Assembly: GCA_030390025.1 (NCBI GenBank)
Contig: JASTWF010000088.1
Coordinates: 1,178,001-1,242,000 of the forward strand
Length of the DNA stretch: 64,000 nt
Direction of reading: 5' to 3'
Source of the DNA: Squalus acanthias
Lineage: Eukaryota
Notes under the pieces: model-generated
Told to the model about the DNA's origin: nothing
The model's input: the letters and a program-made list of their open reading frames with translations, nothing else
Database searches by the model: none
Made by a program: the position numbers and the translations under genes
Shown here: positions 1-64,000 of the stretch, one piece after another
Numbering within the stretch: position 1 is the stretch's first letter
Layout of the letters: every line of letters starts with the position of its first letter

Positions 1-3000
1 CCAGGGGCTCTGTGTTGTGTTGGGGTTGATTTCCAGGGGCTCTGTGTTGTGTTGGGGTTGATTTCCAGGGGCTCTGTGTTGTGTTGTGTTGGGGTTGATT
101 TCCAGGGGCTCTGTGTTGTGTTGGGTTGATTTCCAGGGGCTCTGTGTTGTGTTGTGTTGGGTTGATTTCCAGGGGCTCTGTGTTGTGTTGGGGTGATTTC
201 CAGGGGCTCTGTGTTGTGTTGTGTTGGGGTTGATTTCCAGGGGCTCTGTGTTGTGTTGGGGTTGATTTCCAGGGGCTCTGTGTTGTGTTGGGGTTGATTT
301 CCAGGGGCTCTGTGTGTGTTGTGTTGGGGTTGATTTCCAGGGGCTCTGTGTTGTGTTGGGGGGTTGATTTCCAGGGGCTCTGTGTTGTGTTGGGGTTGAT
401 TTCCAGGGGCTCTGTGTTGTGTTGTGTTGGGGTTGATTTCCAGGGGCTCTGTGTTGTGTTGGGATTATTTCCAGGGGCTCTGTGTTGTGTTGTGTTGGGG
501 TTGATTTCCAGGGGCTCTGTGTTGTGTTGTGTTGGGGTTGATTTCCAGGGCTCTGTGTTGTGTTGTGTTGGGGTTGATTTCCAGGGGCTCTGTGTTGTGT
601 TGGGGTTGATTTCCAGGGGCTCTGTGTTGTGTTGTGTTGGGGTTGATTTCCAGGGGCTCTGTGTTGTGTTGTGTTGGGGTTGATTTCCAGGGGCTCTGTG
701 TTGTGTTGTGTTGGGGTTGATTTCCAGGGGCTCTGTGTTGTGTTGGGGTTGATTTCCAGGGGCTCTGTGTTGTGTTGGGGTTGATTTCCAGGGGCTCTGT
801 GTGTGTGGGGTTGATTTCCAGGGGCTCTGTGTTGGTGTTGGGGTTGATTTCCAGGGGCTCTGTGTTGTGTTGGGGTTGATTTCCAGGGGCTCTGTGTTGT
901 GTTGTGTTGGGTTGATTTCCAGGGGCTCTGTGTTGTGTTGGGGGTTGATTTCCAGGGGCTCTGTGTTGTGTTGGGGTTGATTTCCAGGGGCTCTGTGTTG
1001 TGTTGGGGTTGATTTCCAGGGGCTCTGTGTTGTGTTGTGTTGGGGTTGATTTCCAGGGGCTCTGTGTGTTGTGTTGGGGTTGATTTCCAGGGGCTCTGTG
1101 TTGTGTTGGGTTGATTTCCAGGGGCTCTGTGTTGTGTTGTGTTGGGTTGATTTCCAGGGGCTCTGTGTTGTGTTGGGGGTTGATTTCCAGGGGCTCTGTG
1201 TTGTGTTGGGGTTGATTTCCAGGGGCTCTGTGTTGTGTTGTGTTGGGTTGATTTCCAGGGGCTCTGTGTTGTGTTGTGTTGGGGTTGATTTCCAGGGGCT
1301 CTGTGTTGTGTTGGGGTTGATTTCCAGGGGCTCTGTGTTGTGTGTGTTGGGGTTGATTTCCAGGGGCTCTGTGTTGTGTTGTGTTGGGGTTGATTTCCAG
1401 GGGCTCTGTTGTTGTGTTGGGGTTGATTTCCAGGGGCTCTGTGTTGTGTTGGGGTTGATTTCCAGGGGCTCTGTGTTGTGTTGTGTTGGGGTTGATTTCC
1501 AGGGGCTCTGTGTTGTGTTGTGTTGGGTTTGATTTCCAGGGGCTCTGTGTTGTGTGTGTTGGGGTTGATTTCCAGGGGCTCTGTGTTGTGTTGGGGTTGA
1601 TTTCCAGGGGCTCTGTGTTGTGTTGTGTTGGGGTTTGATTTCCAGGGGCTCTGTGTTGTGTTTCAGGGCTCGTGTGTGTTGGGTTGATTTCCAGGGGCTC
1701 TGTGTTGTGTTGGGGTTGATTTCCAGGGGCTCTGTGTTGTGTTGTGGGGTTGATTTCCAGGGGCTCTGTGTGTGTTGTGTTGGGGTTGATTTCCAGGGGC
1801 TCTGTGTTGTGTTGGGGTTGATTTCCAGGGGCTCTGTGTTGTGTTGTGTTGGGGTTGATTTCCAGGGGCTCTGTGTTGTGTTGTGTTGGGGTTGATTTCC
1901 AGGGGCTCTGTGTTGTGTTGTTGGGGTTGATTTCCAGGGGCTCTGTGTTGTGTTGGGGTTGATTTCCAGGGGCTCTGTGTTGTGTTGTGTTGGGGTTGAT
2001 TTCCAGGGGCTCTGTGTTGTGTTGGGGTTGATTTCCAGGGGCTCTGTGTTGTTGTGTTGGGGGTTGATTTCCAGGGGCTCTGTGTTGTGTTGTGTTGGGG
2101 TTGATTTCCAGGGGCTCTGTGTTGTGTGTTGGGGTTGATTTCCAGGGGCTCTGTGTTGTGTTGGGTTGATTTCCAGGGGCTCTGTGTTGTGTTGGGGTTG
2201 ATTTCCAGGGGCTCTGTGTTGTGTTGTGTTGGGGTTGATTTCCAGGGGCTCTGTGTTGTGTTGTGTGGGTTGATTTCCAGGGGCTCTGTGTTGTGTTGTG
2301 TTGGGTTGATTTCCAGGGGCTCTGTGTTGTGTTTGGGGTTGATTTCCAGGGGCTCTGTGTTGTGTTGGGGTTGATTTCCAGGGCTCTGTGTTGTGTTGGG
2401 TTGATTTCCAGGGGCTCTGTGTTGTGTTGTGTGGGGTTGATTTCCAGGGGCTCTGTGTTGTGTTGGGGTTGATTTCCAGGGGCTCTGTGTTGTGTTGGAG
2501 GTTGATTTCCAGGGGCTCTGTGTTGTGTGGGGTTGATTTCCAGGGGCTCTGGTGTGTTGTGTTGGGGTTGATTTCCAGGGGCTCTGTGTTGTGTTGGGGT
2601 TGATTTCAGGGGCTCTGTGTTGTGTTGTGTTGGGGTTGATTTCCAGGGGCTCTGTGTTGTGTTTGTTGGGTTGATTTCCAGGGGCTCTGTGTGTTGTGTT
2701 GGGGTTGATTTCCAGGGGCTCTGTGTTGTGTTGCAGTTGATTTCCAGGGGCTCTGTGTTGTGTTGTGTTGGGTTGATTTCCAGGGCCTCTGTGTTGTGTT
2801 GGGGTTGATTTCCAGGGCTCTGTGTTGTGTTGGAGTTGATTTCCAGGGGCTCTGTGTTGTGTTGTGTTGGGGTTGATTTCCAGGGGCTCTGTGTTGTGTT
2901 GGGGTTGATTTCCAGGGGCTCTGTGTTGTGTTGTGTTGGGGTTGATTTCCAGGGGCTCTGTGTTGTGTTGGGGTTGATTTCCAGGGGCTCTGTGTGTTGT

Positions 3001-6000
3001 GTTGGGGTTGATTTCCAGGGGCTCTGTGTTGTGTTGGGGTTATTTCCAGGGGCTCTGTGTTGTGTTGTGTTGGGGTTGATTTCCAGGGGCTCTGTGTTGT
3101 GTTGGGGTTAATTTCCAGGGGCTCTGTGTTGTGTTGTGTTGGGGGTGATTTCCAGGGGCTCTGTGTTGTGTTGTGTTGGGGTTGATTTCCAGGGGCTCTG
3201 TGTTGTGTTGGGGTTGATTTCCAAGGGCTCTGTGTTGTGTTGGGGTTGATTTCCAGGGCTCTGTGTTGTGTTGGGGTTGATTTCCAGGGGCTCTGTGTTG
3301 TGTTGCGGTTGATTTCCAGGGGCTCTGTGTTGTGTTGTGTTGGGGTTGATTTCCAGGGGCTCTGTGTTGTGTTGGGGTTGATTTCCAGGGGCTCTGTGTT
3401 GTGTGTGTTGGGGTTGATTTCCAGGGGCTCTGTGTTGTGTTGGGGTTGATTTCCAGGGGCTCTGTGTTGTGTTGGGGTTGATTTCCAGGGGCTCTGTGTT
3501 GTGTTGTGTTGGGGTTGATTTCCAGGGGCTTTGTGTTGTGTTGGGGTTATTTCCAGGGGCTCTGTGTTGTGTTGTGTTGGGGTTGATTTCCAGGGGCTCT
3601 GTTGTGTTGTGTTGGGGTTGATTTCCAGGGGCTCTGTGTTGTGTGTTGGGGTTGATTTCAGGGGCTCTGTGTTGTGTTGGGGTTGATTTCCAGGGGCTCT
3701 GTGTTGTGTTGTGTTGGGTTGATTTCCAGGGGCTCTGTGTTGTGTTGTGTTGGGGTTGATTTCCAGGGCTCTGTGTTGTGTTGTGTTGGGGTTGATTTCC
3801 AGGGGCTCTGTGTTGTGTTGGGGTTGATTTCCAGGGGCTCTGTGTTGTGTTGTGGGTTGATTTCCAGGGGCTCTGTGTTGTGTTGGGGTTGATTTCCAGG
3901 GGCTCTGTGTTGTGTTTGGGGTTGATTTCCAGGGGCTCTGTGTTTTGTGTTGGGGTTGATTTCCAGGGGCTCTGTGTTGTGTTGTGTTGGTGTTGATTTC
4001 CAGGGGCTCTGTGTTGTGTTGGGGTTGATTTCCAGGGGCTCTGTGTTGTGTTGGGGTTGATTTCCAGGGGCTCTGTGTTGTGTTGGGGTTGATTTCCAGG
4101 GGCTCTGTGTTTGTGTGTGGGGTTGATTTCCAGGGGCTCTGTGTTGTGTTGGGGTTGATTTCCAGGGGCTCTGTGTTGTGTTGTGTTGGGGTTGATTTCC
4201 AGGGGCTCTGTGTTGTGTTGGGGTTGATTTCCAGGGGCTCTGTGTTGTGTTGTGTTGGGGTTGATTTCCAGGGCTCTGTGTTGTGTTGGGGTTGATTTCC
4301 AGGGGCTCTGTGTTGTGTTGTGTTGGGGTTGATTTCCAGGGGCTCTGTGTTGTGTTGTGTTGGGGTTGATTTCCAGGGGCTCTGTGTTGTGTTGGGGTTG
4401 ATTTCCAGGGGCTCTGTGTTGTGTTGTGTTGGGTTGATTTCCAGGGGCTCTGTGTTGTGTTGTGTTGGGGTTGATTTCCAGGGGCTCTGTGTTGTGTTGT
4501 GTTGGGGTTGATTTCCAGGGGCTCTGTGTTGTGTTGGGGTTGATTTCCAGGGGCTCTGTGTTGTGTTGTGTTGGGGTTGATTTCCAGGGGCTCTGTGTTG
4601 TGTTGTGTTGGGTTTATTTCCAGGGGCTCTGTGTTGTGTTGGGGTTGATTTCCAGGGGCTCTGTGTTGTGTTGGGGTTGATTTCCAGGGGCTCTGTGTTG
4701 TGTTGTGTTGGGGTTGATTTCCAGGGGCTCTGTGTTGTGTTGGGGTTGATTTCCAGGGGCTCTGTGTTGTGTTGGGGTTGATTTCCAGGGGCTCTGTGTT
4801 GTGTTGTGTTGGGGTTGATTTCCAGGGGCTCTGTGTTGTGTTGGGGTTGATTTCCAGGGGCTCTGTGTTGTGTTGTGTGGGGTTGATTTCCAGGGGCTCT
4901 GTGTTGTGTTGGGGGTTGATTTCCAGGGGCTCTGTGTGTTGTGTTGGGGTTGATTTCCAGGGGCTCTGTGTTGTGTTGGGGTTGATTTCCAGGGGCTCTG
5001 TGTTGTGTTGTGTTGGGGTTGATTTCCAGGGGCTCTGTGTTGTGTTGGTGGTTGATTTCCAGGGGCTCTGTGTTGTGTTGTGTTGGGGTTGATTTCCAGG
5101 GGCTCTGTGTTGTGTTGGGGTTGATTTCCAGGGGCTCTGTGTTGTGTTGTGTTGGGTTGATTTCCAGGGGCTCTGTGTTGTGTTGTGTTGGGGTTGATTT
5201 CCAGGGGCTCTGTGTTGTGTTGGGGTTGATTTCCAGGGGCTCTGTGTTGTGTTGTGTTGGGGTTGATTTCCAGGGGCTCTGTGTTGTGTTGGGGTGATTT
5301 CCAGGGGCTCTGTGTTGTGTTGTGTTGGGGTTGATTTCCAGGGGCTCTGTGTTGTGTTGGGGTTGATTTCCAGGGGCTCTGTGTTGTGTTGTGTTGGGGT
5401 TGATTTCCAGGGGCTCTGTGTTGTGTTGGGGTTGATTTCCAGGGGCTCTGTGTTGTGTTGGGGTTGATTTCCAGGGCTCTGTGTTGTGTTGGGGGTTGAT
5501 TTCCAGGGGCTCTGTGTTGTGTTGGGGTTGATTTCCAGGGGCTCTGTGTTTGTGTTGGGGTTGATTTCCAGGGGCTCTGTGTTGTGTTGGGTTGATTTCC
5601 AGGGGCTCTGTGTTGTGTTGTGTTGGGGTTGATTTCCAGGGGCTCTGTGTTGTGTTGTGTTGGGGTTGATTTCCAGGGGCTCTGTGTTGTGTTGGGGTTG
5701 ATTTCCAGGGGCTCTGTGTTGTGTTGTGTTGGGTTGATTTCCAGGGGCTCTGTGTTGTGTTGTGTTGGGGTTGATTTCCAGGGGCTCTGTGTTGTGTTGG
5801 GTTGATTTCCAGGGGCTCTGTGTTGTGTGTTGGGGTTGATTTCCAGGGGCTCTGTGTTGTGTTGTGTTGGGGTTGATTTCCAGGGGCTCTGTGTTGTGTT
5901 GGGGTTGATTTCCAGGGGCTCTGTGTTGTGTTGGGTTGATTTCCAGGGGCTCTGTGTTGTGTTGTGTTGGGGTTGATTTCCAGGGGCTCTGTGTTGTGTT

Positions 6001-9000
6001 GTTGGGGTTGATTTCCAGGGGCTCTGTGTTGTGTTGTGGGGTTGATTTCCAGGGGCTCTGTGTTGTGTTGGGGTTGATTTCCAGGGGCTCTGTGTTGTGT
6101 TGGGGTTGATTTCCAGGGGCTCTGTGTTGTGTTGGGGTTGATTTCCAGGGGCTCTGTGTTGTGTTGTGTTGGGGTTGATTTCCAGGGGCTCTGTGTTGTG
6201 TTGGGGTTGATTTCCAGGGGCTCTGTGTTGTGTTGTGTTGGGGTTGATTTCCAGGGGCTCTGTGTTGTGTTGGGGTTGATTTCCAGGGGCTCTGTGTTGT
6301 GTTGGGGTTGATTTCCAGGGGCTCTGTGTTGTGTTGGGGTTGATTTCCAGGGGCTCTGTGTTGTGTTGTGTTGGGGTTGATTTCCAGGGGCTCTGTGTTG
6401 TGTTGGGGTTGATTTCCAGGGGCTCTGTGTTGTGTTGTGTTGGGGTTGATTTCCAGGGGCTCTGTGTTGTGTTGGGGTTGATTTCCAGGGGCTCTGTGTT
6501 GTGTTGGGGTTGATTTCCAGGGGCTCTGTGTTGTGTTGTGTTGGGGTTGATTTCCAGGGGCTCTGTGTTGTGTTGGGGTTGATTTCCAGGGGCTCTGTGT
6601 TGTGTTGTGTTGGGGTTGATTTCCAGGGGCTCTGTGTTGTGTTGGGGTTGATTTCAGGGGCTCTGTGTTGTGTTGTGTTGGGGTTGATTTCCAGGGGCTC
6701 TGTGTTGTGTGTGTTGGGGTTGATTTCCAGGGGCTCTGTGTTGTGTTGGGGTGATTTCCAGGGGCTCTGTGTTGTGTTGTGTTGGGGTTTGATTTCCAGG
6801 GGCTCTGTGTTGTGTTGAGGTTGATTTCCAGGGGCTCTGTGTTGTGTTGGGGTTGATTTCCAGGGGCTCTGTGTTGTGTTTGTGTTGTGTCTGTGTGGGG
6901 GTTATTTCCAGGGGCTCTGTGTTGTGTTGTGTTGGGGTTGATTTCCAGGGGCCTCTGTGTTGTGTTGGGGTTGATTTCCAGGGCTCTGTGTTGTGTTGGA
7001 GGTTGATTTCCAGGGGCTCTTGTGTTGTGTTGGGGTTGATTTCCAGGGGCTCTGTGTTGTGTTTGTTGGGGTTGATTCCAGGGGGCTCTGTGTTGTGTGT
7101 GTTGGGTTGAATTTCCAGGGCTCTGTGTTGTGTTGGGGTTTATTCCAGGGGCTCTGTGTTGTTGTTGTGTTGTTGGGGTTGATTCCAGGGGCTCTGTGTG
7201 TTGTGTTGTGTTGGGGTTGATTTCCAGGGGCTCTGTGTTGTGTTGTGTTGTGTTGGGTTGATTTCCAGGGCTCTGTGTGTGTGTGTTGGGGTTGATTTCC
7301 AGGGGCTCTGTGTTGTGTTGTGGGGTTGATTTCCAGGGGCTCTGTGTTGTGTTGTGTTGGGGTTGATTTCCAGGGGCTCTGTGTTGTGTTGTGTTGATTT
7401 CCAGGGGCTCTGTGTTGTGTGTTGTGTTGGGGTTTATTTCCAGGGGCTCTGTGTTGTGTTGTGTTGGGGTTGATTTCCAGGGGCTCTGTGTTGTGTTGTG
7501 TTTGGGGTTGATTTCCAGGGGCTCTGTGTTGTGTTGGGGTTGATTTCCAGGGTCTCTGTGTTGTGTTGGGGTTGATTTCCAGGGGCTCTGTGTTGTGTTG
7601 GGGTTGATTTCCAGGGCTCTGTGTTGTGTTGTGTTGGGGTTGATTTCCAGGGGCTCTCTGTGTTGTGTTGGGGTTGATTTCCAGGGGCTCTGTGTTGTGT
7701 TGTGTTGGGGTTGATTTCCAGGGGCTCTGTGTTGTGTTGTGGTTGATTTCCAGGGGCTCTGTGTTGTGTTGTGTTGGGGTTGATTTCCAGGGGCTCTGTG
7801 TGTGTTGTGTTGGGGTTGATTTCCAGGGGCTCTGTGTTGTGTTGTGTTGGGGTTGATTTCCAGGGGCTCTGTGTTGTGTTGGGGTTGATTTCCAGGGGCT
7901 CTGTTGTGTTGTGTTGGGGTTGATTTCCAGGGGCTCTGTGTTGTGTCTGTGGGTTGATTTCCAGGGCTCTGTGTTGTGTTGGGGTTGATTTCCAGGGGCT
8001 CTGTGTTGTGTTGGGGTTGATTTCCAGGGGCTCTGTGTTGTGTTGTGTTGGGGTTGATTTCCAGGGGCTCTGTGTTGTGTTGGGGTTGATTTCCAGGGGC
8101 TCTGTGTTGTGTTGGGGTTGATTTCCAGGGGCTCTGTGTTGTGTTGTGTTGGGTTGATTTCCAGGGGCTCTGTGTTGTGTTGTGTTGGGTTGATTTCCAG
8201 GGGCTCTGTGTTGTGTTGGGGTTGATTTCCAGGGGCTCTGTGTTGTGTTGGGGTTGATTTCCAGGGGCTCTGTGTTGTGTTGGGGTTGATTTCCAGGGGC
8301 TCTGTGTTGTGTTGTGTGGGGTTGATTTCCAGGGGCTCTGTGTTGTGTTGTGTGGGGTTGATTTCCAGGGGCTCTGTGTTGTGTTGGGGTTGATTTCCAG
8401 GGGCTCTGTGTTGTGTTGTGTGGGGTTGATTTCCAGGGGCTCTGTGTTGTTGTGTTGGGGTTGATTTCCAGGGGCTCTGTGTTGTGTTGTGTTGGGGTTG
8501 ATTTCCAGGGGCTCTGTGTTGTGTTGGGGTTGATTTCCAGGGGCTCTGTGTTGTGTTTGGGTTGATTTCCAGGGGCTCTGTGTTGTGTTGGGGTTGATTT
8601 CCAGGGGCTCTGTGTTGTGTTGTGTTGGGGTTGATTTCCAGGGGCTCTGTGTTGTGTTTGTGTTGGGTTGATTTCCAGGGGCTCTGTGTTGTGTTGGGGT
8701 TGATTTCCAGGGGCTCTGTGTTGTGTTGGTGGTTGATTTCCAGGGGCTCTGTGTTGTGTTGGGGTTGATTTCCAGGGGCTCTGTGTTGTGTTGTGTTGGG
8801 GTTGATTTCCAGGGGCTCTGTGTTGTGTTGGGGTTGATTTCCAGGGGCTCTGTGTTGTGTTGTGTTGGGGTTGATTTCCAGGGGCTCTGTGTTGTGTTGG
8901 GGTTGATTTCCAGGGGCTCTGTGTTGTGTTGTGTTGGGGTTGATTTCCAGGGGCTCTGTGTGTGTTGTGTTGGGGTTGATTTCCAGGGGCTCTGTGTTGT

Positions 9001-12000
9001 GTTGTGGTTGATTTCCAGGGCTCTGTGTTGTGTGTTGGGGTTGATTTCCAGGGGCTCTGTGTTGTGTTGGGGTTGATTTCCAGGGGCTCTGTGTTGTGTT
9101 GGGGTTGATTTCCAGGGGCTCTGTGTTGTGTTGTGTTGGGGTTGATTTCCAGGGGCTCTGTGTTGTGTTGGGGTTGATTTCCAGGGGCTCTGTGTTGTGT
9201 TGTGTTGGGGTTGATTTCCAGGGGCTCTGTGTTGTGTGTGTGGGGTTGATTTCCAGGGGCTCTGTTTGTGTTGGGTTGATTTCCAGGGGCTCTGTGTTGT
9301 GTTGTGTTGGGGTTGATTTCCAGGGGCTCTGTGTTGTGTTGGGGTTGATTTCCAGGGGCTCTGTGTTGTGTTGTGTGGGGTTGATTTCCAGGGGCTCTGT
9401 GTTGTGTTGGGGTTGATTTCCAGGGGCTCTGTGTTGTGTTGTGTTGGGGTTGATTTCCAGGGGCTCTGTGTTGTGTTGTGTTGGGGTTGATTTCCAGGGG
9501 CTCTGTGTTGTGTTGTGTGGGGTTGATTTCCAGGGCTCTGTGTTGTGTTGGGGTTGATTTCCAGGGGCTCTGTGTTGTTGTGTTGGGGTTGATTTCCAGG
9601 GGCTCTGTGTTGTGTTGGGGTTGATTTCCAGGGGCTCTGTGTTGTGTTGGGGTTGATTTCCAGGGGCTCTGTGTTGTGTTGTGTGGTTGATTTCCAGGGG
9701 CTCTGTGTTGTGTGTGTTGATTTCCAGGGGCTCTGTGTTGTGTGGGTTGATTTCCAGGGGCTCTGTGTTGTGTTGTGTTGGGGTTGATTTCCAGGGGCTC
9801 TGTGTTGTGTTGTGTTGGGGTTGATTTCCAGGGGCTCTGTGTTGTGTTGGGGTTGATTTCCAGGGGCTCTGTGTTGTGTTGGGGTTGATTTCCAGGGGCT
9901 CTGTGTTGTGTTGGGGTTGATTTCCAGGGGCTCTGTGTTGTGTTGTGTTGGGGTTGATTTCCAGGGGCTCTGTGTTGTGTTGTGTTGGGTTGATTTCCAG
10001 GGGCTCTGTGTTGTGTTGGGGTTGATTTCCAGGGGCTCTGTGTTGTGTTGTGTTGGGGTTGATTTCCAGGGGCTCTGTGTTGTGTTGTGTGGGTTGATTT
10101 CCAGGGGCTCTGTGTTGTGTTGTGTTGGGGTTGATTTCCAGGGGCTCTGTGTTGTGTTGGGGTTGATTTCCAGGGGCTCTGTGTGTGTTGTGTTGGGGTT
10201 ATTTCCAGGGGCTCTGTGTGTTGTGTTGGGGTTGATTTCCAGGGGCTCTGTGTTGTGTTGGGGGTTGATTTCCAGGGGCTCTGTGTTGTGTTGGGGTTGA
10301 TTTCCAGGGGCTCTGTGTTGTGTTGTGTTGGGGTTGATTTCCAGGGGCTCTGTGTTGTGTTGTGTTGGGGTTGATTTCCAGGGGCTCTGTGTTGTGTTGT
10401 GGGTTGATTTCCAGGGGCTCTGTGTTGTGTTGGGGTTGATTTCCAGGGGCTCTGTGTTGTGTTGGGGTTGATTTCCAGGGGCTCTGTGTTGTGTTGTGTT
10501 GGGGTTGATTTCCAGGGGCTCTGTGTTGTGTTGGGTTGATTTCCAGGGGCTCTGTGTTGTGTTGGGGTTGATTTCCAGGGGCTCTGTGTTGTGTGTGTTG
10601 GGGTTGATTTCCAGGGGCTCTGTGTTGTGTTGGGTTGATTTCCAGGGGCTCTGTGTTGTGTTGGGGTTGATTTCCAGGGGCTCTGTGTTGTGTTGTGTTG
10701 GGGTTGATTTCCAGGGGCTCTGTGTTGTGTTGGGGTTGATTTCCAGGGGCTCTGTGTTGTGTTGTGTTGGGGTTGATTTCCAGGGGCTCTGTGTTGTGTT
10801 GTGTGGGGTTGATTTCCAGGGGCTCTGTGTTGTGTTGGGTTGATTTCCAGGGGCTCTGTGTTGTGTTGTGTGGGTTGATTTCCAGGGGCTCTGTGTTGTG
10901 TTGTGTGGGGTTGATTTCCAGGGGCTCTGTGTTGTGTTGTGTTGGGTTGATTTCCAGGGGCTCTGTGTTGTGTTGGGGTTGATTTCCAGGGGCTCTGTGT
11001 TGTGTTGTGTTGGGGTTGATTTCCAGGGGCTCTGTGTTGTGTTGGGGTTGATTTCCAGGGCTCTGTGTGTTGTGTTGGGGTTGATTTCCAGGGGCTCTGT
11101 GTTGTGTTGGGGTTGATTTCCAGGGGCTCTGTGTTGTGTTGTGTTGGGGGTTGATTTCCAGGGGCTCTGTGTTGTGTTGTGTTGGGGTTGATTTCCAGGG
11201 GCTCTGTGTTGTGTTGGGGTTGATTTCCAGGGGCTCTGTGTTGTGTTGTGTTGGGGTTGATTTCCAGGGGCTCTGTGTTGTGTTGGGGTTTATTTCCATG
11301 GGGCTCTGTGTTGTGTTGGGGTTGATTTCCAGGGGCTCTGTGTTGTGTGTGGGGGTTGATTTCCAGGGGCTCTGTGTTGTGTTGTGTGGGGTTGATTTCC
11401 AGGGGCTCTGTGTTGTGTTGAGGTTGATTTCCAGGGGCTCTGTGTTGTGTTGGGGTTGATTTCCAGGGGCTCTGTGTTGTGTTGGGGTTGATTTCCAGGG
11501 GCTCTGTGTTGTGTTGTGTTGGGGTTGATTTCCAGGGGCTCTGTGTTGTGTTGGGGTTGATTTCCAGGGGCTCTGTGTTGTGTGTTGGGGTTGATTTCCA
11601 GGGGCTCTGTGTTGTGTTGTGTTGGGGTTGATTTCCAGGGGCTCTGTGTTGTGTTGGGTTGATTTCCAGGGGCTCTGTGTTGTGTTGGGGTTGATTTCCA
11701 GGGGCTCTGTGTTGTGTTGTGTTGGGGTTGATTTCCAGGGGCTCTGTGTTGTGTTGGGGTTGATTTCCAGGGGCTCTGTGTTGTGTTGGGGTTGATTTCC
11801 AGGGGCTCTGTGTGTGTGTGTTGGGTTGATTTCCAGGGGCTCTGTGTTGTGTTGGTGGGTTGATTTCCAGGGGCTCTGTGTTGTGTTGTGTTGGGTTGAT
11901 TTCCAGGGGCTCTGTGTTGTGTTGGGGTTGATTTCCAGGGGCTCTGTGTTGTGTTGGGTTGATTTCCAGGGGCTCTGTGTTGTGTTGTGTTGGGTTGATT

Positions 12001-15000
12001 CCAGGGGCTCTGTGTTGTGTTGGGGTTGATTTCCAGGGGCTCTGTGTTGTGTTGTGTTGGGGTTGATTTCCAGGGGCTCTGTGTTGTGTTGTGTTGGGGT
12101 TGATTTCCAGGGGCTCTGTGTTGTGTGTTGGGGTTGATTTCCAGGGGCTCTGTGTTGTGTTGTGTTGGGGTTGATTTCCAGGGGCTCTGTGTTGTGTTGT
12201 GTTGGGGTTGATTTCCAGGGGCTCTGTGTTGTGTTGGGGTTGATTTCCAGGGGCTCTGTGTTGTGTTGTGTTGGGGTTGATTTCCAGGGGCTCTGTGTTG
12301 TGTTGGGTTGATTTCCAGGGGCTCTGTGTTGTGTTGTGTTGGGGTTGATTTCCAGGGGCTCTGGTGTTGTGTTGGGGTTGATTTCCAGGGGCTCTGTGTT
12401 GTGTTGGGGTTGATTTCCAGGGGCTCTGTGTTGTGTTGGGGTTGATTTCCAGGGGCTCTGTGTTGTGTTGTGTTGGGGTTGATTTCCAGGGGCTCTGTGT
12501 TGTGTTGTGTTGGGGTTGATTTCCAGGGGCTCTGTGTTGTGTTGGGGTTGATTTCCAGGGGCCTCTGTGTTGTGTTGGGGTTGATTTCCAGGGGCTCTGT
12601 GTTGTGTTGGGGTTGATTTCCAGGGGCTCTGTGTTGTGTTGTGTTGGGGTTGATTTCCAGGGGCTCTGTGTTGTGTTGGGGTTGATTTCCAGGGGCTCTG
12701 TGTTGTGTTGGGTGATTTCCAGGGGCTCTGTGTTGTGTTGTGGGGTTGATTTCCAGGGGCTCTGTGTTGTGTTGGGGTTGATTTCCAGGGGCTCTGTGTT
12801 GTGTTGGGGTTGATTTCCAGGGGCTCTGTGTTGTGTTGTGTGGGTTGATTTCCAGGGGCTCTGTGTGTGTTGTGTTGGGGTTGATTTCCAGGGGCTCTGT
12901 GTTGTGTTGGGGTTGATTTCCAGGGGCTCTGTGTGTGTTGTGTTGGGGTTGATTTCCAGGGGCTCTGTGTTGTGTTGGGGTTGATTTCCAGGGGCTCTGT
13001 GTTGTGTTGTGTTGGGGTTGATTCCAGGGGCTCTGTGTTGTGTTGGGGTTGATTTCCAGGGGCTCTGTGTTGTGTTGTGTTGGGGTTGATTTCCAGGGGC
13101 TCTGTGTTGTGTTGTGTTGGGTTGATTTCCAGGGGCTCTGTGTTGTGTTGGGGTTGATTTCCAGGGGCTCTGTGTTGTGTTGTGTTGGGGTTGATTTCCA
13201 GGGGCTCTGTGTTGTGTTGTGTTGGGGTTGATTTCCAGGGGCTCTGTGTGTTGTGTTGGGTTGATTTCCAGGGGCTCTGTGTTGTGTTGTGTTGGGGTTG
13301 ATTTCCAGGGGCTCTGTGTTGTGTTGTGTTGGGGTTGATTTCCAGGGGCTCTGTGTTGTGTTGGGGTTGATTTCCAGGAGCTCTGTGTTGTGTTGGGGTT
13401 GATTTCCAGGGGCTCTGTGTTGTGTTGTGGAGGGGTTGATTTCCAGGGGCTCTGTGTTGTGTTGTGTTGGGGTTGATTTCCAGGGGCTCTGTGTTGTGTT
13501 GGCGTTGATTTCCAGGGGCTCTGTGTTGTGTTGTGTTGGGGTTGATTTCCAGGGGCTCTGTGTTGTGTTGGGGTTGATTTCCAGGGGCTCTGTGTTGTGT
13601 TGTGTTGGGGTTGATTTCCAGGGGCTCTGTGTTGTGTTGTGTTGGGGTTGATTTCCAGGGGCTCTGTGTTGTGTTGTGTTGGGGTTGATTTCCAGGGGCT
13701 CTGTGTTGTGTTGGGTTGATTTCCAGGGGCTCTGTGTTGTGTTGTGTGGTTGATTTCCAGGGGCTCTGTGTTGTGTTGTGTTGGGGTTGATTTCCAGGGG
13801 CTCTGTGTTGTGTTGTGTTGGGGTTGATTTCCAGGGGCTCTGTGTTGTGTTGTGTTGGGGTTGATTTCCAGGGGCTCTGTGTTGTGTTGTGTTGGGGTTG
13901 ATTTCCAGGGGCTCTGTGTTGTTGTTGGGGTTGATTTCCAGGGGCTCTGTGTGTTGTGTTGGGGTTGATTTCCAGGGGCTCTGTGTTGTGTTGTGTTGGG
14001 GTTGATTTCCAGGGGCTCTGTGTTGTGTTGGGGTTGATTTCCAGGGGCTCTGTGTTGTGTTGTGTTGGGGTTGATTTCCAGGGGCTCTGTGTTGTGTTGG
14101 GTTGATTTCCAGGGGCTCTGTGTTGTGTTGGGGTTGATTTCCAGGGGCTCTGTGTTGTGTTGTGTGGGGTTGATTTCCAGGGGCTCTGTGTTGTGTTGTG
14201 TTGGGGTTGATTTCCAGGGGCTCTGTGTTGTGTTGGGGTTGATTTCCAGGGGCTCTGTGTTGTGTTGGGGTTGATTTCCAGGGGCTCTGTGTTGTGTTGT
14301 GTTGGGGTTGATTTCCAGGGGCTCTGTGTTGTGTTGTGTTGGGGTTGATTTCCAGGGGCTCTGTGTTGTGTTGTGTTGGGGTTGATTTCCAGGGGCTCTG
14401 TGTTGTGTTGTGTGGGTTGATTTCCAGGGGCTCTGTGTGTGTTGTGTTGGGGGTTGATTTCCAGGGGCTCTGTGTTGTGTTGTGTTGGGTTGATTTCCAG
14501 GGGCTCTGTGTGTTGTGTTGGGGTTGATTTCCAGGGGCTCTGTGTTGTGTTGTGTTGGGGTTGATTTCCAGGGGCTCTGTGTTGTGTTGGGGTTGATTTC
14601 CAGGGGCTCTGTGTTGTGTTGTGTTGGGGTTGATTTCCAGGGGCTCTGTGTGTGTGTGTTGGGGTTGATTTCCAGGGGCTCTGTGTTGTGTTGTGTGGGG
14701 TTGATTTCCAGGGCTCTGTGTTGTGTTGTGTTGGGGTTGATTTCCAGGGGCTCTGTGTTGTGTTGGGGTTATTTCCAGGGGCTCTGTGTTGTGTTGTGTT
14801 GGGGTTGATTTCCAGGGGCTCTGTGTTGTGTTGGGGTTGATTTCCAGGGGCTCTGTGTTGTGTTGGGGTTGATTTCCAGGGGCTCTGTGTTGTGTTGTGT
14901 TGGGGTTATTTCCAGGGGCTCTGTGTTGTGTTGTGTTGGGGTTGATTTCCAGGGGCTCTGTGTTGTGTTGGGGTTGATTTCCAGGGCTCTGTGTTGTGTT

Positions 15001-18000
15001 GTGTGGGGTTGATTTCCAGGGGCTCTGTGTTGTGTTGGGGTTGATTTCCAGGGGCTCTGTGTTGTGTTGTGTTGGGGTTGATTTCCAGGGGCTCTGTGTT
15101 GTGTTGGGCTTGATTTCCAGGGGCTCTGTGTTGTGTTGGGGTTGATTTCCAGGGGCTCTGTGTTGTGTTGTGTTGGGTTGATTTCCAGGGGCTCTGTGTT
15201 GTGTTGGGGTTGATTTCCAGGGGCTCTGTGTTGTGTTGGTGGGTTGATTTCCAGGGGCTCTGTGTTGTGTTGTGTTGGGGTGATTTCCAGGGGCTCTGTG
15301 TTGTGTTGGGGTTGATTTCCAGGGGCTCTGTGTTGTGTTGTGTTGGGGTTGATTTCCAGGGGCTCTGTGTTGTGTTGTGTTGGGGTTGATTTCCAGGGGC
15401 TCTGTGTTGTGTGTGTGGGTTGATTTCCAGGGGCTCTGTGTTGTGTTGTGTTGGGGTTGATTTCCAGGGGCTCTGTGTTGTGTTGGGGTTGATTTCCAGG
15501 GGCTCTGTGTTGTGTTGGGGTTGATTTCCAGGGGCTCTGTGTTGTGTTGTGTTGGGGTTGATTTCCAGGGGCTCTGTGTTGTGTTGGGGTTGATTTCCAG
15601 GGGCTCTGTGTTGTGTTGTGTTGGGGTTGATTTCCAGGGGCTCTGTGTTGTGTTGTGTTGGGGTTGATTTCCAGGGGCTCTGTGTTGTGTTGGGGTTGAT
15701 TTCCAGGGGCTCTGTGTTGTGTTGTGTTGGGGTTGATTTCCAGGGGCTCTGTGTGTGTTGTGTTGGGGTTGATTTCCAGGGGCTCTGTGTTGTGTTGGGG
15801 TTGATTTCCAGGGGCTCTGTGTTGTGTTGGGGTTGATTTCCAGGGGCTCTGTGTTGTGTTGTGTTGGGGTTGATTTCCAGGGGCTCTGTGTTGTGTTGTG
15901 TTGGGGTTGATTTCCAGGGGCTCTGTGTTGTGTTGGGGTTGATTTCCAGGGGCTCTGTGTTGTGTTGTGTTGGGGTTGATTTCCAGGGGCTCTGTGTTGT
16001 GTTGGGGTTGATTTCCAGGGGCTCTGTGTTGTGTTGTGTTGGGGTTGATTTCCAGGGGCTCTGTGTTGTTGTGTTGGGTTGATTTCCAGGGGCTCTGTGT
16101 TGTGTTGGGGTTGATTTCCAGGGGCCTCTGTGTTGTGTTGGGGTTGATTTCCAGGGGCTCTGTTGTGTTGGGGTTGATTTCCAGGGGCTCTGTGTTGTGT
16201 TGTGTTGGGGTTGATTTCCAGGGGCTCTGTGTTGTGTGTTGGGGTTGATTTCCAGGGGCTCTGTGTTGTGTTGGGGTTGATTTCCAGGGGCTCTGTGTTG
16301 TGTTGTGTTGGGGTTGATTTCCAGGGGCTCTGTGTTGTGTGTTGGGGTTGATTTCCAGGGGCTCTGTGTTGTGTTGTGTTGGGGTTGATTTCCAGGGGCT
16401 CTGTGTTGTGTTGTGTTGGGGTTGATTTCCAGGGGCTCTGTGTTGTGTTGGGGTTGATTTCCAGGGGCTCTGTGTTGTGTTGTGTTGGGGTTGATTTCCA
16501 GGGGCTCTGTGTTGTGTTGTGTTGGGGTTGATTTCCAGGGGCTCTGTGTTGTGTTGGGGTTGATTTCCAGGGGCTCTGTGTTGGTTGTGTTGGGGTTGAT
16601 TTCCAGGGGCTCTGTGTTGTGTTGGGGTGATTTCCAGGGCTCTGTGTTGTGTTGTGTGGGGTTGATTTCCAGGGGCTCTGTGTTGTGTTGGGGTTGATTT
16701 CCAGGGGCTCTGTGTTGTGTTGGGGTTGATTTCCAGGGGCTCTGTGTTGTGTTGTGTTGGGGTTGATTTCCAGGGGCTCTGTGTTGTGTTGTGTTGGGGT
16801 TGATTTCCAGGGGCTCTGTGTTGTGTGTTGGGTTGATTTCCAGGGGCTCTGTGTTGTGTTGTGTTGGGGTTGATTTCCAGGGGCTCTGTGTTGTGTTGTG
16901 TTGGGGTTGATTTCCAGGGGCTCTGTGTTGTGTTGGGGTTGATTTCCAGGGCTCTGTGTTGTGTTGGGGTTGATTTCCAGGGGCTCTGTGTTGTGTTGTG
17001 TTGGGTTGATTTCCAGGGGCTCTGTGTTGTGTTGTGTTGGGGTTGATTTCCAGGGGCTCTGTGTTGTGTTGCAGGTTGATTTCCAGGGGCTCTGTGTTGT
17101 GTTGTGTTGGGGTTGATTTCCAGGGCTCTGTGTTGTGTTGGGGTTGATTTCCAGGGGCTCTGTGTTGTGTTGTGTTGGGGTTGATTTCCAGGGGCTCTGT
17201 GTTGTGTTGTGTTGGGGTTGATTTCCAGGGGCTCTGTGTTGTGTTGGGGTTGATTTCCAGGGGCTCTGTGTTGTGTTGGGGTTGATTTCCAGGGGCTCTG
17301 TGTTGTGTTGGGTTGATTTCCAGGGCTCTGTGTTGTGTTGTGTTGGGTTGATTTCCAGGGGCTCTGTGTTGTGTTGTGTTGGGGTTGATTTCCAGGGGCT
17401 CTGTGTTGTGTTGTGTTGGGGTTGATTTCCAGGGGCTCTGTGTTGTGTTGTTGGGGTTGATTTCCAGGGGCTCTGTGTGTTGTGTTGGGGTTGATTTCCA
17501 GGGGCTCTGTGTTGTGTTGTGTTGGGGTTGATTTCCAGGGGCTCTGTGTTGTGTTGTGTTGGGTTGATTTCCAGGGGCTCTGTGTTGTGTTGTGTTGGGG
17601 TTGATTTCCAGGGGCTCTGTGTTGTGTTGTGTTGGGGTTGATTTCCAGGGCTCTGTGTGTGTTGTGTTGGGGTGATTTCCAGGGGCTCTGTGTTGTGTTG
17701 TGTTGGGGTTGATTTCCAGGGGCTCTGTGTTGTGTTGGGGTTGATTTCCAGGGCTCTGTGTTGTTTGTGTTGGGGTTGATTTCCAGGGGCTCTGTGTTGT
17801 GTTGGGGTTGATTTCCAGGGGCTCTGTGTTGTGTTGGGGTTGATTTCCAGGGCTCTGTGTTGTGTTGTGGGTTGATTTCCAGGGGCTCTGTGTTGTGTTG
17901 GGGTTGATTTCCAGGGGCTCTGTGTTGTGTTGTGTTGGGGTTGATTTCCAGGGGCTCTGTGTTGTGTTGGGGTTGATTTCCAGGGGCTCTGTGTTGTGTT

Positions 18001-21000
18001 GGGGTTGATTTCCAGGGGCTCTGTGTGTGTTGTGTTGGGTGTTGATTTCCAGGGGCTCTGTGTTGTGTTGTGTTGGGGTTGATTTCCAGGGGCTCTGTGT
18101 TGTGTTGTGTTGGGGTTGATTTCCAGGGGCTCTGTGTGGTTGTGTTGGGGTTGATTTCCAGGGGCTCTGTGTTGTGTTGGTTGGGGTTGATTTCCAGGGG
18201 CTCTGTGTTGTGTTGGGGTTGATTTCCAGGGGCTCTGTGTTGTGTTGGGTTGATTTCCAGGGCTCTGTGTTGTGTTGTGTTGGGTTGATTTCCAGGGGCT
18301 CTGTGTTTGTGTTGGGGTTGATTTCCAGGGGCTCTGTGTTGTGTTGTGTTGGGTTGATTTCCAGGGGCTCTGTGTTGTGTTGGGGTTGATTTCCAGGGGC
18401 TCTGTGTTGTGTTGGGGTTGATTTCCAGGGGCTCTGTGTTGTGTTGGGGTTGATTTCCAGGGGCTCTGTGTTGTGTTGTGTTGGGGTTGATTTCCAGGGG
18501 CTCTGTGTTGTGTTGGGGTTGATTTCCAGGGGCTCTGTGTTGTGTTGTGTCGGGGTTGATTTCCAGGGGCTCTGTGTTGTGTTGTGTTGGGGTTGATTTC
18601 CAGGGGCTCTGTGTTGTGTTGGGGTTGATTTCCAGGGGCTCTGTGTTGTGTTGTGTTGGGGTTGATTTCCAGGGGCTCTGTGTTGTGTTGGGGTTGATTT
18701 CCAGGGGCTCTGTGTTGTGTTGTGTTGGGGTTGATTTCCAGGGGCTCTGTGTTGTGTCGGTGTTGATTTCCAGGGGCTCTGTGTTGTGTTGGGTTGATTT
18801 CCAGGGGCTCTGTGTTGTGTTGTGTTGGGGTTGATTTCCAGGGGCTCTGTGTTGTGTTGGGGTTGATTTCCAGGGGCTCTGTGTTGTGTTGTGTTGGGGT
18901 TGATTTCCAGGGGCTCTGTGTTGTGTTGGGGTTGATTTCCAGGGGCTCTGTGTTGTTGTGTTGGGGTTGATTTCCAGGGGCTCTGTGTTGTGTTGTGTTG
19001 GGGTTGATTTCCAGGGGCTCTGTGTTGTGTTGGGGTTGATTTCCAGGGGCTCTGTGTTGTGTTGTGTTGGGGTTGATTTCCAGGGGCTCTGTGTTGTGTT
19101 GTGTTGGGGTTGATTTCCAGGGGCTCTGTGTTGTGTTGTGTTGGGGTTGATTTCCAGGGGCTCTGTGTTGTGTTGTGTTGGGGTTGATTTCCAGGGGCTC
19201 TGTGTTGTGTTGGGGTTGATTTCCAGGGGCTCTGTGTTGTGTTGTGTTGGGGTTGATTTCCAGGGGCTCTGTGTTGTGTTGTGTTGGGGTTGATTTCCAG
19301 GGGCTCTGTGTTGTGTTGGGGTTGATTTCCAGGGGCTCTGTGTTGTGTTGTGTGGGTTGATTTCCAGGGGCTCTGTGTTGTGTTGGGGTTGATTTCCAGG
19401 GGCTCTGTGTTGTGTTGGGGTTGATTTCCAGGGGCTCTGTGTTGTGTTGTGTTGGGGTTGATTTCCAGGGGCTCTGTGTTGTGTTGTGTTGGGGTTGATT
19501 TCCAGGGGCTCTGTGTTGTGTTGTGTTGGGGTTGATTTCCAGGGGCTCTGTGTTGGTTGTGTTGGGGTTGATTTCCAGGGGCTCTGTGTTGTGTGTTGGG
19601 GTTGATTTCCAGGGGCTCTGTGTTGTGTTGGGTTGATTTCCAGGGCTCTGTGTTGTGTTGGGGTTGATTTCCAGGGGCTCTGTGTTGTGTTGTGTGGGTT
19701 GATTTCCAGGGGCTCTGTGTTGTGTTGTGTTGGGGTTGATTTCCAGGGGCTCTGTGTTGTGTTGTGTTGGGGTTGATTTCCAGGGCTCTGTGTTGTGTTG
19801 TGTTGGGGTTGATTTCCAGGGGCTCTGTGTTGTGTTGGGGTTGATTTCCAGGGGCTCTGTGTTGTGTTGTGTTGGGGTTGATTTCCAGGGGCTCTGTGTT
19901 GTGTTGTGTTGGGGTTGATTTCCAGGGGCTCTGTGTTGTGTTGTGTTGGGTTGATTTCCAGGGGCTCTGTGTTGTGTTGGGGTTGATTTCCAGGGGCTCT
20001 GTGTTGTGTTTGGGGTTGATTTCCAGGGGCTCTGTGTTGTGTTGGGGTTGATTTCCAGGGGCTCTGTGTTGTGTTGTGTTGGGGTTGATTTCCAGGGGCT
20101 CTGTGTTGTGTTGGGGTTGATTTCCAGGGGCTCTGTGTTGTTGTGTTGGGGTTGATTTCCAGGGGCTCTGTGTTGTGTTGTGTTGGGGTTGATTTCCAGG
20201 GGCTCTGTGTTGTGTTGGGGTTGATTTCCAGGGGCTCTGTGTTGTGTTGTGTTGGGGTTGATTTCCAGGGGCTCTGTGTTGTGTTGGGGTTGATTTCCAG
20301 GGGCTCTGTGTTGTGTTGTGTTGGGGTTGATTTCCAGGGGCTCTGTGTTGTGTTGGTGGGTTGATTTCCAGGGGCTCTGTGTTGTGTTGTGTTGGGTTGA
20401 TTTCCAGGGGCTCTGTGTTGTGTTGTGTTGGGGTTGATTTCCAGGGGCTCTGTGTTGTGTTGGGGTTGATTTCCAGGGGCTCTGTGTTGTGTTGTGTTGG
20501 GGTTGATTTCCAGGGGCTCTGTGTTGTGTTGGGGTTGATTTCCAGGGGCTCTGTGTTGTGTTGTGTTGGGGTTGATTTCCAGGGGCTCTGTGTTGTGTTG
20601 TGTTGGGGTTGATTTCCAGGGGCTCTGTGTTGTGTTGGGGTTGATTTCCAGGGGCTCTGTGTTGTGTTGGGGTTGATTTCCAGGGGCTCTGTGTTGTGTT
20701 GGGGGTTGATTTCCAGGGGCTCTGTGTTGTGTTGTGTTGGGGTTGATTTCCAGGGGCTCTGTGTTGTGTTGTGGGGTTGATTTCCAGGGGCTCTGTGTTG
20801 TGTTGGGGTTGATTTCCAGGGGCTCTGTGTTGTGTTGTGTTGGGGTTGATTTCCAGGGGCTCTGTGTTGTGTTGGGGTTGATTTCCAGGGGCTCTGTGTT
20901 GTGTTGTGTTGGGGTTGATTTCCAGGGGCTCTGTGTTGTGTTGTGTTGGGGTTGATTTCCAGGGGCTCTGTGTTGTGTTGTGTTGGGGTTGATTTCCAGG

Positions 21001-24000
21001 GGCTCTGTGTTGTGTTGTGTTGGGGTTGATTTCCAGGGGCTCTGTGTTGTGTTGTGTTGGGGTTGATTTCCAGGGGCTCTGTGTTGTGTTGTGTTGGGGT
21101 TGATTTCCAGGGGCTCTGTGTTGTGTTGGGGTTGATTTCCAGGGGCTCTGTGTTGTGTTGGGGTTGATTTCCAGGGGCTCTGTGTTGTGTTGGGGTTGAT
21201 TTCCAGGGGCTCTGTGTTGTGTTGTGTTGGGGTTGATTTCCAGGGGCTCTGTGTTGTGTTGGGGTTGATTTCCAGGGCTCTGTGTTGTGTTGGGGTTGAT
21301 TTCCAGGGGCTCTGTGTTGTGTTGTGTTGGGGTTGATTTCCAGGGGCTCTGTGTTGTGTTGGGGTTGATTTCCAGGGGCTCTGTGTTGTGTTGTGTTGGG
21401 GTTGATTTCCAGGGGCTCTGTGTTGTGTTGTGTTGGGGTTGATTTCCAGGGGCTCTGTGTTGTGTTGTGTTGGGGTTGATTTCCAGGGGCTCTGTGTTGT
21501 GTTGTGTTGGGGTTGATTTCCAGGGGCTCTGTGTTGTGTTGTGTTGGGGTTGATTTCCAGGGGCTCTGTGTTGTGTTGGGTTGATTTCCAGGGGCTCTGT
21601 GTTGTGTTGTGTTGGGGTTGATTTCCAGGGGCTCTGTGTTGTGTTGGGGTTGATTTCCAGGGGCTCTGTGTTGTGTTGTGTTGGGGTTGATTTCCAGGGG
21701 CTCTGTGTTGTGTTGTGTTGGGTTTATTTCCAGGGGCTCTGTGTTGTGTTGGGGTTGATTTCCAGGGGCTCTGTGTTGTGTTGTGTTGGGGTTGATTTCC
21801 AGGGGCTCTGTGTTGTGTTGTGTTGGGTTTATTTCCAGGGGCTCTGTGTTGTGTTGGGGTTGATTTCCAGGGGCTCTGTGTTGTGTTGTGTTGGGTTGAT
21901 TTCCAGGGCTCTGTGTTGTGTTGTGTTGGGGTTGATTTCCAGGGGCTCTGTGTTGTGTTGTGTTGGGTTGATTTCCAGGGGCTCTGTGTTGTGTTGGGGT
22001 TGATTTCCAGGGGCTCTGTGTTGTGTTGTGTTGGGGTTGATTTCCAGGGCTCTGTGTTGTGTTGGGGTTGATTTCCAGGGGCTCTGTGTTGTGTTGTGTG
22101 GGGTTGATTTCCAGGGGCTCTGTGTTGTGTTGTGTTGGGGTTGATTTCCAGGGGCTCTGTGTTGTGTTGGGGTTGATTTCCAGGGCTCTGTGTTGTGTTG
22201 GGGTTGATTTCCAGGGGCTCTGTGTTGTGTTGTGTTGGGGTTGATTTCCAGGGGCTCTGTGTTGTGTTGTGTTGGGGTTGATTTCCAGGGGCTCTGTGTT
22301 GTGTGTGTGGGGTTGATTTCCAGGGGCTCTGTGTTGTGTTGGGGTTGATTTCCAGGGCTCTGTGTTGTGTTGGGGTTGATTTCCAGGGGCTCTGTGTTGT
22401 GTTGTGTTGGGTTGATTTCCAGGGGCTCTGTGTTGTGTTGTGTTGGGGTTGATTTCCAGGGGCTCTGTGTTGTGTTGTTGGGTTGATTTCCAGGGGCTCT
22501 GTGTTGTGTTGTGTTGGGGTTGATTTCCAGGGGCTCTGTGTTGTGTTGGGGTTGATTTCCAGGGGCTCTGTGTTGTGTTGTGTTGGGTTGATTTCCAGGG
22601 GCTCTGTGTTGTGTTGTGTTGGGGTTGATTTCCAGGGGCTCTGTGTTGTGTTGGGGTTGATTTCCAGGGGCTCTGTGTTGTGTGTTGGGGTTGATTTCCA
22701 GGGGCTCTGTGTTGTGTTGGGGTTGATTTCCAGGGGCTCTGTGTTGTGTTGTGTTGGGGTTGATTTCCAGGGGCTCTGTGTTGTGTTGTGTTGGGGTTGA
22801 TTTCCAGGGGCTCTGTGTTGTGTTGTGTTGGGGTTGATTTCCAGGGGCTCTGTGTTGTGTTGTGTTGGGGTTGATTTCCAGGGGCTCTGTGTTGTGTTGT
22901 GTTGGGTTGATTTCCAGGGGCTCTGTGTTGTGTTGTGTTGGGGTTGATTTCCAGGGGCTCTGTGTTGTGTTGTGTTGGGGTTGATTTCCAGGGGCTCTGT
23001 GTTGTGTTGTGTTGGGGTTGATTTCCAGGGGCTCTGTGTTGTGTTGTGTTGGGGTTGATTTCCAGGGGCTCTGTGTTGTGTTGTGTTGGGGTTGATTTCC
23101 AGGGGCTCTGTGTTGTGTTGTGTTGGGGTTGATTTCCAGGGGCTCTGTGTTGTGTTGGGGTTGATTTCCAGGGGCTCTGTGTTGTGTTGTGTTGGGGTTG
23201 ATTTCCAGGGGCTCTGTGTTGTGTTGGGGTTGATTTCCAGGGGCTCTGTGTTGTGTTGTGTTGGGGTTGATTTCCAGGGGCTCTGTGTTGTGTTGTGTTG
23301 GGGTTGATTTCCAGGGGCTCTGTGTTGTGTTGTGTTGGGGTTGATTTCCAGGGGCTCTGTGTTGTGTTGTGTTGGGGTTGATTTCCAGGGGCTCTGTGTT
23401 GTGTTGGGGTTGATTTCCAGGGGCTCTGTGTTGTGTTGGGGTTGATTTCCAGGGGCTCTGTGTTGTGTTGTGTTGGGGTTGATTTCCAGGGGCTCTGTGT
23501 TGTGTTGTGTTGGGTTGATTTCCAGGGGCTCTGTGTTGTGTTGTGTTGGGTTGATTTCCAGGGGCTCTGTGTTGTGTTGGGGTTGATTTCCAGGGGCTCT
23601 GTGTTGTGTTGTGTTGGGTTGATTTCCAGGGGCTCTGTGTTGTGTTGTGTTGGGGTTGATTTCCAGGGGCTCTGTGTTGTGTTGGGGTTGATTTCCAGGG
23701 GCTCTGTGTTGTGTTGTGTTGGGGTTGATTTCCAGGGGCTCTGTGTTGTGTTGTGTTGGGGTTGATTTCCAGGGGCTCTGTGTTGTGTTGTGTTGGGGTT
23801 GATTTCCAGGGGCTCTGTGTTGTGTTGGGGTTGATTTCCAGGGGCTCTGTGTGTGTGTTGGGGTTGATTTCCAGGGGCTCTGTGTTGTGTTGGGGTTGAT
23901 TTCCAGGGGCTCTGTGTTGTGTTGTGTTGGGGTTGATTTCCAGGGGCTCTGTGTTGTGTTGGGGTTGATTTCCAGGGGCTCTGTGTTGTGTTGTGTTGGG

Positions 24001-27000
24001 TTGATTTCCAGGGGCTCTGTGTTGTGTTGTGTTGGGGTTGATTTCCAGGGGCTCTGTGTTGTGTTGGGGTTGATTTCCAGGGGCTCTGTGTTGTGTTGTG
24101 TTGGGTTGATTTCCAGGGGCTCTGGTGTTGTGTTGGGGTTGATTTCCAGGGGCTCTGTGTTGTGTTGTGTTGGGTTGATTTCCAGGGGCTCTGTGTTGTG
24201 TTGGTGGGTTGATTTCCAGGGGCTCTGTGTTGTGTTGGGGTTGATTTCCAGGGGCTCTGTGTTGTGTGTTGGGGTTGATTTCCAGGGGCTCTGTGTTGTG
24301 TTGTGTTGGGGTTGATTTCCAGGGGCTCTGTGTTGTGTTGGGGTTGATTTCCAGGGGCTCTGTGTTGTGTTGGGGTTGATTTCCAGGGGCTCTGTGTTGT
24401 GTTGTGTTGGGGTTGATTTCCAGGGGCTCTGTGTTGTGTTGTGTTGGGGTTGATTTCCAGGGGCTCTGTGTTGTGTTGTGTTGGGGTTGATTTCCAGGGG
24501 CTCTGTGTTGTGTTGGGGTTGATTTCCAGGGGCTCTGTGTTGTGTTGGGGTTGATTTCCAGGGGCTCTGTGTTGTGTTGTGTTGGGGTTGATTTCCAGGG
24601 GCTCTGTGTTGTGTTGTGTTGGGGTTGATTTCCAGGGGCTCTGTGTTGTGTTGTGTTGGGGTTGATTTCCAGGGGCTCTGTGTTGTGTTGTGTTGGGGTT
24701 GATTTCCAGGGGCTCTGTGTTGTGTTGTGTTGGGTTGATTTCCAGGGGCTCTGTGTTGTGTTGGGGTTGATTTCCAGGGGCTCTGTGTTGTGTTGTGTTG
24801 GGGTTGATTTCCAGGGGCTCTGTGTTGTGTTGTGTTGGGGTTGATTTCCAGGGGCTCTGTGTTGTGTTGTGTTGGGGTTGATTTCCAGGGGCTCTGTGTT
24901 GTGTTGGGGTTGATTTCCAGGGGCTCTGTGTTGTGTTGGGGTTGATTTCCAGGGGCTCTGTGTTGTGTTGGGGTTGATTTCCAGGGGCTCTGTGTTGTGT
25001 TGTGTTGGGGTTGATTTCCAGGGGCTCTGTGTTGTGTTGGGGTTGATTTCCAGGGGCTCTGTGTTGTTGTGTTGGGGTTGATTTCCAGGGCTCTGTGTTG
25101 TTGTGTTGGGGTTGATTTCCAGGGGCTCTGTGTTGTGTTGGGGTTGATTTCCAGGGGCTCTGTGTTGTGTTGTGTTGGGGTTGATTTCCAGGGGCTCTGT
25201 GTTGTGTTGTGTTGGGGTTGATTTCCAGGGGCTCTGTGTTGTGTTGTGGGGTTGATTTCCAGGGGCTCTGTGTTGTGTTGTGTTGGGGTTGATTTCCAGG
25301 GGCTCTGTGTTGTGTTGGGGTTGATTTCCAGGGGCTCTGTGTTGTGTTGTGTTGGGGTTGATTTCCAGGGGCTCTGTGTTGTGTTGGCAGTTGATTTCCA
25401 GGGGCTCTGTGTTGTGTTGTGTTGGGGTTGATTTCCAGGGGCTCTGTGTTGTGTTGGGGTTGATTTCCAGGGGCTCTGTGTTGTGTTGTGTTGGGGTTGA
25501 TTTCCAGGGGCTCTGTGTTGTGTTGTGTTGGGTTGATTTCCAGGGGCTCTGTGTTGTGTTGGGGTTGATTTCCAGGGGCTCTGTGTTGTGTTGTGTTGGG
25601 GTTGATTTCCAGGGGCTCTGTGTTGTGTTGTGTTGGGTTGATTTCCAGGGGCTCTGTGTTGTGTTGGGGTTGATTTCCAGGGGCTCTGTGTTGTGTTGTG
25701 TTGGGTTGATTTCCAGGGGCTCTGTGTTGTGTTGTGTTGGGGTTGATTTCCAGGGGCTCTGTGTGTTGTGTTGGGGTTGATTTCCAGGGGCTCTGTGTTG
25801 TGTTGGGGTTGATTTCCAGGGGCTCTGTGTTGTGTTGTGTTGGGGTTGATTTCCAGGGGCTCTGTGTTGTGTTGGGGTTGATTTCCAGGGGCTCTGTGTT
25901 GTGTTGGGGGGTTGATTTCCAGGGGCTCTGTGTTGTGTTGTGTTGGGGTTGATTTCCAGGGGCTCTGTGTTGTGTTGTGGGGTTGATTTCCAGGGGCTCT
26001 GTGTTGTGTGTGTTGGGGTTGATTTCCAGGGGCTCTGTGTTGTGTTGGGGTTGATTTCCAGGGGCTCTGTGTTGTGTTGGGGTTGATTTCCAGGGGCTCT
26101 GTGTTGTGTTGTGTTGGGTTGATTTCCAGGGGCTCTGTGTTGTGTTGTGTTGGGGTTGATTTCCAGGGCTCTGTGTTGTGTTGGGGTTGATTTCCAGGGG
26201 CTCTGTGTTGTGTTGTGTTGGGGTTGATTTCCAGGGGCTCTGTGTTGTGTTGTTGGGGTTGATTTCCAGGGGCTCTGTGTTGTGTTGGGGTTGATTTCCA
26301 GGGGCTCTGTGTTGTGTTGGTGGGGTTGATTTCCAGGGGCTCTGTGTTGTGTTGTGTTGGGGTTGATTTCCAGGGGCTCTGTGTTGTGTTGGGGTTGATT
26401 TCCAGGGGCTCTGTGTTGTGTTGTGTTGGGGTTGATTTCCAGGGCTCTGTGTTGTGTTGTGTTGGGGTTGATTTCCAGGGGCTCTGTGTTGTGTTGGGGT
26501 TGATTTCCAGGGGCTCTGTGTGTGTTGTGTTGGGGTTGATTTCCAGGGGCTCTGTGTTGTGTTGGGGTTGATTTCCAGGGGCTCTGTGTTGTGTTGTTGG
26601 GTTGATTTCCAGGGGCTCTGTGTTGTGTTGTGTTGGGGTTGATTTCCAGGGGCTCTGTGTTGTGTTGGGGTTGATTTCCAGGGGCTCTGTGTTGTGTTGT
26701 GTTGGGGTTGATTTCCAGGGGCTCTGTGTTGTGTTGTGTTGGGGTTGATTTCCAGGGGCTCTGTGTTGTGTTGGGGTTGATTTCCAGGGGCTCTGTGTTG
26801 TGTTGTGTTGGGGTTGATTTCCAGGGGCTCTGTGTTGTGTTGTGTTGGGGTTGATTTCCAGGGGCTCTGTGTTGTGTTGTGTTGGGGTTGATTTCCAGGG
26901 GCTCTGTGTTGTGTTGGGGTTGATTTCCAGGGGCTCTGTGTTGTGTTGTGTGGGGTTGATTTCCAGGGGCTCTGTGTTGTGTTGTGTTGGGGTTGATTTC

Positions 27001-30000
27001 CAGGGGCTCTGTGTTGTGTTGGGGTTGATTTCCAGGGGCTCTGTGTTGTGTTGTGTTGGGGTTGATTTCCAGGGGCTCTGTGTTGTGTTGGGGTTGATTT
27101 CCAGGGGCTCTGTGTTGTGTTGTGTTGGGGTTGATTTCCAGGGGCTCTGTGTTGTGTTGGGGTTGATTTCCAGGGGCTCTGTGTTGTGTTGGGGTTGATT
27201 TCCAGGGGCTCTGTGTTGTGTTGTGTTGGGGTTGATTTCCAGGGGCTCTGTGTTGTGTTGTGTTGGGTTGATTTCCAGGGGCTCTGTGTTGTGTTGTGTT
27301 GGGGTTGATTTCCAGGGGCTCTGTGTTGTGTTGGGGTTGATTTCCAGGGGCTCTGTGTTGTGTTGTGTTGGGGTTGATTTCCAGGGGCTCTGTGTTGTGT
27401 TGTGTTGGGGTTGATTTCCAGGGGCTCTGTGTTGTGTTGTGTTGGGGTTGATTTCCAGGGGCTCTGTGTTGTGTTGGGGTTGATTTCCAGGGGCTCTGTG
27501 TTGTGTTGGGGGTTGATTTCCAGGGGCTCTGTGTTGTGTTGTGTTGGGGTTGATTTCCAGGGGCTCTGTGTTGTGTTGTGTTGGGGTTGATTTCCAGGGG
27601 CTCTGTGTTGTGTTGTTGGGGTTGATTTCCAGGGGCTCTGTGTTGTGTTGGGTTGATTTCCAGGGGCTCTGTGTTGTGTTGTGTTGGGGTTGATTTCCAG
27701 GGGCTCTGTGTTGTGTTGTGTTGGGTTGATTTCCAGGGGCTCTGTGTTGTGTTGTGTTGGGGTTGATTTCCAGGGGCTCTGTGTTGTGTTGGGTTGATTT
27801 CCAGGGGCTCTGTGTTGTGTTGGGGTTGATTTCCAGGGGCTCTGTGTTGTGTTGGGGTTGATTTCCAGGGGCTCTGTGTTGTGTTGTGTTGGGGTTGATT
27901 TCCAGGGGCTCTGTGTTGTGTTGGGGTTGATTTCCAGGGGCTCTGTGTTGTGTTGTGTTGGGGTTGATTTCCAGGGGCTCTGTGTTGTGTTGTGTTGGGG
28001 TTGATTTCCAGGGGCTCTGTGTTGTGTTGGGGTTGATTTCCAGGGGCTCTGTGTTGTGTTGTGTTGGGGTTGATTTCCAGGGGCTCTGTGTTGTGTTGTG
28101 TTGGGGTTGATTTCCAGGGGCTCTGTGTTGTGTTGGGGTTGATTTCCAGGGGCTCTGTGTTGTGTTGTGTTGGGGTTGATTTCCAGGGGCTCTGTGTTGT
28201 GTTGGGGTTGATTTCCAGGGGCTCTGTGTTGTGTGTGTTGGGTTGATTTCCAGGGGCTCTGTGTTGTGTTGTGTTGGGGTTGATTTCCAGGGCTCTGTGT
28301 TGTGTTGGGGTTGATTTCCAGGGGCTCTGTGTTGTGTTGTGTTGGGTTGATTTCCAGGGGCTCTGTGTTGTGTTGGGTTGATTTCCAGGGGCTCTGTGTT
28401 GTGTTGTGTTGGGGTTGATTTCCAGGGGCTCTGTGTTGTGTTGTGTTGGGGTTGATTTCCAGGGGCTCTGTGTTGTGTTGTGTTGGGTTGATTTCCAGGG
28501 GCTCTGTGTTGTGTTGTGTTGGGGTTGATTTCCAGGGGCTCTGTGTTGTGTTGGGGATTATTTCCAGGGGCTCTGTGTTGTGTTGGGGTTGATTTCCAGG
28601 GGCTCTGTGTTGTGTTGTGTTGGGGTTGATTTCCAGGGGCTCTGTGTTGTGTTGGGGTTGATTTCCAGGGGCTCTTGTTGTGTTGTGTTGGGGTTGATTT
28701 CCAGGGGCTCTGTGTTGTGTCGGTGGTTGATTTCCAGGGGCTCTGTGTTGTGTTGGGGTTGATTTCCAGGGGCTCTGTGTTGTTTGTGTTGGGGTTGATT
28801 TCCAGGGGCTCTGTGTTGTGTTGTGTTGGGGTTGATTTCCAGGGGCTCTGTGTTGTGTTGGGGTTGATTTCCAGGGGCTCTGTGTTGTGTTGTGTTGGGG
28901 TTGATTTCCAGGGGCTCTGTGTTGTGTTGTGTTGGGGTTGATTTCCAGGGGCTCTGTGTTGTGTTGGGGTTGATTTCCAGGGGCTCTGTGTTGTGTTGGG
29001 GTTGATTTCCAGGGGCTCTGTTGTGTTGGGGGTTATTTCCAGGGGCTCTGTGTTGTGTTGTGTTGGGGTTGATTTCCAGGGGCTCTGTGTTGTGTTGTGT
29101 GGGTTGATTTCCAGGGGCTCTGTGTGTTGTGTTGGGTTTATTTCCAGGGGCTCTGTGTTGTGTTGCAGTTGATTTCCAGGGGCTCTGTGTTGTGTTGTGT
29201 TGGGGTTGATTTCCAGGGGCTCTGTGTTGTGTTGTGTTGGGGTTGATTTCCAGGGGCTCTGTGTTGTGTTGTGTTGGGGTTGATTTCCAGGGGCTCTGTG
29301 TTGTGTTGGGGTTTATTTCCAGGGGCTCTGTGTTGTGTTGCTGTTGATTTCCAGGGGCTCTGTGTTGTGTTGTGTTGGGGTTGATTTCCAGGGGCTCTGT
29401 GTTGTGTTGTGTTGGGGTTGATTTCCAGGGGCTCTGTGTTGTGTTGTGTTGGGGTTGATTTCCAGGGGCTCTGTGTTGTGTTGGGGTTGATTTCCAGGGT
29501 CTCTGTGTTGTGTTGGGGTTGATTTCCAGGGGCTCTGTGTTGTGTTGGGGTTGATTTCCAGGGGCTCTGTGTTGTGTTGTGTTGGGGTTGATTTCCAGGG
29601 GCTCTGTGTTGTGTTGGGGTTGATTTCCAGGGGCTCTGTGTTGTGTTGTGTTGGGGTTGATTTCCAGGGGCTCTGTGTTGTGTTGTGTTGGGGTTGATTT
29701 CCAGGGGCTCTGTGTTGTGTTGGGGTTGACTTCCAGGGGCTCTGTGTTGTGTTGTGTTGGGGTTGATTTCCAGGGGCTCTGTGTTGTGTTGTGTTGGGGT
29801 TGATTTCCAGGGGCTCTGTGTTGTGTTGGGGTTGATTTCCAGGGGCTCTGTGTTGTGTTGTGTTGGGGTTGATTTCCAGGGGCTCTGTGTTGTGTTGGGG
29901 TTGATTTCCAGGGGCTCTGTGTTGTGTTGTGTTGGGGTTGATTTCCAGGGGCTCTGTGTTGTGTTGTGTTGTGTTGGGGTTGATTTCCAGGGCTCTGTGT

Positions 30001-33000
30001 TGTGTTGGGGTTGATTTCCAGGGGCTCTGTGTTGTGTTGTGTTGTGTTGGGATTTATTTCCAGGGGCTCTGTGTTGTGTTGCAGTTGATTTCCAGGGGCT
30101 CTGTGTTGTGTTGTGTTGGGGTTGATTTCCAGGGGCTCTGTGTTGTGTTGTGTTGGGGTTGATTTCCAGGGGCTCTGTGTTGTGTTGTGTTTGGGTTGAT
30201 TTCCAGGGGCTCTGTGTTGTGTTGTGTTGGGGTTGATTTCCAGGGGCTCTGTGTTGTGTTGTGTCGGGGTTGATTTCCAGGGGCTCTGTGTTGTGTTGTG
30301 TTGGGGTTGATTTCCAGGGGCTCTGTGTTGTGTTGTGTTGGGGTTGATTTCCAGGGGCTCTGTGTTGTTTTGGGGTTGATTTCCAGGGGCTCTGTGTTGT
30401 GTTGTGTTGGGGTTGATTTCCAGGGGCTCGGTGTTGTGTTGGGGTTGATTTCCAGGGGCTCTGTGTTGTGTTGGGGTTGATTTCCAAGGGCTCTGTGTTG
30501 TGTTGTGTTGGGGTTGATTTCCAGGGGCTCTGTGTTGTGTTGTGTTGGGATTTATTTCCAGGGGCTCTGTGTTGTGTTGTGTTGGGGTTGATTTCCAGGG
30601 GCTCTGTGTTGTGTTGGGGTTGATTTCCAGGGGCTCTGTGTTGTGTTGGGGTTTATTTCCAGGGGCTCTGTGTTGTGTGTTGTGTTGGGGTTGATTTCCA
30701 GGGGCTCTGTGTTGTGTTGTGTGTGTTGGGGTTGATTTCCAGGGGCTCTGTGTTGTGTTGTGTTGTGGGGTTGATTTCCAGGGGCTCTGTGTTGTGTTGT
30801 GTTGGGGTTGATTTCCAGGGGCTCTGTGTTGTGTTGTGTTGGGGTTGATTTCCAGGGGCTCGGTGTTGTGTTGGGGTTGATTTCCAGGGGCTCTGTGTTG
30901 TGTTGGGGTTGATTTCCAAGGGCTCTGTGTTGTGTTGTGTTGGGGTTGATTTCCAGGGGCTCTGTGTTGTGTTGTGTTGGGATTTATTTCCAGGGGCTCT
31001 GTGTTGTGTTGTGTTGGGGTTGATTTCCAGGGGCTCTGTGTTGTGTTGGGGTTGATTTCCAGGGGCTCTGTGTTGTGTTGGGGTTTATTTCCAGGGGCTC
31101 TGTGTTGTGTTGTGTTGTGTTGGGGTTGATTTCCAGGGGCTCTGTGTTGTGTTGTGTTGTGTTGGGGTTGATTTCCAGGGGCTCTGTGTTGTGTTGTGTT
31201 GGGGTTGATTTCCAGGGGCTCTGTGTTGTGTTGTGTTTATTTCCAGGGGCTCTGTGTTGTGTTGTGTTGTGTTGGGGTTTATTTCCAGGGGCTCTGTGTT
31301 GTGTTGTGTTGGGGTTGATTTCCAGGTGCTCTGTGTTGTGTTGTGTTGGGGTTGATTTCCAGGGGCTCTGTGTTGTGTTGGGGTTGATTTCCAGGGTCTC
31401 TGTGTTGTGTTGGGGTTGATTTCCAGGGTCTCCGTGTTGTGTTGGGGTTGATTTCCAGGGGCTCTGTGTTGTGTTGTGTTGGGGTTGATTTCCAGGGGCT
31501 CTCTGTGTTGTGTTGGGGTTGATTTCCAGGGGCTCTCTGTGTTGTGTTGGGGTTGATTTCCAGGGGCTCTGTGTTGTGTTGTGTCGGGGTTGATTTCCAG
31601 GGGCTCTGTGTTGTGTTGTGTTGGGGTTGATTTCCAGGGGCTCTGTGTTGTGTTGGGGTTGATTTCCAGGGGCTCTGTGTTGTGTTGTGTTGGGGTTGAT
31701 TTCCAGGAGCTCTGTGTTGTGTTGGGGTTGATTTCCAGGGGCTCTATGTTGTGTTGTGTTGGGGTTGATTTCCAGGGGCTCTGTGTTGTGTCGGTGTTGA
31801 TTTCCAGGGGCTCTGTGTTGTGTTGGGGTTGATTTCCAGGGGCTCTGTGTTGTGTTTTGTTGGGGTTGATTTCCAGGGGCTCTGTGTTGTGTTGTGTTGG
31901 GGTTGATTTCCAGGGGCTCTGTGTTGTGTTGGGGTTGATTTCCAGGGGCTCTGTGTTGTGTTGGGGTTGATTTCCAGGGGCTCTGTGTTGTGTTGTGTTG
32001 GGGTTGATTTCCAGGGGCTCGGTGTTGTGTTGTGTTGGGGTTGATTTCCAGGGGCTCTGTGTTGTGTTGTGTTGGGGTTGATTTCCAGGGGCTCTGTGTT
32101 GTGTTGGGGTTGATTTCCAGGGGCTCTGTTGTGTTGGGGGTTATTTCCAGGGGCTCTGTGTTGTGTTGTGTTGGGGTTGATTTCCAGGGGCTCTGTGTTG
32201 TGTTGTGTTGGGGTTGATTTCCAGGGGCTCTGTGTTGTGTTGGGATTTATTTCCAGGGGCTCTGTGTTGTGTTGCAGTTGATTTCCAGGGGCTCTGTGTT
32301 GTGTTGTGTTGGGGTTGATTTCCAGGGGCTCTGTGTTGTGTTGTGTTGGGGTTGATTTCCAGGGGCTCTGTGTTGTGTTGTGTTGGGGTTGATTTCCAGG
32401 GGCTCTGTGTTGTGTTGGGGTTGATTTCCAGGGGCTCTGTGTTGTGTTGGGGTTGATTTCCAGGGGCTCTGTGTTGTGTTGGGGTTGATTTCCAGGGGCT
32501 CTGTGTTGTGTTGTGTTGGGGTTGATTTCCAGGGGCTCTGTGTTGTGTTGGGGTTGATTTCCAGGGGCTCTGTGTTGTGTTGTGTTGGGGTTGATTTCCA
32601 GGGGCTCTGTGTTGTGTTGTGTTGGGGTTGATTTCCAGGGGCTCTGTGTTGTGTTGGGGTTGATTTCCAGGGGCTCTGTGTTGTGTTGTGTTGGGGTTGA
32701 TTTCCAGGGGCTCTGTGTTGTGTTGTGTTGGGGTTGATTTCCAGGGGCTCTGTGTTGTGTTGGGGTTGATTTCCAGGGGCTCTGTGTTGTGTTGTGTTGG
32801 GGTTGATTTCCAGGGGCTCTGTGTTGTGTTGGGGTTGATTTCCAGGGGCTCTGTGTTGTGTTGTGTTGGGGTTGATTTCCAGGGGCTCTGTGTTGTGTTG
32901 TGTTGGGGTTGATTTCCAGGGCTCTGTGTTGTGTTGGGGTTGATTTCCAGGGGCTCTGTGTTGTGTTGTGTTGGGATTGATTTCCAGGGGCTCTGTGTTG

Positions 33001-36000
33001 TGTTGCAGTTGATTTCCAGGGGCTCTGTGTTGTGTTGTGTTGGGGTTGATTTCCAGGGGCTCTGTGTTGTGTTGTGTTGGGGTTGATTTCCAGGGGCTCT
33101 GTGTTGTGTTGTGTTGGGTTGATTTCCAGGGGCTCTGTGTTGTGTTGTGTTGGGGTTGATTTCCAGGGGCTCTGTGTTGTGTTGTGTTGGGGTTGATTTC
33201 CAGGGGCTCTGTGTTGTGTTGTGTTGGGGTTGATTTCCAGGGGCTCTGTGTTGTGTTGGGGTTGATTTCCAGGGGCTCTGTGTTGTGTTGTGTTGGGGTT
33301 GATTTCCAGGGGCTCTGTGTTGTGTTGGGGTTGATTTCCAGGGGCTCTGTGTTGTGTTGTGTTGGGGTTGATTTCCAGGGGCTCTGTGTTGTGTTGTGTT
33401 GTGTTGGGGTTGATTTCCAGGGCTCTGTGTTGTGTTGGGGTTGATTTCCAGGGGCTCTGTGTTGTGTTGTGTTGGGATTTATTTCCAGGGGCTCTGTGTT
33501 GTGTTGCAGTTGATTTCCAGGGGCTCTGTGTTGTGTTGTGTTGGGGTTGATTTCCAGGGGCTCTGTGTTGTGTTGTGTTGGGGTTGATTTCCAGGGGCTC
33601 TGTGTTGTGTTGTGTTTGGGTTGATTTCCAGGGGCTCTGTGTTGTGTTGTGTTGGGGTTGATTTCCAGGGGCTCTGTGTTGTGTTGTGTCGGGGTTGATT
33701 TCCAGGGGCTCTGTGTTGTGTTGTGTTGGGGTTGATTTCCAGGGGCTCTGTGTTGTGTTGTGTTGGGGTTGATTTCCAGGGGCTCTGTGTTGTTTTGGGG
33801 GTTGATTTCCAGGGGCTCTGTGTTGTGTTGTGTTGGGGTTGATTTCCAGGGGCTCGGTGTTGTGTTGGGGTTGATTTCCAGGGGCTCTGTGTTGTGTTGG
33901 GGTTGATTTCCAAGGGCTCTGTGTTGTGTTGTGTTGGGGTTGATTTCCAGGGGCTCTGTGTTGTGTTGTGTTGGGATTTATTTCCAGGGGCTCTGTGTTG
34001 TGTTGTGTTGGGGTTGATTTCCAGGGGCTCTGTGTTGTGTTGGGGTTGATTTCCAGGGGCTCTGTGTTGTGTTGGGGTTTATTTCCAGGGGCTCTGTGTT
34101 GTGTTGTGTTGTGTTGGGGTTGATTTCCAGGGGCTCTGTGTTGTGTTGTGTTGTGTTGGGGTTGATTTCCAGGGGCTCTGTGTTGTGTTGTGTTGGGGTT
34201 GATTTCCAGGGGCTCTGTGTTGTGTTGTGTTGGGGTTGATTTCCAGGGGCTCTGTGTTGTGTTGTGTTGGGGTTGATTTCCAGGGGCTCTGTGTTGTGTT
34301 GTGTTTATTTCCAGGGGCTCTGTGTTGTGTTGTGTTGTGTTGGGGTTTATTTCCAGGGGCTCTGTGTTGTGTTGTGTTGGGGTTGATTTCCAGGTGCTCT
34401 GTGTTGTGTTGTGTTGGGGTTGATTTCCAGGGGCTCTGTGTTGTGTTGGGGTTGATTTCCAGGGTCTCTGTGTTGTGTTGGGGTTGATTTCCAGGGTCTC
34501 CGTGTTGTGTTGGGGTTGATTTCCAGGGGCTCTGTGTTGTGTTGTGTTGGGGTTGATTTCCAGGGGCTCTCTGTGTTGTGTTGGGGTTGATTTCCAGGGG
34601 CTCTGTGTTGTGTGTGTCGGGGTTGATTTCCAGGGGCTCTGTGTTGTGTTGTGTTGGGGTTGATTTCCAGGGGCTCTGTGTTGTGTTGGGGTTGATTTCC
34701 AGGGGCTCTGTGTTGTGTTGGGGTTGATTTCCAGGGGCTCTATGTTGTGTTGTGTTGGGGTTGATTTCCAGGGGCTCTGTGTTGTGTCGGTGTTGATTTC
34801 CAGGGGCTCTGTGTTGTGTTGGGGTTGATTTCCAGGGGCTCTGTGTTGTGTTGTGTTGGGGTTGATTTCCAGGGGCTCTGTGTTGTGTTGTGTTGGGGTT
34901 GATTTCCAGGGGCTCTGTGTTGTGTTGGGGTTGATTTCCAGGGGCTCTGTGTTGTGTTGGGGTTGATTTCCAGGGGCTCTGTGTTGTGTTGTGTTGGGGT
35001 TGATTTCCAGGGGCTCGGTGTTGTGTTGTGTTGGGGTTGATTTCCAGGGGCTCTGTGTTGTGTTGTGTTGGGGTTGATTTCCAGGGGCTCTGTGTTGTGT
35101 TGGGGTTGATTTCCAGGGGCTCTGTTGTGTTGGGGGTTATTTCCAGGGGCTCTGTGTTGTGTTGTGTTGGGGTTGATTTCCAGGGGCTCTGTGTTGTGTT
35201 GTGTTGGGGTTGATTTCCAGGGGCTCTGTGTTGTGTTGCAGTTGATTTCCAGGGGCTCTGTGTTGTGTTGTGTTGGGGTTGATTTCCAGGGGCTCTGTGT
35301 TGTGTTGGGGTTGATTTCCAGGGGCTCTGTGTTGTGTTGTGTTGGGGTTGATTTCCAGGGGCTCTGTGTTGTGTTGTGTTGTGTTGGGGTTGATTTCCAG
35401 GGGCTCTGTGTTGTGTTGGGGTTGATTTCCAGGGGCTCTGTGTTGTGTTGTGTTGGGATTTATTTCCAGGGGCTCTGTGTTGTGTTGCAGTTGATTTCCA
35501 GGGGCTCTGTGTTGTGTTGTGTTGGGGTTGATTTCCAGGGGCTCTGTGTTGTGTTGTGTTTGGGTTGATTTCCAGGGGCTCTGTGTTGTTTTGGGGGTTG
35601 ATTTCCAGGGGCTCTGTGTTGTGTTGTGTTGGGGTTGATTTCCAGGGGCTCGGTGTTGTGTTGGGGTTGATTTCCAGGGGCTCTGTGTTGTGTTGGGGTT
35701 GATTTCCAAGGGCTCTGTGTTGTGTTGTGTTGGGGTTGATTTCCAGGGGCTCTGTGTTGTGTTGTGTTGGGATTTATTTCCAGGGGCTCTGTGTTGTGTT
35801 GTGTTGGGGTTGATTTCCAGGGGCTCTGTGTTGTGTTGGGGTTGATTTCCAGGGGCTCTGTGTTGTGTTGGGGTTGATTTCCAGGGGCTCTGTGTTGTGT
35901 TGTGTTGTGTTGGGGTTGATTTCCAGGGGCTCTGTGTTGTGTTGTGTTGGGGTTGATTTCCAGGGGCTCTGTGTTGTGTTGTGTTGGGGTTGATTTCCAG

Positions 36001-39000
36001 GGGCTCTGTGTTGTGTTGTGTTGGGGTTGATTTCCAGGGGCTCTGTGTTGTGTTGTGTTGGGGTTGATTTCCAGGGGCTCTGTGTTGTGTTGTGTTGGGG
36101 TTGATTTCCAGGGGCTCTGTGTTGTGTTGGGTTTATTTCCAGGGGCTCTGTGTTGTGTTGTGTTGGGGTTGATTTCCAGGGGCTCTGTGTTGTGTTGTGT
36201 TGGGGTTGATTTCCAGGGGCTCTGTGTTGTGTTGTGTGGGTTGATTTCCAGGGGCTCTGTGTTGTGTTGGGGTTGATTTCCAGGGGCTCTGTGTTGTGTT
36301 GGGGTTGATTTCCAGGGGCTCCGTGTTGTGTTGGGGTTGATTTCCAGGGGCTCTGTGTTGTGTTGTGTTGGGGTTGATTTCCAGGGGCTCTCTGTGTTGT
36401 GTTGGGGTTGATTTCCAGGGGCTCTGTGTTGTGTTGTGTCGGGGTTGATTTCCAGGGGCTCTGTGTTGTGTTGTGTTGGGGTTGATTTCCAGGGGCTCTG
36501 TGTTGTGTTGGGGTTGATTTCCAGGGGCTCTGTGTTGTGTTGTGTTGGGGTTGATTTCCAGGGGCTCTGTGTTGTGTTGGGGTTGATTTCCAGGGGCTCT
36601 ATGTTGTGTTGTGTTGGGGTTGATTTCCAGGGGCTCTGTGTTGTGTCGGTGTTGATTTCCAGGGGCTCTGTGTTGTGTTGGGGTTGATTTCCAGGGGCTC
36701 TGTGTTGTGTTGTGTTGGGGTTGATTTCCAGGGGCTCTGTGTTGTGTTGTGTTGGGGTTGATTTCCAGGGGCTCTGTGTTGTGTTGGGGTTGATTTCCAG
36801 GGGCTCTGTGTTGTGTTGGGGTTGATTTCCAGGGGCTCTGTGTTGTGTTGTGTTGGGGTTGATTTCCAGGGGCTCTGTGTTGTGTTGAGTTGGGGTTGAT
36901 TTCCAGGGGCTCTGTGTTGTGTTGTGTTGGGGTTGATTTCCAGGGGCTCTGTGTTGTGTTGGGGTTGATTTCCAGGGGCTCTGTTGTGTTGGGGGTTGAT
37001 TTCCAGGGGCTCTGTGTTGTGTTGTGTTGGGGTTGATTTCCAGGGGCTCTGTGTTGTGTTGTGTTGGGGTTGATTTCCAGGGGCTCTGTGTTGTGTTGGG
37101 GTTGATTTCCAGGGGCTCTGTGTTGTGTTGGGGTTGATTTCCAGGGGCTCTGTGTTGTGTTGGGGTTGATTTCCAGGGGCTCTGTGTTGTGTTGTGTTGG
37201 GGTTGATTTCCAGGGGCTCTGTGTTGTGTTGGGGTTGATTTCCAGGGGCTCTGTGTTGTGTTGTGTTGGGGGTTGATTTCCAGGGGCTCTGTGTTGTGTT
37301 GTGTTGGGGTTGATTTCCAGGGGCTCTGTGTTGTGTTGGGGTTGATTTCCAGGGGCTCTGTGTTGTGTTGTGTTGGGGTTGATTTCCAGGGGCTCTGTGT
37401 TGTGTTGGGGTTGATTTCCAGGGGCTCTGTGTTGTGTTGGGGTTGATTTCCAGGGGCTCTGTGTTGTGTTGGGGTTGATTTCCAGGGGCTCTGTGTTGTG
37501 TTGTGTTGGGGTTGATTTCCAGGGGCTCTGTGTTGTGTTGGGGTTGATTTCCAGGGGCTCTGTGTTGTGTTGTGTTGGGGTTGATTTCCAGGGGCTCTGT
37601 GTTGTGTTGTGTTGGGGTTGATTTCCAGGGGCTCTGTGTTGTGTTGGGGTTGATTTCCAGGGGCTCTGTGTTGTGTTGTGTTGGGGTTGATTTCCAGGGG
37701 CTCTGTGTTGTGTTGTGTTGGGGTTGATTTCCAGGGGCTCTGTGTTGTGTTGGGGTTGAGTTCCAGGGGCTCTGTGTTGTGTTGTGTTGGGGTTGATTTC
37801 CAGGGGCTCTGTGTTGTGTTGGGGTTGATTTCCAGGGGCTCTGTGTTGTGTTGTGTTGGGGTTGATTTCCAGGGGCTCTGTGTTGTGTTGTGTTGTGTTG
37901 GGGTTGATTTCCAGGGCTCTGTGTTGTGTTGGGGTTGATTTCCAGGGGCTCTGTGTTGTGTTGTGTTGGGATTTATTTCCAGGGGCTCTGTGTTGTGTTG
38001 CAGTTGATTTCCAGGGGCTCTGTGTTGTGTTGTGTTGGGGTTGATTTCCAGGGGCTCTGTGTTGTGTTGTGTTGGGGTTGATTTCCAGGGGCTCTGTGTT
38101 GTGTTGTGTTTGGGTTGATTTCCAGGGGCTCTGTGTTGTGTTGTGTTGGGGTTGATTTCCAGGGGCTCTGTGTTGTGTTGTGTCGGGGTTGATTTCCAGG
38201 GGCTCTGTGTTGTGTTGTGTTGGGGTTGATTTCCAGGGGCTCTGTGTTGTGTTGTGTTGGGGTTGATTTCCAGGGGCTCTGTGTTGTTTTGGGGGTTGAT
38301 TTCCAGGGGCTCTGTGTTGTGTTGTGTTGGGGTTGATTTCCAGGGGCTCGGTGTTGTGTTGGGGTTGATTTCCAGGGGCTCTGTGTTGTGTTGGGGTTGA
38401 TTTCCAAGGGCTCTGTGTTGTGTTGTGTTGGGGTTGATTTCCAGGGGCTCTGTGTTGTGTTGTGTTGGGATTTATTTCCAGGGGCTCTGTGTTGTGTTGT
38501 GTTGGGGTTGATTTCCAGGGGCTCTGTGTTGTGTTGGGGTTGATTTCCAGGGGCTCTGTGTTGTGTTGGGGTTTATTTCCAGGGGCTCTGTGTTGTGTTG
38601 TGTTGTGTTGGGGTTGATTTCCAGGGGCTCTGTGTTGTGTTGTGTTGTGTTGGGGTTGATTTCCAGGGGCTCTGTGTTGTGTTGTGTTGTGTTGGGGTTG
38701 ATTTCCAGGGGCTCTGTGTTGTGTTGTGTTGGGGTTGATTTCCAGGGGCTCTGTGTTGTGTTGTGTTTATTTCCAGGGGCTCTGTGTTGTGTTGTGTTGT
38801 GTTGGGGTTTATTTCCAGGGGCTCTGTGTTGTGTTGTGTTGGGGTTGATTTCCAGGTGCTCTGTGTTGTGTTGTGTTGGGGTTGATTTCCAGGGGCTCTG
38901 TGTTGTGTTGGGGTTGATTTCCAGGGTCTCTGAGTTGTGTTGGGGTTGATTTCCAGGGTCTCCGTGTTGTGTTGGGGTTGATTTCCAGGGGCTCTGTGTT

Positions 39001-42000
39001 GTGTTGTGTTGGGGTTGATTTCCAGGGGCTCTCTGTGTTGTGTTGGGGTTGATTTCCAGGGGCTCTGTGTTGTGTTGTGTCGGGGTTGATTTCCAGGGGC
39101 TCTGTGTTGTGTTGTGTTGGGGTTGATTTCCAGGGGCTCTGTGTTGTGTTGGGGTTGATTTCCAGGGGCTCTGTGTTGTGTTGTGTTGGGGTTGATTTCC
39201 AGGGGCTCTGTGTTGTGTTGGGGTTGATTTCCAGGGGCTCTATGTTGTGTTGTGTTGGGGTTGATTTCCAGGGGCTCTGTGTTGTGTCGGTGTTGATTTC
39301 CAGGGGCTCTGTGTTGTGTTGGGGTTGATTTCCAGGGGCTCTGTGTTGTGTTGTGTTGGGGTTGATTTCCAGGGGCTCTGTGTTGTGTTGTGTTGGGGTT
39401 GATTTCCAGGGGCTCTGTGTTGTGTTGGGGTTGATTTCCAGGGGCTCTGTGTTGTGTTGGGGTTGATTTCCAGGGGCTCTGTGTTGTGTTGTGTTGGGGT
39501 TGATTTCCAGGGGCTCGGTGTTGTGTTGTGTTGGGGTTGATTTCCAGGGGCTCTGTGTTGTGTTGTGTTGGGGTTGATTTCCAGGGGCTCTGTGTTGTGT
39601 TGGGGTTGATTTCCAGGGGCTCTGTTGTGTTGGGGGTTATTTCCAGGGGCTCTGTGTTGTGTTGTGTTGGGGTTGATTTCCAGGGGCTCTGTGTTGTGTT
39701 GTGTTGGGGTTGATTTCCAGGGGCTCTGTGTTGTGTTGGGATTTATTTCCAGGGCTCTGTGTTGTGTTGCAGTTGATTTCCAGGGGCTCTGTGTTGTGTT
39801 GTGTTGGGGTTGATTTCCAGGGGCTCTGTGTTGTGTTGTGTTGGGGTTGATTTCCAGGGGCTCTGTGTTGTGTTGTGTTGGGGTTGATTTCCAGGGGCTC
39901 TGTGTTGTGTTGGGGTTGATTTCCAGGGGCTCTGTGTTGTGTTGGGGTTGATTTCCAGGGGCTCTGTGTTGTGTTGTGTTGGGGTTGATTTCCAGGGGCT
40001 CTGTGTTGTGTTGGGGTTGATTTCCAGGGGCTCTGTGTTGTGTTGTGTTGGGGTTGATTTCCAGGGGCTCTGTGTTGTGTTGTGTTGGGGTTGATTTCCA
40101 GGGGCTCTGTGTTGTGTTGGGGTTGATTTCCAGGGGCTCTGTGTTGTGTTGTGTTGGGGTTGATTTCCAGGGGCTCTGTGTTGTGTTGTGTTGGGGTTGA
40201 TTTCCAGGGGCTCTGTGTTGTGTTGGGGTTGATTTCCAGGGGCTCTGTGATGTGTTGTGTTGGGGTTGATTTCCAAGGGCTCTGTGTTGTGTTGGGGTTG
40301 ATTTCCAGGGGCTCTATGTTGTGTTGTGTTGGGGTTGATTTCCAGGGGCTCTGTGTTGTGTTGTGTTGGGGTTGATTTCCAGGGGCTCTGTGTTGTGTTG
40401 TGTTGGGGTTGATTTCCAGGGGCTCTGTGTTGTGTTGGGCTTGATTTCCAGGGGCTCTGTGTTGTGTTGGGGTTGATTTCCAGGGGCTCTGTGTTGTGTT
40501 TTGTTGGGGTTGATTTCCAGGGGCTCTGTGTTGTGTTGTGTTGGGGTTGATTTCCAGGGGCTCTGTGTTGTGTTGTGTCGGGGTTGATTTCCAGGGGCTC
40601 TGGGTTGTGTTGTTTTGGGGGTTATTTCCAGGGGCTCTGTGTTGTGTTGGGGTTGATTTCCAGGGTCTCTGTGTTGTGTTGGGGTTGATTTTCAGGGGCT
40701 CTGTGTTGTGTTGTGTTGGGCTTGATTTCCAGGGGCTCTGTGTTGTGTTGGGGTTGATTTCCAGGGGCTCTGTGTTGTGTTGGGGGTGATTTCCAGGGGC
40801 TCTGTGTTGTGTTGGGGTTGATTTCCAGGGGCTCTGTGTTGTGTTGTGTTGGGGTTGATTTCCAGGGGCTCTGTGTTGTGTTGTGTTGGGGGTTATTTCC
40901 AGGGGCTCTGTGTTGTGTTGGGCTTGATTTCCAGGGGCTCTGTGTTGTGTTGGGGTTGCTTTCCAGGGGCTCTGTGTTGTGTTGTGTTGGGGTTGATTTC
41001 CAGGGGCTCTGTGTTGTGTTGTGTTGGGGTTTATTTCCAGTGGCTCTGTGTTGTGTTGGGGTTGATTTCCAGGAGCTCTGTGTTGTGTCGGGGTTGATTT
41101 CCAGGGGCCCTGTGTTGTGTTGTGTTGGGGTTGATTTCCAGGGGCTCTGTGTTGTGTTGGGGTTGATTTCCAGGGGCTCTGTGTTGTGTTGTGTTGGGGT
41201 TGATTTCCAGGGTCTCTGTGTTGTGTTGGGGTTGATTTCCAGGGTCTCTGTGTTGTGTTGGGGTTGATTTCCAGGGGCTCTGTGTTGTGTTGTGTTGGGG
41301 TTGATTTCCAGGGGCTCTGTGTTGTGTTGTGTTGGGGTTGATTTCCAGGGGCTCTGTGTTGTGTTGTGTTGGGGTTGATCTCCAGGGGCTCTGTGTTGTG
41401 TTGGGGTTGATTTCCAGGGGCTCTGTGTTGTGTTGTGTTGAGGTTGATTTCCAGGGGCTCTGTGTTGTGTTGGTGTTGATTTCCAGGGGCTCTGTGTTGT
41501 GTTGGGGTTGATTTCCAGGGGCTCTGTGTTGTGTTGTGTTGGGGTTGATTTCCAGGGGCTCTGTGTTGTGTTGTGTTGGGGTTGATTTCCAGGGGCTCTG
41601 TGTTGTGTTGTGTTGGGATTGATTTCCAGGGGCTCTGTGTTGTGTTGTGTTGGGGTTGATTTCCAGGGGCTCTGTGTTGTGTTGTGTTGGGGTTGATTTC
41701 CAGGGGCTCTGTGTTGTGTTGGGGTTGATTTCCAGGGGCTCTGTGTTGTGTTGTGTTGGGGTTGATTTCCAGGGGCTCTCTGTGTTGTGTTGGGGTTGAT
41801 TTCCAGGGGCTCTGTGTTGTGTTGGGGTTGATTTCCAGGGCTCTGTGTTGTGTTGTGTTGGGGTTGATTTCCAGGGGCTCTGTGTTGCGTTGTGTTGGGG
41901 TTGATTTCCAGGGGCTCTGTGTTGTGTTGTGTTGGGGTTGATTTCCAGGGGCTCTGTGTTGTGTTGTGTTGGTGTTGATTTCCAGGGGCTCTGTGTTGTG

Positions 42001-45000
42001 TTGTGTTGATGTTGATTTCCAGGGGCTCTGTGTTGTGTTGTGTTGGGGTTGATTTCCAGGGGCTCTGTGTTGTGTTGTGTTGGGGTTGATTTCCAGGGGC
42101 TCTGTGTTGTGTTGTGTTGGGGTTGATTTCCAGGGGCTCTGTGTTGTGTTGTGTTGGGGTTGATTTCCAGGCTCTGTGTTGTGTTGTGTTGGGGTTGATT
42201 TCCAGGGGCTCTGTGTTGTGTTGGGGTTGATTTCCAGGGGCTCTGTGTTGTGTTGGGGTTGATTTCCAGGGGCTCTGTGTTGTGTTGTGTTGGGGTTGAT
42301 TTCCAGGGGCTCTCTGTGTTGTGTTGGGGTTGATTTCCAGGCTCTGTGTTGTGTTGTGTTGGGGTTGATTTCCAGGGGCTCCGTGTTGTGTCGGGGTTGA
42401 TTTCCAGGGGCTCTGTGTTGTGTTGTGTTGGGGTTGATTTCCAGGGGCTCTGTGTTGTGTTGTGTTGGGGTTGATTTCCATGGGGCTCTGTGTTGTGTTG
42501 TGTTGGGGTTTATTTCCAGGGGCTCTGTGTTGTGTTGGGGTTGATTTCCAGGGGCTCTGTGTTGTGTTGTGTTGGGGTTGATTTCCAGGGGCTCTGTGTT
42601 GTGTTGTGTTGGGGTTGATTTCCAGGGGCTCTGTGTTGTGTTGTGTTGGGGTTGATCTCCAGGGGCTCTGTGTTGTGTTGGGGTTGATTTCCAGGGGCTC
42701 TGTGTTGTGTTGTGTTGAGGTTGATTTCCAGGGGCTCTGTGTTGTGTTGGTGTTGATTTCCAGGGGCTCTGTGTTGTGTTGTGTTGGGGTTGATTTCCAG
42801 GGGCTCTGTGTTGTGTTGTGTTGGGGTTGATTTCCAGGGGCTCTGTGTTGTGTTGTGTTGGGGTTGATTTCCAGGGGCTCTGTGTTGTGTTGTGTTGGGA
42901 TTGATTTCCAGGGGCTCTGTGTTGTGTTGTGTTGGGGTTGATTTCCAGGGGCTCTGTGTTGTGTTGTGTTGGGGTTGATTTCCAGGGGCTCTGTGTTGTG
43001 TTGGGGTTGATTTCCAGGGGCTCTGTGTTGTGTTGTGTTGGGGTTGATTTCCAGGGGCTCTCTGTGTTGTGTTGGGGTTGATTTCCAGGGGCTCTGTGTT
43101 GTGTTGGGGTTGATTTCCAGGCTCTGTGTTGTGTTGTGTTGGGGTTGATTTCCAGGGGCTCTGTGTTGCGTTGTGTTGGGGTTGATTTCCAGGGGCTCTG
43201 TGTTGTGTTGTGTTGGGGTTGATTTCCAGGGGCTCTGTGTTGTGTTGTGTTGGTGTTGATTTCCAGGGGCTCTGTGTTGTGTTGTGTTGGGATTTATTTC
43301 CAGGGGCTCTGTGTTGTGTTGTGTTGGGGTTGATTTCCAGGGGCTCTGTGTTGTGTTGGGGTTGATTTCCAGGGGCTCTGTGTTGTGTTGGGGTTTATTT
43401 CCAGGGGCTCTGTGTTGTGTTGTGTTGTGTTGGGGTTGATTTCCAGGGGCTCTGTGTTGTGTTGTGTTGTGTTGGGGTTGATTTCCAGGGGCTCTGTGTT
43501 GTGTTGTGTTGTGTTGGGGTTGATTTCCAGGGGCTCTGTGTTGTGTTGTGTTGGGGTTGATTTCCAGGGGCTCTGTGTTGTGTTGTGTTGGGGTTGATTT
43601 CCAGGGGCTCTGTGTTGTGTTGTGTTGGGGTTGATTTCCAGGGGCTCTGTGTTGTGTTGTGTTTATTTCCAGGGGCTCTGTGTTGTGTTGTGTTGTGTTG
43701 GGGTTTATTTCCAGGGGCTCTGTGTTGTGTTGTGTTGGGGTTGATTTCCAGGTGCTCTGTGTTGTGTTGTGTTGGGGTTGATTTCCAGGGGCTCTGTGTT
43801 GTGTTGGGGTTGATTTCCAGGGTCTCTGTGTTGTGTTGGGGTTGATTTCCAGGGTCTCCGTGTTGTGTTGGGGTTGATTTCCAGGGGCTCTGTGTTGTGT
43901 TGTGTTGGGGTTGATTTCCAGGGGCTCTCTGTGTTGTGTTGGGGTTGATTTCCAGGGGCTCTGTGTTGTGTTGTGTCGGGGTTGATTTCCAGGGGCTCTG
44001 TGTTGTGTTGTGTTGGGGTTGATTTCCAGGGGCTCTGTGTTGTGTTGGGGTTGATTTCCAGGGGCTCTGTGTTGTGTTGTGTTGGGGTTGATTTCCAGGG
44101 GCTCTGTGTTGTGTTGGGGTTGATTTCCAGGGGCTCTATGTTGTGTTGTGTTGGGGTTGATTTCCAGGGGCTCTGTGTTGTGTCGGTGTTGATTTCCAGG
44201 GGCTCTGTGTTGTGTTGGGGTTGATTTCCAGGGGCTCTGTGTTGTGTTGTGTTGGGGTTGATTTCCAGGGGCTCTGTGTTGTGTTGGGGTTGATTTCCAG
44301 GGGCTCTGTGTTGTGTTGGGGTTGATTTCCAGGGGCTCTGTGTTGTGTTGTGTTGGGGTTGATTTCCAGGGGCTCTGTGTTGTGTTGTGTTTATTTCCAG
44401 GGGCTCTGTGTTGTGTTGTGTTGTGTTGGGGTTTATTTCCAGGGGCTCTGTGTTGTGTTGTGTTGGGGTTGATTTCCAGGTGCTCTGTGTTGTGTTGTGT
44501 TGGGGTTGATTTCCAGGGGCTCTGTGTTGTGTTGGGGTTGATTTCCAGGGTCTCTGTGTTGTGTTGGGGTTGATTTCCAGGGTCTCCGTGTTGTGTTGGG
44601 GTTGATTTCCAGGGGCTCTGTGTTGTGTTGTGTTGGGGTTGATTTCCAGGGGCTCTCTGTGTTGTGTTGGGGTTGATTTCCAGGGGCTCTGTGTTGTGTT
44701 GTGTCGGGGTTGATTTCCAGGGGCTCTGTGTTGTGTTGTGTTGGGGTTGATTTCCAGGGGCTCTGTGTTGTGTTGGGGTTGATTTCCAGGGGCTCTGTGT
44801 TGTGTTGTGTTGGGGTTGATTTCCAGGGGCTCTGTGTTGTGTTGGGGTTGATTTCCAGGGGCTCTATGTTGTGTTGTGTTGGGGTTGATTTCCAGGGGCT
44901 CTGTGTTGTGTCGGTGTTGATTTCCAGGGGCTCTGTGTTGTGTTGGGGTTGATTTCCAGGGGCTCTGTGTTGTGTTGTGTTGGGGTTGATTTCCAGGGGC

Positions 45001-48000
45001 TCTGTGTTGTGTTGTGTTGGGGTTGATTTCCAGGGGCTCTGTGTTGTGTTGGGGTTGATTTCCAGGGGCTCTGTGTTGTGTTGGGGTTGATTTCCAGGGG
45101 CTCTGTGTTGTGTTGTGTTGGGGTTGATTTCCAGGGGCTCGGTGTTGTGTTGAGTTGGGGTTGATTTCCAGGGGCTCTGTGTTGTGTTGTGTTGGGGTTG
45201 ATTTCCAGGGGCTCTGTGTTGTGTTGGGGTTGATTTCCAGGGGCTCTGTTGTGTTGGGGGTTATTTCCAGGGGCTCTGTGTTGTGTTGTGTTGGGGTTGA
45301 TTTCCAGGGGCTCTGTGTTGTGTTGTGTTGGGGTTGATTTCCAGGGGCTCTGTGTTGTGTTGGGGTTGATTTCCAGGGGCTCTGTGTTGTGTTGGGGTTG
45401 ATTTCCAGGGGCTCTGTGTTGTGTTGGGGTTGATTTCCAGGGGCTCTGTGTTGTGTTGTGTTGGGGTTGATTTCCAGGGGCTCTGTGTTGTGTTGGGGTT
45501 GATTTCCAGGGGCTCTGTGTTGTGTTGTGTTGGGGGTTGATTTCCAGGGGCTCTGTGTTGTGTTGTGTTGGGGTTGATTTCCAGGGGCTCTGTGTTGTGT
45601 TGGGGTTGATTTCCAGGGGCTCTGTGTTGTGTTGTGTTGGGGTTGATTTCCAGGGGCTCTGTGTTGTGTTGGGGTTGATTTCCAGGGGCTCTGTGTTGTG
45701 TTGGGGTTGATTTCCAGGGGCTCTGTGTTGTGTTGGGGTTGATTTCCAGGGGCTCTGTGTTGTGTTGTGTTGGGGTTGATTTCCAGGGGCTCTGTGTTGT
45801 GTTGGGGTTGATTTCCAGGGGCTCTGTGTTGTGTTGTGTTGGGGGTTGATTTCCAGGGGCTCTGTGTTGTGTTGTGTTGGGGTTGATTTCCAGGGGCTCT
45901 GTGTTGTGTTGGGGTTGATTTCCAGGGGCTCTGTGTTGTGTTGTGTTGGGGTTGATTTCCAGGGGCTCTGTGTTGTGTTGTGTTGGGGTTGATTTCCAGG
46001 GGCTCTGTGTTGTGTTGGGGTTGAGTTCCAGGGGCTCTGTGTTGTGTTGTGTTGGGGTTGATTTCCAGGGGCTCTGTGTTGTGTTGGGGTTGATTTCCAG
46101 GGGCTCTGTGTTGTGTTGTGTTGGGGTTGATTTCCAGGGGCTCTGTGTTGTGTTGTGTTGTGTTGGGGTTGATTTCCAGGGCTCTGTGTTGTGTTGGGGT
46201 TGATTTCCAGGGGCTCTGTGTTGTGTTGTGTTGGGATTTATTTCCAGGGGCTCTGTGTTGTGTTGCAGTTGATTTCCAGGGGCTCTGTGTTGTGTTGTGT
46301 TGGGGTTGATTTCCAGGGGCTCTGTGTTGTGTTGTGTTGGGGTTGATTTCCAGGGGCTCTGTGTTGTGTTGTGTTTGGGTTGATTTCCAGGGGCTCTGTG
46401 TTGTGTTGTGTTGGGGTTGATTTCCAGGGGCTCTGTGTTGTGTTGTGTCGGGGTTGATTTCCAGGGGCTCTGTGTTGTGTTGGGGTTGATTTCCAGGGGC
46501 TCTGTGTTGTGTTGTGTTGGGGTTGATTTCCAGGGGCTCTGTGTTGTTTTGGGGGTTGATTTCCAGGGGCTCTGTGTTGTGTTGTGTTGGGGTTGATTTC
46601 CAGGGGCTCGGTGTTGTGTTGGGGTTGATTTCCAGGGGCTCTGTGTTGTGTTGGGGTTGATTTCCAAGGGCTCTGTGTTGTGTTGTGTTGGGGTTGATTT
46701 CCAGGGGCTCTGTGTTGTGTTGTGTTGGGATTTATTTCCAGGGGCTCTGTGTTGTGTTGTGTTGGGGTTGATTTCCAGGGGCTCTGTGTTGTGTTGGGGT
46801 TGATTTCCAGGGGCTCTGTGTTGTGTTGGGGTTTATTTCCAGGGGCTCTGTGTTGTGTTGTGTTGGGGTTGATTTCCAGGGGCTCTGTGTTGTGTTGTGT
46901 TGGGGTTGATTTCCAGGGGCTCTGTGTTGTGTTGTGTTTGGGTTGATTTCCAGGGGCTCTGTGTTGTGTTGTGTTGGGGTTGATTTCCAGGGGCTCTGTG
47001 TTGTGTTGTGTCGGGGTTGATTTCCAGGGGCTCTGTGTTGTGTTGGGGTTGATTTCCAGGGGCTCTGTGTTGTGTTGTGTTGGGGTTGATTTCCAGGGGC
47101 TCTGTGTTGTTTTGGGGGTTGATTTCCAGGGGCTCTGTGTTGTGTTGTGTTGGGGTTGATTTCCAGGGGCTCGGTGTTGTGTTGGGGTTGATTTCCAGGG
47201 GCTCTGTGTTGTGTTGGGGTTGATTTCCAAGGGCTCTGTGTTGTGTTGTGTTGGGGTTGATTTCCAGGGGCTCTGTGTTGTGTTGTGTTGGGATTTATTT
47301 CCAGGGGCTCTGTGTTGTGTTGTGTTGGGGTTGATTTCCAGGGGCTCTGTGTTGTGTTGGGGTTGATTTCCAGGGGCTCTGTGTTGTGTTGGGGTTTATT
47401 TCCAGGGGCTCTGTGTTGTGTTGTGTTGTGTTGGGGTTGATTTCCAGGGGCTCTGTGTTGTGTTGTGTTGTGTTGGGGTTGATTTCCAGGGGCTCTGTGT
47501 TGTGTTGTGTTGTGTTGGGGTTGATTTCCAGGGGCTCTGTGTTGTGTTGTGTTGGGGTTGATTTCCAGGGGCTCTGTGTTGTGTTGTGTTTATTTCCAGG
47601 GGCTCTGTGTTGTGTTGTGTTGTGTTGGGGTTTATTTCCAGGGGCTCTGTGTTGTGTTGTGTTGGGGTTGATTTCCAGGTGCTCTGTGTTGTGTTGTGTT
47701 GGGGTTGATTTCCAGGGGCTCTGTGTTGTGTTGGGGTTGATTTCCAGGGTCTCTGAGTTGTGTTGGGGTTGATTTCCAGGGTCTCCGTGTTGTGTTGGGG
47801 TTGATTTCCAGGGGCTCTGTGTTGTGTTGTGTTGGGGTTGATTTCCAGGGGCTCTCTGTGTTGTGTTGGGGTTGATTTCCAGGGGCTCTGTGTTGTGTTG
47901 TGTCGGGGTTGATTTCCAGGGGCTCTGTGTTGTGTTGTGTTGGGGTTGATTTCCAGGGGCTCTGTGTTGTGTTGGGGTTGATTTCCAGGGGCTCTGTGTT

Positions 48001-51000
48001 GTGTTGTGTTGGGGTTGATTTCCAGGGGCTCTGTGTTGTGTTGGGGTTGATTTCCAGGGGCTCTATCTTGTGTTGTGTTGGGGTTGATTTCCAGGGGCTC
48101 TGTGTTGTGTCGGTGTTGATTTCCAGGGGCTCTGTGTTGTGTTGGGGTTGATTTCCAGGGGCTCTGTGTTGTGTTGTGTTGGGGTTGATTTCCAGGGGCT
48201 CTGTGTTGTGTTGTGTTGGGGTTGATTTCCAGGGGCTCTGTGTTGTGTTGGGGTTGATTTCCAGGGGCTCTGTGTTGTGTTGGGGTTGATTTCCAGGGGC
48301 TCTGTGTTGTGTTGTGTTGGGGTTGATTTCCAGGGGCTCGGTGTTGTGTTGTGTTGGGGTTGATTTCCAGGGGCTCTGTGTTGTGTTGTGTTGGGGTTGA
48401 TTTCCAGGGGCTCTGTGTTGTGTTGGGGTTGATTTCCAGGGGCTCTGTTGTGTTGGGGGTTATTTCCAGGGGCTCTGTGTTGTGTTGTGTTGGGGTTGAT
48501 TTCCAGGGGCTCTGTGTTGTGTTGTGTTGGGGTTGATTTCCAGGGGCTCTGTGTTGTGTTGGGATTTATTTCCAGGGCTCTGTGTTGTGTTGCAGTTGAT
48601 TTCCAGGGGCTCTGTGTTGTGTTGTGTTGGGGTTGATTTCCAGGGGCTCTGTGTTGTGTTGTGTTGGGGTTGATTTCCAGGGGCTCTGTGTTGTGTTGTG
48701 TTGGGGTTGATTTCCAGGGGCTCTGTGTTGTGTTGGGGTTGATTTCCAGGGGCTCTGTGTTGTGTTGGGGTTGATTTCCAGGGGCTCTGTGTTGTGTTGT
48801 GTTGGGGTTGATTTCCAGGGGCTCTGTGTTGTGTTGGGGTTGATTTCCAGGGGCTCTGTGTTGTGTTGTGTTGGGGGTTGATTTCCAGGGGCTCTGTGTT
48901 GTGTTGTGTTGGGGTTGATTTCCAGGGGCTCTGTGTTGTGTTGGGGTTGATTTCCAGGGGCTCTGTGTTGTGTTGTGTTGGGGTTGATTTCCAGGGGCTC
49001 TGTGTTGTGTTGTGTTGGGGTTGATTTCCAGGGGCTCTGTGTTGTGTTGGGGTTGATTTCCAGGGGCTCTGTGATGTGTTGTGTTGGGGTTGATTTCCAA
49101 GGGCTCTGTGTTGTGTTGGGGTTGATTTCCAGGGGCTCTATGTTGTGTTGTGTTGGGGTTGATTTCCAGGGGCTCTGTGTTGTGTTGTGTTGGGGTTGAT
49201 TTCCAGGGGCTCTGTGTTGTGTTGTGTTGGGGTTGATTTCCAGGGGCTCTGTGTTGTGTTGGGCTTGATTTCCAGGGGCTCTGTGTTGTGTTGGGGTTGA
49301 TTTCCAGGGGCTCTGTGTTGTGTTTTGTTGGGGTTGATTTCCAGGGGCTCTGTGTTGTGTTGTGTTGGGGTTGATTTCCAGGGGCTCTGTGTTGTGTTGT
49401 GTCGGGGTTGATTTCCAGGGGCTCTGGGTTGTGTTGTTTTGGGGGTTATTTCCAGGGGCTCTGTGTTGTGTTGGGGTTGATTTCCAGGGTCTCTGTGTTG
49501 TGTTGGGGTTGATTTTCAGGGGCTCTGTGTTGTGTTGTGTTGGGCTTGATTTCCAGGGGCTCTGTGTTGTGTTGGGGTTGATTTCCAGGGGCTCTGTGTT
49601 GTGTTGGGGGTGATTTCCAGGGGCTCTGTGTTGTGTTGGGGTTGATTTCCAGGGGCTCTGTGTTGTGTTGTGTTGGGGTTGATTTCCAGGGGCTCTGTGT
49701 TGTGTTGTGTTGGGGGTTATTTCCAGGGGCTCTGTGTTGTGTTGGGCTTGATTTCCAGGGGCTCTGTGTTGTGTTGGGGTTGCTTTCCAGGGGCTCTGTG
49801 TTGTGTTGTGTTGGGGTTGATTTCCAGGGGCTCTGTGTTGTGTTGTGTTGGGGTTTATTTCCAGTGGCTCTGTGTTGTGTTGGGGTTGATTTCCAGGAGC
49901 TCTGTGTTGTGTCGGGGTTGATTTCCAGGGGCCCTGTGTTGTGTTGTGTTGGGGTTGATTTCCAGGGGCTCTGTGTTGTGTTGGGGTTGATTTCCAGGGG
50001 CTCTGTGTTGTGTTGTGTTGGGGTTGATTTCCAGGGTCTCTGTGTTGTGTTGGGGTTGATTTCCAGGGTCTCTGTGTTGTGTTGGGGTTGATTTCCAGGG
50101 GCTCTGTGTTGTGTTGTGTTGGGGTTGATTTCCAGGGGCTCTGTGTTGTGTTGTGTTGGGGTTGATTTCCAGGGGCTCTGTGTTGTGTTGTGTTGGGGTT
50201 GATCTCCAGGGGCTCTGTGTTGTGTTGGGGTTGATTTCCAGGGGCTCTGTGTTGTGTTGTGTTGAGGTTGATTTCCAGGGGCTCTGTGTTGTGTTGGTGT
50301 TGATTTCCAGGGGCTCTGTGTTGTGTTGGGGTTGATTTCCAGGGGCTCTGTGTTGTGTTGTGTTGGGGTTGATTTCCAGGGGCTCTGTGTTGTGTTGTGT
50401 TGGGGTTGATTTCCAGGGGCTCTGTGTTGTGTTGTGTTGGGATTGATTTCCAGGGGCTCTGTGTTGTGTTGTGTTGGGGTTGATTTCCAGGGGCTCTGTG
50501 TTGTGTTGTGTTGGGGTTGATTTCCAGGGGCTCTGTGTTGTGTTGGGGTTGATTTCCAGGGGCTCTGTGTTGTGTTGTGTTGGGGTTGATTTCCAGGGGC
50601 TCTCTGTGTTGTGTTGGGGTTGATTTCCAGGGGCTCTGTGTTGTGTTGGGGTTGATTTCCAGGCTCTGTGTTGTGTTGTGTTGGGGTTGATTTCCAGGGG
50701 CTCTGTGTTGCGTTGTGTTGGGGTTGATTTCCAGGGGCTCTGTGTTGTGTTGTGTTGGGGTTGATTTCCAGGGGCTCTGTGTTGTGTTGTGTTGGTGTTG
50801 ATTTCCAGGGGCTCTGTGTTGTGTTGTGTTGATGTTGATTTCCAGGGGCTCTGTGTTGTGTTGTGTTGGGGTTGATTTCCAGGGGCTCTGTGTTGTGTTG
50901 TGTTGGGGTTGATTTCCAGGGGCTCTGTGTTGTGTTGTGTTGGGGTTGATTTCCAGGGGCTCTGTGTTGTGTTGTGTTGGGGTTGATTTCCAGGCTCTGT

Positions 51001-52850
51001 GTTGTGTTGTGTTGGGGTTGATTTCCAGGGGCTCTGTGTTGTGTTGGGGTTGATTTCCAGGGGCTCTGTGTTGTGTTGGGGTTGATTTCCAGGGGCTCTG
51101 TGTTGTGTTGTGTTGGGGTTGATTTCCAGGGGCTCTCTGTGTTGTGTTGGGGTTGATTTCCAGGCTCTGTGTTGTGTTGTGTTGGGGTTGATTTCCAGGG
51201 GCTCCGTGTTGTGTCGGGGTTGATTTCCAGGGGCTCTGTGTTGTGTTGTGTTGGGGTTGATTTCCAGGGGCTCTGTGTTGTGTTGTGTTGGGGTTGATTT
51301 CCATGGGGCTCTGTGTTGTGTTGTGTTGGGGTTTATTTCCAGGGGCTCTGTGTTGTGTTGGGGTTGATTTCCAGGGGCTCTGTGTTGTGTTGTGTTGGGG
51401 TTGATTTCCAGGGGCTCTGTGTTGTGTTGTGTTGGGGTTGATTTCCAGGGGCTCTGTGTTGTGTTGTGTTGGGGTTGATCTCCAGGGGCTCTGTGTTGTG
51501 TTGGGGTTGATTTCCAGGGGCTCTGTGTTGTGTTGTGTTGAGGTTGATTTCCAGGGGCTCTGTGTTGTGTTGGTGTTGATTTCCAGGGGCTCTGTGTTGT
51601 GTTGTGTTGGGGTTGATTTCCAGGGGCTCTGTGTTGTGTTGTGTTGGGGTTGATTTCCAGGGGCTCTGTGTTGTGTTGTGTTGGGGTTGATTTCCAGGGG
51701 CTCTGTGTTGTGTTGTGTTGGGATTGATTTCCAGGGGCTCTGTGTTGTGTTGTGTTGGGGTTGATTTCCAGGGGCTCTGTGTTGTGTTGTGTTGGGGTTG
51801 ATTTCCAGGGGCTCTGTGTTGTGTTGGGGTTGATTTCCAGGGGCTCTGTGTTGTGTTGTGTTGGGGTTGATTTCCAGGGGCTCTCTGTGTTGTGTTGGGG
51901 TTGATTTCCAGGGGCTCTGTGTTGTGTTGGGGTTGATTTCCAGGCTCTGTGTTGTGTTGTGTTGGGGTTGATTTCCAGGGGCTCTGTGTTGCGTTGTGTT
52001 GGGGTTGATTTCCAGGGGCTCTGTGTTGTGTTGTGTTGGGGTTGATTTCCAGGGGCTCTGTGTTGTGTTGTGTTGGTGTTGATTTCCAGGGGCTCTGTGT
52101 TGTGTTGTGTTGATGTTGATTTCCAGGGCCTCTGTGTTGTGTTGTGTTGGGGTTGATTTCCAGGGGCTCTGTGTTGTGTTGTGTTGGGGTTTATTTCCAG
52201 GGGCTCTGTGTTGTGTTGTGTTGGGGTTGATTTCCAGGGGCTCTGTGTTGTGTTGTGTTGGGGTTGATTTCCAGGGGCTCTGTGTTGTGTTGTGTTGGGG
52301 TTGATTTCCAGGGGCTCTGTGTTGTGTTGTGTTGGGGTTGATTTCCAGGGGCTCTGTGTTGTGTTGTGTTGGGGTTGATTTCCAGGCTCTGTGTTGTGTT
52401 GTGTTGGGGTTGATTTCCAGGGGCTCTGTGTTGTGTTGGGGTTGATTTCCAGGGGCTCTGTGTTGTGTTGGGGTTGATTTCCAGGGGCTCTGTGTTGTGT
52501 TGTGTTGGGGTTGATTTCCAGGGGCTCTCTGTGTTGTGTTGGGGTTGATTTCCAGGGGCTCTGTGTTGTGTTGGGGTTGATTTCCAGGCTCTGTGTTGTG
52601 TTGTGTTGGGGTTGATTTCCAGGGGCTCCGTGTTGTGTCGGGGTTGATTTCCAGGGGCTCTGTGTTGTGTTGTGTTGGGGTTGATTTCCAGGGGCTCTGT
52701 GTTGTGTTGTGTTGGGGTTGATTTCCATGGGGCTCTGTGTTGTGTTGTGTTGGGGTTTATTTCCAGGGGCTCTGTGTTGTGTTGTGTTGGGGTTGATTTC
52801 CAGGGGCTCTGTGTTGTGTTGTGTTGGGGTTGATTTCCAGGGGTTCTGTG
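1..52850 (+). repeat. Giant tandem minisatellite/satellite array, unit 32 bp (GTTGGGGTTGATTTCCAGGGGCTCTGTGTTGT) with 37- and 42-bp variants from extra GTTGT; about 1,500 copies; open at the left window edge
   Basis: The unit is read directly throughout. The 32-mer has 13 G, 13 T, 4 C and 2 A (81% G+T). The last recognisable unit ends at ~52843-52850 (TTTCCAGGGGTTCTGTG) and then decays into GT-rich intron sequence. Copy number is estimated as length divided by ~34.5 bp. Confidence 0.98.
35770..52110 (+). repeat. Higher-order tandem duplication inside the array: block A (~35770-43290) and block B (~43290-52110)
   Basis: Rare unit variants recur in identical order at fixed offsets. GTTGAGTTGGGG occurs at 36888 and 45153 (offset 8265) and CCAGGTGCTC at 38854 and 47677 (offset 8823). 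Identical ORF-track translations occur at 40151/48975, 40538/49362, 40809/49633 and 41329/50153 (offset 8824). Block B contains extra internal 728-bp (43750/44478) and 563-bp (46408/46971) duplications. Confidence 0.85.
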
Positions 52851-52914
52851 TGTGGATTTGGGGTTTTTGTGTGTGTATATGTGTGTGTGTGGTTGGTGGT
52901 TTGGGGTTCATATC

Positions 52915-52936
52915 CTAATACCTATCTTTGTTTCAG
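52915..52936 (+). promoter_or_regulatory. Branch point, polypyrimidine tract and 3' splice acceptor of the alpha1 exon
   Basis: CTAAT (YTNAY) at 52915-52919 is followed by ACCTATCTTTGTTTCAG, with the AG at 52935-52936 directly before GC TCT CAC TCT CTC (G-S-H-S-L). Confidence 0.75.
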
Positions 52937-53194
52937 GCTCTCACTCTCTCCGGTATTTCTACACCTCGATGACCCCCATGCACGGCCTGCTGGAATTTGT
53001 GGTGGTCGGTTATGTGGACGACGCTCCGTTTGTTCAGTATGACAGTGACCGGAAGCGGATGATCCCGCGGCAGCGGTGGATGGAGAGCGAGGCCCCTGAG
53101 TACTGGGAGCAGCAGACATGGGCCACGCAGCGATGGGAGGAGAGGGGCAAGAATGATCTTGACATTCTCATGTCCCGGACCAACCAGACGGACG
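52937..53194 (+). CDS. MHC class I alpha1 domain exon (exon 2), 258 bp
   Basis: Boundaries are tttcAG|GC and GAC G|GTGAGT. Translation: (G)SHSLRYFYTSMTPMHGLLEFVVVGYVDDAPFVQYDSDRKRMIPRQRWMESEAPEYWEQQTWATQRWEERGKNDLDILMSRTNQTD. Conserved Y7, Y59, R84 and the N86 glycan site NQT (HLA numbering, by-eye alignment). Confidence 0.96.
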
Positions 53195-53427
53195 GTGAGT
53201 CCTCGCCCTCCCTGTGTCTTTCTCACCGCAGCCCCCATCTGTTTATTCCCTCCCCCACCCACCCACCGGAAATCAGGCAGTCAAAATAGCACCTGCATTT
53301 GCCCACACTGATCTCTCTACCCCGCGGGTCACGGTCTTTACCTGGTATTCTGAGCCGCCGAGAGGGGCGCTCGCTGGAAACCGCAGTGGGGTATGTGGTG
53401 GGGCGTGGTGCAGTCCTTTCCGAGGAG

Positions 53428-53896
53428 CCCTTTAAATACACTGATTGGGGTCCGGGGGCCCCTTTAAATACATTGATCGGGGTGCGGGGGGCCCTTTAAC
53501 AACACTGATCGAGGCCCGGAGGGGCCCTTTAAATACACTGATCGAGGTCCGGGGGGTCCCTTTAAATACATTGATCGGGGTGTGGGGCGCCCTTTAACAA
53601 CACTGATCGGGGTGCGGGGGTCCCTTTAAATACACTGATCAGGGTCCGGGGGGTCCCTTTAAATACACTGATCGAGGTCCAGAGGGTCCCTTTAAATACA
53701 CTGATCGGGGTCCGGGGGGGGTGGGGGGTCCTTTAAATACACTGATCGGGGTCTGGGGGGTCCCTTTAAATACACTGATCGGGGTCCGGTGGGTCCCTTT
53801 AAATACACTGATCGGGGTCCAGGGGGGGGTGGGGGGGTCCTTTAAATACACTGATCGGGGTCCGGTGGGTCCCTTTTAAATACACTGATTGGGGTC
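53428..53896 (+). repeat. Intron-2 minisatellite, ~14 copies of ~32-33 bp (CCCTTTAAATACACTGATCGGGGTCCGGGGGGT)
   Basis: The TTTAAATACACTGAT core recurs at ~53431, 53463, 53495, 53528, 53561, 53593, 53625, 53658, 53691, 53732, 53765, 53798, 53841 and 53875. Confidence 0.93.
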
Positions 53897-53995
53897 AAAA
53901 GTAGCCGGAACTGCCCATCGTCCCCGCAGATTTCCCATCCTACCCTACCTCCCCCTCCCTCATGGCCTTCGCCCGTCTCCGGGGGGGTCTAATTT

Positions 53996-54098
53996 GCTGT
54001 GTGTGTTACAATGACAGCTGTGGGTGGGCGGGTCCTCTCTGCGGCAGGAACTGATTCGCTGTGTGTGTTACAATGACAGCTGAGGGTCGGCGGGGTCT
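53996..54098 (+). repeat. Short direct repeat (2 copies, period 62 bp; GCTGTGTGTGTTACAATGACAGCTG core)
   Basis: An identical 25-mer starts at 53996 and 54058. The second copy is abutted by a CR1 3' tail. Confidence 0.75.
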
Positions 54099-54835
54099 CA
54101 TAAGAACATAAGAAATAGGAGCAGGAGTCGGCCCTTTTAATAAAATCATGCCTGATCTTCTACCTCATCTCCACTTTCTTGCACTATCCCCATATCCCTT
54201 GAACCCTTAATATTCAAAAATCTATCGATCTCTGTCTTGAATATACTCAATGACTGAGCCTCCACAGCCCTCTGGGGTAGAGAATTCCAAAGATTCACCA
54301 CCCTCTGAGTGAAGAAATTTCTCCTCATCTCGGTCCTAAATGGCCGACCCCTTATTCTGAGACTGTGACCCCTGGTTCTAGAATCCCCAGCCTGGGGAAA
54401 CATCCTCCCTGCATCTACCCTGTCAAACCTGTAAGAATTTTGTATGTTTCAATGAGATCACCTCTCATTCTTCTAAACTCCAGAGAATATAGGCCTAGTC
54501 TACTCAATCTCTCCTCAAAGGACAATCCCCCATTCCAGGAACCAGTCTGGTGAACCTTCGTTGCACTCCCTCTATGGCAAGTATATCCTTCCTTAGGTAA
54601 AGAGACCAAAACTGTACACAATACTCCATGTGTGGCCTTACCAGGGCCCTGTATAATTGCAGTGAAACGTCTTTACTCTTATACTCAAATCCTCTTGTAA
54701 TAAAGGCCAACATACCATTTGCTTTCCTAATTGCTTGCTGTACCTGCATGTTAACTTTCAGTGATTCGTGTACAAGGACACCCAGGTCCCTCCTGAACAA
54801 CAACATTTCCCAATCTCTCGCCATTCAAAAAATAC
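54099..54835 (-). mobile_element. CR1 LINE element A, 3' part (ORF2 C-terminus, 3' UTR, (TTCTTATG)n tail)
   Basis: The CATAAGAACATAAGAA tail starts at 54099. Minus-strand translations include RDLGVLVH, LYRALVRPHMEYCVQFW, RRMRGDLIETYKI and RTRGHSLRI...FFTQRVVNLWNSLP, and are frameshifted. Confidence 0.92.
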
Positions 54836-55695
54836 CCAGCTATTCACAATATATATTAATGATCTAGACGAGGGAACTAGATGTAATATCTCTAAGTTTG
54901 CAGACGACACAAAGCTGGGTGGGCGTGTGTGCTGTGAGGAGGATGCAGAGAAACTCCAGTCTGATTTGAACAGGTTGGGTGATTGGGCAGATGCATGGCA
55001 GATGCAGTATAATGTTATCCACTTTGGTGGCAAAAACAGGAAGACAGATTATTATCTGAACGGCAATAGATTGGGAAAAGTGGAAGTGCAACGAGATCTG
55101 GGAGTCCTTGTGCACCAGTCACTGAAGGTAAGCATGCAGGTGCAGCAGGCGGTTAAGAAGGCAAATGGTATGTTGGCCTTCATAGCGAGAGGATTTGAGT
55201 ACAGGAGCAAGGATGTCTTGCTGCAGTTGTACAAGGCCTTGGTGAGACCACACCTTGAGTATTGTGTGCAGTTTTACTAGACTGATACCTGGGATGGCAG
55301 GAATGACATATGAAGAGAGATCTCATTGAAACTTATAAAATTCTAACAGGACTAGACAGACTAGATGCAGGAAGGATGTTCCCGATGGCGGGGGAGTCCA
55401 GAACCAGAGGTCACAGTCTAAGGATAAGGGGTAAGCCATTTAGGACTGAGATGAGGAGGAATTTCTTCACCCAGAGAGTGGTGAACCTGTGGAATTCTCT
55501 ACCACAGAAGGCAGTTGAGGCCAATTCATTAAATATATTCAAGAAGGAGATAGATATATTTCTTAAGGCTAAAGGGATATGGGGAGAAAGCAGGGACAGG
55601 GTATTGAATTTGGATGATCAGCCATGATCTCATTAAATGGCGGAGCAGGCTCGAGGGCCGAATGGCCTACTCCTGCTCCTATCTTCTATGTTTCT
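54836..55695 (+). mobile_element. CR1 LINE element B, 5'-truncated, inserted into element A
   Basis: Translations include QLFTIYINDLDEG, SKFADDTKLGG, RDLGVLVH and RVVNLWNSLP. The 3' UTR ends GGCCGAATGGCCTACTCCTGCTCCTATCTTCTATGTTTCT. It is flanked by ATAC on both sides (54832-54835 and 55696-55699) and has internal deletions near 55277-55320. Confidence 0.92.
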
Positions 55696-56663
55696 ATACT
55701 CTGCTTTTCTATTTTTCCCACCAAAGTGGATAACTTCACATTTCCCCACATTATATTCCATTTGCCATGTTCTTGCCCACTCACTTAACCTGTCTATATC
55801 CCCTTGAAGCCTCCTTGCATCCTCCTCACAACTTACGTTCCTACCCAGCTTTGTATCATCAGCAAACTTGGATATATTACATTTGGTCCCCTCATCCAAA
55901 TCATTGATGTAGATTGTGAATAGCTGAGGCCCAAGCACTGATCCTTGCGGTACCCCACTAGTTACAGCCTGCCAACCCGAAAATGACCCGTTTTTTCCTA
56001 CTCTCTGTTTTCTGTCCGTTAACCAATCCTCAATCCTTGCTAGTATATTACCCCCAATCCCATGAGCCCTAATTTTGTTTAATAACCTCTTGTGTGGCAC
56101 CTTATCGAATGCCTTCTGAAAATCCAAATGCACCACATTCACTGGTTCCCCCTTATCTATTCTGCTCGTTACAACCTCAAAAAACTCTAATAGATTTGTC
56201 AAACATGATTCCCCTTTCATAAATCCGTGTTGACTCTGCCCAATCCTATTATTATTTTTTAAGTGCCCTGTTCCCACGTCCTGAATAATAGATTCTAGCA
56301 TTTTCCCGACTACTGATGTCAGGCTAACTGGTCTGTAGTTCTCTGTTTTCTCTCTCCCTCCTTCCTTAAATAGTGGGGTTACATTTGCTACCTTCCAATC
56401 AGCGGGAACCGTTCTAGAATCTATGGAATTTTGGAAAATGACAACCAATGCATCCACTATCTCTATAGCCAACTCTTTCAAAACCCTAGGATGTAGGCCA
56501 TCAGGTCCAGGGGATTTATCGGCTTTCAGTCCCATTAATTTCTCCAGTACTACTTTTTTTACTTAGACAAATTTCTTTCAGTTCCTCATTCTCGCTAGAC
56601 CCTTGGTTCTCCACTATTTCCTGGAAGTTTTTTGCGTCGTCTTCCTTGAAGACAGACACAAAA
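55696..56663 (-). mobile_element. CR1 LINE element A, 5' part (reverse transcriptase domain), 5'-truncated
   Basis: The 300-aa minus-strand ORF contains KSPGPDGLHPRVLKE, NYRPVSLTS, DFQKAFDKVPH, GVPQGSVLGP and FADDTKL. It ends at NRKAEY, which continues as FLNGERL in the 54099-54835 fragment. Confidence 0.93.
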
Positions 56664-56669
56664 ATGGCG

Positions 56670-58210
56670 TGTAAACAGTAAGCGGGTAGTAAGAGGCGGG
56701 GTGGGGCCTATTACAGACAAAGAAGGTGATATATGCTTCGAGGTGCAGGGCAAGGCTCAAATACTCAATGAGTACTTTGTATCGGTGTTTACTAAGGAGA
56801 TGGATGCTGACAAAATATCGGTAAAAGTGGAAAAGGTAGAAGCAGTGGAAGGGGTGAAAATTGATAGACAGGATGTACTAGAAAGGCTGGGTATGCTTAG
56901 AGTGGACAAGTCGCCTGGTCCAGATGGCTTGCATCCCAGGTTGCTAAGGGAATTGGGGGAGGAGATAGCATTAGGGCTTGCCATAATTTTCCAATCTTCC
57001 CTAGATGCGGGGGAGGTGCCTGAGAATTGGAAAGTGGCAAATGTGACACCATTGTTCAAGAAAGGGTGTAAGGACAGTCCTAGTAACTACAGGCCGGTCA
57101 GTTTAACATCAGTGGTGGGTAAAGTTTTAGAAACAATAATCAAGGAAAAAATTAAAGGGCACTTGGAGAGGTTTAAGCTGATTAAGGAGAGCCAACACAG
57201 GTTTGAAAAAGGCAGGTCGTGTTTGACTAATCTAATTGAATTTTTTGATGAAGTAACAGGGAGGATTGATGAAGGGAATGCAGTGAATGTTGTCTACATG
57301 GATTTTCGGAAGGCGTTTGACAAAGTACCACATAGAAGGCTGGTTAACAAAATTGAGGTTCATGGAATAGGTGGGTCAGTGGCAGCTTGGATAAGGAATT
57401 GGCTTAAGGACAGAAAATAGCGAGTTGTGGTAAGTGGCTGTATTTCAAACTGGAGGATGGTAGACAGTGGTGTTCCCCAAGGGTCAGTGCTGGGGCCATT
57501 GCTTTTTTTGAGATATATAAATGACCTGGATATTGGAATACAGAGTAGAATTTCTAAATTTGCCGATGACACCAAACTTGGGGGTGTGGCAAACAGTGAG
57601 GATGATACCAATCGACTGCAACAAGACATAGAAAGGCTAGCAGAATGGGCAGACAAGTGGCAGATGGAATTTAATACAGACAAGTGTGAAGTGATGCATT
57701 TTGGCAGAAGGAACAGGGAGAGGCAATATACACTTAATGGCACAGTTTTAAAGAGTGTGCAGGGACAGAGGGATCTGGGAGTTAATGTACATAGGTCCCT
57801 GAAGGTGGCAGGACATATTTAGAGTGGTTAGCAAAGCATATGGGATCTTAGGCTTCATAAATAGAGGTATTGAGTACAAAAGTAGAGAAGTTATGCTGAA
57901 CCTTTATAAAGCGCTGGTTAGGCCACAACTGGAGTATTGCATCCAGTTCTGATCACCACACATTAGGAAGGATGTGAAGGCCCTTGAGAGGGTGCAGAGG
58001 AGATTTACCAGAATGGTTCCAGGGATGGGGGATCTTAGCTACAAGGTCAGGTTGGAGAAGCTGGATTTGTTTTCATTAGAGCAAAGGAGGTTGAGGGGTG
58101 ATTTGATGGAGGTATACAAGATTATGACGGGTTTGGATAGGCTAGACGGGGAAAGGCTGTTCCCACTAGTTGATGGTACAAGGACTAGGACTAGGGGATA
58201 CAGATTTAAG
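56670..58210 (+). mobile_element. CR1 LINE element C, ORF2 (RT) fragment, truncated at both ends and decayed
   Basis: Translations include VGPI, YFVSVFT, KSPGPDGLHPRLL, NYRPVSLTS, DFRKAFDKVPH, GVPQGSVLGP, FADDTKL and RRLRGDLMEVYKI. There is a premature TAG at 57418-57420 and a frameshift near 57820. Confidence 0.92.
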
Positions 58211-58224
58211 ACAGGTACCTCTAC

Positions 58225-58393
58225 CTAACCTAAGGGGTGTGACTGCCTCCTGGATCAACTAGCTCTCCCCATCCCTGATACCCCACAATGTCTGCACCTC
58301 AGACTCCAGCTCAAAAACTCTGAGCTGAAGTTTCTTAAGATGCAGGCACCTACTGCAAACGTGGTTGTCCGAGATCACAATGCTCCCCACATG
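58225..58393 (-). mobile_element. CR1 LINE ORF1 N-terminal fragment (zinc-finger/leucine-zipper region)
   Basis: The manual reverse-complement translation ...DNHVCSRCLHLKKLQLRVFELESEVQTLWGIRDGES matches the CxxC plus heptad-leucine pattern of CR1 ORF1. Confidence 0.65.
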
Positions 58394-58483
58394 GGATGGG
58401 CTATGTGTGTTATATTCACTGCCCAGGTTTGGTGGGGTCTCAGTGAGACAGGATTTGATTGGCTGTGTGGGTTTGATTGACAG

Positions 58484-58756
58484 GGATCCACACGTTCCAG
58501 GTGATGTACGGCTGTGAGCTGCGGGATGACGGCTCCACCGCCGGGTTCTATCAACGTGGCTGGGATGGGAAGGACCTGATCAGCTTTGACAAGGAGCGGC
58601 TGGTGTGGGTCACCCCGGTAACATGGGCAGAGGACTCCAAGCGCAAGTGGGACCAGGACAGTGCCGGACTCCAGCAGGACAAGGGTTACCTGGAGCAGGA
58701 GTGCATCGATTGGCTGAAGAAATACCTGAGGGCTGGAGAGAGAGAACTGAAACCCG
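58484..58756 (+). CDS. MHC class I alpha2 domain exon (exon 3), 273 bp
   Basis: Boundaries are gacAG|GG and CCC G|GTGAGT. Translation: GIHTFQVMYGCELRDDGSTAGFYQRGWDGKDLISFDKERLVWVTPVTWAEDSKRKWDQDSAGLQQDKGYLEQECIDWLKKYLRAGERELKP. The C101-C164 pair, K146, W147, Y159, W167 and Y171 are conserved. Confidence 0.96.
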
Positions 58757-58764
58757 GTGAGTGT

Positions 58765-61700
58765 GAGTGAGAGGGGAGAGAGAGAGAGTGGAGAGAGTGA
58801 GGGGGGACTGAGAGTGGGTGAGTGAGGGGGGACTGAGAGTGGGTGAGTGAGGGGGGACTGAGAGTGGGTGAGTGAGGGGGACTGAGAGTGGGTGAGTGAG
58901 GGGGGACTGAGAGTGGGTGAGTGAGGGGGGGACTGAGAGTGAGGGGGGGACTGAGAGTGGGTGAGTGAGGGGGTACTGAGAGTGGGTGAGTGAGGGGGGA
59001 CTGAGAGTGAGGGGGGACTGAGAGTGGGTGAGTGAGGGGGGACTGAGAGTGGGTGAGTGAGGGGGGACTGAGAGTGGGTGAGTGAGGGGGGACTGAGAGT
59101 GGGTGAGTGAGGGGGGACTGAGAGTGAGGGGGGACTGAGAGTGGGTGAGTGAGGGGGGACTGAGAGTGGGTGAGTGAGGGGGGACTGAGAGTGGGTGAGT
59201 GAGGGGGGACTGAGAGTGGGTGAGTGAGGGGGGACTGAGAGTGGGTGAGTGAGGGGGGACTGAGAGTGGGTGAGGGGGACTGAGAGTGGGTGAGTGAGGG
59301 GGGACTGAGAGTGGGTGAGTGAGGGGGGACTGAGAGTGAGGGGGGACTGAGAGTGGGTGAGTGAGGGGGGACTGAGAGTGGGTGAGTGAGGGGGGACTGA
59401 GAGTGGGTGAGTGAGGGGGGACTGAGAGTGGGTGAGTGAGGGGGGACTGAGAGTGGGTGAGTGAGGGGGGACTGAGAGTGGGTGAGGGGGACTGAGAGTG
59501 GGTGAGTGAGGGGGGACTGAGAGTGGGTGAGTGAGGGGGGACTGAGAGTGGGTGAGGGGGGACTGAGAGTGGGTGAGGGGGGACTGAGAGTGGGTGAGGG
59601 GGGACTGAGAGTGGGTGAGGGGGACTGAGAGTGGGTGAGTGAGGGGGGACTGAGAGTGGGTGAGTGAGGGAGGACTGAGAGTGGGTGAGTGAGGGGGGAC
59701 TGAGAGTGGGTGAGTGAGGGGGGACTGAGAGTGGGTGAGTGAGGGGGGACTGAGAGTGAGTGAGTGAGGGGGGACAGAGAGTGGGTGAGTGAAGGGGGAC
59801 TGAGAGTGGGTGAGTGAGGGGGGACTGAGAGTGGGTGAGTGATTGGGGGAGTGCGGGGGGACTGAGAGTGGGTGAGTGAGTGGGTGAGTGAGGGGGGACT
59901 GAGAGTGGGTGAGTGAGGGGGGACTGAGAGTGGGTGAGTGAGGGGGGACTGAGAGTGAGTGAGTGAGGGGGGACAGAGAGTGGGTGAGTGAAGGGGGACT
60001 GAGAGTGGGTGAGTGAGGGGGGACTGAGAGTGGGTGAGTGATTGGGGGAGTGCGGGGGGACTGAGAGTGGGTGAGTGAGTGGGGGAGTGAGGGGGGACTG
60101 AGAGTGGGTGAGTGAGGGGGGACTGAGAGTGAGTGAGTGAGGGGGGACAGAGAGTGGGTGAGTGAAGGGGGACTGAGAGTGGGTGAGTGAGGGGGGACTG
60201 AGAGTGGGTGAGTGATTGGGGGAGTGCGGGGGGACTGAGAGTGGGTGAGTGAGTGGGTGAGTGAGGGGGGACTGAGAGTGGGTGAGTGAGGGGGGACTGA
60301 GAGTGGGTGAGTGAGGGGGGACTGAGAGTGAGTGAGTGAGGGGGGACAGAGAGTGGGTGAGTGAAGGGGGACTGAGAGTGGGTGAGTGAGGGGGGACTGA
60401 GAGTGGGTGAGTGATTGGGGGAGTGCGGGGGGACTGAGAGTGGGTGAGTGAGTGGGGGAGTGAGGGGGGACTGAGAGTGGGTGAGTGAGGGGGGACTGAG
60501 AGTGAGTGAGTGAGGGGGGACAGAGAGTGGGTGAGTGAAGGGGGACTGAGAGTGGGTGAGTGAGGGGGGACTGAGAGTGGGTGAGTGATTGGGGGAGTGC
60601 GGGGGGACTGAGAGTGGGTGAGTGAGGGGGGACTGAGAGTGAGTGAGTGAGGGGGGACAGAGAGTGGGTGAGTGAAGGGGGACTGAGAGTGGGTGAGTGA
60701 GGGGGGACTGAGAGTGGGTGAGTGATTGGGGGAGTGCGGGGGGACTGAGAGTGGGTGAGTGAGTGGGGGAGTGAGGGGGGACTGAGAGTGGGTGAGTGAG
60801 GGGGGACTGAGAGTCGGTGAGTGAGGGGGACTGAGAGTGGGTGAGTGAGGGGACAGAGTGGGTGAGTGAGGGGGGACTGAGAGTGGGTGAGTGAGGGGGG
60901 GACTGAGAGTGGGTGAGTGAGGGGGGGACTGAGAGTGGGTGAGTGAGGGGGGACTGAGAGTGGGTGAGTGAGGGGGGGACTGAGTGGGTGAGTGAGGGGG
61001 GACTGAGCGTGGGTGAGTGAGGGGGGACTGAGCGTGGGTGAGTGAGGGGGGACTGAGAGTGGGTGAGTGAGGGGGGACTGAGAGTGGGTGAGTGAGGGGG
61101 GACTGAGTGGGTGTGTGAGGGGGGACTGAGTGGGTGTGTGAGGGGGGACTGAGTGGGTGAGTGAGGGGGGACTGAGAGTGGGTGAGTGAGGGGGGACTGT
61201 GAGTGAGGGGGGACTGAAAGTGAGGGGGGACTGAGAGTGAGGGGGGACTGAGAGTGAGTGAGTGAGGGGGGACTGAGAGTGAGTGAGTGAGGGGGGACTG
61301 AGAGTGGGTGAGTGAGGGGGACTGAGAGTGGGTGAGTGAGGGGGGACTGAGAGTGAGGGGGGACTGAGAGTGGGTGAGTGAGGGGGGACTGAGAGTGGGT
61401 GAGTGAGGGGGACTGAGAGTGGGTGAGTGAGGGGGGACTGAGAGTGAGGGGGGACTGAGAGTGGGTGAGTGAGGGGGGACTGAGAGTGGGTGAGTGAGGG
61501 GGGACTGAGAGTGGGTGAGTGAGGGGGGACTGAGAGTGAGTGAGTGAGGGGGGACTGAGAGTGGGTGAGTGAGGGGGGGATTGAGAGTCGGTGAGTGAGG
61601 GGGGACTGAGAGTGAGTGAGTGAGGGGGGACTGAGAGTGGGTGAGTGAGGGGGGACTGAGAGTGGGTGAGTGAGGGGGGACTGAGAGTGAGGGGGGACTG

Positions 61701-62113
61701 AGAGTCGGTGAGTGAGGGGGGACTGAGAGTGAGTGAGTGAGGGGGGACTGAGAGTGGGTGAGTGAGGGGGGGATTGAGAGTCGGTGAGTGAGGGGGGACT
61801 GAGAGTGAGTGAGGGGGGACTGAGAGTGGGTGAGTGAGGGGGACTGAGAGTGGGTGAGTGAGGGGGGACTGAGAGTGAGGGGGGACTGAGAGTGGGTGAG
61901 TGAGGGGGGACTGAGAGTGGGTGAGTGAGGGGGGACTGGGAGTGGGTGAGTGAGGGGGGACTGAGAGTGGGTGAGTGAGGGGGGACTGAGAGTTGGTGAG
62001 TGAGGGGGGACTGAGAGTGGGTGAGTGAGGGGGGACTGAGAGTGGGTGAGTGAGGGGGGACTGAGAGTGAGGGGGGACTGAGAGTTGGTGAGTGAGGGGG
62101 GGATTGAGAGTCG
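58765..62113 (+). repeat. Intron-3 purine/G-rich minisatellite, 25-bp unit GAGAGTGGGTGAGTGAGGGGGGACT (17- and 21-bp deletion variants), about 135 copies
   Basis: The unit is read directly. The array begins immediately after the exon-3 donor and fills ~3.35 kb of the 3.58-kb intron. Confidence 0.97.
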
Positions 62114-62119
62114 GCTTTG

Positions 62120-62295
62120 TAATCCCCAGTTTAAAGGGGGATGTACTGTTCCCCGGGGTCGGATTCTAATCCCCAGATTAAAGGGGTATGTACCGTTCCC
62201 CGGGGTCAGGGTCTAATCCCCAGTTTAAAGGGGTATGTACTGTTCCCCGGGGTCAGGGTCTAATCCCAAGTTTAAAGGGGGATGTACTGTTCCCG
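62120..62295 (+). repeat. 47-bp tandem repeat, ~3.7 copies (TAATCCCCAGTTTAAAGGGGTATGTACTGTTCCCCGGGGTCAGGGTC)
   Basis: TAATCCC starts at 62120, 62167, 62214 and 62261. The repeat ends ~40 bp before the alpha3 acceptor. Confidence 0.9.
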
Positions 62296-62335
62296 TCTCT
62301 CACTGACTTGACTCTGATCTGCTTTATTCTCTCAG

Positions 62336-62609
62336 TTGCTCCTCGAGTGTTTCCTTCTGTGAACAAGGCCTCTAATATTAGACTGACCGAACTCTCCTGC
62401 CTCGTCACGGGCTTTTACCCTCGCGATATTGAAGTCACCCTCCTGAGAAATGGCCAGCCGATCACGGACACGGAATCCACTGGCATCCTGCCCAACCACG
62501 ATGGCACCTACCAGCTCACGAGATGGGCTCAGATCGCGAGATGATGGAGCCACCTACTCCTGTCGGTATGATCAGGGCGACAAAGCAGGACCGGAGATCC
62601 GAGACTGGG
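62336..62609 (+). CDS. MHC class I alpha3 (C1-set Ig) exon (exon 4), 274 bp, frameshifted near 62539
   Basis: Boundaries are ctcAG|TT and TGG G|GTAAGA. Frame 1 gives VAPRVFPSVNKASNIRLTELSCLVTGFYPRDIEVTLLRNGQPITDTESTGILPNHDGTYQLTRWAQIAR*. The Ig sequence continues in another frame as DDGATYSCRYDQGDKAGPEIRDW. Confidence 0.9.
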
Positions 62610-62654
62610 GTAAGAGGAACAGCGACTGCAGGGGCAGTGTCTGTCAGTGGGTCT

Positions 62655-63245
62655 AATCACTTCTCCTCATTCTGCCTTCCAAAATCAGTCACTTCACACT
62701 TCTCTGCATTAAACTTCATCTGCCATGTGCCTGCCCATTTCCCCAATCTGTCTGTCCTCCTGAAGTCTGTTGGTATCCTCCTCATTGTTTACTGCATTTC
62801 CGAGTTTCGTGTCATCTGCAGACTTTGAAATAATCCCCTGTATTCCCAAGTCCAGTTCATTAATCTATATCAAAGGGCAGTGGTTTCAATACCGACCCCT
62901 GGGGGGTTACCACTCTATACTGCTTATAGTCTGAGAAACAACCGTTCACCATTACTCTCTGCTTTCTGTCTCTTAGCCAATTTCCTATCCGCGCAGCCAC
63001 TGCCCTTTAATCCCATGGGCTTTAATTTTACTAGCGAGTCAATTATGTGGCACTTTATCAAATGCCTTTTGAAAGTCCACATACACAACATCAACCGCAC
63101 TACCCTCATCAGCCCTCTCCGTTACTTCATCAAAGAACTCAGTCAAGTTTGTCAGACACGATTTACCTTTAACAAATCCGTGCTGGCTGTCAATTTATTA
63201 ACCCATGTTTTTCCAAGTGACAATTAATTTTGTCCTGGATTATTA
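62655..63245 (-). mobile_element. Decayed CR1 LINE RT fragment (intron 4)
   Basis: The minus strand reads AVDVVYVDFQKAFDKVPH, a GVxPQGSV-like motif and ISKSADD (degenerate FADD), with multiple frameshifts. Confidence 0.85.
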
Positions 63246-63249
63246 CAAC

Positions 63250-64000
63250 ATTAGCAAGAGAGGATATAGGTAAGGGAAAGCAATCAGCAGAGACTGCGGT
63301 TAGAATTGAGGAATAAGAGAGGACATTAAACTGTAATGGGAGTTGTCCACAGGCCTCCTGATAACAGCAGAATGTATGGATTCAGAGATTAGAGAGGCTT
63401 GCAGCAACAGCAGAGTTATTTAATGGGAGACTTTCATTTTCATAGATTGGGAAGAGGAAGAGCAGAAAGATCGTGAATTTCTTGTCCATTCGAGAGTTTT
63501 TGGGAGCAATATGTTCTCGACCCAACAAGAGGGCGGGCCATCCGAGATTTAGTAATGAGTCAGAGTAGTTAATCTAACAGTAAGGGAACATTTATCTAAC
63601 AGTGACCATAATACAGTCAAATTCAATGTTGGGTCTGAAAAGGAGAAACGTAACACAGTTACTAAGATTCTAGATTTTGGTACGGCTAACTTTAACAGGA
63701 TGAGACAGAGACTGACGACAGCAAACTGGTCAAAACTGTTAGTGGGCAAAACTACAGATGAACAGTGGGAGGCGTTGAAGAAAGAATTCAGCGTGATACA
63801 GGACCAGTATATACTCCTAATGGACAAGAGCTCTACTTACCAAATAAAACAGCCATGGTCGACAGAGGGGAGATAACAAGGAAAGAGCATACAAAAGTGC
63901 AAAGAATAGTGTGGATTCAGCGGACTGGGAGAGAGATAAAGAACAGCAAAGGAAGACAAAGAAGATAGTAAGAGCTGCAAACAGGAATATGAAAAGAACC
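63250..64000 (+). mobile_element. Decayed CR1 LINE ORF2 N-terminal (APE endonuclease) fragment, continuing beyond the window
   Basis: Plus-strand remnants of GVVHRPP, MGDF, QYVLDPTRG and SDHNTVKF, typical of the CR1 endonuclease, are heavily interrupted. Confidence 0.8.

What the first reader, a model, noticed from the sequence alone, without database searches (positions are those of the whole stretch)
1..52936. A >52-kb satellite-scale array sits directly in front of an MHC class I alpha1 exon (probably filling intron 1)
Seen: the array runs without interruption to ~90 bp from an intact phase-1 acceptor, and no leader exon or promoter is present in 52.9 kb. Established: class I genes have a separate leader exon spliced in phase 1 to alpha1, usually across a much shorter intron. 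Inference: either intron 1 has expanded to >53 kb of nearly pure repeat, or the expansion separated or destroyed the 5' end. Either would be a route to silencing or pseudogenising class I paralogs and creating large haplotype length polymorphism.
Basis: partly seen in the sequence, partly recalled or inferred. Interest (0 to 1): 0.75.

Follow-up and report, generated by a model that had tools for sequence, protein, structure and literature searches.

The report
Giant minisatellite before shark MHC exon
About 1,500 copies of a 32/37-base repeat, apparently grown on the spot, sit just in front of the first peptide-binding exon of a shark immune gene that also carries a frameshift; this is a very large but known kind of intronic repeat, with no evidence that it switched the gene off.

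Summary
Confirmed: an unbroken array of 1,518 units (37-bp form commoner than 32-bp) fills 1-52,851 and ends 85 nt before an intact phase-1 acceptor of an MHC class I alpha1 exon; no leader exon is in the window. The gene is elasmobranch (alpha3 65/66 identical to a Squalus protein). A decayed copy of the unit runs into the putative branch point, which favours local origin over a misjoin. The proximal 24 kb grew by kilobase block duplications (8.8 kb, 4838/4841 identical). The distal 28 kb shows an indel-noise gradient, so the true length is uncertain. Both other complete introns also hold tandem repeats, so this is the extreme of a repeat-prone gene. The alpha3 exon is 2 nt short with a premature stop, so the gene looks null regardless of the array; the array is almost CpG-free. 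Silencing by the array is unsupported, and 'intron 1' is inferred, not shown. Human CACNA1C has a 30-bp intronic array of up to 61 kb built the same way. One lead: the unit resembles a splice acceptor (about 1,500 copies), and the intron-3 repeat carries about 100 consensus donors.

The parts
1..28500 (+). Distal zone of the array: near-random mix of 32- and 37-bp units, few substitutions, many 1-bp homopolymer deletions that increase leftwards (probable sequencing/consensus noise). Runs off the window.
   Evidence: Indel events 14.7, 11.7 and 7.9 per kb for 1-10, 10-20 and 20-28.5 kb; substitutions 0.4-2.4 per kb; longest repeated unit-type run 22 vs shuffle max 26
28501..52851 (+). Proximal zone of the array: variant-rich units in nested block duplications (offsets 728, 1281, 1392, about 3000, 4494, 8265, 8823 bp)
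   Evidence: Exact matches up to 1,667 bp; 38,450-43,289 vs +8,823: 4838 of 4841 columns identical; repeated unit-type run 145 vs shuffle max 21
52852..52915 (+). GT-rich spacer ending in a decayed copy of the unit
   Evidence: Best match to the unit among 4,444 non-array windows; 52,885-52,915 reached by 20 of 1,000 shuffles, but the whole spacer by 639 of 1,000
52915..52936 (+). Branch-point-like CTAAT (52,915-19), pyrimidine tract and acceptor AG of the alpha1 exon
   Evidence: yTnAy at -22; 12 of 17 pyrimidines; the yTnAy consensus is recalled
52937..53194 (+). MHC class I alpha1 exon, open, phase 1/1
52937..54110 (.). CpG-island-like stretch (GC 0.56-0.61, CpG o/e 0.60-0.81) over alpha1 and the start of intron 2
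53428..53896 (+). 33-bp minisatellite, about 12-14 copies, in intron 2
58484..58756 (+). MHC class I alpha2 exon, open; its G/T-rich acceptor resembles the big array's unit
58784..62111 (+). 25-bp minisatellite, about 132 copies, starting 28 nt after the alpha2 donor; intron 3 holds 102 GGTGAGT donor-consensus sites (count includes none upstream of the intron start)
62120..62294 (+). 47-bp repeat, 3.7 copies, ending 42 nt before the alpha3 exon
62336..62609 (+). MHC class I alpha3 exon, 274 nt (276 expected); frameshift near 62,539 and stop ending at 62,544, 65 nt before the exon end

Best explanation
This is a locally born minisatellite that expanded to tens of kilobases, most likely inside intron 1 of a squaliform-shark MHC class I gene. 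Shown: the unit family, its continuity, a decayed copy abutting the branch-point-like motif, kilobase block duplications, and unrelated minisatellites in the gene's other introns. Inferred: a GT-rich stretch near the 3' end of intron 1 was duplicated; slippage of an internal 5-mer made the 32/37/42-bp forms; unequal exchange or template switching then copied blocks of 0.7-8.8 kb, with the more homogeneous and probably younger part lying away from the exon. Inferred: the leader lies further left and the array would be spliced out, because it contains no consensus donor, so its acceptor-like sites cannot define exons, and the true acceptor is the better one and lies nearest the alpha1 donor. The gene as assembled is a recent null through the alpha3 frameshift (predicted nonsense-mediated decay); the array is most likely a passenger tolerated in a redundant or dead copy, not the cause.
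For: Continuity: 1,518 of 1,518 units fit one family; 11 of 18 clean substitution variants seen in the distal zone recur in the proximal zone. Local origin: the top match to the unit in 4,444 non-array windows is the stretch touching the branch-point motif. Growth by duplication. Repeat-prone gene: four unrelated arrays; 98% of intron 3 is tandem repeat. Splicing: 0 GTRAG in the array; true acceptor 12/17 pyrimidines vs 9-10/17 for the last 15 array AGs. Null allele: alpha3 274 nt vs 276, stop 65 nt before the junction. Recent loss: only 3 (alpha1) and 2 (alpha2) departures at >=90%-conserved columns, against 0-7 in 35 shark and ray homologs. Precedent: CACNA1C intronic 30-bp VNTR, alleles up to 61 kb, grown by kilobase duplications (PMC12452837, passages). 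Shark introns are elongated and tandem repeats are abundant in some regions.
Against: The leader exon is not in the window, so intron status is inferred. The decayed-copy match is modest (20 of 1,000 shuffles, on a segment chosen after seeing the scan; whole spacer 639 of 1,000). The distal zone may be inflated or distorted by assembly, and the 99.94% duplication could be an assembler's false duplication. The frameshift sits in a GAGA context and could be a consensus error. The order of events (frameshift vs expansion) cannot be read from one haplotype. No genomic DNA of paralogs or other haplotypes was available.
Confidence: 0.6

Rival explanations
1. The array itself inactivated the gene (elongation block, R-loops on the G-rich sense strand, heterochromatin or mis-splicing into decoy acceptors), and the frameshift followed.
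For: GC skew +0.55 on the sense strand throughout. 1,491 TTTC(C)AG|G acceptor-like sites; 14 of the last 15 would introduce a stop if used. Exons show little decay, so loss is recent, as are the duplications. Intronic VNTRs can alter splicing, e.g. ABCA7 (PMC13196383, passages).
Against: CpG o/e 0.02 in the array; no G-quadruplex motif with loops <=7 nt; intact acceptor; CpG-rich alpha1 region. Genes with megabase satellite introns are expressed (PMC6508621, abstract). In F7, repeat-borne duplicate donors stay silent (PMC1557585, abstract). No expression data.
Confidence: 0.12
2. The 5' end is gone: the array replaced or was juxtaposed to a leaderless gene fragment, so it is intergenic, not intronic.
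For: No leader in 52.9 kb; the gene is frameshifted anyway; elasmobranch MHC regions carry extra class Ia-like and partial copies (PMC10751288, passages and supplement rows).
Against: The decayed unit copy merges into intact intron-end signals, which fits growth within the intron; exons are barely decayed.
Confidence: 0.12
3. Assembly artefact: the array is real but much shorter, or is mis-joined to the gene.
For: 1-bp homopolymer deletions rise from 10 in the proximal 12.8 kb to 77 in the first 10 kb, as expected where read support thins; abrupt change in variant density near 28.5 kb; 8.8-kb copies differ at only 3 of 4,841 columns. 9 of 36 named elasmobranch hits with a contig length lie on contigs under 0.4 Mb, suggesting these loci assemble badly.
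Against: No N gap; gradual decay at the junction; distal and proximal zones share 11 of 18 variants; nested duplications at many offsets look biological. A misjoin at the exon seems unlikely (about 0.04); inflated length is the likelier form.
Confidence: 0.12
4. A genome-wide or centromeric satellite that invaded or abuts the locus.
For: Size is satellite-like; could not be tested genome-wide.
Against: Unit length, internal 5-mer variation, strong strand skew and the in-place decayed copy are minisatellite traits; no 13-mer of the canonical array occurs in the remaining 11 kb.
Confidence: 0.04

Closest known systems
Human CACNA1C intron-3 VNTR (TRACT); PMC12452837 passages, PMC13196383 passages
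   Same: About 30-bp unit, intronic, arose from a single local copy, alleles up to 61 kb, expansion by kilobase tandem duplications, variant units as markers.
   Different: It lies deep in a very large intron of a working gene and has reported enhancer activity; here the array ends 85 nt from an acceptor of an immune gene with a frameshift, and neither polymorphism nor function is shown.
Human F7 intron-7 37-bp VNTR; PMC1557585 abstract
   Same: Minisatellite that multiplies splice-site-like sequence beside a true site; the pseudo-sites stay silent. A close match to the intron-3 array here.
   Different: F7 has several exact copies of a donor spanning the exon boundary; here there are about 100 donor-consensus sites and about 1,500 acceptor-like sites that are not exact copies of the adjacent true sites.
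ABCA7 intron-18 25-bp VNTR; PMC13196383 table
   Different: The effect was measured there; nothing is measured here.
Drosophila kl-3/kl-5 satellite-filled giant introns; PMC6508621 abstract
   Same: Intron made almost purely of tandem repeat.
   Different: Megabase simple satellites in expressed Y-linked genes with a dedicated expression programme.
Squalus acanthias MHC class I Q8HWH7 and sharks with the same alpha3 type (Pristiophorus, Heptranchias, Heterodontus, Scyliorhinus)
   Same: alpha3 N-part 65/66, alpha2 72/90, alpha1 54/84 identical to Q8HWH7; sister to it in the alpha3 tree, 99/94 support.
   Different: Divergent alpha1/alpha2, a one-residue deletion in alpha1, and a frameshift in alpha3; a paralog or distant allele.
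Large alpha1-alpha2 introns in teleost classical class I; PMC6523485 passages
   Same: Long introns in fish class I genes (>10 kb in trout) that aid exon-shuffling recombination.
   Different: Intron 2, not intron 1; not described as pure tandem repeat in the passages seen.

Membership tests
Giant intronic minisatellite (VNTR) | Head-to-tail units of about 10-100 bp | tested here: met
   32/37/42-bp units, 1,518 copies
Giant intronic minisatellite (VNTR) | Variant units and internal block duplications | tested here: met
Giant intronic minisatellite (VNTR) | Lies between two exons of one gene | tested here: inconclusive
   Downstream acceptor present; leader outside the window or absent
Giant intronic minisatellite (VNTR) | Copy number varies between haplotypes | not testable with these tools
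   One haplotype only; no vertebrate genome collection
Giant intronic minisatellite (VNTR) | Locus-specific, local origin | tested here: inconclusive
   Decayed copy at the intron end, 20 of 1,000 shuffles; genome-wide copy number untested
Genome-wide/centromeric satellite DNA | High copy number at several loci or at centromeres | not testable with these tools
   Only the window is available; absent from its other 11 kb
MHC class I heavy-chain gene | alpha1, alpha2 (MHC_I) and C1-set alpha3 exons in order, phase 1 | tested here: met
   Pfam PF00129 and PF07654 above cut-off; best PDB hit 6LUP, E 1e-33, listed as nurse shark; boundaries
MHC class I heavy-chain gene | Leader, transmembrane and cytoplasmic exons | tested here: inconclusive
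   Not in the window, which ends 1.4 kb after alpha3
Functional classical class Ia (UAA) | Intact reading frame | tested here: not met
   alpha3 frameshift and stop as assembled; may be a consensus error
Functional classical class Ia (UAA) | Nine conserved peptide-anchoring residues (numbering recalled: Y7, Y59, R84, F/Y123, T143, K146, W147, Y159, Y171) | tested here: inconclusive
   7 of 9 read off the alignment; T143 is S, and position 123 is L (also L in Q8HWH7)
Functional classical class Ia (UAA) | Linkage to TAP/PSMB, polymorphism, ubiquitous expression | not testable with these tools
   No flanking genes in the window
Shark nonclassical UBA lineage | Clusters with reference UBA sequences; multicopy cluster between c4 and rxrb | tested here: inconclusive
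   No hit was labelled UBA; definition from PMC10751288 section 9

The most novel reading that the evidence does not exclude
The gene's introns are filled by minisatellites that mimic splice sites in the matching polarity: about 1,500 acceptor-like units upstream of the alpha1 acceptor (resembling the gene's own alpha2 acceptor, AG in register) and about 100 consensus donors just downstream of the alpha2 donor. Array length would then act as a fast-mutating, heritable dial on class I splicing and expression, and as a route by which shark class I paralogs are retired.
Probability: 0.07. Interest if true: 0.72.

Novelty: new member of a known kind. Interest (0 to 1): 0.37.

Why it matters
If real at this length, it is a very large minisatellite (comparable to the longest CACNA1C alleles) pressed against an exon of an antigen-presenting gene, and I found no report of one in a shark MHC gene. 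It offers a concrete reason why elasmobranch class I genes are often fragmented or leaderless in assemblies, a hypervariable haplotype marker, and a natural test of how the spliceosome ignores about 1,500 acceptor-like and about 100 donor-like decoys. Its weight is reduced because the gene looks dead for another reason and the mechanism of growth is known.

Tried and rejected
1) Substitute leader from intron sequence: an ATG at 52,879 is in frame with alpha1 and gives a 19-residue hydrophobic N-terminus (best 8-residue hydropathy 2.74, within the 2.4-3.9 range of 28 real leaders), but 662 of 2,000 dinucleotide shuffles of the spacer give such an ATG, and none of the 7 hits was seen to carry such an N-terminus (one aligned; others read); rejected as chance. 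2) Leader hidden in the array: 17 ATG-started frames, no donor consensus, no homology. 3) Unit as a copy of the alpha1 junction minus branch point and pyrimidine tract: 162 of 2,000 shuffles reach the score; rejected. 4) Methylation-driven silencing of the array: 58 CpG in 52,851 nt. 5) Short-loop G-quadruplexes: 0 in the big array, 5 in intron 3. 6) Rfam on 50,000-64,000: 0 matches. 8) PMC10468316 passages had no text on introns, satellites or MHC. 9) The LINE-like ORFs were not confirmed with Pfam (the one attempt had wrong coordinates). No structure prediction was run; it does not bear on the question.

Full report
Observation. Tandem Repeats Finder reports one array at 11-52,851, period 37, 1,518 copies, and base composition is flat over it (GC 0.51-0.52, GC skew about +0.55). 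Splitting at landmarks gives 1,518 units of 26-49 bp, all of one family: 677 of the 32-bp class, 810 of the 37-bp class and 31 longer, differing by copies of an internal 5-mer. There is no N and no unique insert. The array stops 85 nt before an acceptor at 52,935-36 that has a branch-point-like CTAAT at -22 and 12 of 17 pyrimidines (consensus recalled). The array contains 0 GTRAG donors, and neither 46 short leader peptides (output cut at 5,000 characters) nor 7 longer N-termini from homologs find an exon-like match in the window.

The gene. Three exons follow: alpha1 52,937-53,194, alpha2 58,484-58,756 and alpha3 62,336-62,609, all phase 1, matching Pfam MHC_I and C1-set. The best solved structure is 6LUP, a nurse shark class I, and the best single-gene database hits are shark and ray class I proteins. 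Against Squalus acanthias Q8HWH7 the identities are 54/84, 72/90, 65/66 and 18/23 for alpha1, alpha2 and the two parts of alpha3, and the alpha3 tree pairs them at 99/94 (40-42 rows per tree, one unnamed-source row left out). The host is therefore probably Squalus or a close squaliform relative. I could not separate classical UAA, Ia-like and UBA; 7 of 9 recalled anchor residues are kept. The alpha3 exon is 274 nt where 276 is expected; the frame breaks near 62,539 and a stop ends at 62,544, 65 nt before the junction, which by the general 50-55 nt rule (recalled) predicts nonsense-mediated decay. The break is in a GAGA context, so a consensus error is possible. Otherwise the exons are little decayed: 3 and 2 departures at highly conserved columns against 0-7 in 35 homologs.

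Anatomy and growth of the array. From 28.5 kb to the end, substitutions run at 11-12 per kb and fall in repeated blocks: exact matches up to 1,667 bp, offsets from 0.3 to 16 kb, and a block at +8,823 identical at 4,838 of 4,841 columns; the longest repeated run of unit types is 145 against a maximum of 21 in 200 shuffles. Left of 28.5 kb substitutions are rare (0.4-2.4 per kb), the order of unit types is close to random (longest run 22, shuffle maximum 26; repeated 16-mers 51, shuffle maximum 37), and indel events climb from 3.5 to 14.7 per kb towards position 1, mostly single-base homopolymer deletions. I read this as a more homogeneous, probably younger zone overlaid with sequencing noise, as near a contig end; its length is not secure. 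The zones are one lineage: 11 of 18 clean substitution variants seen distally recur proximally.

Local origin. Among 4,444 forty-base windows of the non-array DNA, both strands, the best match to the unit is the stretch ending at 52,915, touching the branch-point motif (20 of 1,000 shuffles for that segment, chosen after the scan; 639 of 1,000 for the whole spacer). The array thus fades into the intron's own 3' signals, which argues against a misjoin and against an inserted satellite, though only moderately. The other introns behave alike: a 33-bp repeat in intron 2, and a 25-bp repeat (132 copies) plus a 47-bp repeat that together fill 98% of intron 3. One of 84 proteins scanned, a Heterodontus gene model with the same alpha3 type, starts with a translated 18-residue tandem repeat before its leader, hinting that tandem arrays flank related shark genes.

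Splice-site mimicry. The second-best match to the unit is the gene's own alpha2 acceptor, with the AG in register (9 of 1,000 and 12 of 2,000 shuffles; ungapped 15 of 24, tied for first with three non-splice sites among 1,097 AGs; the alpha1 and alpha3 acceptors rank 476 and 216). With three acceptors tested this is suggestive only. It does show that an acceptor as pyrimidine-poor as the unit (8/17 vs 9/17) is used by this gene's exon structure. The array holds 1,491 such sites. Of the last 15, 14 would lead to a stop and the last (exon start 52,841) would add 32 codons in frame. Intron 3 holds 102 GGTGAGT sites and 255 GTRAG. Because the big array has no donor, exon definition (established knowledge) should ignore nearly all of its sites, and in human F7 repeat-borne duplicate donors are functional yet silent (PMC1557585, abstract).

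Does the array silence the gene? Nothing here shows it. The array has 58 CpG in 52,851 nt (o/e 0.02) and no short-loop G-quadruplex motif. The alpha1 exon and the next 0.9 kb keep CpG o/e 0.60-0.81, against 0.11-0.28 further into intron 2; this fits a 5' CpG island and so a promoter that was once close, i.e. a recent expansion, but alpha2 and alpha3 exons are also CpG-rich (0.57, 0.80), so the inference is weak. The G-rich sense strand could form R-loops (inference). The frameshift is a sufficient, independent lesion, and the order of events is unknown.

Comparison with what is known. The human CACNA1C intronic VNTR has a 30-bp unit, arose from a single copy, reaches 13-61 kb in one allele class and grows by kilobase duplications (PMC12452837, passages): the same kind of object at the same scale. 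ABCA7 shows that such repeats can affect splicing (PMC13196383, passages and table); Drosophila kl-3/kl-5 show that satellite-filled introns are compatible with expression (PMC6508621, abstract). Shark genomes have elongated introns and regions dominated by tandem repeats (bioRxiv 10.1101/2025.06.08.657570, passages, supplements not seen; PMC10620051, passages). Annotated elasmobranch class I models span 6-257 kb in the 20 of 45 'MHC-Ib' rows I saw, 33-69 kb for three Ia or Ia-like rows, 6-12 kb for two partial Ia rows and 603 kb for one (PMC10751288 supplement); some models may be chimeric, and intron-1 lengths are not given. Lineage background comes from PMC10751288 (section 9 and passages) and PMC12562908 (passages); long class I introns in teleosts from PMC6523485 (passages). 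Three searches (24, 11 and 2 papers, judged from listings, one opened) found no report of a tandem array in a shark class I intron; subscription immunology papers are largely outside the library.

Verdict. The best reading (0.6) is a locally expanded giant minisatellite, probably intronic, riding on a repeat-prone and apparently frameshifted shark class I gene. It is a new member of a known kind; interest 0.37. The boldest reading left open, splice-site-mimicking arrays as a dial on class I expression, has probability about 0.07. Genome-wide copy number, polymorphism, the leader exon and expression stayed unchecked because no vertebrate genome or transcript data are available with these tools.

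Noticed in passing
window 62,336-62,609: alpha3 exon is 2 nt short, with a premature stop at 62,542-44; the gene is a null as assembled.
   Followed up: yes
window 58,784-62,111: 3.3-kb purine-rich 25-bp minisatellite (GC skew up to +0.86) starting 28 nt after the alpha2 donor, with about 100 consensus donor sites; GA-rich arrays are also prone to assembly error.
   Followed up: partly
window 58,454-58,486: The alpha2 acceptor is unusually G/T-rich (8 of 17 pyrimidines) and resembles the big array's unit.
   Followed up: partly
window 54,110-58,210: Several nested fragments of reverse-transcriptase-like ORFs in both orientations fill intron 2 (e.g. 55,633-56,562 minus, 56,650-57,420 plus). The label CR1-type LINE is recalled, not tested.
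   Followed up: no
window 52,879-52,936: In-frame ATG gives a signal-peptide-like 19-residue extension from intron sequence; chance level by shuffling (662 of 2,000).
   Followed up: yes
window 52,937-54,110: CpG-island-like stretch beginning sharply at the alpha1 exon.
   Followed up: partly
window 52,937-53,194: alpha1 has a one-residue deletion and unusual helix residues (W where homologs have Q; P to L in the first loop), suggesting an altered groove or relaxed selection.
   Followed up: partly
window 53,991-54,085: A short direct repeat of about 30 bp (two copies) just before the first LINE-like fragment, seen by eye.
   Followed up: no
protein P0023 (Heterodontus francisci gene model): The N-terminus is a translated 18-residue tandem repeat before the leader, pointing to a tandem array 5' of a related class I gene.
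   Followed up: no
proteins P0005-P0013 (ray gene models): Ray class I-like models of 476-1,391 residues whose bit scores (227-599) exceed a single alpha2 match, suggesting several alpha1/alpha2 modules; real multi-domain genes or fused models, not examined.
   Followed up: no

What the first reader, a model, noticed from the sequence alone, without database searches (positions are those of the whole stretch)
52801..52945. The giant array's unit looks like an amplified copy of the adjacent 3' splice-site region, giving ~1,500 acceptor-like TTTCCAG|G motifs
Seen: unit TTGATTTCCAG|GGGCTCT resembles the true junction TTGTTTCAG|GCTCT, and a recurrent unit variant reads TTTCCAG|GCTCT. Unit TTGGGGTTGATTTCC also matches TTGGGGTTCATATCC at 52901-52915 (13/15 identical), which abuts the putative branch point. 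The only AG in the consensus unit is in YAG|G context, and TTGAT fits YTNAY. Inference: the array was seeded locally from the intron 3' end, so the pre-mRNA would present a very large field of decoy acceptors that must be skipped.
Basis: partly seen in the sequence, partly recalled or inferred. Interest (0 to 1): 0.7.

Follow-up and report, generated by a model that had tools for sequence, protein, structure and literature searches.

The report
Giant minisatellite beside shark MHC exon
A 53-kb repeat array just upstream of a shark MHC class I exon carries about 1,500 splice-acceptor-like motifs, but it resembles the neighbouring real acceptor only marginally, the motifs are predicted to be silent, and the gene copy has a frameshift, so it is most likely an unusually long but ordinary intronic minisatellite.

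Summary
The counts hold. The array (1-52851, 32/37-bp units) has 1,485 TTTCCAG|G among 1,550 AG and ends 85 nt before the alpha1 acceptor (52935-6) of a dogfish-type MHC class I gene. 'Amplified copy of the acceptor' is not shown. With AGs in register the unit matches the true site at 14 of 37 positions, the same as the alpha3 acceptor (14) and fewer than alpha2 (19). The 13/15 match is real but 19 nt out of register, so a copy would lack the branch point and pyrimidine tract. Shuffle p-values are 0.015-0.40; one tailored joint test gives 0.002-0.024, and a tailored test for alpha2 gives 0.009-0.019. The TTTCCAG|GCTCT variant is 9 units, partly block-duplicated. Decoys are likely silent: no GTRAG in the array, none gives an exon under 350 nt, their AG is predicted paired (0.07 unpaired vs 0.52), and 1,549 of 1,550 would frameshift or stop. 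The alpha3 exon is 2 nt short, with a stop. Interest 0.25.

The parts
1..52851 (+). Minisatellite of 32/37-bp G/T-rich units (differing by one TGTGT/TGTTG block), open at the left end of the window; one TTTCCAG|G per unit; no GTRAG
38007..52081 (+). Block duplication inside the array: 38007-43258 repeated at 46835-52081 (offset about 8.8 kb), 125 of 129 unit codes identical; explains 3 of the 9 CAG|GCTCT units
52839..52840 (+). Last array AG; the only decoy whose use keeps the frame without a stop (+96 nt, 354-nt exon)
52852..52900 (+). TG/G-rich spacer with no AG; low-complexity sequence related in composition to the unit
52901..52915 (+). 13/15 match to the unit (TTGGGGTTCATATCC), 19 nt out of register with the true AG
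52915..52919 (+). Putative branch point CTAAT (A at 52918, position -19); inferred from consensus only
52920..52936 (+). Pyrimidine tract and true acceptor AG (52935-52936); 13 of 18 upstream bases are pyrimidines; 94-nt AG-free zone
52937..53194 (+). MHC class I alpha1 exon (258 nt), donor G|GTGAGT at 53195
53428..53896 (+). 33-bp minisatellite, about 12 copies, intron 2
55633..57822 (.). Reverse-transcriptase (RVT_1) fragments on both strands in intron 2, retroelement debris
58464..58485 (+). alpha2 acceptor, G/T-rich and pyrimidine-poor (9/18); matches the intron-1 unit 15/18 with the AG in register
58484..58756 (+). MHC class I alpha2 exon (273 nt), donor G|GTGAGT at 58757
58784..62111 (+). 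25-bp minisatellite, about 132 copies, starting 27 nt after the alpha2 donor; 102 G|GTGAGT donor-like motifs
62120..62294 (+). 47-bp tandem repeat, 3.7 copies, ending 41 nt before the alpha3 exon
62336..62609 (+). MHC class I alpha3 exon, 274 nt against 276 expected; frame change near 62536-62541 and TGA at 62542-62544, before the second Ig cysteine

Best explanation
A minisatellite of at least 52.8 kb (32/37-bp G/T-rich units) ends 85 nt before the alpha1 exon of a shark MHC class I gene; it likely grew from the G/T-rich intron tract beside it rather than from the acceptor itself, and its roughly 1,500 TTTCCAG|G motifs are predicted to be ignored in splicing. Steps: (1) Shown: one short unit with a single CAG|G was multiplied, partly by kilobase block duplications. 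One acceptor-like motif therefore became about 1,500; this is one event, not 1,500. (2) Inferred: the seed was the low-complexity tract at 52852-52915, or that tract is decayed terminal units. (3) Inferred from exon definition (recalled: Robberson, Cote and Berget): an acceptor in a long vertebrate intron needs a donor within about 300 nt. The array has no GTRAG, and even the nearest decoy would make a 354-nt exon against 258 nt for the true site. (4) Predicted: each unit's UUUCCAG pairs with UUGGGG of the same or a neighbouring unit, hiding the AG, while the true site is open. (5) Shown by translation: 1,549 of 1,550 decoys would shift the frame or meet a stop, so rare errors would likely be removed by nonsense-mediated decay. 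(6) Inferred: this copy is probably a pseudogene (alpha3 frameshift), so relaxed selection may have let the array grow.
For: In-register identity to the true acceptor is 14/37, equal to the alpha3 control; the alpha2 acceptor gives 19/37. Acceptor core vs unit: p = 0.14-0.15. The best flank match is the upstream G/T tract, not the junction. GTRAG is found 0 times in 52,851 nt. Decoys giving exons of at most 350 nt: 0 of 1,550; at most 500 nt: 3. Predicted unpaired probability in 150 randomly sampled TTTCCAG sites: 0.23 +/- 0.12 at -12..-1 and 0.07 +/- 0.05 at the AG. True alpha1 site: 0.63 and 0.52; alpha2: 0.72 and 0.91; 164 intron-2 YAGs: 0.44 and 0.42. The real unit is more paired than 197 of 200 units with the non-core part shuffled. 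Frame outcomes. Block duplications. All three introns carry their own minisatellites, so repeat birth near exons is habitual in this gene. alpha3 is 274 nt vs 276 expected, with a frame change. Mirage repeats with AG/GT signals were reported not to interfere with splicing (PMC3087553, section read), and F7 pseudo-donors normally stay silent (PMC1557585, abstract and introduction).
Against: A tailored joint test (13/15 match plus run-collapsed match around the AG) gives p = 0.002 (mono) and 0.024 (dinucleotide) for the alpha1 site. The two matches are colinear, and 20 of 24 unit columns align with a 19-nt and a 2-nt gap. All 9 CAG|GCTCT units lie in the exon-proximal fifth of the array. By primary sequence the unit is no weaker than the gene's own alpha2 acceptor (10 vs 9 pyrimidines of 18; 7 G each; TTGAT at -8 in both), so the decoys are not intrinsically dead. 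The true alpha3 AG is also predicted paired (0.09), so pairing alone does not separate real from decoy sites. The 261-nt junction region folds no better than shuffles (z -0.86). The frameshift could be an assembly error; the left half of the array shows an error-like indel excess.
Confidence: 0.6

Rival explanations
1. Diverged giant 'mirage': the unit descends from a duplication of the alpha1 intron-exon boundary that lost the 19 nt holding the branch point and pyrimidine tract and gained two Gs. It was then homogenised, while the authentic boundary stayed apart.
For: Colinear alignment, 20 of 24 unit columns with a 19-nt and a 2-nt gap. Joint tailored p 0.002/0.024. CAG|GCTCT variants are confined to the proximal end. 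Mirage boundaries are reported to escape homogenisation (PMC3087553).
Against: That gapped alignment scores p = 0.04-0.19 under its own scoring (51-nt window). Each half alone is p = 0.14-0.19 and 0.01-0.11 in unit shuffles. The alpha2 acceptor reaches p = 0.009/0.019 with a statistic tailored to it and p = 0.006 by plain local alignment. No unit spans the boundary. Described mirage units are 81-100% identical to one another; in-register identity to the authentic boundary here is 38%.
Confidence: 0.25
2. The unit came from elsewhere (another satellite, a retroelement, or an alpha2-type acceptor of a class I paralog), and all resemblance to the alpha1 site is chance in G/T-rich DNA.
For: The alpha2 acceptor matches 15/18 with the AG in register. 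Spacer similarity is only p = 0.04-0.40 in the 94-nt window. 19-22% of shuffled units have YAG|G.
Against: The adjacent tract is still the top flank match. No source was found: no match in phage records, no Rfam family. No eukaryotic DNA collection was available to search.
Confidence: 0.1
3. The array is a selected splicing or expression regulator of a working class I gene, with repeat length tuning exon-2 inclusion as in the ABCA7 VNTR.
For: ABCA7 VNTR length changes isoform levels (PMC5954066, passages). Thousands of human tandem repeats are associated with splicing (PMC10078293, listing and passages). The unit is dense in UG and G runs (204 TG/kb, 56 GGG+ runs/kb).
Against: alpha3 frameshift and stop. 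No expression data. No conservation could be shown.
Confidence: 0.05

Closest known systems
'Mirages': minisatellite-like duplications of exon-intron boundaries in amphioxus Adh3 and globin BflGb6/BflGb9 (PMC3087553; section 16 read)
   Same: Tandem units beside an exon carrying AG splice signals. Splicing was reported as unaffected.
   Different: BflGb6 has 3-6 units of 150-160 bp, 81-100% identical to one another and spanning the boundary. Here there are about 1,500 units of 32/37 bp ending 85 nt short of the boundary, with 14/37 in-register identity to it.
Boundary-spanning human VNTRs: F7 IVS7 37-bp, interferon-inducible 6-16, CBS IVS13, LMNB2, PDGF (PMC1557585; abstract and introduction read)
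   Same: Minisatellite reiterating a splice-site motif; pseudo-sites mostly silent, only the nearest one or two ever used.
   Different: Those repeat the donor exactly, with the first monomer spanning the junction, in about 5-25 copies. This array is on the acceptor side, inexact, and about 60-fold larger. The intron-3 array here (102 G|GTGAGT) is the closer analogue.
ABCA7 intron-18 25-bp VNTR (PMC5954066; passages read)
   Same: Long intronic VNTR flanking an exon (12 to about 427 units) whose unit carries a splice motif; use of a pseudo-site shifts the frame.
   Different: Donor side, includes the true donor, with length-dependent effects measured. Nothing is measured here, and this array is at least 5 times longer than the longest allele reported.
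Satellite-filled gigantic introns of Drosophila Y genes kl-3/kl-5 (PMC6508621 listing only; PMC11207136 and PMC12965833 passages)
   Same: A gene would have to be transcribed through a very long tandem-repeat intron.
   Different: Those are megabase satellites in essential, expressed genes, suggested to be spliced recursively. Here there is no AG|GTRAG recursive site (0 GTRAG), and expression is unknown.
Shark MHC class I heavy chain: Squalus acanthias Q8HWH7; nurse shark structure 6LUP
   Same: alpha3 98% identical over 66-67 residues to Q8HWH7; alpha2 80%; 6LUP is the best PDB hit for alpha1 and alpha2.
   Different: alpha1 is only 63% identical and one residue shorter; alpha3 is frameshifted. 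Lineage (classical UAA or nonclassical) was not resolved.

Membership tests
Mirage / boundary-spanning minisatellite | Tandem array adjoining an exon-intron boundary | tested here: met
   Array ends at 52851, 85 nt before the exon at 52937; near, not contiguous
Mirage / boundary-spanning minisatellite | Terminal monomer spans the authentic exon-intron junction | tested here: not met
   TRF ends the array at 52851; 85 nt of non-unit sequence intervene
Mirage / boundary-spanning minisatellite | Units reiterate the authentic splice-site sequence at high identity | tested here: not met
   14/37 in register, 7/23 over -20..+3; alpha3 control 14/37 and 9/23
Mirage / boundary-spanning minisatellite | Units carry an AG or GT splice signal | tested here: met
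   1,485 TTTCCAG|G among 1,550 AG
Mirage / boundary-spanning minisatellite | Descent of the unit from the boundary (remote homology) | tested here: inconclusive
   p = 0.015-0.40; tailored joint p 0.002/0.024, alpha2 control 0.009/0.019
Minisatellite / VNTR | Head-to-tail units of roughly 10-100 bp (size range recalled) with interspersed variant units | tested here: met
   37- and 32-bp modal units, 89% matches; 185-190 unit types
Minisatellite / VNTR | Copy number varies between alleles | not testable with these tools
   Single sequence; internal block duplications show turnover but not allelic variation
Recursive-splicing (ratchet) intron | AG|GTRAG sites preceded by a pyrimidine tract (definition recalled) | tested here: not met
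   0 GTRAG; 15 AGGT, none followed by RAG
Splicing-associated tandem repeat (ABCA7 type) | Repeat length or units change isoform output | not testable with these tools
   No RNA data or splice predictor available
MHC class I heavy-chain gene | alpha1, alpha2 and alpha3 exons in order with phase-1 GT-AG introns | tested here: met
   Pfam MHC_I and C1-set above cut-off; tblastn map
MHC class I heavy-chain gene | Intact reading frame | tested here: not met
   alpha3 274 vs 276 nt, frame change and TGA at 62542; a sequencing error is not excluded
MHC class I heavy-chain gene | Leader exon upstream, making the array intronic | tested here: inconclusive
   No separate leader exon found by tblastn in the window; the array runs off the left end

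The most novel reading that the evidence does not exclude
The array is a giant acceptor-side mirage: a copy of the alpha1 boundary that lost its branch point and pyrimidine tract, folds over its own AG, and could therefore expand to more than 1,500 self-masked decoys. It is mirrored by a donor-side array of 102 perfect G|GTGAGT motifs in intron 3 of the same gene. If the gene is transcribed and spliced correctly, it would be a natural extreme test of exon definition against both decoy types, far beyond the 3 to about 427 copies in the cases read here.
Probability: 0.15. Interest if true: 0.55.

Novelty: new member of a known kind. Interest (0 to 1): 0.25.

Why it matters
If the modest reading holds, it matters little. 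It is one more intronic minisatellite, notable for size (at least 52.8 kb) and as a hazard for assembling and annotating shark MHC class I loci. If the array proves to descend from the acceptor and the gene is expressed, it would extend the mirage/F7 class to the acceptor side at about 1,500 copies. It would also suggest a rule that splice-site repeats can expand only when they disarm themselves (lost branch point, paired AG, no partner donor). The locus offers a cheap minigene test of that rule for both acceptor and donor decoys.

Tried and rejected
(1) Exact or near-exact copy of the acceptor: rejected, 14/37 in register. (2) CAG|GCTCT variant as independent evidence: weak, 9 units, 3 of them block-duplicated copies. 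(3) Recursive splicing through the array: no GTRAG. The first-order expectation of 158 GTGAG is not a valid depletion test, because the array is one unit repeated. (4) Stable RNA structure at the junction: z -0.86; no Rfam family in 51500-64000. (5) G-quadruplex: weak for this array (G4Hunter-style mean 0.88, 12% of windows at 1.2 or more), strong for the intron-3 array (1.49, 98%). (6) External source: none in 50,697 phage records, a poor collection for a shark repeat. The bacterial and archaeal genome scan was not used, as it holds no sharks. No eukaryotic DNA could be searched, so paralog introns and genome-wide copies of the unit are unchecked. (7) MaxEntScan and SpliceAI were not available; only descriptive metrics were used. 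(8) The cluster membership of the closest proteins could not be looked up, so the class I lineage is left open. (9) Literature: ten searches listed no paper on a minisatellite in a shark class I intron; the library lacks most subscription papers. PMC10751288 (passages) has no occurrence of 'intron'. PMC12863176 (passages) has no tandem-repeat mention. No supplementary files were opened; those of shark MHC papers might hold intron sequences bearing on origin. (10) My first translation was in the wrong frame and was discarded. (11) The unit segmentation merged some variant units (1,398 anchors against about 1,500), so its counts are of segments.
Full report
CONTEXT. The first 52,851 bases are one tandem array (period 37, 1,518 copies, 89% matches), open at the left end. 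The modal units are 37 and 32 bp (505 and 374 of 1,431 segments). The last 11 kb hold three exons of a shark MHC class I gene. alpha1 is at 52937-53194 (best PDB hit 6LUP, E 6.7e-31), alpha2 at 58484-58756 and alpha3 at 62336-62609. alpha3 is 98% identical to Squalus acanthias Q8HWH7, alpha2 80% and alpha1 63%. alpha3 is 274 nt where 276 are expected; tblastn changes frame at about 62535 and a TGA follows at 62542-62544. As assembled, this copy cannot make a full heavy chain. No leader exon is in the window, so 'intron 1' is an inference.

OBSERVATION. The array has 1,550 AG, of which 1,485 are TTTCCAG|G. The 13/15 match at 52901-52915 is there and is the best ungapped 15-mer in the flank on both strands. 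CTAAT lies at 52915-52919 and the true AG at 52935-52936. The variant TTTCCAG|GCTCT is 9 of 1,446 scored units, all at or beyond 42164. Three of them are images of three others at offset 8,823, inside a block duplication with 125 of 129 identical unit codes. The units nearest the exon keep four Gs.

IS THE UNIT A COPY OF THE ACCEPTOR? With AGs aligned, identity is 14/37 for alpha1, 14/37 for alpha3 and 19/37 for alpha2; over -20..+3 it is 7, 9 and 15 of 23. The acceptor core (52917-52945) scores no better than shuffles (p 0.14-0.15). The 13/15 segment gives p 0.02 in 51 nt and 0.08 in 94 nt. The alpha2 acceptor gives p 0.006 in 51 nt (dinucleotide shuffles). Over five scorings, three nulls and two windows, alpha1 gave p 0.015-0.40, alpha2 0.003-0.11 and alpha3 0.24-0.96. 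A statistic built for alpha2 gives 0.009 and 0.019, which shows what post-hoc tailoring yields in G/T-rich DNA. Conclusion: kinship with the adjacent G/T tract is likely, with direction unknown (seed or decayed edge). Descent from the junction is possible but unproven.

ARE THEY DECOYS? At motif level, yes: YYYYYAG is 28.3/kb against 1.3/kb in intron 2. But YAG is 28.8 against 33.1/kb and AG is 29 against 68/kb. One unit with such a motif is not rare: 19-22% of shuffles have YAG|G and 2-3% have YYYYYAG|G. The unit is poorer than the true alpha1 site (10 vs 13 pyrimidines of 18; AG-free zone mostly 30-35 nt vs 94; YTNAY A at -8 or -40/-45 vs -19), but no poorer than the alpha2 acceptor (9 of 18). 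Primary sequence alone therefore does not silence it. Three things likely do. First, there is no donor partner: 0 GTRAG in the array, and 0 of 1,550 decoys give an exon of 350 nt or less with the 53195 donor, 3 give 500 nt or less. The roughly 300-nt exon-definition limit is recalled, not tested. Second, predicted pairing: in 150 sampled sites the AG is 0.07 unpaired and -12..-1 is 0.23, against 0.52 and 0.63 for alpha1 and 0.91 and 0.72 for alpha2. The real unit is more paired than 197 of 200 core-preserving shuffles. Against this, the true alpha3 AG is 0.09. Third, 1,549 of 1,550 uses would frameshift or stop; only 52839 keeps the frame, adding 32 residues. UG- and G-run-binding repressors (TDP-43, hnRNP H/F; recalled) could add to this, given 204 TG and 56 G runs per kb.

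ARRAY HISTORY AND QUALITY. Exact internal repeats reach 1,790 bp at offset 8,824, with others at 4.5, 5.6 and 8.3 kb, as expected from unequal exchange, though misassembly cannot be excluded. One-G deletions number 134 in 818 units left of 28,500 and 17 in 683 to the right. This abrupt change looks like uneven consensus accuracy, so array length and possibly the alpha3 frameshift need checking in reads. Every intron here has a minisatellite. The intron-3 array (25 bp, about 132 copies) begins 27 nt after the alpha2 donor and has 102 G|GTGAGT. It resembles the sequence just after the donor (p 0.012), but is only 14/25 in register (controls 12/25). It is the closer analogue of known cases.

COMPARISON. 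Amphioxus 'mirages' duplicate an intron 3' end plus exon start (3-6 units at BflGb6, 81-100% identical to one another) without reported harm to splicing (PMC3087553, section 16 read). F7, 6-16, CBS, LMNB2 and PDGF minisatellites reiterate donors that are silent or used only proximally (PMC1557585, abstract and introduction). The ABCA7 VNTR reaches about 427 units and alters splicing (PMC5954066, passages). This array works like them in presenting reiterated pseudo-sites. It fails two defining features, a monomer spanning the junction and close identity to it, so I do not file it as a mirage. Satellite-filled gigantic introns in Drosophila (listing and passages) show that far longer repeat introns can be transcribed. 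Ten literature searches listed nothing on this shark array.

VERDICT. Real array and real motifs; origin from the splice site is marginal (about 0.25); the decoys are likely silent by ordinary means; the host gene is probably broken. New member of a known kind. Interest 0.25. The bold reading (a self-masked giant mirage in an expressed gene) has probability 0.15 and would deserve 0.55.

Noticed in passing
window 58784-62111: 25-bp minisatellite directly after the alpha2 donor with 102 G|GTGAGT motifs identical to the true donor at -1..+6; first at +61 nt. G-rich, strong G-quadruplex score (mean 1.49). A better splice-site decoy field than the intron-1 array.
   Followed up: partly
window 62536-62544: alpha3 exon 2 nt short with a premature TGA, not in a homopolymer run; pseudogene or assembly error.
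   Followed up: partly
window 58448-58485: The alpha2 acceptor is G/T-rich and pyrimidine-poor, matches the intron-1 unit 15/18 with the AG in register, and ACAGG recurs 32 nt upstream, the period of the short unit (seen in the sequence). Unexplained; may be chance.
   Followed up: partly
window 52879-52936: The intron end is open in frame with exon 2 from an ATG at 52879, giving 19 mostly hydrophobic residues ending VS before GSHSLRY, which looks like a leader; tblastn extends the reference leader into it. Probably a by-product of T-richness; could mislead gene predictors.
   Followed up: no
window 1-28500: One-G deletions are about 6.5 times more frequent per unit than in the rest of the array, with an abrupt boundary near 28.5 kb; suggests lower consensus accuracy.
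   Followed up: partly
window 33267-52081: Nested block duplications in the array at offsets of 4.5, 5.6, 8.3 and 8.8 kb.
   Followed up: partly
window 52901-52918: Predicted 7-bp hairpin formed by the 13/15 segment and covering part of the branch-point motif; not significant against shuffles.
   Followed up: no
window 55633-57822: Reverse-transcriptase fragments on both strands in intron 2. The N-terminus of one annotated Heterodontus class I protein (P0009) matches this retroelement sequence, suggesting a misannotation in that record.
   Followed up: no
window 53428-53896 and 62120-62294: Two further small minisatellites (33 bp and 47 bp), so each intron of this gene carries a tandem repeat.
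   Followed up: no
window 52937-53194: alpha1 is one residue shorter than the six shark references aligned and far more diverged from Q8HWH7 (63%) than alpha3 is (98%).
   Followed up: no
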